Shown here: positions 1 through 64,000 of the stretch, one piece after another
How positions within the stretch are numbered: the stretch's first letter is position 1
Layout of the letters: every line of letters starts with the position of its first letter
Assembly: GCF_030684315.1 (NCBI RefSeq)
Contig: NC_081394.1
Location: 7,112,658 to 7,176,657, forward strand
Reading direction: 5' to 3'
Length of the DNA: 64,000 nucleotides
From: Stegostoma tigrinum
Lineage: Eukaryota
The notes under the pieces: model-generated
Told to the model about the DNA's origin: nothing
What the model saw: only the letters and a program-made list of their open reading frames with translations
Databases searched by the model: none
Position numbers and translations under genes: made by a program

Positions 1-3000
1 TGTACATTGTACCTGGGAATTTAGTGACATGCCACATAAAGCATTGACTGTATCAATTGGTATTGAAATTGTATTGTAAAGGAAGCTTGTCTCTGGTATT
101 GCAAAGATATTTTATTTATTGCGTTATTTTCTTTTCTTCTCCACTTTTCTGTGATTGTTTGCTTCGGCGATGCCTCAACAATAGTAATGCTGACCAACAC
201 ATCAACTGCAAATCCTCCAACTCCACCAAATTCAGACTCAAATGAGAACGATGAACAAACATCAGCTAAGCCTTCACCCAATTCTAGTGATGGGGGGTGT
301 GGGGGGGCTGGTGTGGGAGTTCAAACTAAAAGGGAAACAGAGTTGGGGTCAGGTCTGTTCCAGTCAGTGATCATTGCTAGGTTAAGACAGCTAGGTTTTT
401 TGAAGGAGCAAGGCAAAGGTTTATTGCTTTCCAGCCCTTTTAAACTGTCTTAACAAATGTATGCTTTCTTTATATATTAACGTGGTCTACAAGATTCCAT
501 CTTGGACTGCGCATTGATCTGTCCAGCAGAACATGCATGAATATTGTTATGCCTTCCTAACTGGCTTGTAACAACTTTAACCCGTAATGAGATAAGGAGA
601 GCAGCAGGGGCAGTGTGGCGTCACTGTGGAAGTGGCCATTTGAATACAGTTGACATGGATATGCCAGGGAATGAATGCAAGTGCCTCAGCTGTGCAGTGA
701 AATGTCCACAGACGACTTGAATTGGTAGATTCAGGGAAAGTAACAGGGTACTGCAAGCCTAATGGGGAATCTTTGAAAGGGTTTTCTGCTGGGGAATGGA
801 ACAAACTAACAAAGTCAATGAAGCAATGTCCAATACAATGGAGGCAGAGTGAAAAGGACACAACAACCTTAAAAATCAAGGAAATTAAGTGCACTGCCAA
901 CAAGATACCACACAACATGCATAGAGTTGACATTATGGAATAGTTCGTAGTGTTGGTAATGTTCAGAAGCCTGGAACAGAAGACCAGAGTTTGGCTCCCA
1001 TCTGCTCTGCTCCAGATATGTGCCATATTACTTCTGAAATTGTTGCTTAAAATGATAATGTCCTTATGGTACAGGGGTCTAGCTCGAGGGCTGGAAGTCT
1101 AGGTTCGAGTCCTGCCCCTGTGTATCTGATGAGACTTGGAAACATCTACAGCAAAAATTGTTCTATTGATGTCAGCCTGAACTTTGCTTTTATGTCTCAA
1201 CATTTTCTTTCATTCCCTTAAGAAGAGCACAAGTGAACTCTTAAAATCATCCTGTTGTTTGCAAGTTGATGAAATCTTGACCTGAACTCAAATAGTTTCC
1301 ACTCATCTCTAATTTGTTCCTTTTGATTTTGTTTTCACTCATAATATCAAATAATACTGGAGTTTTGTTTGTTATCAAGAAAGGAGATGTAGCCCCTGAA
1401 GGGTAAGGGGTAGCCCCGAAGGGACCACAGTTGTTTCTCTATTTCATAGAGGGAAATAATCAGAAATGAGAAGCACCACTCCACATCGATGTGTGGGTGA
1501 AGGCTGGGAGGCAGAGCTGGCTGAACCAGCACAGCCAGGACGGGGATTGAACCAGTGCTGTTGGTATCAGTCTGCACTGCAATCCAGCCACAAACTGGTT
1601 TATCTGTAAAAGACACGCTGATTCTCTCAGAACCACAATGGCCTGAACTTCCCTGGTCAGAGACCTGATGCATGATGAGAGATGTTATTGGCATTCACCA
1701 GCACAGATCTTCTGACACATGAGAATTGTGCAGGTCATTTAAACATCAAATGAAGACAAGCTGCAGGTCCTTGCCAAAGAGATTCTAAATGAGAGTCAGA
1801 GACATCGAAATGTAACAGCTGGATACTAATGCTAGATGATAAAAATAAGCTTGTTTCACTATTGTTTCATGACTGACAGCCTGGTCACTCATACAGAATA
1901 CTTCAGCCCCAATACTCTTCTTGACCCCACAGCAATTCCCACCCCTTGCCACCCTGAGCTCCCAACGCCCTCTACTGTTAACCTGATACTGCAGTTGATC
2001 TCCATCATATCTGCAGAAGTCCAGACTGCACCCTTTCAAACTGAAACATCATTGTAAGGCCCAACCATCTTTCCAGTGAGACATGACTTGCCCCACAGCC
2101 TAACTGACTAACTCTAGGTCGAGCTAATTAGCGCCAGACTTAACCAAGTCCTAACTATACTGTCACCTCACCTACCTGTCTATTGACCTATGTTGTCACT
2201 TAACACTCAAACTTGCCACCCACCTGCCCCTTGATCTTCCTACCAACTCACCCCATCTAAACATGTACTAACTCACTCACCTGCCAGCCTACCAGCCCTA
2301 TCCAAGCACACATTCACTCATTGAAACCTTATAATGCAGATATAGACCCTCCAAATGGCATGCCCTCTTGAAAACCCAAGTTGAAACTGCCTGTTCTACA
2401 TTTCTAGGCAATTGTGTTCCGCAGGCTAAATACTTGTGATTGAAAAATCTTCTTGCGTCACTCTTGCTTCTTTTGCTCATTATTTCGAAACAAAAATATT
2501 TATTTGATATATATTATATGGGGTCAATTTTCACTGTTATCAAATGTAACCTTATAAAAGTTATGAATAAAGTATATAGTGAACGATTGATTCTTATCCA
2601 AAATATGAACATTTTGAATGTAAGACATTTGAGAATTGGGAAATGATGGATTTCAGTGATTCTTAGGGTGAGGTGGGAGTGGGATTTAGCGAATCTGACC
2701 TCAAACAGCAGAGTTTTGGATCAATTGACATTGATGGGATATGGACAGAGGATAAGTGGCCAGTATTGAGAAAGAAAAACAGAGACAGGAGCTAAGAGAA
2801 TTTTGATTTGACTGTAATAGCCTAAGTAGAATGAACAGGTGATCACTTTCAGAGAAACGGGCTTGAAAGGGAGGCCAAAAGGAAATCTGTCAAACTTTGC
2901 ATAATACTCAACTATTACAGGCTGCAATACTAAATGTGGAGTTAATCTTTTTCAATGCAGGGAATCAGAATTGTGAATAGAGAAATACAGCACAAAGAGA

Positions 3001-3275
3001 AACACTAACGTTGGGGTCCCTGGTAAAGCTAAAGAGGGGAGAAATCTATAACATTAATAATTGAATCAACAATATTGAATTTACTCAGTATAGTTATATG
3101 TTATTGGAAAAAAGAAAGTGTTTATTGCTGTTCAGAACTTTTCAGCTTCATTCCTGAGATAGCCCCAAGCAATAGCTTCTGAACCGTGAAATGATTTATC
3201 CATCACACCACTTACATCTGAGACAAATCTGGTGAGGTAATGTGTTTGTTCAATTTCTTGTAAATATTCTCTGTG

Positions 3276-3320
3276 ATTGGGGCACAACAATGTCAGTGGA
3301 GATTTATTTGCGATATAAAG
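3276..3320 (+). promoter_or_regulatory. Putative core promoter of GPCR copy A (inverted CCAAT plus TATA box)
   Basis: ATTGG at 3276-3280 and TATAAA at 3314-3319, about 70 nt upstream of the ATG. Both are conserved in copy B. Confidence 0.5.
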
Positions 3321-3387
3321 ACCTATCAGAATGAATCTTGTCAGAGTTTTGAATGCAAAGCAAGAGAGATCACTGTCTTTCACTGAA

Positions 3388-5932
3388 ATGGATGAATCTC
3401 TACTATTGCAGATAAAACACATTTATTACCCTTTAATTTCAGCTGTTGGAGTTCCAGGTAAGAGATTATCACATTTGATAATAATGTAAAACAATTGTTT
3501 GCTCTTCCAGGCATTGTTTGAATGTGTTAGACAGCTACCTACTCTGGTTCTAGTCGGCGTACGATAACTTGTTTGTTGCTGCATCAGTTTTGACAGTACA
3601 GTGTAATATCTGAATTGATCTTTCCTGATCGAAAGCTGGTATTACTACAGAGTCATTCTGTTTCCTGTATGTACTGCAATTGGATGTCTGTGTTAAGAAC
3701 AGGAATCGGAAAGTCAGGAAGTGTTAACAATTTCATTTTGTGGGATTAACTTGTCGGGTAATTTTTTTAAATAAACATTCATTTAGAGATTGATGATGTA
3801 CCATGTGTTGCATGGATTTCCCAAAACTCTCATTGTCTGCAATAAAGTGCTTTGATAACTGAACCTTCTGCTGTTCATGATGGAGAAGGCGATCATGAGG
3901 CATTGTCTAGCTTGACATTTGATTGCAGAAATTCTGGGAAAATGTAGAAATATTTCACTAATTCGAAGGGAGAGGCCTGTCCTGATTTGTGGAGCTGCAG
4001 TGATAGATAACATTTCCATCACCCTTGATCATGAATTTTTTGAAGATTGTGGAGGTTGTGAATTATGTTGCAAGATTCACAGACCCGAGTGTGTAAGGGT
4101 TCAGAGCAAAGGGTGTAAAAATCCAGAGCTCCCATTCAAGGGAAAGATTATGAGGTGGATCCACAAAATTTGATTTTAATGAGAGATGATGATGGTGATG
4201 TTGAAAAATGAAAACCGAAGGATACATACTAGAGCGGGTGATAAGCGAATAGACGTTTTGCACAGTTCCTGTTACTTTAAAACAAATGAGTGCTGTGAAT
4301 TGGCTCACAGCACACAATGTCTCTACTGACAGCTCAGATTAAGGAGGTCCCAACTGATATATGCAGCCCAGGATGAAGGGGAGGAGATATACCAGCTCTG
4401 TGAAATGCGACATTGTGTCAAAGAATGCAAACATGGAACACTATTTAATTTGCATCTGCGCTTTGACATGAATGGGAGGAAAGGAAAGGAGCTAGAATTA
4501 CACCTGAGAGAAGTTGGAATCTTGACAGACATTATGTCTCTAATTGGTTGGCTATATGCTGAGTGGTCTGCCTTTAACTTAGAGGAATTTTCCATGAATT
4601 CATGTTTAATTTATGTCAACTTTGCTTAGACTGTTAGTGTACAAGTTATAAAAAGGAAACCTTGTCTCCTCGCCTTGTATTTTTTTAGGCGTTTTTTTTT
4701 GTTTTTGTTTCTTGGCAACAGAAAACATTTGAAAATTCAAGGACAGGGAGTTTATTGGGAGGATATCTTGAAGATACTTTAGATTTTTTTTCATTCCATG
4801 GCAGCACAGTTTAAGTGAAAAGTGTGCAGGAACAGGTGGAAACTTGAATTATCTGGAGAAACTCAACAATATTAACCGAGTCTTCACTGTGTTGGCTATG
4901 TTTCAATATTGAGCTGGTGAATAGGGTGCAGGATGGGAAGAATTCTTTAAAAATAATTAAATGTGCAGCTGCTGATTTAACCTCTTCTCTCTCTCCTTCA
5001 CTCTGCTAGTAAACCTGGTGGCTATTGTGATCCTTTACCGAGGAAAGTGTGGCCTCTCGCAATGTATCACTTCCTACCTATTAGGAATGGCAGCCTCTGA
5101 TCTTCTTGTCGTGATCACTGATCCTTTATTGAGGTGGTCAGCCTCAATTTATTTTGCAAATTCCTTCATATTCATTACTCCTGTGTGCATTGTCATTTAT
5201 TTTTCGGCTGTGGCAGCCACTGTTGTTTCTGTGTGGCTCACAGTTGCTTTCACTGTGGATCGATTTGTGGCCATTTGTTGTGAGAAGCTGAAAACAAAAT
5301 ATTGCACCAAGAAAACTGCAACTGTGGTGATAGCAACAGTGAGCTTGCTGGGCTGTTTGGAGTCTGTCCCATGGTGCTTTGTAAAGGAACCAGAATATGT
5401 AATTAATAATGTTCCCTGGAATTGTGTAACAAAACAGAGCTTCCATACATCCCCTGGATGGGCTGCACTAGAAATGATTCATTACATTTTAACACCTTGC
5501 ATCCCTTTCTTTTTAATTTTTGTATTCAACGTTTTAACAGTCAGACATATTTCTGTGGCAAGTAAAGTACGAAGAGGACTTCGGAGCAAAAGCTACACAG
5601 ATGAACACAACGATCCAGAGATGAAGAGTCGCAGAAAATCAGTTATTTTACTCTTAAGCATTTCTGGCAGTTTCATCCTGTTATGGGTGTTACACATAGC
5701 GCATATCATCTACCGGCGAATTGCAGACATGCTAACATATTACACATACACTGACCCTAACTTCACCATATACCGCATCTCAAAGATGTTGCAAGTACTC
5801 AGCACCTGCACGAACACGGGTATTTATGTTGTAACCCAGAGTAAATTCAGAGAGGAGCTGAAGAATGGGGTGAAATACCCATTCAATCTCATTGTTAAAC
5901 ATCTGTCAACAGTCACACAGAAACACCTGTAA
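3388..5932 (+). CDS. Class A (rhodopsin-like) GPCR, GPR139/GPR142-like, copy A; exons 3388-3457 and 5010-5932; 330 aa
   Basis: Exon 1 encodes MDESLLLQIKHIYYPLISAVGVP+G and ends at CAG|gtaag. The phase-1 intron ends in a pyrimidine tract plus ctag|. Exon 2 continues V-N-L-V into ORF 5018..5932. Seven hydrophobic segments with TM1 GxxxN (GVPVN), TM2 AASDLL, TM3 DRF, TM5 PCIPF, TM6 FILLW and TM7 STCTNTGIY. No stops or frameshifts. Confidence 0.9.
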
Positions 5933-6034
5933 CATTCTCAATTTTTTTGTCCCTCTCAGCATCAAACAGTCTCGACCAATACATGAATAATTTCTCTCGG
6001 TCGGAACCTCTCTGCACTGTGCACTGTGTATATG

Positions 6035-6164
6035 NNNNNNNNNNNNNNNNNNNNNNNNNNNNNNNNNNNNNNNNNNNNNNNNNNNNNNNNNNNNNNNNNN
6101 NNNNNNNNNNNNNNNNNNNNNNNNNNNNNNNNNNNNNNNNNNNNNNNNNNNNNNNNNNNNNNNN
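6035..6164. other. Assembly gap (N run)
   Basis: Run of Ns. The paralogous position in unit B holds (CA)n microsatellites. Confidence 0.98.
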
Positions 6165-7595
6165 TATAAACACAGAAAGTAGGATTGGGGGTAGTGCATT
6201 CAGTGCTTCAAGCCCACTCTGCCATTCATCATCATTATGACTGCTCGTCAAGCTCAGTCCCCTGTGCCTGCTTTCTTCCCCATAGCACTTCTCCACAGTG
6301 TTGAAGAGATCTCTCTTTAATATCTTTAAAGTTCTATCTTTAAATCTATCCTCTTCCTGAAAACAGTCGATGTTTTCTTCTTGACAGTTTTCTGTGGCAA
6401 AGTACTCCACAGGCTTACCTATTACCTGGTTGAAGAAATTGCTCCTCATCTCAAAATGAAATTATGAAGGAAATGAGTAAAGTAAAGAGAATGCCCACGG
6501 AATATACTTATATTGAAAATTAAAGACAATGCCAAGATGTCTCCTCAACATAAATGACCAAGTCTTCCAGTTTTAAGATTGTTAGATAGGGCGTGGGCCA
6601 CAGGTAGGAATTGGGATCCTGTGGGCACTCCTGATATTCATTTGGGGATCACTGCTGCTGCTGAGCAGATCCAGGTGATTGTCCCAAATCTTCTCACCTC
6701 GGGATCATTAGAAATCAGATCCATGGCTGAAAATTTGAATTGGATGACATTGGAATCATTTTCTGTCTCTCGGTCAATTTTTGAGAAGGCTGAAAAACAG
6801 CTGGTTGCTGCTTTTTTGTCACATCTCCTTTAAAACAATTGATTCAACCAAAGCTCAGAGAGTTCCTAAGTTCAATCACTGGTCTTGCCATTGTCCTTCT
6901 CTTTCCCCAAACTGCTCAAACACGGCATTGCTTCCTTTTCCCCTGCTGACACTCTCCATTTAAAAAGCAGGGAGATGCGTAGGGTTTGGCGAGGGATACT
7001 AAATGGTCCCCTAGAATTCCCTACTTTGGGAATACATTGACATTGGTCTTGAGTAGGACCACATCTAATTTCTGACTTGTTCCCCCGTTGGCTTCTGCTG
7101 TTGCTGATGTCTGATTTGGTTGTAAACTGGAAAAAGAGAGGCAGACCCTTGCGAAGGGAGTATGGAGAGTCTGTTCAGGCAGACAGCGAGAGAACAGGAG
7201 GACAGCCAGAGATTCAAGTACATAGTAGAAGCCCCTGATGCAGAAAGAGAGATAAAGAGCGATAGAAAGAAAAAGAAACACATAGCAGAACCAGTAAGGT
7301 AGAAGGGTGAAGAGGGATACCAGGCACAGAGACTGATAACGAGATGAAGACATATTGACTGATTTAGAGAGATGGAAAGGCAGACAAACAGACAGCGAGG
7401 GATAGAAAGGCAAAGAGACAGATAAAGTGAGATCAAAGCACATAGGCTGATAGAGAGGAAGAAAGAAAGATGGTTAAAGAGAAATAGGAAGGCAGAGAAA
7501 CAGAAAAGAGAAATAGAAAAGCAGAGAGTCTCAGCAGGAGAGACAGAATGTCAGAGAGCCTGCTAAAGAGATAGAAAAGGCAGAGACAAGTAAAG

Positions 7596-7780
7596 AGATA
7601 AAAATGTGTGGAGCTGGAGGAACACAGCAGGCCAGGCAGCATCAGAAGAATTGGAAAGTTGACGTTTCAGGTCAGGACCCTTGTTCAGGTCCTACTCCTC
7701 TGATGCTGCCTGGCCTGCTGTGTTCCTCCAGCTCCACACTGTGTTATCTCTGATTCTAACATCTGCAGTTCTTAATATCT
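7596..7780. mobile_element. Short palindromic Penelope-derived element (paralog at ~21556-21740)
   Basis: Arm gtgtggagctggaggaacacagcaggccaggcagcatcaga is followed by its reverse complement. Similar to the termini of the 33-35 kb Penelope element. Confidence 0.75.
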
Positions 7781-9268
7781 ATAAGAGATAAGAATGTATG
7801 GGATTGGCGAAGAGGGATAGAAAGGTATAGAGACAGATAAAGATAGAAATACAGAGATATAGATAAATAGTCAGATAAATGTAGAGACAGGGAATACACA
7901 ATATAATGGGATGCACAGAGAGAGAGAGATAGACAGAGAAGGCAAAAGCAGAAGTTGCTGAAGGGATGGAGAAACTTCTCAAACTTGCTTCTCTCCTGTT
8001 TTGGAAGTGCTTAAACACCGCGCTTTGTTGGCGACCGGACACACTACATGGGCAGCAGCGTCACCTCAACATCAACCCACAAAGGTGCATACATTAACAC
8101 AGAATCAAGCCCAATGTGAACATTGAGAAATGAGCAGTGATTAGCAATCGGACGTGTTGTTGGAATTTTCGCATTGTCTCTGTCTCTCTCTCTCTCTCTC
8201 TGTGTAACTCACTGTCTCTCTTTCTCTCTCTGTGTGCTCACTATTTTTCACTCTCTGTCTGTGTAACTCAATCTCACTCTCTCCCTCTCCATGTAACTCA
8301 CTGTCTTTCACAGTTGTGTCTGGAGACTTTCTTCCTAACTCAGTGTTTTCGATAGATTCCTCTTTTAAAAGTAAAAACCCTGCTGGGCCCAGAGGAGGCA
8401 GGTAGGAAACAGAACTCAGGCCGTTCAGCCCATCGAGGTGGTACCTACCATTCCCCAAGGATCACATGCTGATCTGATGATCACAGGCTCTGGGATTTCT
8501 CACCCTGTCCTATCAGTTGTTGTCATGGTGATGTGGTTGTCAATGGGGACCAAATTCTAACAAACCCCTCACGGGCAAAAGGTGTCACGCTCCTGTTTTT
8601 GGCAAGATTCAGATGCAGGCCAGAACAAAATAAATAAAGTAAAAGCAAGCAACATCCATTCCTAACCTCCTGTTGAGTGTTTTCATTCCACTGAGATGGT
8701 TCCTGTCATTTGGAATTGGGTCACACGCAGGTTTAAAGCCTATCGGCCACACTCTGTAATTAATAAATAAAACCATCACAGGTTCACTGACATCTGGGGC
8801 TTTCCTGACTAAATGGCAGGTCACTCACTTTAAAGGGTCACTCCGTGTCCTTTCGCTGCAGATGTTTGAGGCACCAGTTGAGGTATATTATGGCAAATTA
8901 TTGCAGGTGCTGGAATCTGCACTGAAAACAACAAATGCTTGAGATCACAGCAGGTCAGGCATGGAGAGAGGATGAGCTGATGTTTTGAGTCTAGATGACA
9001 TTTCTTCAGAGCTGGTGAAGTGCGGAGGGTACAACATTTATGCTGTGGCTGGGGGATCGAGTCAGAGTGCTGGGGGAGAAAGGATGCTGATAGTTCAGAT
9101 TAAGAGATCAGAATGTGGGAATGGCAGAATAATGGCTTGTCCAACTACCAGGGTGGAAAGAACTGACAGTTCCACTGAGGTGGGGGAATGGGGAAAGAGG
9201 ACATGATGACAGCGAATGCAACAAGTGAAGCGAAAAGAAAAGGTAGAAATGGGAGGTGGCTCACAATT

Positions 9269-9620
9269 TGAAGGTGGGGCAGCACAGTGGCTCAGTGGTT
9301 GGCACCGCTGCCTCACATCGCCAGGGACCCAGCAGCAATTCCACCCTCAGATAACTGTCTGTGTGGAGTTTGCACGTTCTCCCCATGTCTGCGTGCATTT
9401 CTGCCAGATGCTCAAAGATGAGCAGGCGAGGCAGATTGGCGACGCTCACTTACTCATAGTATCCAGAATTGTGTAAATTAGTTGGATGACCCATGGGAAA
9501 TGCATGGGTTGCAGGGAAAATCTGGAGGGATGGGGATGGATCTGGGTGAGATGCTGTATTGAGGGGTGATGTGGACTTGTGGGCCAAATGGCCTCCTTTT
9601 CTACACTGCAAGGGATTCCA
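9269..9620 (+). mobile_element. tRNA-derived SINE (HE1-like), degenerate; paralog at ~24669-25010
   Basis: A-box TGGCTCAGTGG, body gtctgtgtggagtttgcacgttctcccc, and CR1-like tail ggccaaatggcct...acactgcaagggattc. Confidence 0.75.
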
Positions 9621-9809
9621 TATAAAGTCCAGAAGTTGTAAAGTGTGTGTATGAAGAAGAGATGTTGTTCATCCAGTTTTCAGCGAAGGTTTGTAACATC
9701 AGACTTTCCAAGTTTCTCTCCCTCTGCTTGCGAGTTTATGATTGGTAGGCCAAGAGAGAGAGATAAAGAGAGACAGAAAAAGAGAGAGTGGACTGTTGGT
9801 TGAAGTCAG

Positions 9810-10127
9810 GTGTGACCAATAGAGAGAGTGGGACAGTGACTGAAGGCCGGTGTGACCAATAGAGAGAGTGGGCCAGTGACTAAAGTTCCGTGTGACCAAT
9901 AGAGAGAGGGGCCCGGTGACTGAAGGCCGGTGTGACCAATAGAGATAGGGGCCCGGTGACTGAAGGCCGGCGTGACCAATAGAGAGATTGGGCCAGTGAC
10001 TGAAGGCCCGTGTGACCATTAGAGAGAGGGGCCCGGTGACTAAAGGCCGGCGTAACCAATAGAGAGAGGGGCCCGGTGACTGAAGGCCGGTGTGACCAAT
10101 AGAGAGTGTGACCGGTGACTGAAGGCG
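9810..10127 (+). repeat. 40-bp minisatellite (8 units) with a CCAAT box per unit
   Basis: Unit gtgtgaccaatagagagaggggcccggtgactgaaggccg; the tgtgaccaat-type word recurs at 9811, 9851 ... 10091. Confidence 0.95.
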
Positions 10128-11139
10128 GGTCCAAACTAAACAGAGCGTCGGTGTGCAGGTGGCGAAAGGCAAGTTCAAGTCCCACCTGATCCACAGGTGT
10201 GTCATAACCTGTCTCGACAGGCAGTTAAAGTTACTTTAACAGGTAATCTGTGGAAATGCTGTAATTGAGCAGAGTTGAAGCACAAGTTGAACTTGAAACT
10301 TACCACTGTATTCATTCACTGGACATGGACATCACAAGCTGGGCCCAGCATTTATGACCCATCTCTAGTTGCATTATTCCTTGTTCCATAGTTACATTGA
10401 GAAGGTAATGAAGAGCTGCATCCTTGAACCACTGCAGGCCACTTGCTGTAGATTGATCTAAAATGCCATTCGGGAAAAAATTTCATCATTTTGGTCCAGC
10501 AACACTGAAGGAAAGGCGATATATTTTTGAATCAGGATGGTATTTCGAAAGGCAAACTGCATTTCTCTCTGCACAGATGCTGCCAGACCTGTTAAGATTC
10601 TCCGGTGGTCTGTCGCAGGTGTTTGGAGATCGTCACGATTCATTTTGACTTCTTTCACTATTGACAATGAACATCAAAATCGAAAATATTCTGCCCAACA
10701 TTAATTGATAAACAGAGATGGAGGGAACTGCAGATGCTGGAGATTAACTGATAAACACACTGCTTTAATGCCTCTACGTCACTGCTACAGAAGTTGTAAA
10801 CCCCGTTCTTCCTGTTTGCTTTCATCGGATTGGATTTGAATTTGGATTTGGATTTGGACTCGGGTACAGGAATATAGTGAAAGATGTACAAAGTCGCTGT
10901 CCTCCAATGACATCTTACTACACAAAGAACAGGATGAATAAACAGAGACAGAAATAAAAGTCACATAAACTGGACTTTACAGAGTGGTATTGGAAATCAC
11001 AGATTCCTCACATTGAACATTCACACAGCAGGGTCCTGTCATAATATGTGAAGGCTCCGAGACTAATTTCTGGGATGGGTGAGGACGGGGGCCAGTGTTA
11101 CATTGACACAATTGCTACATTGTCCTTCAGAGTGAGAGG

Positions 11140-11790
11140 ATTGGAGGACAGGAGCAGGGATATCTTGCTGCAATTGTACAGGGCCTTGGTGAGACCACAT
11201 TTGGAGTACTGTGTGCAGCTTTGACTTCCTTATCTGAGGAAGAATGTTCTGGCAATGGAGGGAGCGCAACAAAGATTTATCAGAGTGATTCCTGGAGTGG
11301 CAGGGCTGACTTATTAGGAGTGATTAGATCAGCTAGGATTATATTGACTGGAGTTAGAAGACTGTGATTTATAGGAGGTGGCTGAATGGGTTGGGACCTC
11401 TTTTCCTCTGGATCGTTAGATGCTGAGGGGTCAAATTGTAAAGGTTTATAAAATCATGAGGTGCATGGACAAGCTGAATAGCCAATGGCTTTTTCCGAGG
11501 ACTGGGGGAATTCAGAACTGGAGGACATAGCTTTAAGTTGAGAGGGGAAAGACTTAAAAGGGATCTGAGGGGCAACTTTTTCACACAGAAGGTCATGCGT
11601 GTATTGAATGAGCTCCAGAGGAAGTGGTGAAGGCTGGTACAGTTACAGCATTTAAAAAGCATCTGGATGGGGACATGGATCGGAAGGGTTTAGATGGGTA
11701 TGGGCCAAATGCTGGCAAGTGGGACTCGTCAGATTAGGGTGAGTATTCAGCGTGGGTGGATTGGAGAGAAGGGCCTGTTTCCATGCTGTG
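11140..11790 (+). mobile_element. CR1-clade LINE 3' fragment (paralog at ~26380-27030)
   Basis: Decayed ORF2 C-terminus (YRALVRPHLEYCVQ motif near 11176), followed by a CR1-type 3' end (gggcctgtttccatgctgt). Confidence 0.75.
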
Positions 11791-11854
11791 TGGCCCAATC
11801 TCATTGAAAATCCAAACAGGATGAGAACAAATAGATACAGGAAAGATATTTTTG

Positions 11855-11957
11855 ATACACAAACAGAAATTGCTGAAAAATCTGAACAGGTCTGGCAGCA
11901 TTCGTTGAGAGAAATCACAGTCAACTTTTCAGGTCGAGTGATCCTTCCTCAGACCTG
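11855..11957 (-). mobile_element. Penelope terminal-repeat fragment, second family (paralog at ~27095-27196)
   Basis: acagaaattgctgaaaaa...ggtctggcagcat...gatccttcctcaga. The minus strand begins at CTGAGGA, as in the copies at 53.0-53.3 kb. Confidence 0.55.
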
Positions 11958-12477
11958 AGCATTTTGGGTGCAGGTGAGGAGAAATGCCTTCACCCAGAGA
12001 GTGATGACCCTGTGCAATTCTCTGCCATAGAAAGCAGTTGAGATCAAAACATGGAACGTTTTCAAGAAGGGGCTGTATATAGTTCTTAGGGCAACATTGG
12101 ATTAAAGGGAGGAAGTAGCAATAGGGAATTAATTTGGAAGATCAGATATGACCGCACTGCATGGTGGGATAACCAAGTCCCGTTCTTATAGTCAATGATT
12201 TTTCTATGAGGCAGGGTTGAGCAGATTGGTTTTATACACTCTGGTGTTTAAAAGATGATGTTATTACCTTATATAAGATCCGAACCAAGTGTGACAATGT
12301 AGATTCTGCGAGGATGCTTCCTCCCAGAAACTAGGGCAAGGGGGTGCAATTAAAAATGAGGGGACATCAATTGAAAACGTGGTCTTTCTCTGACATTCAC
12401 TCACCTTTGCACTTCTGTTCCCCAAAGCGCTAGGCCATTGAACATATTCAAGGTTGAGTCAGGTTTATGATTTAGGT

Positions 12478-12785
12478 CAGGACGGTGGCTCAGTGGTTAG
12501 CACAGCTGCCTCATAGTGCAGGGAACTGGGTTTGATTCCAGCCTCAGGCAACTGTCTGTGTGGAGTCTTCCGGGAGCTTGTGTGGGTACCCCCTCCCCCC
12601 AGGTACTCCTGTTTCCTCCCACAGCCCGAAGATGGGCAGGCTGGGTGGATTGCTAAATTGTCCACAGTGCCCAGGGATAAATAGGCTGGCCATGATAAAT
12701 CCAGGGTGGGCGTCTGCATGGGAGGGTCAGTGGGCTGGCCAACCTGATGGTCTAAATAGCCTCTTTCAACACTGTCAGGATTCTC
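12478..12785 (+). mobile_element. tRNA-derived SINE (HE1-like); paralog at ~27717-28022
   Basis: A-box TGGCTCAGTGG, B-box GGTTTGATTCC and conserved SINE body. Confidence 0.8.
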
Positions 12786-13342
12786 TTGATTGTATGACAG
12801 AGTTCAGCCCATAATCAGGACTGACTGTGATTGGATCGAAGGGCAGAGCAGACCCGAGGCTGAATGGCCACCATCCTGTGGCTACATCCTGAATTTCCAC
12901 ATGGGGATTCCACCACGATTCTATAATGTGGAGGCGTGATCCAACCTTGTCCGTTTCCATCAGTGGAAAGGGATGTCCACTTGCGGTAATCGGACAATAT
13001 CACCGACAACTGGGGACAGCCAATCATCATCTTGCTTTCGAAGAGCAGAACTTAACTCTGTTCTGTCTCTCCGCACAATATATTGTGAGGGGTGCAGGCT
13101 CAATACTCAACAAGTCGTCACACGCTGTGGGAATTGGCTGTTATTCTTCAATAGAACCATAGCTCCTCCGGCAATCTGAGAATGCGGACAAAGCATTGTT
13201 TTAACTTTTCATCCTCTTTTCCATCTCTCTTTTTCTGTTTATCTGCTCTTCTATACATCTACATCAATCTGTCTGCCTTTCTACCTTCCTCTGTCAGGCT
13301 TTCTGACTTTCCCTCTTGCCTTTCTTTCTCAGTTTACCTTTA

Positions 13343-13545
13343 GATGAGATTAGATTAGATTCTAGGCAGAGTGGAAACAGGCCCTTCAGCCCAACAATTC
13401 ACTCACCGCCCCTTGGAGCATCCCACCCACACCCATTCCCCTATAACCCACACACCCCTGAACACTTTGGGCAATTTATCATGGCCGAACCACCTAGCCT
13501 GCACATCTTTGGACTGTGGGAAGAAACCAGAGCACCCGGAGGAAA
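13343..13545 (-). mobile_element. HE1-like SINE, 3' half (paralog at ~28583-28785)
   Basis: (gatta)n tail and cctagcctgcacatctttggactgtggga match the full copy at 36667-36966. Confidence 0.75.
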
Positions 13546-13715
13546 CCATCTCTTCCTCCATATATGTGTCACTCGGGCGGTCCTCTCTCTGTCCCCCACA
13601 CAGCCGGAAAAAGACCATTGAGTCTGTCTTGGTCTACATGTGTCCCACTTTCCAGCACAAGGCCATAGCCTTAAATGCTGTGCAACTTCAACTGTTCATC
13701 CAAGTGTTATTTTAA

Positions 13716-13917
13716 AGACTAACAAATTGTGGAGCTGGATGAACACAGCAGGCCAAGCAGCATCTCAGGAGCACCAAAGCTGACGTTTCGGGCCTAGACC
13801 CTTCATCTGATGTCAGCTTTTGTGCTCCTGAGATGCTGCTTGGCCTGCTGTGTTCATCCAGCTCCACACTTTGTTATCCTGGATTCTCCAGCATCTGCAG
13901 TTCCTATTATCACTGAT
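13716..13917. mobile_element. Short palindromic Penelope-derived element; the paralog at 28956-29156 has an 11-bp TSD
   Basis: Inverted arms fold at gacccttcatc|tgatgtcagc. In unit B, TTATTTTAAAG flanks both sides (28945-28955 and 29157-29167). A related host repeat without the insertion is at ~31610. Confidence 0.85.
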
Positions 13918-13954
13918 ATTATTTTTAAGGTTGCCAGGTTTCCTGCTTCAACTA

Positions 13955-14177
13955 NNNNNNNNNNNNNNNNNNNNNNNNNNNNNNNNNNNNNNNNNNNNNN
14001 NNNNNNNNNNNNNNNNNNNNNNNNNNNNNNNNNNNNNNNNNNNNNNNNNNNNNNNNNNNNNNNNNNNNNNNNNNNNNNNNNNNNNNNNNNNNNNNNNNNN
14101 NNNNNNNNNNNNNNNNNNNNNNNNNNNNNNNNNNNNNNNNNNNNNNNNNNNNNNNNNNNNNNNNNNNNNNNNNNNNN
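13955..14177. other. Assembly gap (N run)
   Basis: Run of Ns directly before a (TG)n tract. Confidence 0.98.
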
Positions 14178-14188
14178 TCCCCGTGTAT

Positions 14189-14189
<1 letters not shown>

Positions 14190-14229
<40 letters not shown>

Positions 14230-14285
14230 TGTGTGTGTGTCCGTGTATGAGTGTCTGCGTGTGTGGGTATGAGTGTCTCTGTGTC

Positions 14286-14327
<42 letters not shown>

Positions 14328-14355
14328 CATGTATGAGTGTCTGTGTGTGTGTGTA
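14190..14355. repeat. (TG)n compound microsatellite
   Basis: Directly visible. Confidence 0.95.
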
Positions 14356-14668
14356 TATAACATTTATAGCTCCAGCGTAGGCATACCATGCTGTCTCAGC
14401 CTGAGTTGTGAAACGTTGAGGAAACTTCTTAAGTTTGCTTCAGTCTTACTTTGCTTGTGTGGAAACACCGCCCTCTCTTGGCGACTGGACACATCTACAC
14501 AAGCAGAGGACAGCGTCTCGTCGTGTTCCATCCGCAATGGGACATGCTGCTGCACAGCCTCAAGACCAATATGTACATTGAGAAATGAGAGATGATTAGC
14601 AAAAAGGCTACTGCCAGAATGTTGACATTGTTATTAAACATTTGCTTCTGTACATGGGCAGCTTCATT

Positions 14669-14796
14669 TTGATGAAGGATCTGGGCCCAAAACGTCAGCT
14701 TTTGCGCTCCGAATATGCTGCTGGGCCTGCTGTGTTCATCCAGCTCTACACCTTGTTATCTCAGATTCTGCAGCATCTGCAGTTCCCATCATCCCT
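14669..14796 (+). mobile_element. Single-arm Penelope terminal fragment with 8-bp TSD
   Basis: Starts at (t)tgatgaaggatctgggcccaaaac. GCTTCATT at 14661-14668 and 14797-14804. Confidence 0.75.
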
Positions 14797-15227
14797 GCTT
14801 CATTCAGCTGTTCTTTTTTTCTCCCTCCAGAACAAGAAGCTTTGCTTGTGTTAAGATGTGCAATGAAAGAATGATTGAAAATCTTCGGTACAATGTCATT
14901 TGAAATCCAAAACACCAATTTTGTTAAAAATGCTTAAATGTTTAAATTGCATTGATCATGGAAACATACAGTTTCTTTGGCTTCCCTTTTTCTCTCTCCC
15001 TGCCTTCCCGTCTATCTTTATCAGGCTGCCTGCTTTTCTGTATCTGTCAGGAGCCGAGTAGGCAGTGTTTAGACTCAGCCTGGAACTTGTCAATGCGCTC
15101 AGTTTCTCCACTCCCCTCCCCTCCTTTTTCTTCCTCTTTCGTCTTTTTTTATGATTTTAAAGTGTTTTCTTTTCCTGCCTGGAAAACTTAACTTGGAGCA
15201 GGTAAGATCCAAAATGAAGAGGTCTCG

Positions 15228-15480
15228 GAGCCTGGAGCAGTGCAGAGTCAGCTGGAAGGCCTGGAGCAGTGCAGAGTCAGCTGGAAGCCTGGAGCAGTGC
15301 AGAGTGGGCCAGAGGCCTGGAGCAGTGCAGAGTCAGTTGGGAGGCCTGAAGCTGTGCAGATTGGGCTAGAGGCCTGGAGCAGTGCGAAGTCAGCTGGAGG
15401 CCTCGAGCAGTGCAGTGTGGGTGGCGGCCTGGACCGGTGCGGTATGGGCTGGAGGACTGGAGCGGCGCAGAGTGGACTGG
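15228..15480 (+). repeat. ~28-bp minisatellite (longer paralogous array at ~29638-29990)
   Basis: Units ggcctggagcagtgcaga followed by gtcagctgga or ttgggccaga. Confidence 0.9.
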
Positions 15481-15609
15481 AGAATTGTTGGGCCGTCTGC
15501 GCTTGAGAGGCCAGTCAAACCCTGTTTGGAAATGCTGCACTGAGCTACTACAATGTAATGTTTATCTGTAATTTGTTTATCTGACTGTGATGTTCATCTT
15601 TTTAACTAT

Positions 15610-15980
15610 GTTATAGATGATGCAAATATTTCAGCTAGGGGTCTTGTAATTTCCTCCCTGACTTCCAACAATGTTCTGGGATACATTACATCAGCTCCTG
15701 AAGATTTATCCACCTTTATATTCTCTGAAACTCCCCAAACTCCCTCTTCTGTAATGTGAACTGTTTTTAAAACATCAAAGTTTATTTCTCTGCATTGCCC
15801 AGAATCCATTCCTTTCTCCACAGTAAAATCTGTAGCAAAATATTCAGTTAATATCTCTCCCACTCCTGGGGATTAGCAGAAAGATGATCTGTTCGGTCTT
15901 TCAGAGGCCTTACCTTCTCTCGAGTTACCCTTTTGCTCTTAATTATTTGAAGACTCTCTTTGAATTATCCTTAACCATAT
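15610..15980 (-). mobile_element. CR1-clade LINE ORF2 internal fragment (paralog at ~30115-30490)
   Basis: Translation EILTEYFATDFTVEK...IKVDKSSGADVMYPRTLLEVREEITRPLAEIFASS resembles the CR1 pre-RT region (KSPGPD..PR.L.E). Confidence 0.75.
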
Positions 15981-15999
15981 CTACATTTTTCTTTTATTC

Positions 16000-16345
16000 A
16001 TTAATGGAATAAGGATGTCACTGGCTGGGGAGTATTTATTGCCCATCCCTAATTTCCCAGAGGATAGTCGAGCATCAACTACATTGCTGTGGGCCTGGAG
16101 TCACATGTAGAGCAGACCAGGTAAGGATAGCAGTTCCCTTGTCTAAAGGACATGAATGAACCAGATGAGTTTATTTTTCCTGACACTTGGCAATGGATTC
16201 ATGGTGATCATTAAATTCTTAATTCCAGACATTTTATTAAATTCAAATTCCACCATTTGCCACGGTGGGATTTCAACACGAGTCTAGAATGTTATCTGGG
16301 TCTCTGCACTAACAGACTCGCGATAATACCACTAGGCCATCGCTA
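16000..16345 (-). mobile_element. Second tRNA-headed SINE family (also ~30500-30855 and ~52175-52445)
   Basis: The minus strand begins gcgatggcctagtggtattatc (A-box) ... gttgaaatccc (B-box). Its tail (gggatgggcaataaat...cagccagtgac) resembles the 3' end of the LINE at 44.2-45.0 kb. Confidence 0.6.
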
Positions 16346-16918
16346 ATGCTATCTCACATACCGTTTCTATCCTCCTGATTTCTCTCTTAGGAATGTCCTT
16401 TCACCCTTTACATTGATTGAGATATTCAATTGAACCAAGTTGTCTCTTTTATTCTTAATGAGAACCTCAATATCCTTATTTATCCATTGTTTGGAGGGAT
16501 ATGAGCCAGGAGCTGGCAGATGGGACTAGTTTATTTGGGATTCTGTTCAGCATGGACTGGTTGGACAAAAGGGCCTGTTTCTGTGCTGTCTGTCTGAATG
16601 ACTTTTTGTCTTATCTTCCAACTTGCACTATGAATCACTGAAAGGTAATATTACTTATTTTCTTTTTATTCCTCTTTTTATATCTACGATTTGTATCTCA
16701 GATGGTGCCCTGAGCGGTGACATTGTAAACTTTTCACAGTAGTCCTACTCTTGTACTTGAGTGCACATGATAATAAAGGATATTCTAATCCCTATTTACC
16801 TCTCTATTTCTATCTTTCTGACTTTCTATCTCTCCTTGTTAATTTCTCTGCCTTTCTGTCTTCCTTCATCAGTCTTTCCTTCATCGGTTTTTCTGCTTTT
16901 ATTGTTCCTTCCACATAT

Positions 16919-16921
<3 letters not shown>

Positions 16922-16963
<42 letters not shown>

Positions 16964-16996
16964 TCTCTCTCTCCCCCCGCCCCCTCCCTCTCTCTA
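16922..16996. repeat. (CT)n microsatellite at the duplication junction
   Basis: Directly visible. Confidence 0.9.
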
Positions 16997-17565
16997 TCTA
17001 ACTACGATCGGATCAGACCCGGATAGGATTTGGGCATAGAATAAGTGGCCAGTGTTGAGAAGGACAAGCAGAGGCGGGAGCTAAGAGCATTCTGATTTGA
17101 CTGTAATAGTCTAAGTAGAATGAACAGGTGATTACTTTCAGAGAAACAGGCTTGAAAGGGAGGCCAAAAGGGAATCTGTCAAACTTCTAACATTGCACTC
17201 AACTGATACAGGCTGCAATACTGAATGTGGAGTTAATCTGTTTTCAATGCAGGGAATCAGAACTCTGAATGGAGAACTATAGCACGAAGAAAAACACTAA
17301 TGTTGGGGTCCCTGGCAAAGCTAAAGAGGGGAGAAATCTGTACCATTAATAATTGTATCAACAATATTGAATTTCTCAGTATAATTATATGTCATTGGAA
17401 AAAGAAAGTGTTTATTGCTGTTCAGAACTTTACAGCTTCATTACTGAGATAACCCCAAGCAATAGCTTCTGAACCGTGAAATGATTTATCCACCACATCA
17501 CTTACACCTGAGAGAAATCTGGTGAGGTCATGTGTTTGTTCAATTTCTTGCAAATATTCTCTATG

Positions 17566-17610
17566 ATTGGGGCACAACAATGTCAGTGGAGACTTATTTG
17601 CGATATAAAG
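17566..17610 (+). promoter_or_regulatory. Putative core promoter of GPCR copy B
   Basis: ATTGG at 17566-17570 and TATAAA at 17604-17609, same spacing as copy A. Confidence 0.5.
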
Positions 17611-17677
17611 ACCTATCAGAATGAATCTTGTCAGAGTTTTGAATGCAAAGCAAGAGAGATCACTGTCTTTCACTGAA

Positions 17678-20257
17678 ATGGATGAACTTCTATTTTTGCA
17701 GATAAAGAGCATTTATTACCCTTTAATTTCAGCTGTTGGAGTTCCAGGTAAGAGATTATCACATTTGATAATAATGTAAAACAATTGTTTGCTCTTCCAG
17801 GCATTGTTTGAATGTGTTAGACAGCTACCTACTCTGGTTCTAGTCGGCGTACGATAACTTGTTTGTTGCTGCATCAGTTTTGACAGTACAGTGTAATATC
17901 CGAATTGATCTTTCCTGATCGAAAGCTGGTATTACCACAGAGTCATTCTGTTTCCTGTATGTACTGCAATTGGATGTCTGTGTGAAGAACAGGAATCGGA
18001 AAGTCAGGAAGTGTTAACAATTTCATTTTGTGGGATTAACTTGTCGGGTAATTTTTTAAAATAAACATTCATTTAGAGAGTGATAATGTACCATGTGTTG
18101 CATGGATTTCCCAAAACTCTCATTGTCTGCAATAAAGTGTTTTGATAACTGAACCTTCTGCTGTTCGTGATGGAGAAGGCGATCATGAGGCATTGTCTCG
18201 CTTGACATTTGATTGCAGAAATTCTGGGAAAATGTAGAAATATTTCACTAATTCGAAGGGAGAGGCCTGTCCTGATTTGTGGAGCTGCAGTGATAGATAA
18301 CATTTCCATCACCCTTGACCATGGACTTTTTGAAGGTTGTGGAGGTTGTGAATTATGTTGCAAGATTCACAGGCCCGAGCGTGTATGAGTTCAGAGAAAA
18401 GGGTGTAAAAATCCAGAGCTCCCATTCAAGGGAGGGATTATGAGGTGGATCCATGAAATTTGATTTCCATGAGAGAAGAAGATGGTGATGTTGAAAAATG
18501 AAAACAGAAGGCTAGATATTGGAGTAGATGATATGCGAATAGAAGTTTTTCACTGTTCCTGTTACTTTAAAATGAATGAGTGCTGTGAATTGGCTCACAG
18601 CACACAATGCCTCTACTGCCAGTTCAGTTAAGGCAGGTCCCAACTGATATATGCAGCCCAGGATGAAAGAGAGGAGACACACGAGCCTCAGTGAAATGTG
18701 TCATTGTGTCAAAGAATGCACACATGGAATACTATTTAATTTGTATCTGCTCTTTCACACGAATGGGTACCATATCTTCCTAGGAATGGAGTTTGAATTA
18801 CACCTGAGGGAAGTTGGAGTCTTGACAGACATTATGTCTCTAATCGATTGGCTATTTGCTGAGTGGTCTGCCTTTAACTTACAGGAATTTTCAACGAATT
18901 CATGTTTAGTTTATGTTGATTTTGCTTAGAATGTTAGTCTACACATTAGAAAAAGGAAACTTTGTCTATTGATTTCTTTTTCTCCCCCCTTGGATTTTTT
19001 TAGTAGGTTTGCTTTTTTTTTGTTTTTGTCTCTGGGCAACAGGAGTCATAACACAACACATTTCAAAATTCAAGGAGAGGGAACTTATTGGGAGAATATC
19101 CAGAAGATACTTTAGATTTTTTTCATTCCATGGCAGCACAGATTAAGTGAAAAGTGTGCAGGAACAGGTGGAAACTTGGAGTATCTGGAGAAACACAGCA
19201 GTACTAACAGAGTCTTCACTGTGTTGGCTATGTTTGGATGTTGAGCTGCTTGATAGGGTGCAGGATATGAAGAAATTTTTAAAAAAATGTATACACAGCT
19301 GTTGATTTACCTTCTCTCACCTTCACTCTGCTAGTAAACCTGGTGGCTATTGTGATCCTTTACCGAGGAAAGTGTGGCCTCTCGCAATGTATCACTTCCT
19401 ACCTATTAGGAATGGCAGCCTCTGATCTTCTTGTCGTGATCACTGATCCTTTACTGAGGCGGTCAGTCGCAATTTATTTTGCAGATTCCTTCATATTCAT
19501 TACTCCTGTTTGTATTGTTATTTATTTTTCATCGGTGGCAGCCACTGTTGTTTCTGTGTGGCTCACAGTTGCTTTCACTGTGGATCGATTTGTGGCCATT
19601 TGTTGTGAGAAGCTGAAAACAAAATATTGCACCAAGAAAACTGCAACTGTGGTGATAACAACAGTGAGCTTGCTGGGCTGTTTGGAGTCTGTCCCGTGGT
19701 GCTTTGTAAAGGAACCAGAATATGTAATTAATAATGTTCCCTGGAATTGTGTAACAAAACAGAGCTTCCATACATCCCCTGGATGGGCTGCACTAGAAAT
19801 GATTCATTACATTTTAACACCTTGCATCCCTTTCTTCTTAATTTTTGTATTCAACGTTTTAACAATCAGACATATTTCTGTGGCAAGTAAAGTACGAAGA
19901 GCACTTCGGAGCAAAAGCTACACAGATGAACACAACGATCCAGAGATGAAGAATCGCAGAAAATCCGTTATTTTACTCTTGAGCATTTCTGGCAGTTTCA
20001 TCCTGTTGTGGGTGTTACACATAGCGTATATCATTTATCGACGAATTGCAGACATGCTAACATATTACACATACACTGACTCTAACTTCACCATATACGG
20101 CATCTCAAAGATGTTGCAAGTACTCAGTACCTGCACTAACACGGGTATTTATGTTGTAACCCAGAGTAAATTCAGAGAGGAGCTGAAGAATGGGGTGAAA
20201 TATCCTTTTAATCTCATCATTAAACTTCTGTCAACAGTCACACGGACACACTTGTAA
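17678..20257 (+). CDS. Class A GPCR, GPR139/GPR142-like, copy B; exons 17678-17747 and 19335-20257; 330 aa
   Basis: Same exon structure and splice sites as copy A. Exon 1 encodes MDELLFLQIKSIYYPLISAVGVP. 19 of 330 aa differ from copy A (counted by eye). Confidence 0.9.
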
Positions 20258-20310
20258 TGTTCTTCATTCTTTTTGTCCCTCTCAGCATAAACCCATATGC
20301 ACAGGCACAT

Positions 20311-20313
<3 letters not shown>

Positions 20314-20357
<44 letters not shown>
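20314..20357. repeat. (CA)n microsatellite in the 3' region of GPCR copy B (a second one at 20754-20789)
   Basis: Directly visible. Confidence 0.95.
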
Positions 20358-20359
<2 letters not shown>

Positions 20360-20749
20360 TATCTTCCATTTGCAAGATTCTCGCAGCACTATCTCAGACT
20401 GCAGACCTACAACAGAAAACACATGGTTTACCAGAGACAAGCAGAACGCACAGCGCTGGAGAGACTCAGCGAGTCTGACAGCATTTTGGACACAGAAACA
20501 GAGCGACAGTTTTGAGTACACTATCCACCTTTATTCACTTTAAATTTGTTCAACTATATCTGTGTTATAATTACATGTCTTCATTGACTCTCTTTCCGTC
20601 TCACTCTCTCACACACACATGGGCTTAAGAATATTGCATGGTCCATTCACACAAACTTTCAATATTCTTTCCTCCGGTTGACTCTCTGCATCAGACATTC
20701 TGTCTGTGCATACTCTGAGCCAGGAATGAAAAGACAATTAGATGTACAC

Positions 20750-20791
<42 letters not shown>

Positions 20792-22719
20792 CATATGGAT
20801 TGAGCAGAGGAGTCATATAAACACAGAAAGTAGGATTGGGGGTAGGCATTCAGTGCTTCAAGCCTGGTCTGCAATTCATCATCATGATGGCTGATAATCA
20901 AACTCAGTCCCCTGTTCCTGCTTTCTTCCCCATAGCACTTCCCCACGGTGCTAAAGATGGATCTCTTTAGCTCTAAGGACTATATCTATCCTCTTCCTGA
21001 AAACAGTCGATGTTCTCTTCTTGACAGTTTTCTGTGGCAATGCGCAGCGCATTGGCTTCTGCTGTTGCTGATGTCTGATTTGGTTGTAAACTGGCAAAAG
21101 AGAGGCAGACGCTTGCGAAGGGAGTATGGAGAGTCTGTTCAGGCAGACAACGAGAGAACAAGAGGACAGCCAGAGCTACAAATACATAGAAGCCCATGAG
21201 GCAGAAAGAGATATAAAGAGCGATAGAAAGCAAAGAAACACATAGCAGAACCAGTAAGGTAGAAGGGTGAAGAGGGATACCAGGCACAGAGACTGATAAC
21301 GAGATGAAGACATATTGACTGATTTAGAGAGATGGAAAGGCAGACAAACAGACAGCGAGGGATAGAAAGGGAAAGAGACAGATAAAGTGAGATAAAAGCA
21401 CATAGGCTGATAGAGAGGAAGAAAGAAAGATGGTTAAAGAGAAATAGGAATGCAGAGAAACAGAAAAGAGAAATAGAAAAGCAGAGAGACTCAGCAGGAG
21501 AGACAGAATGTCAGAGAGCCTGCTAAAGAGATAGAAAAGGCAGAGACAAGTAAAGAGATAACACAGTGTGGAGCTGGAGGAACACAGCAGGCCAGGCAGC
21601 ATCAGAAGAATAGGAAAGTTGACGTTTCAGGTCAGGACCCTTCTTCAGGTCCTACTCCTCTGATGCTGCCTGGCCTGCTGTGTTCCTCCAGCTCCACACT
21701 GTGTTATCTCTGATTCTAACATCGGCAGTTCTTAATATCTATAAGAGATAAGAATGTATGGGATTGGCGAAGAGAGATAGAAAGGTATAGAGACAGATAA
21801 AGATAGAAATACAGAGATATAGATAAATAGTCAGATAAATTTAGAGACAGGGAATACACAATATAATGGGATGCACAAAGAGAGAGAGATAGACAGAGAA
21901 GGCAAAAGCAGAAGTTGCTGAAGTGATGGAGAAACTTCTCAAACTTGCTTCTCTCCTGTTTTGGAAGTGCTGAAACACCACGCTCTGTTGGCGACCGGAC
22001 ACACTACATGGGCAGCAGCGTCACCTCAACTTCAATCCACAACGGTGCATACATTAACACAGAATCAAGCCCAATGTGAACACTGAGAAATGAGCAGTGA
22101 TTAGCAATTGGATGTGTTGTTGGAATTTTAGCATTGTTTTTAAATATTTACTTTTGCACACGGGCAGCTTCAAGCATCTGGTTTTTCCTTCTCTTCCAGA
22201 AATGAGAAGCTTTTGGAAATCTAAAACTTCCATTTTCTTAAAGAAGCTTAATTGTTTAAATGTTGCAGTGATTATTGAAATATACATAATAGAGGACACC
22301 CTTTGGTTTCTGTTTTTCTATCTCTCTTTATGTATCTCTCTCTGCTTTGCTTTCTCTCTTATCAGTCTGCCTGTCTTTATTTCTCTTCTCTTTACCTGTT
22401 ATTCTGCCTGCCTTTCTGTCTATCCATATTTATCCATCTGCCTTTCTATCTTCCTTTGTCAGTATTTTTGCCATTCTATCTCTCCTTTCTATCTCAGTTC
22501 ATCAGTTTTGCTGCCTCTGGTTCTCCTTCCATATATCTATCACTCAGTCTGTCCTTTCTTTCTCTCTCTGTAACTGCTGGAACAGATCATTGATTCAGTC
22601 CTGACAAAAATACATGATTACCTACATTAGTGCCACTTTCCAGCACTAGGCCCATAGCTTTCAATGTTGCGCCACTTCAAGTGCTCACCTAAGTATAAAT
22701 TTAATCTGTTCCAAGTCGT

Positions 22720-23250
22720 GAAATGGTTCCTGATCATTGTCTTCAGAAAGAAGGGAGGAAGGCACTCTCCCATCCCAACAAAGGTTGAGGAGAGTGGAGA
22801 GTGTCATGTTGTTAGGATTAACGATAACCAACAGTCTGCCCTGGACCTACCACGTGGATGTGATGGTCAAGAAGGCACAACAGCGCCCCTTCTTCCTCCG
22901 GCAACTCAGGAAATTTGGCATCTCCGTAAAGCCCCTTGCCAACATTCACAGATGCACATAGAAAGCATACTATTCGGCTGCATAATGGCCTGGCATGGCA
23001 TCTGTCTGCCCAGGAAACCATAGAAGGTGGTGTGCCCAGCCCAGACTGTCACGGAAGCCAACATTACATCCATGGACTGCATTTACACTTCTTATTGTCA
23101 TGGAAAAGCTGCCAACTCGGTAATGCTGTCCTACAAGCCCTTCTGTCAGGCAGAAGATATAAAGGATTGTGCAGATGCACCAACACCTTCAAGAACAGCT
23201 TCTTCTCTGCCAATATTAGACTGATGAATGGACCTCTCTAACTACAAATA
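22720..23250 (+). mobile_element. Rex1/Babar-like LINE 3' fragment (present only in unit B)
   Basis: Frameshifted translation VESVMLLGLTITNSLPW..HVDVMVKKAQQRPFFLRQLRKFG...ESILFGCIMAWHG resembles the RT C-terminus of Rex1-type elements. Confidence 0.65.
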
Positions 23251-23429
23251 ATGTTGATTTTGCTTTGTGCATCTCCTGGGCTGTGGAACCTGCAAGCCTC
23301 ACTTTGTCTAAGCATCTTGTGATCTATATGTCTCTGTTTGTTATGATCTGCCTGTACTGTTTGCAAGATAAAGCTGTACTTGTTTACATGTGACTACAAT
23401 GAATTAAATCAATTCAAGGTATCTTAGGT

Positions 23430-23680
23430 TTACACACTGTCTCTTTCTGTGTAACTCATTGTCTCTCTTCCTCTCTGTGTAACACACTGTCTCTCTCGCT
23501 CTGTGTAACTCACTGTCTCTCTTTCTCTCTGTGAAACATGCCTTGTCTCTCTTGCCCTGTGTAACTCATTGTCTCTCTCTCTCTCTCTCTCTCTGTCTGT
23601 GTAACTCAATGTCTCTCTTTCACTCTCTGTCTGTGTAACTCAATCTCACTCTCTCTCTCCATGTAACTCTCTGTCTTTCT
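23430..23680 (+). repeat. Degenerate CT-rich minisatellite (shorter version at 8175-8310)
   Basis: Recurring ctctgtgtaactca(c/t/a)tgtctct unit. Confidence 0.8.
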
Positions 23681-25206
23681 CAGTTGTGTCTGGAGACTTT
23701 CTTCCTAACTCAGTGTTTTCGATAGATTCATCTTTTAAAAGTAAAAATCCTGCTGGGCCCAGAGAAGGCAGGTAGGAAACAGAACTCAGGCCATTCAGCT
23801 CCTCGAGGTGGTGCCTACCATTCCCCAAGGATCACATGCTGATCTGATGATCACAGGCTCTGGGATTTCTCACCCTGTCCTATCAGTTGTTGTCATGGTG
23901 ATGTGGTTGTCAATGGGGACCAGATTCTAACAAACCCCTCACGGGCAGCAGGTGTCACGCTCCTGTTTTTGGCAAGATTCAGATGCAGGCCTGAATAAAA
24001 TAAATAAAGTAAAAGCAAGCAACATCCATGATTTGATGCCTCTCTGGACATTTCCTAACCTCCTGTTGAGTGTTTTCATTTCACTGAGATGGTTCTTGTC
24101 ATTTGGAATTGGGTCGCAGGCAGATTTAAAGCCTATCGGCCACACTCTGTAATTAATAAATAAAACCATCACAGGTTCACTGACATCTGGGGCTTCCTGA
24201 CTAAATGGCAGGTCACTCACTTTAAAGGGTCACTCCGTGTCCTTTCGCTGCAGTTGTTTGAGGCACCAGTTGAGGTATATAATGGCAAATTATTGCGGGT
24301 GCTGGAATCTGCACTGAAAACAACAAATGCTTGAGATCACAGCAGGTCAGGCATGGAGAGAGGATGAGCTGATGTTTTGAGTCTAGATGACATTTCTTCA
24401 GAGCTGGTGAAGTGCCAAGGGGACAACATTTATGCTGTGGCTGGGGGATCGAGTCAGAGTGCTGGGGGAGAAAGGATGCTGATAGTTCAGATTAAGAGAT
24501 CAGAATGTGGGAATGGCAGAATAATGGCTTGTCCAACTACCAGGGTGGAAGGAACTGACAGTCCCACTGGGGTGGGGGAATGGGGAAAGAGGACATGATG
24601 ACAGCGAATGTAACAAGTGAAGCTAAAAGAAAAGGTAGAAATGGGAGTTGGCTCACAATTTGAAGGTGGGGCAGCACAGTGGCTCAGTGGTTGGCACCGC
24701 TGCCTCATATCGCCAGGGACCCAGCAGCAATTCCACCCTCAGATAACTGTCTGTGTGGAGTTTGCACGTTCTCCCCATGTCTGCGTGCATTTCTGCCAGA
24801 TGCTCAAAGATGAGCAGGCGAGGCAGATTGGCGACGCTCACTTACTCATAGTATCCAGAATTGTGTAATTTAGTTGGATTAGCCATGGGAAATGCATGGG
24901 TTGCAGGGAAAATCTGGAGGGATGGGGATGGATCTGGGTGAGATGCTGTATTGAGGGGTGATGTGGACTTGTGGACCAAACGGCCTCCTTTTCTACACTG
25001 CAAGGGATTCCATATTAAGTCCAGAAGTTGTAAAGTGTGTGTATGAAGAAGAGATGTTGTTCATCCAGTTTTCAGCGAAGGTTTGTAACATCAAAACTTG
25101 CCAAGTTTCTCTCCCTCTGCTTGCGAGTTTATGATTGGTAGGCCAAGGGAGAGAGATAAAGAGAGACAGAAAAAGAGAAAGAGAGTGGACTGTTGGTTGA
25201 AGGCAG

Positions 25207-25365
25207 GTGTGACCAATAGAGAGAGTGGGACGGTGACTGAAGGTCCGTGTGACCAATAGAGAGAGGGGCCCGGTGACTGATGGACGGTATGGCCAATAGA
25301 GAGAGGGGCCCGGTGACTGAAGGCCGGTGTGACCAATAGCGAGTGTGACCGGTGACTGAAGGCGG
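25207..25365 (+). repeat. 40-bp CCAAT minisatellite, unit B copy (4 units)
   Basis: CCAAT at 25213, 25253, 25293 and 25333. Confidence 0.95.
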
Positions 25366-28300
25366 GTCCAAACTAAACAGAGCGTTCGGTGTGCAGGTGG
25401 CTAAAGGCAAGTTCAAGTCCCACCTGATCCACAGGTGTGTCATAACCTGTCTCGACAGGTAGTTAAAGTTACTTTAACAGGTAATCTGTGGAAATGCTAT
25501 AATTGAGCAGAGTTGAAGCACAAGTTGAACTTGAAACTTACCACTGTATTCATTCACTGGACATGGACATCACAAGCTGGGCCCAGCATTTATTACCCAT
25601 CTCTAGTTGCATTATTCCTTGTTCCATAGTTACATTGAGAAGGTAATGAAGAGCTGCATCCTTGAACCACTGCAGTCCACTTGCTGTAGATTGATCCAAA
25701 ATGCCATTCGGGAAAAAATTTCATCATTTTGGTCCAGCGACACTGAAGGAAAGGCGATATATTTTTGAATCAGGATGGTATTTTGAAACGCGAACTGCAT
25801 TTCTCTCTGCACAGATGCTGCCAGACCTGCTAAGTTTCTCCAGTGGTCTGTCGCAGGTGTTTGGAGATCGTCACGATCATTTTTGACTTCTTTCACTATT
25901 GACAATGAACATCAAAATCGAAAATATTCTGCCCAACATTAATTGATAAACAGAGATGGTGGGAACAGCAGATGCTGGAGATTAACTGATAAACACACTG
26001 CTTTAATGCCTCTACGTCACTGCTACAGAAGTTGTAAACCCCGTTCTCCCTGTTTGCTTTCATCGGATTGGATTTGAATTTGGATTTGGATTTGGACTCG
26101 GGTACAGGAATATAGTGAAAGATGTACAAAGTCACTGTCCTCCAATGACATCTTACTACACAAAGAACAGGATGAATAAACAGAGACAGAAATAAAAGTC
26201 ACATAAACTGGACTTTACAGAGTGGTATTGGAAATCACAGATTCCTCACATTGAACATTCACACAGCAGGGTCCTGTCATAATATGTGAAGGCTCCTAGA
26301 CTAATTTCTGGGATGGGTGAGGACGGGGGCCAGTGTTACATTGACACAATTGCTACATTGTCCTTCAGAGTGAGAGGATTGGAGGACAGGAGCAGGGATA
26401 TCTTGCTGCAATTGTACAGGGCCTTGGTGAGACCACATTTGGAGTACTGTGTGCAGCTTTGACTTCCTTATCTGAGGAAGAATGTTCTGGCAATGGAGGG
26501 AGCGCAACAAAGATTTATCAGAGTGATTCCTGGGGTGGCAGGGCTGACTTATTAGGAGTGATTAGATCAGCTAGGATTATATTGACTGGAGTGAGAAGAA
26601 TGTGATTTATAGGAGGTGGCTGAATGGGTTGGGACCTCTTTTCCCCTGGATCGTTAGATGTTGAGGGGTCAAATTGTAAAGGTTTATAAACTCATGAGGT
26701 GCATGGACAAGCTGAATAGCCAATGGCTTTTTCCGAGGACTGGGGGAGTTCAGAACTGGAGGACATAGCTTTAAGGTGAGAGGGGAAAGACTTAAAAGGG
26801 AGCTGAGGTGCAACCTTTTCACACACAAGGTCATGCGTGTATTGAATGAGCTCCAGAGGAAGTGGTGGAGGCTGGTACAGTTACAGCATTTAAAAAGCAT
26901 CTGGATGGGGACATGGATCGGAAGGGTTTAGATGGGTATGGGCCAAATGCTGGCAAGTGGGACTAGTCAGATTAGGATGAGTATTCAGCGTGGGTGGATT
27001 GGAGAGAAGGGTCTGTTTCCATGCTGTGTGGCCCCAATCGCATTGAAAATCCAAACAGGATGAGAACAAATAGATACAGGAAAGATGTTTTTGATACGCA
27101 AACAGAAATTGCTGAAAAATCTGAGCAGGTCTGGCAGCATTCGTTGAGAGAAATCACAGTCAACTTTTCAGGTCGAGTGATCCTTCCTCAGACCTGAGCA
27201 TTTTGGGTGCAGGTGAGGAGAAATGCCTTCACCCAGAGAGTGATGACCCTGTGCAATTCTCTGCCATAGAAAGCAGTTGAGATCAAAACATGGAACGTTT
27301 TCAAGAAGGGGCTGTATATAGTTCTTAGGGCAACATTGGATTAAAGGGAGGAAGTAGCAATAGGGAATTAATTTGGAAGATCAGATATGACCGCACTGCA
27401 TGGTGGGATAACCAAGTCCCGTTCTTATAGTCAATGATTTTTCTATGAGGCAGGGTTGAGCAGATTGGTTTTATACACTCTGGTGTTTAAAAGATGATGT
27501 TATGACCTTATATAAGATCCGAACCAAGTGTGACAGTGTAGATTCTGCGAGGATGCTTCCTTCGAGAAACTAGGGCAAGGGGGTGCAATTAAAAATGAGG
27601 GGACATCAATTGAAAACGTGGTCTTTCTCTGACATTCACTCACCTTTGCACTTCTGTTCCCCAAAGCGCTAGGCCATTGAACATATTCAAGGTTGAGTCA
27701 GGTTTATGATTTGGGTCAGCACGGTGGCTCAGTGGTTAGCACAGCTGCCTCATAGTGCAGGGAACTGGGTTTGATTCCAGCCTCAGGCAACTGTCTGTGT
27801 GGAGTCTTCCTGTAGCTTGTGTGGGTACCCCCTCCCCCCAGGTACTCCTGTTTCCTCCCACAGCCCGAAGATAGGCAGGCTGGGTGGATTGCTAAATTGT
27901 CCATAGTGCTCAGGGATAAATAGGCTGGCCATGATAAATCCAAGGTGGGCGTCTGCATGGGAGGGTCAGTGGGCTGGCCAACCTGATGGGCTAAATGGCC
28001 TCTTTCAACACTGTCAGGATTCTCTTGATTGTATGACAGAGTTCAGCCCATAATCAGGACTGACTGTGATTGGATCGAAGGGCAGAGCAGACCCGAGGCT
28101 GAATGGCCACCATCCTGTGGCTACATCTTGAATTTCCACATGGGGATTCCACCACGATTCTATAATGTGGAGGCGTGATCCAACCTTGTCCGTTTCCATC
28201 AGTGGAAAGGGATGTCCACTTGCGGTAATCGGACAATATCACCGACAACTGGGGACAGCCAATCATCATCTTGCTTTCGAAGAGCAGAACTTAACTCTGT

Positions 28301-31300
28301 TCTGTCTCTCCACACAATATATTGTGAGGGGTGCAGGCTCAGTACTCAACAAGTCGTCACACGCTGTGGGAATTGGCTGTTATTCTTCAATCGAACCATA
28401 GCTCCTTCAGCAATCTGAGAGTGCGGACAAAGCATTGTTTTAACTTTTCATCCTCTTCTCCATCTCTCTTTTTCTGTTTATCTGCTCTTCTATACATCTA
28501 CATCAATCTGTCTGCCTTTCTACCTTCCTCTGTCAGTCTTTCTGACTTTCCCTCTTGCCTTTCTTTCTCAGTTTACCTTTAGATGAGATTAGATTAGATT
28601 CTAGGCAGAGTGGAAACAGGCCCTTCAGCCCAACAATTCACTCACCGCCCCTTGGAGCATCCCACCCACACCCATTCCCTTATAACCCGCACACCCCTGA
28701 ACATTATGGGCAATTTATCATGGTCAATCCACCTAGCCTGCACATCTTTGGACTGTGGGAGGAAACCAGAGCACCCGAGGAAACCATCTCTTCCTCCATG
28801 TATGTGTCACTCGGGCGGTCCTCTCTCTGTCCCCCACACAGCCGGAAAAAGACCATTGAGTCTGTCCTGGTCTACATGTGTCCCACTTTCCAGCACAAGG
28901 CCATAGCCTTAAATGCTGTGCAACTTCAACTGTTCATCCAAGTGTTATTTTAAAGACTAACAAATTGTGGAGCTGGATGAACACAGCAGGCCAAGCAGCA
29001 TCTCAGGAGCACAAAAGCTGAAGTTTCGGGCCGAGACAATTCATCTGATGTCAGCTTTTGTGCTCCTGAGATTCTGCTTGGCCTGCTGTGTTCATCCAGC
29101 TCCACACTTTGTTATCTTGGATTCTCCAGCATCTGCAGTTCCTATTATCACTGATATTATTTTAAAGGTTGCCAGGTTTCCTGATTCAACTAACCTCCCT
29201 CGGAGGGTCTGTGTCTGTGTGTGTGTGTGCGCGCACGTGTGTCTCTGTGTGTCTGTGTTAAGATGTGCAATGAAAGAATGATTGAAAATCTTAGGTACAA
29301 TGTCATTGGAAATCCAAAACACCAATTTTGTTCAAAATGCTTAAATGTTTAAATTGCATTGATCATGGAAACATACAGTTTCTTTGGCTTCCCTTTTCCT
29401 CTCTCCCTGCCTTCCCGTCTATCTTTATCAGGCTGCCTGCTTTTCTGTATCTGTCAGGAGCCGAGTAGGCAGTGTTTAGACTCCTCAGCCTGGAACTTGT
29501 CAATGCGCTCAGTTTCTCCACTCCCCTCCCCTCCTTTTTCTTCCCCTTTCATCTTTTTTAAACATTTTAAAATGTTTTTTTTCCTGCTGGGAAAACTTAA
29601 CTTGGAGCAGTTAAGATCCAAAGTGAAGAGGGCTCGAAGCCTGGAGCAGTGCAGAGTTCTGGAGGCCTGGAGCAGTGCAGATTGGGCTAGAGGCCTGGAG
29701 CAGTGCAAAATCAGCTGGAGGCCTCGAGCAGTGCAGATTGGGCCAGAGGCCTGGAGCAGTGCAGAGTCAGCTGGAGGCCTGGAGCAGTGCAGAGTCAGCT
29801 GGAGGCCTGGAGCAGTGCAGATTGGGCCAGAGGCTTGGAGCAGTGCAGAGTCAGCTGGAGACCTGGAGCAGTGCAGGGTCAGGTGGGAGGCCTGGTGTGG
29901 TGCGCTGTGGGCTTGAGGCCTCGAGCAGTGCAGCGTGGGTGGCAGCCTGGACCGGTGCGGTGTGTGCTGGAGGACTGGAACGGCGCAGAGTGGACTGGGG
30001 ACTTTTAGGGCAGTGTGCGCTTGTGAGGCCTGTCAGACCCTGTTTGGAAATGCAGCACTGAGCTACTACAATGTAATGTTTATCTGTAATTTGTTCATCT
30101 GACTGTGATGTTCATCTTTGTTATAGATGATGCAAATATTTCAGCTGGGGGTCTTGTAATTTCCTCCCTGACTTCCAACAATGTTCTGGGATACGTTACA
30201 TCAGCTCCTGAAGATTTATCCACCTTTATATTCTCTGAGACTCCCCAAACTTCCTCTTCTGTAATGTGAACTGTTTTTAAAACATCAATGTTTATTTCTC
30301 TGCATTGCCCAGTATCCATTCCTTTCTCCACAGTAAAATCTGTTGCAAAACATTCAGCTAATATCTCTCCCATCTCCTGGGGATCATCACAAAGATGATC
30401 TGTTCAGTCTTTCAGAGGCTTTACCTTCTCTCGAGTTACTCTTTTGCTCCTAATGTATTTGTAGAATCTCTTTGAATTATCCTTAACCATATCTACATTT
30501 CTCTTTTATTCATTAATGGAATCAGGATGTCACTGGCTGGGGAGTATTTATTGCCCATCCCTAATTGCCCAGAGGATAGTCGAGCATCAACTACATTGCT
30601 ATGGGCCTGGAGTCACATGTAAAGCAGACCAGGTAAGGATAGCAGTTCCCTTGTCTAAAGGACATTAATGAACCAGATGAGTTTATTTTTCCTGACACTT
30701 GGCAGTGGATTCATGGTGATCATTAGATTCTTAATTCCAGACATTTTATTGAATTCAAATTCCACCATTTGCCACGGTGGGATTTCAACACGAGTCTAGA
30801 ATGTTATCTGGGTCTCTGCACTAACAGACTCGCGATAATACCACTAGGCCATCGCTAATGCTATCTCACATACCGTTTCTACTCTCCTGATTTCTCTCTT
30901 AGGAATGTCCTTTCACCCTTTACATTGATTGAGATATTCAATTGAACCAAGTTGTCTCTTTTATTCTTAATGAGAACATCAATATCCTTATTTATCCATT
31001 GTTTGGAGGGATATGTGCCAGGAGCTGGCAGATGGGACTAGTTTATTTGGGATTCTGTTCAGCATGGACTGGTTGGACCGAAGGGCCTGTTTCTGTGCTG
31101 TCTGTCTGAATGACTTTATGTCTTATCTTCCAACTTGCACTATGAATCACTGAAAGGTAATATTACTTATTTTCTTTTTATTCCTCTTTTTATATCTACG
31201 ATTTGTATCTCAGATGGTGCCCTGAGCGGTGACATTGTAAACTTTTCACAGTAGTCCTACTCCTGTACTTGAGTGCACATGATAATAAAGGATATTCTAA

Positions 31301-32976
31301 TCCCTATTTACCTCTCTTTTTCTATCTCTCTGACTTTCTATCTCTCCTTGTTAATCTCTCTGCCTTTCTCTCTTCCTTCATCAGTCTTTCTGCTGTTCTC
31401 TCTCTTCTTCATATCTCAGTTTATCAGTTTTTCTGCTTTTATTGTTCCTTCCATATATTTATCACCCAGCTGTCTCTCTCTGTCTCTAACTACCAGAAAA
31501 GACCATCGAGTCTGTCCTGACCAAAATACATGGTTACCTACATTGGTCCCACTTTTCAGCACAAGGCCAATAGCGTTGAATGTTGTGCCAATTGAAGTGG
31601 CTCATCTAAATGTTATTTTAAAGGTTGTGACATTTCCTGCCTCAACCCACCTCTCAGGCAGTGCACTCTGTACCATCCCGCCTCCTGACCTTTGGGTGAA
31701 AAATATTATCAAAGCTTTCTTCCCACTCCCTTTCAAACTTACACTTGAATTTAGGATTCCCACAATGAGATTTTACCATGTTAACTATCAATAAAAGATG
31801 AACATTCCAATAACACTTTCAGTTCAATAACGTTTCTGTCCCAAGTCGTGAAACTACTTGCTTTCAGCTCTGGATGAGATGCATTTCTGTTAATTAGGTG
31901 AATCCACTTTGATCTCATCTCCATTTAATTGCAGCATATTCACTGTGTTCCTCTTCCTGGGCTGGAAGACCAGGTTTGCAAACATTGAAGACACAGACAG
32001 AACCTCCTCACTGTCATCTGACCTGGCCTATGACAGAAAACCATGTGTTAGATATGGATCTGGTGGGACAGATAGGAACCTGGACCAGGAGTGTATCTTG
32101 CAAATGTTACAACCAACACAAGGAGCGACCAGAAATCTCCAAGACCAACTGCAGCTACTCACCGAAGCTCCCCTGGCAACACTTCCAAACCCATGGTGTC
32201 TACCGTCCAGAAGGACAAGGGCATGTGAAGCATGTGAACACCATCCCTTGCAAGCTCCCTGCTGAGCAACACACAATCCTGACTTGCAATTACATCACCA
32301 TTCCTTCCTTGTGTTTGGATCAAAAGTCTGGCTCTGCCTTCTTCATAGCATTGTCCGTCACTCCAAAGACTGTAATGGCTCAGGAAGAAAGCACCTCGCC
32401 ACATTATCCAGGGCAACTGGAATGGGCAATAATTGCCAGCTGGCCAAACTAAGTGATGCCCAAAGGCCTGAACAAATTGATAAAAAGTAAGGCACAGTAC
32501 AATGTGACATAACTATGCAGCTCAGCAAAGAGGCAAATGTTGGACGGTGGCACAAAAGACAATGTATTTCAATAGGTGAATGAAGGGGTCGTAGGAATTT
32601 GTACATGAATGAAGGAAGGGCAGGAGAGATGGCTGATACCGTTGGATGGTTCCATCCGCAGATGTCAACGTCCCTTTGCCAGCATCGCCTCATTGTTGGA
32701 AGTTTAAGATCAGCTCCAAGGAATAGCATGGGTGGTAAGAAGAACAGCTTTTGAGAGGTCCTACTAATATGTCTGGAGTAACACCCACTCAGCACAGTGC
32801 TGTGTGGTGCCTGCAGTTAGGAATAAATCACTGCTCTCCTCCGTGTCCCCATCTACAGCCCTAAGCTTCTGCAATTAGGTTGCAAGTCAGATTTAATGAT
32901 AGATGTGATGGTTTTTATCATCCTGATTCTGGGCTATATGGGCAGATCCAAAGAACAAACACTGCAATAAATGTCA

Positions 32977-35242
32977 GAGATAATGGGAACTGCAGATGCT
33001 GGAGAATCCAAGATAACAAAGTGTGGAGCTGGATGAACACAGCAGGCCCAGCAGCATCTCAGGAGCACAAAAGCTGACGTTTCGGGCCAAGACCCTTCAT
33101 CAGAGAGGGGGATGGGGAGAGGGTTCTGGAATAAATAGGGAGAGAGGGGGAGGCGGACCGAAGATGGAGAGTAAAGAAGATAGGTGGAGAGGAGAGTATA
33201 GGTGGGGATGTAGGGAGGGGATAGGTCAGTCCAGGGAAGACGGACAGGTCAAGGAGGTGGGATGAGGTTAGTAGGTAGGAAATGGAGGTGCGGCTTGAGA
33301 TGGGAGGAAGGGATGGGTGAGAGGAAGAACAGGTTAGGGAGGCAGAGACAGGTTGGACTGGTTTTGGGATGCAGTGGGTGGAGGGGATGAGCTGGGCTGG
33401 TTGTGTGATGCAGTGGGGGGGAGGGGACGAACTGGGTTGGTTTTGGGATGCAGTGGGGGAAGGGGAGATTTTGAAGCTGATGAAGTCCACATTGATACCA
33501 TTGGGATGCAGGGTTCCCAGGCGGAATATGAGTTGCTGTTCCTGCAACCTTCAGGTGGCATCATTGTTGTGCTGCAGAAGGCCCATGATGGACATGTCAT
33601 CAAGAGAATGGGAGGGGGAGTGGAAATGGTTCGCGACTGGGAGGTGCAGTTGTTTGTTGCAAACCGAGCGGAGGTGTTCTGCCAAGCGGTCCCCAAGCCT
33701 CCGCTTGGTTTCCCCAATGTAGAGGAAGCCGCACCGGGTACAGTGGATGCAGTATACCACATTGGCGGATGTGCAGGTGAACCTCTGCTTAATATGGAAA
33801 GTCATCTTGGGGCCTGGGATAGGGGCGAGGGAGGAGGTGTGGGGGCAAGTGTAGCACTTCCTGCGGTTACAGGGGAAGGTGCCGGGTGTGGTGGGGTTGG
33901 AGGGCAGAGTGGAGCGAACAAGGGAGTCACGGAGAGAGTGGTCTCTCCGGAAGGCAGACAAGGGTGGGGATGGAAAAATGTCTTGGGTGGTGGGGTCGGA
34001 TTGTAGATGGCGGAAGTGTTGGAGGATGATGCGTTGTATCCGGAGGTTGGTGGGGTGGTGTGTGAGAATGAGGGGGATCCTCTTTGGGCAGTTGTGGCGG
34101 GGGCGGAGTGTGAGGGATGTGTTGCAGGAAATGCGGGAGATGCGGTCAAGGGCGTTCTCGACCACTGTGGGGGGAAAGTTGCAGTCCTTGAAGAACTTGG
34201 ACATCTGGGATGTGCGGGAGTGGAATGCCTCACCCTGGGAGCAGATGCGGCGGAGGCGGTGGAATTGGGAGTAGGGGATGGAATTTTTGCAGGAGGGTGA
34301 GTGGGAGGGGGTGTATTCTAGGTAGCTGTGGAAGTCAATTGGCTTGAAATGGACATCAGTAACTGCCTGAGATGGAGACTGAGAGGTCCAGGAAGGTGAG
34401 GGATGTGTCTGCCTTCCGGAGAGACCACTCTTTCTGTGACTCCCTTGTTCGCTCCACACTGCCCTCCAACCCCACCACACCCGGCACCTTCCCCTGCAAC
34501 CGCAGGAAGTGCTACACTTGCCCCCACACCTCCTCCCTCACCCCCATCCCAGATCCCAAGATGACTTTCCATATCAAGCAGATGTTCACCTGCACATCTG
34601 CCAATGTGGTATACTGCATCCATTGTACCTGGTGTGGCTTCCTCTACATTGGGGAAACCAAGCGGAGGCTTGGGGGCCGCTTTGCAGAACACCTCCGCTC
34701 GGTTCGCAACAAACAACTGCACCTCCCAGTCGCGAACCATTTTAACTTACCCTCCCATTCTTTAGATGACATGTCCATCATGGGCCTCCTGCAGTGCCTC
34801 AATGATGCCATCCGAAGGTTGCAGGAACAGCAACTCATATTCCGCTTGGGAACGCTGCATCCCAATGGTATCAATGTGGACTTCACCAGCTTCAAAATCT
34901 CCCCTTCCCCCACTGCATCCCAAAACCAGCCCAGCCTGTCTCTGCCTCCCTAAACTGTTCTTCCTCTCACCCATCCCTTCCTCCCATCTCAAGCCGCACC
35001 TCCATTTCCCACCTACTAACCTCGTCCCACCTCCTTGACCTGTCCGTCTTCCCTGGACTGACCTATCCCCTCCCTACGTCCCCACCTATACTCTCCTCTC
35101 CACCTATCTTCTTTTCTCTCCATCTTCGGTCCGCCTCCCCCTCTCTCCCTATTTATTCCAGAACCCTCTCCCCATCCCCCTCTCTGATGAAGGGTCTCGG
35201 CCCGAAACATCAGCTTTTGTGCTCCTGAGATGCTGCTTGGCT
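32977..35242. mobile_element. Penelope-like retroelement: two 5'-truncated copies joined head-to-head, 17-bp TSD
   Basis: The minus copy (34404->32977) encodes the RT C-terminus (TDVHFKPIDFHSYL...KNSIPYSQFHRLRRICS) and a GIY-YIG endonuclease (VVYCIHCTRCGFLYIGETKRRL...EH). The plus copy (34405->35242) repeats the endonuclease and 3' end. CACTGCAATAAATGTCA at 32960-32976 and 35243-35259. Confidence 0.93.
35184..35208 (+). ncRNA. Hammerhead-ribozyme-like core in the Penelope terminal repeat (mirror copy at 33079-33103, minus strand)
   Basis: CTGATGA-A-GGGTC-TC-GGCCC-GAAAC gives both conserved catalytic boxes and a stem II. Penelope elements are known to carry minimal HHRs. Stems I and III could not be resolved by eye. 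Confidence 0.55.
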
Positions 35243-36257
35243 CACTGCAATAAATGTCAACTGCTATTGGAGGATGATCTATTTAGTGAGACCTGCCCTT
35301 TGAACTGCACAAACTCAATGGTCCTTCAGTGCAAACAGTTGTTGACTGTTGCAGGCCGTTTCATTCCAAGTTTCAGGACCGATGTGCTGAGAGACACGTC
35401 TTGAGAAGGATTATACAATTATACAATTATACAATGCAGAGTATTGACATTTTATAGGAATATTTTAGATTGGAACATGCACTATGCAGACAAGTTGTAT
35501 CTTATTCTCCTTTTCATAAATTTCAAGTCAAAAAATGATGCGACAAACTTTTACAAATTTCACCAACATTTTTGAACATGAAAAACATCCCTATCTGTTC
35601 TGCGACATGTTCTTTTAATTCCAAACAATGTAAGGACCTCCTAGTTTTGATATCGGAATGTGCACTGAAAATGGGAAAATGGACACCACCTTGGGAAAAA
35701 AAAATGAAGTGTGTAAGGAATCTGTTTCAACTTGTAAAATTCAAGTGAATCAAACTGATGTTCTTAAGACAATGTAACTTTTTTTTGGCACAGTGACTCC
35801 AGACAAATTGGTACCACGTGTTGAGGGTTCAGGAGAGCTGAGCACAGTAACTGCTTTCTGATTGTTCTGACTGCAGCTTGACTTAGCCCCTGTCAGTGAA
35901 ATGCCAAGAGAGATCCATGAGAGTCGGCCACAACAGCGTCTCTCTGTCTCTTTTTGCTGTAAAATTTCTCTCTCCAGCTCTCTGTCAAAGAACCAGGAAA
36001 AAGACAATAGCTTTCAGAGATGCTGACGGAAATAATTCAAAAACATCGTGCAAAAGGAAATACTCTGGGTCCAACTGATCTACCTGAAGTAAAGACTACC
36101 TAATGCTTTGCAAACAATGTTGAATCGTCACCAATAACAACCGAAAGAATCGTAAGAACAGGCCATTTTACTTCTGTGGTTCTGGAATTTGGGACAGAAT
36201 GGTGCTTCCTGTGCTGTGACGATATTCCCCCCCCCCACCAATTGTATTTTATGCAAG

Positions 36258-36503
36258 AGATAGTAGGAACTACAGATGCTGGAGAATCTGAGATAACAAG
36301 GTGTAGAGCTGATGAACACAGTAGGCCAACTGATGTTTTGGGCCTAGACCCTTTTTCAGAAAAGGCCCTTTTTCTGAAGAAGGCTCTAGGCCTGAAACGT
36401 TGGCCTTCCTGCTCCTCCGATGCTGCTTGGCCTCCTGTGTTCATCCAGCTCCACACTTTGTTATCTTGGATTCTACAGCATCTGCAGCTCCCATTATCTC
36501 TGA
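36258..36503. mobile_element. Short palindromic Penelope-derived element
   Basis: Two ~110-bp inverted arms meet at ...ttttcagaaaaggccctttttctgaaga... Confidence 0.85.
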
Positions 36504-36666
36504 TACAGAGTTATTTGTCCTGTTCATGGTGAAATTTAAGTGTACATTCTGTTGGGGTTTCTGAACTGTAGTAAGTCAGGTAAGTTGGTTTTTGTGGTAT
36601 ATACACTAAACACACATGTCCTTGTTTGTCTAATTGAGTCATGAAAAAAACGGAAAACATTTTTTT

Positions 36667-36966
36667 AGATTAGATTCCCTACAGTGTGGAAACAGGTCCT
36701 TCGGCCCAACAAGTCCACACCGACCCTTGAAGCATCCCACCTAGACTCATTCCCCCTATAACCCACACATCCCTGGACACTACGGGCAATTTAGCATGGC
36801 CAATCCACCTAGCCTGCACATCTTTGGACTGTGGGAGGAAACCGGAGCACCTGGAGGAAACCCACGCAGGCACGGGGAGAATGTGCAAACTCCACGCAGA
36901 CAGTCGCCCGAGGCTGGAATCGAACCCGGGTTCCCTGGTGCTGTGAGGCTGCAGTGCTAACCACTG
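36667..36966 (-). mobile_element. Near-complete HE1-like tRNA SINE
   Basis: Minus strand reads AGTGGTTAGCACTGCAGCCTCACAGC...GGTTCGATTCC (B-box)...acactgtagggaatctaatcta tail. Confidence 0.88.
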
Positions 36967-37803
36967 TATATGATATCCACAGGGATAAGAGAACCACATC
37001 ACAAGGCTAACTTGCTTGTCAGTGCCTTGAAGTACTGCAGGGCATTGCAGACTGGAGGCCAGGCAACTGAGCAACATTTACACTTTCTGTGATGTTAAAC
37101 TGGGACTATTGTAAAGCACATGTTGGAGAATGCTGTAATTTTCTTTTGAAATTAAAATAAAAGTTCAGCCTTGTTCTTATGTGCATGTGCATGATAAATC
37201 TATACTTGGGTCATTTTTATGTTTGCAACATAGAAAACGTCTGTGACTCATTTCCTAGAACAAGAGGTCAGTGAGTCACCTCCAATCTATGGATTGAGTT
37301 GGACAGTCCCTGATGCATAAACTCCATCAAACAGGGGCAACACCCATTGGCTTTTTCACTGACTTGGCCAGAACCAGAATCTAAAGTGATGTGATAGCTA
37401 CTTCTGAATCGGGTACCTTCCATGTTCTCACTTACCTCCGTGTCCAATGGGTGCTGAGTCAAATTGGCTGTGGGAATGGCAACTGGTCTCTTTTCTTCTT
37501 CCTGACAATGACAAAAATTGTTAAAGATTTCCAAATAGCATTTTTCTTAAAAATCAGTAGAAGTGATTCCTACAGGCACCTGGCATTCTGTGCGGATGGC
37601 CAGCCTGAACAAATTGCAGATTGTAACCAGGCTACAAGTCAGGAACAAATGTTTCTGGGTGAAGGAGGTTATCTTATGAGGAAAGACCTGGACAATTTTG
37701 CCTGAACCCATTGGAGTTTAGGAAAATAAGCAGTGATTTTATTGAAGCACGTAAGATCCTGAGGAGACTTGAGTGAGTGGACAATGAGAAGACATGGCAA
37801 AAG

Positions 37804-38024
37804 TGATTGGAACAAGGTAGGCCAGGTGGACCTCACAGAATATAAGTTCCTTGTTTAGAGCTGTTAACCTAGCCCAATCAGGGAGCCCTAGCTGACAGAA
37901 ACAGGAGCGTCAGAGGTTCTGCTCACTCCAGGGCCTGGCTCTGAGCTAGCTGGATCAGTGTCATGAGCTTTGTAAATAAAGAGTGAATTCGTGACGGGAT
38001 ACCAACATTTATGGAGTTATTTCA
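37804..38024 (+). mobile_element. Probable solo LTR inserted in a CR1 fragment
   Basis: TG...CA ends, an internal CCAATC and AATAAA at ~37975. The flanking LINE-like sequence continues on both sides. No TSD confirmed. Confidence 0.45.
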
Positions 38025-38203
38025 ATAACCCCTTGAGGAAGAATCTAGAACAGAAGATACTGTGGACCTGTATTAATATTAAAAGCCCTTCCATATGACA
38101 GACTTCTCCTTCAGTAAAGAATGAATACAATTCCCTTTTGAAAACAAAAAGAAAATCATCATTCACTTTCTGTTTCTATTTTTCTTCTGGGACTCCCAGT
38201 GAA

Positions 38204-38217
38204 CCTCTAGATGGCGC
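38204..38217 (+). promoter_or_regulatory. Candidate CTCF site
   Basis: CCTCTAGATGGCGC matches core CCASYAGRKGGCRS with one mismatch. Confidence 0.4.
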
Positions 38218-38923
38218 ACTGCAGGAATTCACCAAGCCACCTCAGACAGCACCATCCAAACCCATCTAGAAAGACTATGGCAGCAGAGACATGGGAACAT
38301 CACTGCCTGCATGTTCCCCTCTGAGCCGCTCACCATCCTGACTTGGAAATATATGACTTCAGTGTCGCTGAGTCAAAATTCTTGGAATTCCCTATCCAAA
38401 CTCCATTGGGAGTCTACCTAGAGCACATGGACTGCAGCCGCTCGAGGCAGCTCACCACCACTATCTTAAAGGGCAATAAAATGCTGGCCCAGCCAAATGC
38501 TGCAAATGCAAACTCTTTAAGAAAGGGCACTACAACAATGCAAATTGGTGTTTCACTATGAAGGTCAAAACCAAAAAGATTGAATCTACATTTAAATCTC
38601 AATCCTACTTCAGGATTCCTGGGCAATTAACGAATTCGGAAGCTGTTCTTGGGACAGAAGCTTTGAATGACAGAAGACAACACACAATGAGAATCTAAAT
38701 GTGATCTTTCTATTCTGCCTGTACAGACACTCAGCATTTTACCTCGCGTGCTTGTTGTGAGAGACAGCTTTTCTCTCACAAATTCCCACTGCTGGGCTGC
38801 ATTCTCTTGGCTTTCTGTGGGGAATAGATCTTTGTGAAGCCAACAAGACAACATCTGAAAGACAATTATTCTCACCTGTTACTGTGAGAGAAGTGATAGA
38901 TCAGCAATTGGCCAGTGATATGC

Positions 38924-38937
38924 CCACCAGGGGGCAT
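38924..38937 (+). promoter_or_regulatory. Candidate CTCF site
   Basis: CCACCAGGGGGCAT matches core CCASYAGRKGGCRS with one terminal mismatch. Confidence 0.45.
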
Positions 38938-39815
38938 CAGTTTCTGACAACTCCCTATTGTCAGCAGTAGGAATATGGGCTTCTGTCATCTCGTCACTGT
39001 GTCCCTACCATTGGGTGAGAGGATTTGAGATTCAAGTCCGACCTATGCTTAGAGTTGAGGACAATACACTGGAAGAAGTTATTTAACCTGTAACCTATGC
39101 ACTCACAAATTGTGCCACGCCTTCTTTATGGGGCCCTATGACTGATGTGGTAATGTCCCTACCTTTGGGGTGGAAGGCTGAGGGCTCAAATCGCTTCTTT
39201 TCCAGAGATATGTAAAAATAGGTTGATTTGAAATATTGAGAAATAATCTCTCCTCCATTAAATTGCCCCCTTCTTAATTCTCGACCCAGTTGCAGTCTCA
39301 GGAATCTCAGAGCAAATCATGTTGACTGATAGCTCCATATATGTAGCCATCTGATGCTTTTAGCCTTAAAGGGCAGACTATGAAAACTGAGTTTAAACAT
39401 ATCATAGGATAAACACACACCTCTGCGCTTTCACTGCAATCAGAATCACACTGATAATGACCAAAGCTGTTCCTACAGGGATTCCCTTTGTCCAGGGAAG
39501 CGTTCCGAGGATTTTCAAAACAGGCATTGCTCTAAGATTATGAGATTGGTCGTGACATAACATTTATTTGAATGAAAATACACCTTCCTATATATTGACA
39601 TTAAAAACACATGGTTAAAGTTGTTGTTTTACAAATGTGAGATAACCTAGCAATCCCAAGATAATAGATAATACTTTGGAGACATGAATTAAAATCCCAA
39701 TTAAGCTGCTGGTGGAATTCAAATGAAAATATTATGTTTGGAATTGAAATGTAGTCTCAGTAACTTTGAGCATGACAGCCCCATAGAGAGTTGAAGAAAA
39801 GAGACAGGAATGAAA

Positions 39816-40103
39816 TCATAGAATCCCTACAGTGTGGAAACAGACCATTCGGCCCAACAAGCTCACACCCATGCTCAGTGCATCCGACCCTGATCCATCC
39901 CCTAATCTACACAATGGCAATTTAACATGGCCAATCCTCTTAGCCTGCAGAGCTTTGGGCTGTGGGCAGAAACTGCAGTACCCAGAGGAAAGAAATGCAG
40001 ACACAGGGAGAACATTCTAACTCTACACAGACGACCATCTGTGGCTGGAATTGAACCTGGGTCCCTGGTGCTGTGAGGCAGCAGCGCGAACCACTGAGCC
40101 ACC
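39816..40103 (-). mobile_element. HE1-like tRNA SINE
   Basis: Minus strand GGTGGCTCAGTGGTTCGCGCTGCTGCCTCACAGCACCAGGGACCCAGGTTCAATTCC, with tail acactgtagggattctatga. Confidence 0.85.
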
Positions 40104-40111
40104 ACAATGAA

Positions 40112-40229
40112 TAAACTGCACCTGGTATTTCCAGGCAGTCTCCCATCTGAGTATGAACCAGGCCTGAGTTTGCTTAGCTTTATAAAAGCAGATGAGATCA
40201 GACATTTCCAAACTAGTACAGCTGAAGGG
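40112..40229 (-). pseudogene. 5S rRNA pseudogene or 5S-derived segment
   Basis: Plus strand gcacctggtatttccaggcagtctcccatc..agta..aaccaggcc.ga...tgcttagctt...cagatgagatc aligns to the reverse complement of vertebrate 5S rRNA over its full ~120 nt, with many substitutions. Confidence 0.8.
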
Positions 40230-40784
40230 CTTCAGTCACAACCCTGTCTTATGACTGCAGACCCACAGTAATACGTTTAATTCTTGTCTTCCCTCTGAAA
40301 TAGACCAATAGGGGTCACCCCTTTCAGTTCAAGGGTTTAAATTCAGTTAGGAGTGGGGTAACAAGAGTGGGGGAACAGCTTTGGTCATTATCAGTGTGAT
40401 TCTGATTGCAGTGAAAGCGCAGAGGTGTGTGTTTATCCTATGATATGTTTAAACTCAGTTTTCATAGTCGGCCCTTTAAGGCTGATAGCATCAGATGGCT
40501 ACATATATGGAGCTATCAGTCAACATGATTTGCTCTGAGATTCCTGAGACTGCAACTGGGTCGAGAATTAAGAAGGGGGCAACTTAATGGAGGAGAGATT
40601 ATTTCTCAATATTTCAAATCAACCTATTTTTACATATCTCTGGAAAAGAAGCGATTTGAGCCCTCAGCCTTCCACCCCAAAGGTAGGGACATTACCACAT
40701 CAGTCATAGGGCCCCATAAAGAAGGCGTGGCACAATTTGTGAGTGCATAGGTTACAGGTTAATGAAGTTGTTAGGAGTATGGTC

Positions 40785-41100
40785 ACTGAACTTTAGAAGA
40801 ATGAGGTGCGTGGGGGAGGTCCAACAGAATCCTATAAAATTTTAACATGGTTAGACAGGGCAAATTTAAGAAGAATGTTTCCCTGACTGGGGTGTCCAGA
40901 ACCTGGGGAGGTCATTGTTTAAGGTTGCAGGCTAGGCTACAGAGGACTGAAATGAGGAGATATGTCTTCACATAAAGAATGGTGATCCTGTAGAATTTCT
41001 GCCAAAGAAGTGCTTGTGGCCAAACATTGAGTGTTTTCAAGAAGAAGCCAGATATGGTTCTTTGGGATAAAGGGATCAACTGATATGGGTAGGATATCAG
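40785..41100 (+). mobile_element. CR1-clade LINE 3' fragment
   Basis: tttagaagaatgagg...ggactgaaatgaggaga...ttcaagaag...aagggatcaa, the same 3' block as at 50740-51115 and 54000-54290. Confidence 0.65.
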
Positions 41101-42406
41101 CAGAGACTGAGCAACTTCTTCTCTCTCTATCTCTCGAAGGATAGGCAATCTTTTGAACACTCTTCCCCAGAGGGTAGTGGATGCAAGCCCTTGAATGAAT
41201 TACAGGGGTTTGATAAATTTTTGCTCAATAAGAGAGATATGGTCCATGGGGTGGAAGGAAAGAAAGGCAGATTTCAGTCCAGAACAACACTGTTTAATTA
41301 AATGGTATGATGGGCAAAATGGCCTACCCCTGCTCTAATTTATAAACTGAATCACAACCAAGAACGTAGTCTGTAAAATTAAGAGTGTCTGACATCAAAA
41401 ATAACCAAATTAGCACAATGATTCCTGTCATTTTAATGGTCATATGAGCCTTCTCCTACTTCATATATATTCATTTTGGTCACAGCCAATAAAAGTTACA
41501 ATGTGCACAGCCACACCTTCAGAGAAGACATTGAACAGGGCACTAGATGTGAATTAACATACCTGCAGAAAGCGGTAGAAGCCAAAACATTGACTGTTTT
41601 CATGAGGGAGATTGATAATCTGGTTAAAGGGATCAGAGATCATGAGGAGAAAGGGGGAACAAGGGTCTGATGATCAGCGATGATCATATTGCATGTTGGA
41701 ACAGACTGGAAGGACCAAATGGCCTACTCCAGCTCCTATTTTCTATATTCCATGTTTAGCAAACACTTTGATAGTGTTTGGTTGGGGCTGGACAACGGCA
41801 TACCTGCCCCAGAGATGTGGAGCAAGATGTCTCAACAGGTTGATCGAAAAATATCAACACTGGATTTAATGATTGATTCAGTGAATCATTGTATATAGCT
41901 TTGGTTTGTTGTGCTGGGTGGAAAAAAGATGCAGATGAATACCCGAGTTGACTTTGTGATGGAGTAAGCTGTTTCCAATAATTACATGTGAGAACATTCG
42001 GAGATGTACCAGTGGAACAGAGTTGGTACCTGCTGACGCTGCCACCCTGCTCGTTCTCAGCTATGCACGAGAATAGCTGTTCAAAGCCAGTGAGATGAAT
42101 CAGTGTGGGGGAGCTCTGGATCAGGCCATTATTCACTGTCCAGGAATAGACTATAATGTCTGAAGTATTTCCTGCAATCTTTCTCCTATGAGGGTCCGTG
42201 TGACATTTACTGAAGGATTGGCTCTGACTCTACAGGTATAAGTGAAGCTAATTGGGGAACTCATGCAGGTCATACCAGATAGTATGATGGGTTTCCCTAC
42301 AAAAAGGAACAACAGTGTTCAAGTGATGATCCTTTTAATAATGCAGTTGTAACATTTACATTGGAGAGTTCCTTTATATTGATTAACTAGAAGATATAGT
42401 GAAATT

Positions 42407-42710
42407 AAGTTACAGAATCCCTACAGTGCAGAAGGAGGCCATTGGGCCCACCTTGCCTGCACCAACCCTCTTAAAAACATCCCATCCCTTCACTCTCTCC
42501 CATACCCCGCATTTCCCATGGCTAGCCCACCTAATCTTACATTCCCGGGCAATACAGAGCCATTTTGCACGGCCAATCAACCAAGCCTGCACATCTCTAG
42601 GAGGAAACCGGAACATCCAGAAGAAATCCACACAGACGCAGGGAGAATGTGCAAAATCCACACATCAAACCCAGGTCCCAGCAGGGATGCTACCCACTGA
42701 ACCACCGTGC
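42407..42710 (-). mobile_element. HE1-like SINE, degenerate
   Basis: agaatccctacagtg tail, aagcctgcacatc...gggagaatgtgcaaa body and ccactgaaccaccgtgc head. Confidence 0.75.
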
Positions 42711-43149
42711 CATCCTACTCACTGATAACAATTTATTGTTAAAAGTTACTAGAGTAAAATGCCCCAAACCATTTCAGATCGATGTTGATCAGTCGAATTT
42801 GAGATCAGCTTCAGAGGATACTGGGGCACTAGGTTACATTCGCAGCTAACCCGACACAGAAGACTATATTTAAATCATTTTTTTTTGATGCCAGACAATC
42901 TTACAGATTATGAAAGAAAGAGGCATTCATCCCTCCACTGGCATACAGACAAGTTACCCCTGTTTAGCACTTTAATACTGTTCCATGCTGACATCACTGA
43001 TATCCTAACTTTAAAACAGAATCAGATAGCACCATTCTCAGTTTTTGATTTATTCCCTTTTGCCAGTTGAGCTCTTACTATGATGAAATTAAAGACTGAA
43101 GCTGTCTGCTGCCAGGATGGTTAAGTCAAGAGGAGAGTAAATACTTATG

Positions 43150-43373
43150 CAGACAGCATAGTGTGGAGCTGGAGGAAAACAACAGGCCAGGCAGCATCTG
43201 AGGAGCAGAAATGTTGACGCTTCACGTTGGGACACTGCTTCATTTTTTGATGAAGGGTCCCGACCTGAAATGTCAGCTTTCCTGATCCTCTGATGCTGCC
43301 TGCCTGCTGCGTTCCTCCAGCTCCAGGCTGTGTTATCTCTGACCCCAGTATCTGCAGTTCTTGCTGTCTCTGA
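43150..43373. mobile_element. Short palindromic Penelope-derived element
   Basis: Inverted arms meet at cttcattttttgatgaagggtcccgacctgaaa. Confidence 0.8.
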
Positions 43374-44199
43374 GATACCTACACAGTGTGTATAACCAGC
43401 ATGCAATAAGTGGATGGAGACTGTTGAGAAGCATTCAAGATGCAAGCTCAACATCAAATGTGAGGCAGGGAGAATTTTATGGCATTTTTTTTTCATTTTC
43501 AAGGAGAAATGTTTTGTTATTCACTAATTTTGTCAGCAAACTGCATCTTTGGAAAGTAATGTCAGTCTCAGTGGAAGATGTATTAGCAGTGAAAGACAGA
43601 GTTGATTTAATGATGGAGTAAATTATGGCAGTGGAGTAGGACGCCCCTCTCCTTCTGTTTCCCTCTCATTTTTATTCTTCTCCTCCCACTCAGCAGCTCT
43701 CAGCCTGGCCCCACAGCAGCTCATGTCAGGTCCCAGCCTGGTCTCTTGGCTTCTCTCAGCTTTTCTCTCTCAGCGGCTCGTGATGGGTCCGGGGCCAGGT
43801 CACTTGGCGGTATTTCAGCTGATCTTTCAGAGGGTCATGGCAGTGTCTCCAGTCAGAATATCAGTGGGCCCTGCCCAGTGGCACTGGAGGAGAGGCAGCA
43901 GCGACAGTATCTTTGACAGCAGTGTCGAGAATAGACAGTGACACAAAATATGTGGAGGAATCATCAAAGACTGTTGAACTTTTAACTCAGTCCTTTATTT
44001 TCCTTGTTTAAACTATGAAATATTTACTATAAACTATTACCTATTTCTATATTTTTCTACTATTCAATGAAAGAATGCTTAACTTTTAACCTTTGTTTCC
44101 AGGTACTGAAGCTGAGCTTTTTTTTGTAAGATGGTGCCATGTGCGACAATATTTTACACTTTTCACCGTACTCCTGTACTTAAAATCTAAAATATAAAT

Positions 44200-45025
44200 C
44201 TAAAATCATTTCACAGACAGTCAATGTCAAAATGACATCCAGACTTAAGATGACAAGTGTGGGAAACAATCATGCCACACAAATGACAGGCAATGACCAT
44301 CTCTGACAAGAAACAATATAACCATTGCCTTTTGACAATTGATGGCATCACCTTAACTAAATTGCCACCTGTTAACATTTTGGGGGTTACCATTGACCAG
44401 ATATTTAACTGGACTTGCCAGATGAATACAGAGGCTACAAGGGTAGTCAAGAGGCTGGGAATACTGCAGCGAGTAGCTCATCTCCTGACTTGTCAAAGCC
44501 TGCCCTTATCTACGAGATACAAGTCAGTCAGGACTATGATGGAACACTCCCCACTTGCCTGGATGAGTACTGATCCAACAATAATCAAGAAGTTTGACAC
44601 CATCCAGGACAAAGCAGCCCGATTGACAGGCATGACATCCACAAGCTTCCACTCGCACCACCTCCGATGTTGAGTAGCAGCAGTGTGTATCTTCGACAAG
44701 ATGTGCCGCAGAAATTCAGCAACGCTCCTTCGACAGCACCTTCAAAACCTACGACCACTTCCATCTGGAAGGGCAACAGAGCAGATTCACGGGAACATCA
44801 CTGCTTTCAAGCTCCCTCACAATCTTAACTTGACAAGATATCACCATTCTTCCAGTGTTGCTGTGTCAAAGATCTAGAAGTCCCTCCTACATGGGATTCA
44901 GGGTGTATAGCACAGGGGCTGCAGTGGTTCAAGAAAGCAGCTTACCATCACCTTCTCAAGTGCAACTAGGGATGGGTAAAAAGAGAAATGCTGGCCCAGC
45001 CAGCGACACCCACATCCAACAAATT
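44200..45025 (+). mobile_element. LINE (CR1/L2 group) RT C-terminus and 3' UTR; related fragments at ~32100-32490, 38220-38500, 47090-47700 and 59760-60400 (minus)
   Basis: ORF 44293..44673: NILGVTIDQIFNW...LGILQRVAHLL...MEHSPLAW...DTIQDKAARL. Confidence 0.75.
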
Positions 45026-48000
45026 AAAAATAAAATTGCATTGTACCTGTTGAATTTAGCTGAGATTTAATGACAGTAACGCCATTCTCGTTCCCTGCCC
45101 TGCATATGATCTGCTCTTCAGATCCACTTAGGTGAGTCAGTGTTAGCGAGCTCTGAATCAGGCCGTTATTCACTGCCCAGGAATAGACTGTAACATCGGA
45201 AGTGTTCCCCGTGATGTTTTTCCCACTGATGTTCCATGTGATGGTGACTGGAGGATTGGCTTTGACGATGCAGGTACAAGAAGCCTCATTCCTGGAACTG
45301 GTGCAGTTCAGACCAATGACTAAAATGGGTTCATCTAAAGAAAAGCAGCAGATAAACATTGTCATGATTGCAATCATACAGATACAATGTCGAGATTGTA
45401 GAGTGTATTCTACTTAACTAACTGGATAAGTTGATGAAATTGCCACTGTCAGCAATTTAAATATCAAGAGGTAATAACTGCGGTGTTCACCACCAGTAGG
45501 GTGCCGTTGTCAAGCTAAAGTTAAGCATTGTATGATATCAGATCTAATATAACCTGTTGTCCCGTTGGTTCTCGGTCTCAAAAACATTTTATGATTGCTT
45601 CATTTTGACTATCTTTTTCCATCTGATGTTAGCAATCTATATATGAAATCTTCCATGATTATCACTGTACCTTTCTAGGCACATATTTCTTTAGTTATGC
45701 TGTAACGTACCATCTTTGTACAGTTCAGGGGGCTATCTATGAATACCAGAAGTAATTCTCATGTCAATATCATTTCACATACGTACCAAAATTTACTTCC
45801 GCCAGTTGATTTTCTGAACTTAGGCCATCCCTGTCTATTGTGCTAATGTCATTATTAGCTAACAAAGCCACCCAAGAGTTAGCATTGAGTGAAATTATAT
45901 TTGGAGGGAAAAGGCATGGATCCACAAATATTTCATTGCCCAATGAGAAAGTACATGATCTAATTGACAAGAAATTTCTGAGCATTGATTGATAGATTTA
46001 CAAAGAGACAGGCCTTTTGCTGCTCAAATCAGTACGATGCTTCGATGTTGTAATCATTTATCCAATATTATCATTCATACCCTCCCCAAAGACCAAATGG
46101 AAGGTATCAATTCCAGTTTGGAAATGGTCCCTTTTCCAGGTTAGCTGAATGATAGAGACAAAATCTGAAACTGTTTACTGTTGGGATGGTTTGGTAAAGT
46201 GAAAAAGCAGCTACTTACATTTTACATCCAGTCTAAGAGTTTGTTGACCAGTCACCACTCCATCAGCCTTTATAAGCTCATAGATCAGGGTCTGTCCATG
46301 ATGGTCAGCGGATGGAGTGAAGGAGAAAGTTGATAAAAGAGTCCAGGAATTCTCAAAATTGTTCCTGCTTTAATGTGAAGTTTCAGAAGCTGGCAGAATA
46401 GGAGTTAAACCTGGCCCTTGTGTCCATTTCAGCTCAAAATTACAAGTTGAACATTTGTAGGTGACTGAACAGTTCAGATGTGTTGGCTTTCCAGCAATGA
46501 ATTGCCTAGATGCTGCGATTTGAGGCTTCTCTGTCAGTGGAAAGAAAACAAATTCACAATTAGAGATTCTAAGGCCTATATTTAGGAAGGATGTGGAAAC
46601 AATGACAAATAAATGCATGACCACACTTTATTCTTGATGTCTGCTACAGTCTAAGCTTCATTGGAGTGACAGATTTAAGAAGAACATCCTTGTTATTTGT
46701 CCCACTTTTTCTGGTTAACTTACAATGTTGATCATTCAATATCCTTGTTTAGGCAATAGAATTTGACATTTACAGACAGTTCCTTCATTGGCACCTTGCG
46801 TTAATTCATAGGGGTGGCTGAAGGGTTGGGGGTGGTGCAAAAATGGGACACACACAGTGTGAGGAAAATGATCTCATTTTGACAAGAATTAATTACACTC
46901 CAAGCATGGTTCCTCTATCCAGAATGTCTCACACCTTGTGAGCACTACATTAGCATTACACTAAGTTTTCCGAAGGCTGTTTGAAAGTTGCAGTGACCTT
47001 TTTGCATCGCACTGAGGCCAGAAACAGTCTTTAGGTCTGCACTGAGAATGTAACTGATCAAACAAAGCTCCAGTGACCAGCAATTGACTGGCCCAACCAT
47101 AAAAATAGTACAGCTACAAGTGCAGGTCAGAAACTAGGAATACTGCAGCAACAACTAGTCTCCTGGCTCTCCCGATCTTGTCCACCATTTAAAAGGCACA
47201 ATTGTGGAATTTTATAGGTGGCAGTCTGCTTCCCTGCATTGGTGCAGGTCCAATAGCCCTCAGAAAGTTTCACACCACCCTGGATAAATCAGCCTATTTG
47301 ATCCACACTCCTTTTCCACTTTCACTCTCTCCACTGCCAATGAATTCTGGTAGCAGTGTGTCCCACTGGCAAGTCATGATTCCCCAAAGTTCCTCTGACT
47401 GCACCTTCCCAACCCATCACCTCTGTCATCGAGAAGGACAGGAGCTGCAGGGACATGGGAATACCCCCAGCCCCCACAAGTTCCGTTCAAAGCCAGGCAC
47501 CATCCAGACTTGGAAGGATGTCGCCACTGGAGCTCAGGCAAAGCACTGGAAATCCCTCCCTAGCTGCACTGTGGGTGCTCTAAGATCCAGGAATTGCCAT
47601 AGCTCAGGAAGGCAGATCACTCACTCCTTTAGCAGCAAAATTATGACTAGTCAATAAATGTTGGTCCAGTTAGCAATGATTACATCACATGCACAGGTAC
47701 AATAATACATTTTACAGGCCCTGAAATTAATGAACTACTTACCCAGAACACGGAGAGATACAGGAATACTGTTGGAGTAGGAATCTGATGCATTCCTGTT
47801 GTTAGTAATCTTCACCTTGATATAATACTCTCCTTCATCTCTCTTCCTGACATGTTTTATCAGTAATGAACATTGTTTCTTTGTCAGGTTCCCACTCAAT
47901 TCTGTTCTCCCTTCATATTCATGGTTCACACTGACTGGATCTCGGCCACTGTAGATAATACTAACCCCTGGGGCTCTTGGTTTGGAATCTCCTTTTAACC

Positions 48001-49771
48001 AGAGAACCCGTGGATTTCTGCCACTGGTGGGGTAATCAAACATACATGGGATCTCCACAATTGACCCGCTTACTGCCAAGGCATTCCAGGGAACCTTCAC
48101 AGCCCATCGTTAACTATGGACAGCTGAAAAAGGAAAATCGGCTAGATTTCCAGTGAACTCTGTGACAAGAATCAAATTAAACTATTCCATTAAATGACAG
48201 TCAAAAACTGTGAACTCAATTTTCTCAAACATTTGCAATTACATAGATACCAATAACAACAACATACATATCAAATTATGGTTGAGAATCTACAGACATG
48301 ATGAAAGGTCCTTCTGAAGAAATTGAAGTAGGTACTAACAATTAATAAACTCCAATGAAAACACAGAATGAGGTTCACAGTGAAAGTGTCTGTTCATTAA
48401 CTCAGACATCTATCCATGAATATTTATATACTCAACTAATGCAATATTCTTACCCAGAATTTCCAACAACAGCTTCAGACATGGATAAATTTTTCCAAAG
48501 TTCAGTAACTCTGAAAGATAATGTCGTACCTTTGTCAAGTAACAGAACGAGAGAAAGGAACACTGCAAACTGCGTCACCGTGGAAGATGGTGAACTGTTA
48601 TCTCAGGTGGATTGAAGATGAAACCAATCCCAGGAAGATTCTGCTCTCTGGTAATAGATCACTTATTGATCAGAATCGAATCCGAGTACGGGGAGATCAG
48701 CTGCTAGGCAGACTGGAGGAATGGGAATCATGTTCCGTCTGAAAGCTCACTCACCTTTAGAGACCCCCAGGGCTGCTGCTAATCCTGTCAAGCAGATACA
48801 GTATGATGCTGGGAGTGAGAGCATCCCCCACTTTACAGGGCACCATGCCAAAAACAAAGACAAAGATCTGGACCAATAAACTGGCATTTTCCTGTCATCA
48901 GTCATAAGGCAGGAACTGAACTTCAGATTCAGTTACTAAGAATAAACCTGACCACAAAGTTTAGTCATCGATCTCATAAGTTATATCTGTTTGCCTGTCA
49001 ATGCGTTATAAATGTTCTGTTGCGGTTGATGGTGACACAGAGCACTCTTTTCACACCTTCAGCTGTCCAGGCAAAAGGCTGTAGCTCAAATGCCAGTGAT
49101 ATAAGAGGTGTGTGTTTCTTTTTACAGGAAACAGTTTAACCCAGTCTATGTGCTATATTTTTAGGTATGGCGTTCGGTCTTCACAGCTTGACTGTCACCT
49201 TAGAAATTGGGTCAGGTCAACAGGTCCGAGCTGCTGCAATCACAGTTTTGTGCTTTTTTTTCGATTTGGAGACATTGCTTTGTGTTTTTCGTTTCCAAAG
49301 TATCACCGGATGTAACTGGGGAAACGATAGCAATGGTGAGTGGAAGTGAGAAGCAATTGAGAGATCTGTCGGCACCTTCCAGTTACTCCTATCTGGTGTA
49401 ACTTGCATTTCCCAACGTTCCGGTCTCTGAGACGCTGGATGAGCTCCAATGGGAGTGTTTGATCCCAGTCCGAGCTCAGTGTACGGGAGATATAGGTTCA
49501 ATCCTCACTAAGACGGTGTGTTCGAAATTTAATTTGAAAAATGCTAGAATTGAACACTCACCTCCGTGACCATGAAACAACTTTTCTTTTTTTTCCTTTT
49601 GTAATTACTATCTGTTTGATGGTTAATCAGGAAAACTCCCGTCAATAGTAATTCTGACCCGCAGTTGTGTGACCGAGTCTTATCAAATTTCTGAAATGAC
49701 CGGAAAAATCGGTCAGATTAGAAACGATTCACGCTGGGTGCATCAGCGAGTCAACAGTCTGTAAAATACTT

Positions 49772-49903
49772 TCAGAGACAGGAGGAACTGCAGAAGTTGG
49801 AGAATCTGAGATAACAAGGTGTAGAGCTGGATGGACACAGCAGGTCCAGCAGCATCAGAGGAGCAGGAAGGCTGACCTTTCGGGCCTAGACCCTTCTTCA
49901 GAA
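49772..49903 (-). mobile_element. Single-arm Penelope terminal fragment (similar at ~60458-60570)
   Basis: The minus strand begins TCTGAAGAAGGGTCTAGGCCCGAAAG and ends at the ...tctctga terminus. Confidence 0.75.
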
Positions 49904-50115
49904 ATGAATTCTGAATTCTTCCGAATTGCATTCTCCCTTTCTTATAGGAAGAACTGGAGAAGGAAATCAAAATTTTCTGAGCTGAAAAGTCCGTAAGCGG
50001 GAATGAAACACATAATGACAGGGATAATTTGAGAATTGAAGAGGTAAGGCAATTGTCTCATGAAAATCAGGGGCACTTGAAGCAGAAAAGGGAAATGCAA
50101 CTTGTGTAAAGTGTG

Positions 50116-50251
50116 AGATAACAAAGTGTGGAGCTGGATGACCACAGCAGGCCAAGCAGCATCTTAGGAGCATGATGCTTGGCCTGCTGTGTTCATCCAG
50201 CTCCACACTTTGTTATCTCGGATTCTCCAGCATCCGCAGTTCCCATTATCT
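50116..50251. mobile_element. Short palindromic Penelope-derived element with degenerate 15-bp TSD
   Basis: Inverted arms. CTTGTGTAAAGTGTG at 50101-50115 and CTTGTATGAAGTGTG at 50252-50266 (13/15 identical). Confidence 0.75.
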
Positions 50252-53020
50252 CTTGTATGAAGTGTGCTTCACTTTGATCAATTAAATAAGGAATGGAGTG
50301 TTCATTGACTCTGCTCCGAAGCAACGTTAATTCGAGATCCTCACTGTCTTATCGCGTGGGACTGATTCAGATCCGCCATTTGTTTTTCTCTTCGTTGGTC
50401 TAATTTGCTTCCCATAACATTGGGTGACAGGTACCACCATTTCTACCTGTCCTGCTGATTCTTACACATTTCCCTTTGGATAACCGCCACAAGTCTGTTA
50501 TATTCCTCATCCACTTTTAGTTCTTCTCCCCTTCCCTCTTGTGTCCATCAAGCTTCACGTTCAAATGACGGTCTAATTTAATTTCAGGGAATTGATTGCA
50601 CCAGCTTCCACCACACTCTCAGGCAGTTCATTCCACATCCTAATGGAGCATGCTCTGAGGGATATTCTCCAATGTTGCTTCTGCCTCTCTTCCCAGGACG
50701 TCAGGACAGATGTATGAAGAAGGAATGGATCATTTAGCACTGTATTCACTGGAGCTTAGAAGAATGAGAGGGAGACCGAATAGAAACCAATACCATTCTA
50801 AAAGGGCTGGACAGTGTAATTTCAGGAGGAACGTCCAGCACCAGGGGATCTAAGATACGGGGTAGGCCATTTAGGACTGAGATGAGGAGAATTTTTTTCA
50901 CCCAGAAGCTGTGGAATTCTCTGCTACAAAAAGGGCTTGAGGCCAAGACATTGAATATTTTCAAGAAGGAGATAAATATTGTTCTAAGGGCTAAAGGGAT
51001 CAAAGGGTACTTTGAGATAAACTGGGATCCAGGAACTGAGTTGAATGACCAGCCACGTTCATCTTGAATTGTGGAGCAGACTCTAAGGGCTGAATGGCCT
51101 CCTCCTGTTCCTATTTTTACTGTTTCCCAGTGGTTCTAAACATGGTCCCTCTGCTTCTCATTCCCTTAAGCAATAGAACTCATTCATCCTCTTTGTTCTC
51201 CCCGACACCCCATGATACTGAATACCACCCTCTTCTCAAGGAGGAAAATGAATACTTGTTTCGCCAGTGATGCTCATGTCCCACAAGTGAATAGTAGTAG
51301 TTTTATTTAAAAAAAACAAATTTCATGTTTTATTCTTTATATCTGATATCCTCCATTATAATGCTTGTATAACTGCCCTTATAATCAGCAAGCAGGAGCT
51401 TTTTATTCTCTTTGTCTGCCTTTTCAAAATGTTACATAGATTTGAAAATTAAGTTACCAGTCTTGGTTATGCTGCAGTCGTTTTTCCATAACTGAAATTA
51501 CATCTTACCAACTCACAGATTCCCTGAAATCATCTGCTGAATTGTGATAATTGCATGCATTCATGGGCAGTGTTCCAAATAGATTTTTTTTGGTATTATT
51601 CTGTATTGTAATATTAACTGACGCTCCCCTTTGTTTTTCCAACTTTCTAACTTTATTTCCCACCTTCACACTTCTTGTTAGTTCTTGTTCGCCAAAATTA
51701 GGAAATTGGTTGAGTGCCAGGCAACAGCCGATCAGGATGACAGGTAGGTACTCAAATTAGCAGGAGGTAACTGGGGTCCCACAAGGATCTGTATAAGGGC
51801 CTCAGTCATTCCTATTTCCAAATTTGCTGATTGCACAGTTAGGTGACATTGTAGACAGTGTAGTTCATAGCATATAATTACAAAGACATATTGATATTCA
51901 ATGTAAATGGACAAGCAGTTGTGGAAGCAAGGTCATTGGGGTCATTTAAGAGACTGCTGGACATGTATATGGTCACAGAAATTTGAGGGTGCATACATGA
52001 GGATCAATGGTCGGCACAACATTGTGGGCTGAAGGGCCTGTTCTGTGCTGTACTGTTCTATGTTCTATGTTCTAAGAATGTGGTAGATGGACTTTAATAG
52101 AAATATTGCCCTCATTAGTATTCAAAGTGGAAATTCGGTTAGAGACCAATAAACTCCTGTGGGGCATGACTGTTTTTTTAATTTATTCACAGATGTAAGT
52201 GTTACTGACTACACCACTATTATTGCTCATTCCTAATTGCCCAAGTGGAAGTTAAGAGTCAATCACATTGCTGTGCATTTGGAGTCATAACTCGCCAAGA
52301 TCAGATGAGGATGGTGGATTTCCTTTACAGAAAGATATCGGTGAGCCAGATATTTTACCCAGCTCCAGCTTCTTCCAATGGCTTCATTGTCATCAATAGA
52401 CTATTATTTCCAGAAGACAGTTAAAAAAATAAATTAAAATTCCAACTAGTGTCTTAGATAGCTGGTTGGCCATCCTTCTTTACTGTACCTGCATTTGCCT
52501 TATGTGTGATTTGGATACCTCCATAATCATGATATCAATGTAATTCTTTATATCATGGATGCAGAATGGTGGTTACACCCATTGATCCAGCTCTGAAATA
52601 TGGGAGCTGAAACCTGTTAAGCCAGTGGCATTCCCTTCATTTAGCTAGGACACATATTGCATCCATGACTCCACACATATTGCGAGATATAGCTGCCACA
52701 TGATCAAGCTGACCTACCATATAACAACTTTTAAAGCAACTTATTACAATAAGGGTACTGCAGAATAATTTCCTGTTTGTGCACCAGTTTCTTCTCCTGC
52801 ACAAAGCTAAAAGTCAAATACCTTCAAACTCCATCTTGCTCTCCAAGTTTACACTCCCTATACTCAAAGCGGTGCTCAGTTCACTCCAATTACTTTCGCT
52901 GACTTGTTTGGCTCGACTTGTCTCCAACAATTTTGACAGTGGAACCTACAAGAACAAATCTATTGTCCCAGGTCAATGCTCTTCCTTTTTGCAGGGGTGG
53001 CTTCAATGGGCATTCCAGCA

Positions 53021-53302
53021 TCCAACATGAACAAAAACAAAGTTGTTGGAAAAGCTCAGCCGGTCTGGCAGCATCTGTGGAGGAAAAAAACAGAATTAAC
53101 ATTTTGGGTCTGGTGAACCTTCCTCAGAACTGAGCATCTGTCATTACCAGTTTTCCTGGGTCCAACATGAACAAAAACAAAGTTGTTGGAAAAGCTCAGC
53201 AGGTCTGGCAGCATCTGTGGAGGAAAAAAACAGAATTAACATTTTGGGTCCGGTGAACCTTCCTCAGAACTGAGCATCCGTCATTACCAGTTTTCCTGGG
53301 TC
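53021..53302 (+). repeat. 140-bp perfect-period tandem duplication containing a Penelope terminal fragment
   Basis: tccaacatgaacaaaaacaaag starts at 53021 and 53161, with few mismatches between units. Confidence 0.92.
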
Positions 53303-56300
53303 ATTTCAGATGGCTGTTAATGGTCAAAGATATTTCTCTCTGTTTGTGGTGACTTGGTGGACAGGCCACTTTATGACCACAGTTTGCCTTCCTTAAGATA
53401 CAGTGGGGAATCAGAAAATGGTTCCATGGGCAACATTAGAATAGATATTAATTTTAGATTTCATTCAAAATTGAGTCCATGAGGCGACTCAATCTCATGT
53501 CTCCAGAATATTAACTTAGTTTTCTAGATGAGCAGCCCAGTGACCCAATGGTGAAAGCAGGAATTCAAGACCTGACCTCATTATTCCAAGCATTAGGACG
53601 AGAATGAATTAATTTGACTTAATTTGAAATAGTCAAAGCGTGACTAAACAATTGAGGTTAAGTCGAAAATAGGACCTGAACTGCTTCAAACTGTTGACCA
53701 TGTGAAAAAAAGACCGTACCTACCACTGATATTTTAAAATGTAGTTTTCGATCATGGTAACTAAAGGTGAGAAAGCCATTTGTGTGTAGGGGTGGGTGCG
53801 CAGTTGACCACAGGCCATTTGCAGCATGTTGTTAGGCCACTAGTAAAGACTGGTAAATTATGTAACTAACTATTGTAATTAGGATTGTTTTTCTAATCCA
53901 ACCTGACGTTTAGATCCTGTATTGTAATGTAAACCTGTTAATCAGGTGGCTGTAAACTATTGTCACGACTTGGGCATCATTATTCTCCACAGGATAGATA
54001 CAGGGGAGTCTAGGACCGGACCTTACAGTCTAGGCATACGTAATTTAGTTCTTAGATGTGAAGGAACTTCTTCACTCAGAGAGTGGTGAGACTGTGGAAT
54101 TCATTACTGAGGCCAAAACATTACAGATTTTCACGAAGATATGCAGACATGATTCTTAGAACAAGAAGTATCATGGGGAATGGGGAGAAAGTAGGAGCAT
54201 GGCACTGAGTTGCAAGCTCAACAGTAATCATATTGAATGGCAGAGAAGGCTCAAAGGGACAAATGACCTACCCCTGCCTCAATATTCTATGTTGCTGTCT
54301 CCAGTAAATGTTGAAACCTGCTCAGATTCACATTGCTGCTGATTGTAAGGGTTAGCATTGCTTCTTGTCACAAAGTCTGAATGTATTAGAGCGAAATAAG
54401 ACTTCCTTTTACCCGGGTGTCCAGCAGATACTTTAACAACGTTCAGATTTGATTAAAATCAACAAGCAATTAATTCCCTTTGAGCAGAAGCTGAAATCTT
54501 AACCATGGTAGATGCAACCTTTAACATTTTTTCAATTTGTGCCTTGTGTATAATGGAGATTGCAATGTTGCTTGATCTACAGCGCCTATCAAAACATTTA
54601 TGGTTCGCTAAATGTGTTGCTAAATAAGTTGATGAGCAGGTTATTTCATGTATACTATATTGGAAAGCTCAAACCTCTCAAAATAAGATTTGCCAATTTG
54701 TTAATATGTATTCCAATTTGTTTGGAATGGTGTTTTTTAATTGGGATTTGAAGTTTCAATAGGATTTTGATGGCTCTTTTGTTTAGTGATATATCTATTA
54801 GGGATAGTTGCAAATTAAGTTCATGATACTTGACAGGAAATCTATGGGCTGTTTGAATTGATTTATTGTTGCAGAATTTTCTTGTTATGTTACTCCGTTT
54901 GCTTACTGAGTCTGCACACAGCTCCCAATTCTCTGTGAATTGGTAAATCGTACCTGGGGATTTTCAGCAGAGTGTAATTGATGTGTAGACATCCTTTGCA
55001 CATTTGGTTCTCCCACTCCTATCAATATTCCCAGAATTTATGCATTTAAATTGGGGAAGGAATGATGGTTTCCAAAAGGGGATGTCATATGTTTTCTTCT
55101 TTCTTCGATGTCTAAACAGCAAAACTTTACAATATCAAAAGAAAACAGAATTGCATAGTAATATGGCATACATATGGTAAAATGATAAAATACATGGAAT
55201 GTGAACATTAAGTCCAGGAGAAAATCATTAGCCGACTGAACATTGCAAACCAGTGCTGTCAGAGGATTCTTGACTCCTCCCAGTCCTTAGCAGGTCAGTT
55301 TTACATTCTCATGCCTCTCGGCTTTCTGATAAGAATATTGTAAATGAAGACATGATAGTCCCAGAGGATCAGTCTCTTGTCAGACAGGCAACTAGTGACC
55401 GATTTAACCTGAGGGGTACCTCTAGCAAGAGGCAATGTTGAAAAGGTGACTTTCATAATAACCTCAGTCAACTGTGGGAATAGAAACGGCACTGTTGTTC
55501 TTTATTCAACACCTCACACCAGACAATCCAACTGCTGTGTGTTGTACTGTTCTTGAGAAAGTGATAGAATTCCTACAGTTTGGAATCAACTCATTTGGTC
55601 CATAGAACCTGCACCGATCTTCTGAAGAGCATCCCACCGAGACCCATCCTATCCTTGTAACCCTGCATTTCCCATGGCTAATCCACTTACCTTGCATACG
55701 ATGGGCAACTTCCAGTGACAAGACTGTGAGGGTCTCACTTCCAAACTCCACTCTCTAGAGTGAGCAGCCAAAGACCCAACAGGACCATAACAACTAAATT
55801 AAAAGTGTCTTGGGGTTTGTTCCTATTTCTGCTGAAAGCAGTCAACAGAAATCAACTACTGATAGCCTTGGCAAGATATATTTGCCTCTAGAATTTGCCT
55901 GCTTTGGAATATAAGAACTTGAGCTCCATTAACTCACTGCTTCATAAACTATAATTTGTTTTCAAGGTCAGTAAGCTCAGAACAAGCCATTTGAAGGTAC
56001 AGTTCCACATATGGAGAACAATTTATTCCACAAACCCTTTCATTTCTGCCTGGTACATATGTGTTTATGTATTTATGGAGCACACATACCTCTGAACCTT
56101 CACCACAATCAGAACAATAAAAATCACGGGTTTTCCTTTCTGACGAGGATCACAAATTACCAGATAAATATTCCTAAAATATTGTAAAAGATATTTTTCA
56201 CATTCTTGCTCTGATCCCACAAACTGGTAGCAAAATTGTGGTTATCTGGAGCAAAAGAGAACTTTCCTTTATTTTGACATCAGAAAAAATACAAATTATC

Positions 56301-57915
56301 TCCTTATGGCTTGTGTAGGATTGGAATTTTGCTGGGTTTATGATGTGGTGTGGTAATCTACCTGAACAGGTTAGTGCTTTCAGTATACAAGTTCAAATCC
56401 CAGTACTGAATTTGTAATATTAGAGATAATCGGTTAAATATGTTAATTAAAATATTTATTGGCAATTTTGAGCATGTAACTATCATCAGTTATTGTATAA
56501 TAGTAGATTTCTAAATGAGATGATATCTACAGGATTAACTGCCACGTGTGTGCGTACATATTAAATGCAAAGCGGACCATTTCCTACTCTTTATATCAAT
56601 TGCCTGTAAACAATTTTATTCCATTTGCAATGATATTCTGGTTCAAATTTCTTGCTAGATGCTGTTAGAGTGCATCAGTATGGGAGAGAATATCAAAATT
56701 CCAGGCCCAACAGTTAGGACTAAGGTAGACAATGTCTTTATTCAGAGCATAGCGAGAATTTTGAATTCTAATTTCTCCAGAGAGGTGTGAATGGTCATTC
56801 TTTTACTCCATTCAAAAATAAACTGGAAATTCAAGAGTTCGGGAGAATCTGGTGAGATGATGCAGTTGACGTCAAAGATCAACCATGATATTATTGAATG
56901 TCAGAGTAAAATCAATTTTGAATATGAATATGGCCAGTAAAGACAATCTATAATAGATTGAAATTATACAAAAGATTGTTTATTTCTGCTGCTAAAGAAT
57001 AGAAAGGAGGAATTTCAGGATGAGTGAACCTATAGATAGGGGGCTTTGTACGAACAAAAGGGGTCTTCCATTAAGATAGAGATGTGGAGGAATTTTTCTC
57101 CCTGAAGTTAATTTCTCTTTGGAATTCCCTTATCAAGCGATCAGCAGAAGCTCATGTTGAACCAGTTCAAACTAAATTTCTAATTAACCTGCTCAGAGAT
57201 GTTATTCCACACCTCTAGAGCAGGTGGGACTTGAACCCATCTTTCCAGTCCAGAGATAAGGATACTACCACTGAACCATTAGAGTTTTCTTTTATTGACA
57301 GTACTTAAGGGGAAACAGGTGGGAATGTGGATTGAGGTGAAAAAGGATCAAATTAATCAACATATTGAATGCCGGTGCCAGCTCAAGGAGCCAAAAGGCC
57401 TATTCTTGCTCCTAATGTGAACAGCTAAATGATAACTCGGAAGCAGGGAATGCTGTATTGAGGGGAAATCTGACTTCATGGCAGGGGTAATTAACCCAAA
57501 CATTGTAGTCTTTTTAAAGGTCAGGAACTGGTTCTACATTTCAAAGCCATTTCAAAATTGACAAATAAAAATAATAATTAACACACATAGGCTAAAGATG
57601 CAATGTATACAATATTGTGTCCAGTCTCCAACTGGGCACAGGTACGGCTGAAATTACTTATGGACTATGTCCAATATATTGGGACATTTTGGCATTTTAT
57701 GCGGACTGCGGGACCAATGAAATCGTCAGTCACACGCTTCTCTCACTGTTGGGGAAATCTGTCACCTGATATTAAAAGCTGTGACATTTCATGACAAAAT
57801 TGTTCAATGCAATTGTTTTTATTTCCTAGACACTAACTAACAAATGTTGACTGCTCCTTTTGTCCAGATGCTGCCTGGCCTGCTGTGTTCTTCCAGCCTC
57901 CTGTTTGTCTGTTGG

Positions 57916-58139
57916 ATCATCTTCAGATCCATTTGGCTGAGTGAGTGTCAGCGAGCTCTGCAGTGAGCGATTATTCACTGTCCAGGAATAGACTGTAACA
58001 TTTGAAGCATTCACCATGATATTTCTGCCACTGAGACCCCATATGATTGTTCCTGGGTGATTAGCTCTGACTGTACCATTGCAAGAGAGGTCTATCTTCG
58101 AACTGGTGCAGCTCGGACCTAACAGCACTATAGAATAAT
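57916..58139 (-). pseudogene. Relic C2 Ig exon of a second Siglec-like paralog
   Basis: Acceptor tttttatag|, then YSIVLLGPSCTSS...VRANHP...VTVYSWTVNNRSLQSSLTLTQ, clearly homologous to exon 45334-45047. Truncated by a Penelope-like fragment at ~57845-57915. Confidence 0.75.
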
Positions 58140-58486
58140 CTATAAAAAATAGAGAAAGAAAGAGTTTTCCAGTGAAAATATGGGTAATCATATGTTTGCT
58201 TCATTTAATTTGGTAAATCTGTTGTGTGTGAACATGGATGATAATTTGAATTTCGTGTTTGCATTCACAATGCTATACACAACACACCATTCGCGGTAGC
58301 AGTACAGATCAGACCTGGTACTATAGTTTTATCTGCATACAAATAGTGGATTCAAATTGTCACCTATTTAAAATGTACATTTGATAAACCGTTCACAGAC
58401 TGTTTGACCAACTGCAACAGTTAATTAAAAGGCCCGCCATGAGTTTGATTTATTTATGAACAGATAAAACAGAGTGAAAAGTCACA

Positions 58487-59060
58487 TAGAGAAACGCTTC
58501 TGAAGGATCTCAATGTTCTGAATGTAGACATTGTCACATTTGGGAACAAACTGGGAAGGCCTGAATGTGGACTGTAGTCCATTGGGTATAATCTGGTTCT
58601 GTAGGCAGGTGCTGAGGAAGGTGATGTGGCTGTAGTGCCTGGTTTGCTTCAGGATGTGGTCGAGCAGTTTCAAGGTCAAAGAGATTACAAGCGAGTTGCA
58701 GTGGGAGAGAGATCCACCGAGGTTTTTTTCCGGATGGAGGAGGGTAACTTCTTCAAGGTAGGCATCCTTAGAAGAGGCTTCGCAGTGGGGTTAAAATTGA
58801 TTCAGAGATAGTAGGAACTGCAGATGCTGGAGAATCTGAGATAACGAGGTGTAGATCTGGATCAACACAGCAGGCCAAGCAGCATCAGAGGAGCAGGAAG
58901 GCTGTCGTTTTGGGCCTAGACCCTACTTCAGAAAAAAAGAAGGGCCTAGGCCCGAAACAACAGCCTTCCTACTCCTCTGATGCTGCTTGGCCTGTTGTGT
59001 TCATTCAGCTCTACACGTTGTCATCTCAGATTCTCCAGCATCTGCAGTTCCTACTATCTC
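58487..59060. mobile_element. Penelope insertion: terminal repeat plus probable ORF N-terminus (minus), with an inverted terminal repeat and 12-bp TSD
   Basis: Palindrome 58803-59060 folds at cttcagaaaaaaagaag. The left arm extends into decayed coding sequence (MPTLKKLPSS...LKLLDHILKQTRHYSHITFLSTCLQNQIIP). TGAAAAGTCACA at 58475-58486 and 59061-59072. Confidence 0.8.
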
Positions 59061-61527
59061 TGAAAAGTCACAAATCATTTCTCTTCACCATGCAGTGCGT
59101 GTATTGACTGGAGATATGAGGATGAGAGGAGTACTCCTCGGAGCATGTAGAATTCTGACTGGGCTTGACAGACTGAACACAGGGACAATCCAGAACAAGG
59201 GGTCATGGTCTCAGAGTCTGGGTGAGCATGGAATTCTCTCTTATAAAGGTTGGACATGCAAAGTAATGGAATATGTTTAAAAGCGAAACAGCTTTCTAGA
59301 GGCTTCAAGCGTTAAGGGTAGTTAATGTGATTGAAAAAAAAAGTAGCTTGACAAATTATGGGAACATTAGACCTTCAAACCTACCAACTATGTTCAGCTA
59401 TTCAAGTAAGTTGTATCTTAGCATTTTAACATTGTTGCACCAATGTAATCCTTATTATCATCACTCTAAAAAGAATCTGCCCCGCTCGGTTTAGAAAGTT
59501 CATTTTTCCAGGTGACCTCATACTTCACTGAACTTTAAGACAAAATCTGAAACAGTTTCCTGACCGAACTAGTGTACAAAACAGAAAGAAGGTATGTTAT
59601 AGTCTGAGAGCTCCCAGGGTCTGCAAACTGTGTAGAATGGTCGGGTGGAAGACTGCCATGCAATTCATATTGTGAGCACCAAAAATTTGCATTGATCTGT
59701 TCCCTTGAACTTTATTTATGACATAGAATGTACATAGTAAAAATACGGCATATTACATATTTTATTAATTTGCTTACAGTATGTGGGTTCTACCAGCCAG
59801 GCTACATTTGTTTCCTGTCCACAACTGATCCTCAGGGAGGTCGGTGGTGAGCTGCTTTCTCGAGCTGCTACATTCCATGTGCCGTAGGTAGTCCCACATT
59901 GCTACGAGGGGGAAAGCTCTGGGTTTTTGAGACAACATTAAGAAAGTTAATGTATTTCCAAAACAGGTGAGTACCTTGGAGGGGAACTTGCGGCTGGTGA
60001 TGTTCCCATGTATCTGTTCTCCTTACTTTTTAAAATGGCAGTGGAAGGAATCCTGGCGAATTTCTGCAGTGCATCTTGCAGATGGTACATCAAGCTGCCT
60101 CTGAATATCTGAAGGAGAGTGAGTGAATTCTTGGGTGTGTGGTGTCAAACATGTGGGCTGCTTTGTCCTGAATAGTATTAAATCTGTTGAGTGTTGTTGG
60201 CGCTGCACTCAACCAGGCAACGGGGGAGGATGTCGTCATAATCCTGATATGCTTTGCAGTCGGTGGATGTGCTTTGAGGAGTCAGGAGGTGAGGTATTCA
60301 CTGGAGCAGTACCAGCCTCTTGACTGCTCTTGTAGCCACTGTGTTTTTATGGCGAATCCAATTGAGTTTCTGGTCAATGCTAACCCTCTGTACATGGGGA
60401 ATTCAGTTTGATTCAGGCCACAAATAGTTAAACTCATGGAAACAAACAAATTGCAGGAGGTAGTAGGAACTGCAGATGCTGCATAATCTGAGACAACAAG
60501 GTGTAGAGCTGGATGAACACAGCAGGCCAAGCAGCATCAGAGGAGCAGGAAGGCCGATGTTTCAGGCCTTAGAGAGCCACTGCAGCTGCACTTGAAGGTC
60601 AGTTAGAGCGGTTAATACTCCTCTATCTTATGAGGTTACTGCTGTATTCTGAAAGGCGCATTGTCTACTAATCTTCCTGTGCAGCAGAGTGAGGATGAGT
60701 GATTTATGTAGCTCTAGCAGAATAATAAAGTTCGCAGCCTAGAAGCCATTTGTTGCTAATTTGCATTGAGAAGCCATCGTGTGCCTGTATCCAAGTTTCT
60801 TATTTATTACTACATCTGCCACAATGGTCCTTCGCCTCGGCTTGACCCCATTAAGTCATGCTAGGCCTTAATTCTATGTTACATGCTTTAATTAACCTAA
60901 TTAAGCTGCCGTTAATAACTCACCTAGGTGTCCTACCTTAGTTTTACAGGCCAATTGATAACTTTCTTACATTCCAATGAGACATTGTGAAGCTAATGTC
61001 TAAACGCTCACAAGCTATAGCTCAGCCCCAAAGCCCTTTAAATTCCCTTCGATCTTATGCAAATTGCAGCAAATATTGTATGTGAATTCACAAAAAATCA
61101 ATGTAAGGACTCAACAATTTTTTTAATCAAACCGCAGAAATAGCCTGTTTAAAACCTTACCAATCTTCAACTACCCGCAAATATTGCGTGTAAAAAATAT
61201 GTATTTACCCACGCGCTGACATTAACTTAGATATATTATTTTAGAAAAATCACTACACCTTATTAAGTTTCAGGATGAGACAGATTAACATTATCATGTC
61301 CATGATTTGAACAGTTTCACCATGTAAGATGCCCTGGAAAACGAGAATAAAATAGCTGTGGTTATCTTTGAGTGGTACCGAAAGGTTATTTTCTCGGCGC
61401 CGTAGATATCTCTGACTCCAGAAATAACAATGATCTCTTGCAGAAGCTGCACCAGATTTATCTTCCAAAGAGTGGGCACATTTCACGTTGAAGAGGAAGT
61501 AAAAGATAATTGCGACTATCCTCCCCC

Positions 61528-61537
<10 letters not shown>

Positions 61538-61586
<49 letters not shown>
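61538..61586. repeat. (CA)n microsatellite
   Basis: Directly visible. Confidence 0.95.
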
Positions 61587-61588
<2 letters not shown>

Positions 61589-61715
61589 GCAATGTACAGA
61601 AATCCACATGGCTTTGATTACAGAGCCCGGGTTTCAGATTAGGGTATGGTGGACCACTGGTAATGTGAAGGAGACAAACTGGACAGGCAGGCTAATGTGA
61701 GGGACTAAGACAGAA

Positions 61716-61915
61716 ATCCATGGAGAAACTCAGCAGATCTGGCACCAAGTCTGAAGAAGAGTCACGCTAGACTCCGAATGTTAAGCTGTTTCTCTCTGCA
61801 CAGATACTATTCTGGAGAAAACCTATCTGATTCATCTCTGAACAGTCAAAGCAAGATCGAAATGTTAACTATTTCTCTGTCCGCAGGTGCTGATAGATCT
61901 GCTGAGTTTCCTCCA
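61716..61915. mobile_element. Degenerate palindromic Penelope-derived element, third family
   Basis: ggagaaactcagcagatct ... agatctgctgagtttcctcc inverted ends. Internal CTGAAGA-A-GAGTC-acgcta-GACTC-CGAA at 61751-61778. Confidence 0.55.
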
Positions 61916-62664
61916 CCTTTCACTGTAAAGGGACTGAATCTTTTACCAAACCACCTCAAACAGACTGAAACACAAAACCATGGCTGATAATCAGAAATTA
62001 TTCAACATGTACTTGTATTCATTCCGCCAATGCAGCAATTGGTGGATCCAGAATTTCTGTGGTTAAAGGGAGATTCGAAATTCTTCTGTTCATATAAAGT
62101 GGGAATTTCAGGACACAGAGATGCTCATTTCTACTAAAATTTAATCTGGTGGAATGGTCATATAATTTCAGATTTGCAAAATTATTGTGACGCAGAAGGA
62201 GACCATTAGCTGGTGGTATTTGGTCAGGCTGTCTAATGACCATTGTGACCCAGTGCAGTTCACCTGCCTTTTCCTCATACCATTGCCATTGTTTCTGTTC
62301 AAATGATTACAAATTCTGTCTTGAAATGTCTCCCTTTACTCAGCCTCCACCACACCTTCTGCAGTGCACTCTATACTGGAACCACATGCTGTCTGAGAAA
62401 ACAAACTTTCTCCTCACACCACATTTCTTAAATTTTCAAACTTCCTTTTGTCTGTACCCTCTTGTTTCGGATCCTTCTACAGCCTGGAACAGTTCCTCCC
62501 TTTCTCCTCTATCCAGACCTCTCATATCCCTTCTTCGTCTTGTTATCTCCAAAATGAACAATCTACCCTCCTAACTGAAGTGTGATGCGGGCAACTCCAG
62601 GGCAAAGGTCTCTCTCTGCTCTAATGTTTCAATTCACCACTTGTTATAGGCTTTTTCTTCCCCC

Positions 62665-63045
62665 CGAGCATTGGAGGCTGAAGGGTGACCTTATGGAGGT
62701 TTATAATATCATGAAGAACATGGATAAAGTGAATAGCCAAGGTCTTTTCCTTCGGGTGGGAGAGACCAAACTGGTGAGAGGGGAAAGATTTAGAAAGGAC
62801 TTGAGGGCTAATATTTTTCATGTAGAGGGTGATGCGTGTATGGAATGAGCTGCCAAAGGAAGTGGTGGAGGCAGGTACAATTGCAACAGTTATAAGGAAT
62901 CTGGAATTATACATGAAAAGGAAGGGTTTAGAGGGATATAGGAAAAAACATACTAGCAAATAGGACGCAGTCAGATTGGAATATCTCATTGGCGTGAACA
63001 AGTTGGACTGAAGTATCTGTTTCTGCACTGTATGACTCTATAGCT
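62665..63045 (+). mobile_element. CR1-clade LINE 3' end
   Basis: EHWRLKGDLMEVYNIMKNMDKV (the CR1 RRLRGDLIEVYK motif), followed by a tail ending ctgtatgactctat. Confidence 0.8.
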
Positions 63046-63229
63046 CTATAAGAAAACCCATTCCCCTCTTGCTGTTTTGGGTACTATGCCTTTAATGGAG
63101 ACAGTGATGATAGAATGTTCTCTTTAGAAACAGTGGGTAAACAGCTTTAAGCTCCCGGAGTGTGTATCTTTTTTAATTAGACAAAAGGTGGAGATGGGCT
63201 CACACAGACCCAAACTCTTAGCTTTGCTT

Positions 63230-63690
63230 TCAGTTATAGAGTCATATAGATGTACATCATGGAACCAAACCCTCCAGTCAAACTTGCCCAAGCCAACCAG
63301 ATATCCTAAACTCCCTTCTGCCAGCATTTAGCCCATATCCCTCTAAACCCTTCCCATTCACGTATCCATCCAAATTCCTTTTAACTGTTGTAATTGGACC
63401 AGCCTCCTGGAAGTTCATTGCATGCATGCACCACCTTGTGTGAAAAAGTTGCCCCTTAGGTCTGTTTTAAATCTTTCCCCTCTCACCATATCAAGGCCCC
63501 TCATGATTTTATGAACCTCCAAAAGGTCACCTCTCAGCATCCAATGCTCCAGGGAAATTAACCCCAGCCTATTCATCTCCTCCTCATAGCACAAGCCCTT
63601 CAATTTCGGCAACATCTTCGTAAATCATTTCCACACCTTCTGAAGTTCCACTACATTTTTCCTATATCAGGGAGACCAGAATTGAATGCC
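63230..63690 (-). mobile_element. CR1-clade LINE 3' end
   Basis: LKGLCYEEEMNRLGLISLEHWMLRGDLLEVHKIMRGLD, with tail gtacatctatatgactcta. Confidence 0.8.
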
Positions 63691-64000
63691 CACAGGTGGG
63701 GGCAGAAACTGTCCCTCCTCCTCCTCCTCCACCCACATGGCAGGGCCCTCTGGCTTGAAGCTTTCCCCCAGGTCAAAAAGAGTAAGGTTTATGGTGTTCC
63801 ACAGTTTGCTACAGAAGTGGTGGCAACTGATGACATGGTTAATGTTCAGGTTGATGTCCCAGCCTTGAGACATGTAGGAACTGGGTTTAGGAAGTTAATA
63901 CAGACAGCTCTCCCTCTCTGCTGCGGCTGCAGAAGAAAAAAATAAAATGTTTAAATTCTCTCTCTGCTTCTAGCTTTTTTTGGTGTTTGTTTTCCTGGAA

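Follow-up and report, generated by a model that had tools for sequence, protein, structure and literature searches.

The window, a stretch of 64,000 nucleotides of the Stegostoma tigrinum genome (NC_081394.1), holds a long head-to-head Penelope insertion and a set of short hairpins and single arms. Throughout, position 0 is the C of the CTGA(N)GA box and counting runs along the sense strand of the element; by standard hammerhead numbering, cleavage is predicted between +27 and +28. The features, by position in the window, are:

32974..35241, left arm minus strand, right arm plus strand: long head-to-head Penelope insertion, parent family A1
33132..33137, minus strand: TATA-like box at -34, putative in function
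33107 (-4), minus strand: predicted RNA start at a putative TCT-like initiator
33072..33107, minus strand: minimal type-I hammerhead, with CTGATGA from 33103, helix II, GAAA and a palindromic helix III
32974..33011, minus strand: tail, the interval between the two 3' ends at +92 (33011) and +128 (32975)
7596..7782: hairpin, family C/B; left arm 0 to +93 (minus), right arm +33 to +126 (plus); weak TSD of 9-12 bp overlapping the element end
21554..21742: duplicate of the 7596 hairpin; minus-strand core matches the strict hammerhead descriptor; TSD as at 7596
13716..13914: hairpin, family A2; left arm -1 to +90, right arm +25 to +125; TSD of about 11 bp
28954..29152: duplicate of the 13716 hairpin; TSD of 13 bp with one mismatch
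36256..36503: hairpin, family B; left arm -6 to +128 without +30 to +53, right arm -8 to +127
43151..43373: hairpin, family C/B; arms start at +1 and -3 and end at about +90 and +130
50087..50253: hairpin with fold-back at +36/+46, downstream of the hammerhead; weak TSD of 7 bp
58487..59060: 575-bp insertion (site 58803); left arm (minus) from about -3 to about +445/+447, right arm +3 to +129
61704..61919: old composite of D-type arms, a short inverted arm followed by two direct pieces; weak alignments
11850..11958, minus strand: single D-type arm starting at -6; duplicate at 27089-27200
14667..14796, plus strand: single A2 arm, -2 to +127, with an 8-bp TSD
49764..49906, minus strand: single B arm starting at -5 and ending at +129 or a few bases later; weak TSD
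53027..53273, minus strand: two tandem copies of one D-type arm, starting at -6
60457..60569, minus strand: single B arm, +14 to +127

A preliminary description of this DNA had listed at least nine hairpins and several single arms, and we found the Penelope-end repeat at every one of these sites. The sites are not all independent, however. The hairpins at 7596 and 21556 are copies within one 1.1-kb duplication (96%), those at 13716 and 28956 are copies within a 4-kb duplication (97%) by which the arm at 11855 was also copied to 27089, and 53030/53170 is a tandem copy of 140 bp; because of these duplications, the nine hairpins represent seven independent events and the single arms five. Nor is the 58803 site a mini hairpin: its left arm crosses the tail and the ATG (58765) into the ORF, and the whole insertion is flanked by a 12-bp TSD (58475-58486 / 59061-59072). 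Mapping of 24 arm pieces in the window placed at least one arm start in -8..+3 in six of the seven hairpins (weakly at 61716), the exception being 50116 with breaks at +36/+46, and in four of the five single arms, the exception being 60458 (+14), in agreement with the proposal that most truncations lie near the box. Only one arm is box-adjacent at 7596 and at 13716, the partner arm starting at +33 and +25, respectively. TSDs in the window measured 7-17 bp; among the mapped arms, none was found at 36258, 43150, 61716, 60458 or 11855. Hairpin folding was predicted at -136 kcal/mol, and on that ground such hairpins may yield dsRNA.

The 32974-35241 insertion, which the preliminary description overlooked, carries in its left arm (minus strand) the 3' part of an ORF, a GIY-YIG region, a 3' UTR, promoter-like boxes, the hammerhead and the tail to +129; its right arm (plus strand) stops at +57, and a 17-bp TSD (32960-32976 / 35243-35259) encloses both. 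Cleavage of its hammerhead is predicted between 33076 and 33075 on the minus strand. Contigs of four runs on 32974-33400 had loose ends at 33011/33012, 32975/32976 and 33104, although RNA starts are not readable from such contigs. The frames of the insertion are GIY-YIG-like, with weak Pfam matches. A protein search with this parent returned 30 loci, of which 27 besides the window's own copy had two head-to-head arms; in most of them one end lay near +91 and the opposite end near +128. Walking upstream uncovered, at locus L067, a frame of 947 aa that contains RT, the cysteine linker and GIY-YIG; its RVT_1 match (E 5e-5) lies below the curated cut-off, as does the GIY-YIG match (E 0.003), and DKG and YIDD motifs were spotted by eye in the translation. 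A CX2-5CXXC linker, the criterion for the Neptune/Nematis type in the portion of PMC8557442 available to us, is visible before the endonuclease in the translations. Judged from these translations, the family appears to be an EN+ Penelope-like element (PLE) of the Neptune/Nematis type, with RT and, at the C terminus, GIY-YIG in a single ORF; the Penelope origin assigned earlier to the arms was supported, their termini matching this ORF-bearing element.

The full-length order is TATA-like box, hammerhead, tail, ATG at +166 and an open frame of about 1090 codons. In 11 of 29 copies with an N-terminal ORF, the sequence carries on across the leader and the hammerhead to join a truncated copy upstream. 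The same ~130 nt thus serve twice, as the ORF's leader and as the 3' terminus of insertions, in line with a pseudo-LTR (pLTR) as described in PMC8557442 and PMC2377424; a partial tandem pLTR, an inverted copy, a one-sided tail and a TSD are all present. No common downstream sequence was found among 176 long-ended arms of the genome sample described below; it was protein searches that tied the leader to the ORF.

That sample comprised 152 other 10-kb stretches, evenly spaced over the 3.2-Gb genome (1.52 Mb, including 10,000 N). It contained 117 matches to a strict hammerhead descriptor (CUGANGA, helix II, GAAA, A15.1-U16.1, NUH), compared with 0, 0 and 0 in shuffled sequence, and the window contained three. 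The descriptor also exposed two further families, G and H, with GIY-YIG-like sequence upstream of the G copies and RT-like sequence upstream of one H copy. Because the descriptor had itself selected for helices II and III, only helix I is independent evidence; MAFFT, moreover, misaligned helix II in the six G rows. Within helix I, pair 1 was formed in 38 of 41 rows, pair 2 in 40 of 41 (UA 16, CG 12, UG 10, AU 2), pair 3 in 20 of 41 and pair 4 in 14 of 41. Helix I thus shows compensatory changes at its two inner positions, although relatedness of the rows inflates such counts; the covariation reported earlier for the hammerhead is confirmed. Rfam gave no hammerhead model match in the window at E up to 5, its matches there being generic microRNA-hairpin only and below gathering score. 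On sequence grounds the motif is nonetheless real and is the known minimal type-I hammerhead (minimal type as defined in PMC4209133).

To place the breaks, we aligned 529 of the 543 arms found in the sample to five subfamily references that include sequence upstream of the box. We then excluded arms that scored low, had their 3' end before +85, broke after +60 or broke at the locus end, which left 192 arms of A, 119 of B, 25 of C and 135 of D2. The breakpoint plot that the preliminary description had called for showed clustering at -8..0 rather than a uniform spread: in family A the break rate per nt was about 0.045 (0.0446) at -8..0, 0.0143 at +1..+11, 0.0024 at +12..+27 and 0.0005-0.0012 in all upstream bins. 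The peak fell in the same bin in B (0.109), C (0.105) and D2 (0.120), the upstream rates of D2 being less sure in that this family is older (82% identity) and its reference comes from six copies. Families A, B and C together had 103 breaks in -8..0 vs 14 in -100..-9 (p about 1e-75). Breaks are spread across -8..0 and not confined to one base, and this main pile lies ~30 nt upstream of the predicted cleavage site.

A TATA-like box, AT-rich within otherwise pyrimidine-rich or mixed sequence in all families, sits at -33..-36 in A1, A2, B, C and D2, which also have an initiator- or TCT-like motif at -4/-5; TATA and initiator motifs are defined here as is usual. The box is displaced to -38/-39 in H and to -46..-48 in G. 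Adding 31 to the position of the box predicts edges at -4 (A-D2), -8 (H) and -16 (G). In the 20 H arms the most upstream short-copy breaks were -8, -7, -5 and -5, followed by two at 0, with none in -58..-9; in the 46 uncut G arms, breaks occurred at -17 and -16, both in one locus, and only 3 of 39 fell in -8..+11, compared with 148 of 270 in A+B+C. The H and G samples are small, and a strict initiator pattern matched one of four H copies and none of four G copies. Extra G bases of the kind a cap would leave were not significantly enriched (32 G vs 27.3 expected), and neither were those at exactly -4 (9/25, p 0.2; 5/7 in family A1 alone, post hoc). A cDNA stop at G-rich sequence upstream of the box was considered and rejected, since D2 lacks C runs yet shows the same edge; a splice acceptor was considered as well. 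Published work notes a TATA box and initiator in the pLTR of a rotifer Penelope (PMC3846280), mapped pLTR start sites for D. virilis and Chlamydomonas elements (PMC2377424, PMC8557442), and an internal, TATA-less promoter in D. virilis Penelope (PMC2377424). We found no description of a fixed 5' edge that shifts with the TATA-like box in the literature searched, which covered few subscription journals.

The sample also contained 104 adjacent head-to-head pairs. A TSD of at least 8 bp, mostly 10-17 bp long, was present in 53 of 103 pairs, compared with 3 in a control with the right end shifted, which upholds the earlier view that these copies were inserted as TSD-flanked units. Among 100 short pairs, at least one arm broke in -8..+11 in 84 and both arms did so in 47, and a long end was joined to a short one (+128 with +92) in 57 of 68 A/B pairs. 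Several seemingly single arms bear a 10-25 nt inverted stub inside the TSD. The break combinations were distinct in 91 of the 100 short pairs, as were 32 of 35 junctions in family A. The varied junctions, the pairing of long with short ends and the stubs inside TSDs fit joining of the arms at each insertion better than amplification of one palindrome. Roughly extrapolated, the genome holds about 1.15 million arms and about 0.2 million short pairs.

Longer copies behave differently at the edge: breaks there occurred in 3 of 31 loci that extend past the ORF start vs 68 of 156 first-pass arms (p 2e-4). Since cDNAs that cross the ORF mostly read through the edge, a single linear capped template cannot explain the long copies. 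Of the copies that bear the ORF, two go from -2 straight to an internal position, and another begins at +3. Internally deleted units repeat one junction within an insertion (L217, L218/L219, L237, L239/L240, L241), and two loci are head-to-tail arrays with a hammerhead per unit (L243, with eight full 655-nt units, and L244). Reading L243 as a pure rolling-circle product is weakened by variants shared between its units, which point to some later DNA duplication. Long copies likely use tandem or circular RNA, as proposed in PMC4209133, or an efficient jump.

We consider it probable that the stubs are run-off cDNAs of the leader and that the hairpins are two such cDNAs joined head to head at each insertion. 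What is seen directly is the leader position of the repeat, its two 3' ends, the 5' edge, the variable junctions, the long-short pairing, the TSDs and the TATA-like box ~30 nt before the edge. The RNA, presumably made by Pol II, would start about 4 nt before the hammerhead box; RT would start internally at +92 or +128 and run off the RNA 5' end to leave a stub. Both strands of a staggered cut would each prime one copy, and the two copies would then be joined head to head. The hammerhead, as the first part of the element to be transcribed, would for that reason lie at the edge, and the minor family A peak at +28..+35 may be all that its cleavage explains. For long copies, either the template would be tandem or circular or a template jump would be involved. 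In the excerpts of PMC11167929 consulted, a PLE protein from Anolis cleaves both strands in vitro and extends them, its RT starts internally at points that match genomic tail ends and needs RNA downstream, and ribozyme cleavage is dispensable for its in vitro activity.

Several other origins of the stubs had to be weighed, three of them put forward in the preliminary description. If RT, while copying a longer RNA, stalled at the folded hammerhead or detached from it where helix I ends, the edge would match the 5' strand of helix I (-1..-4), as it does in A-D2, and breaks in D2 are indeed raised over +12..+27 (0.0107/nt). Helix I, however, has only 2-4 bp and RT would meet helix II first, yet +12..+27 is depleted of breaks in A; family G shares the core but lacks the pile; most ORF-crossing cDNAs traverse the same structure; and helix II is absent from the minimum-energy fold of the isolated leader. 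We regard stalling as improbable, and we give a similarly low chance to the Arkhipova 2013 model, in which a single cDNA or antisense template folds back and primes itself while the endonuclease fixes the other end, as proposed in PMC3846280 for head-to-head PLE inversions. The overlap of several junctions on palindromic bases would suit it, but the less truncated arm can be either one, many junctions have gaps or inserts, including ORF-start sequence that the stubs lack (loci L005 and L092), and the +92 end also terminates unpaired arms.

Self-cleavage as the source of the template 5' end of the main stub class appears very unlikely, despite the conserved core, the covariation and an excess of family A breaks at +28..+35. 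Cleaved RNA would begin at +28, whereas the pile stands at -8..0, 28-36 nt upstream of the cleavage site, and the whole ribozyme is copied; with the edge ~30 nt upstream, cleavage cannot make it unless it takes place at a non-canonical site. In Anolis, the portion of PMC11167929 consulted reports that no RNA reads ended at the site. The excess itself amounts to 17 of the 36 breaks in +12..+60 (p 1e-5; best-window p 3.5e-4), four of them exactly at +28, and the share is not significant in B/C (7/30, p 0.19) or D2 (6/35, p 0.51). The peak coincides with a T run and with a 4-base palindrome, sequence that could favor joining. It may record cleaved templates, which we think less likely than not, or joining at the T run. 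Least credible is a ~120-nt unit or palindrome amplified in trans as its own MITE- or SINE-like family: its great abundance (some 2 x 10^5 short pairs, extrapolated) and the TSDs would accord with one, but the junctions are mostly distinct and the ends unequal, short pairs form a continuum with kb-long inverted pairs sharing the same two ends, and the stubs carry neither the TATA-like box nor sequence beyond +128. The termini, furthermore, belong to an RT element and not to a DNA transposase family.

The reading as joined leader run-off cDNAs sits close to known systems. EN+ PLE insertions, as described in the available parts of PMC3846280 and PMC8557442, consist of an inverted 5'-truncated pLTR, an optional 30-40 bp tail and a TSD; shared here are the head-to-head arms, one-sided tail, TSD, partial tandem before full-length ORFs and a CX4CXXC-type linker before GIY-YIG. 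Unlike those insertions as there described, the commonest product here is a 90-135 nt stub with a fixed 5' edge common to several families. The motif resembles the minimal hammerheads of PMC4209133 in its type-I core, extra base before helix II, G10.1-C11.1 and palindromic 15.2-16.2, and also in occurring as dispersed single copies and as close opposite-strand pairs 100-700 bp apart, but helix II is 4-5 bp in A-D2; that paper attributes single copies to truncated PLEs without breakpoint mapping. PAc Poseidon of Anolis, in the excerpts of PMC11167929 consulted, likewise has its tail defined by two start regions lying downstream of the hammerhead, and both strands are cut and extended, although its ORF begins inside the ribozyme and not, as here, with an ATG at +166; in those excerpts we found no report of run-off at a start site. 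Non-LTR retrozymes (bioRxiv 10.64898/2026.07.22.740005, in the part available) are similarly PLE-derived, non-coding and hammerhead-bearing, but they form head-to-tail arrays, whereas the window stubs are single or inverted, 53030/53170 being a local duplication; array-like copies (L243, L244) exist elsewhere in the genome.

Two well-known processes offer further analogies. Retroviral minus-strand strong-stop DNA is likewise a short cDNA ending at the RNA 5' end, and L1 twin priming likewise produces an inversion from two primers on one target. The stubs would differ from these in being target-primed, with no tRNA primer, two fixed internal starts and no poly(A) tail. Tentatively, we put forward a wider scheme that we think rather unlikely to hold in full, in which Penelope would replicate like a minimal retrovirus: TATA-driven RNA starting a few bases ahead of the hammerhead and a dimeric RT would give two strong-stop cDNAs, from +92/+128, on both target strands; a long copy would arise by a jump to the other RNA end or a ribozyme-made circle; the ~one million stubs would be failed jumps; and the +28 peak would be a fossil record of germline ribozyme cleavage.

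The hairpins are the shortest form of the known PLE insertion, ordinary debris of a known class, and constitute no new mobile family. The insertion structure is known; the literature searched did not describe a fixed edge that moves with the TATA-like box, which offers a testable mechanistic footprint. It bears on the origin of pseudo-LTRs, inversions and the one-sided tail, and on the role of the hammerhead in Penelope, matters raised in the consulted parts of PMC8557442 and PMC11167929. With about a million arms in one genome, base-level predictions can be made for the RNA start, the RT starts and cleavage.

Decayed arms, short copies of the Penelope leader, were found in the window beyond those in the preliminary description, together with the following features:

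10529-10754, 25785-25992 and 57842-57926: decayed arms
4976-5932 and 19283-20257: intronless rhodopsin-family GPCR frame, two copies (7tm_1, E 5e-21 for the 4976-5932 copy)
40113-40223, - strand: 5S rRNA-derived sequence (48 bits)
41756-58200, - strand: Ig-domain exons (V-set/CD22-like at 47735-48109)

Both GPCR copies lie inside a segmental duplication (about 2.7-17 kb versus 17-31.5 kb of the window, with rearrangement), and the 5S rRNA-derived sequence is adjoined by a 391-bp inverted duplication (39083-39473/40372-40762, 99%). Frames similar to the Ig frame at 47735-48109 recur at 41756, 45024 and 57826. The Ig exons probably belong to a single multi-Ig gene, with several stubs inside its introns.

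Elsewhere in the genome, we observed two additional hammerhead-bearing Penelope-like families, in which helix II differs and, in H, the helix III pair is also swapped:

Family G: L006, L008, L061, L063, L072, L084, L091, L111, L126, L151, L163
Family H: L015, L019, L071, L087, L106, L172

Two tandem arrays were also noted (positions relative to the C of the hammerhead box). The retrozyme-like array at locus L243 (1412-7099; contig G000:C4, about 126.926-126.932 Mb), hosted by another Penelope, runs from a partial unit through eight 655-nt units (-247..+408), each carrying a TATA-like box and a hammerhead, to a final unit stopping near +100; four variable columns are common to different units. 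The array at locus L244 (1953-2896; L239/L240) repeats a 424-nt unit (-2..+422) and stops at +94; where units meet, +422 abuts -2, the position at which the RNA is predicted to begin.

Internally deleted Penelope copies (L213-L242) often retain the 5' part up to +367..+530, perhaps as a cis signal downstream of the reverse transcriptase starts, in a set biased by a query that demanded +166..+346. Because many copies carry open frames of ~1090 codons with 95-100% protein identity to the queries (L184-L212, L213-L242 and other protein-search matches), their sequences indicate that A1, the parent Penelope family, has been recently active.
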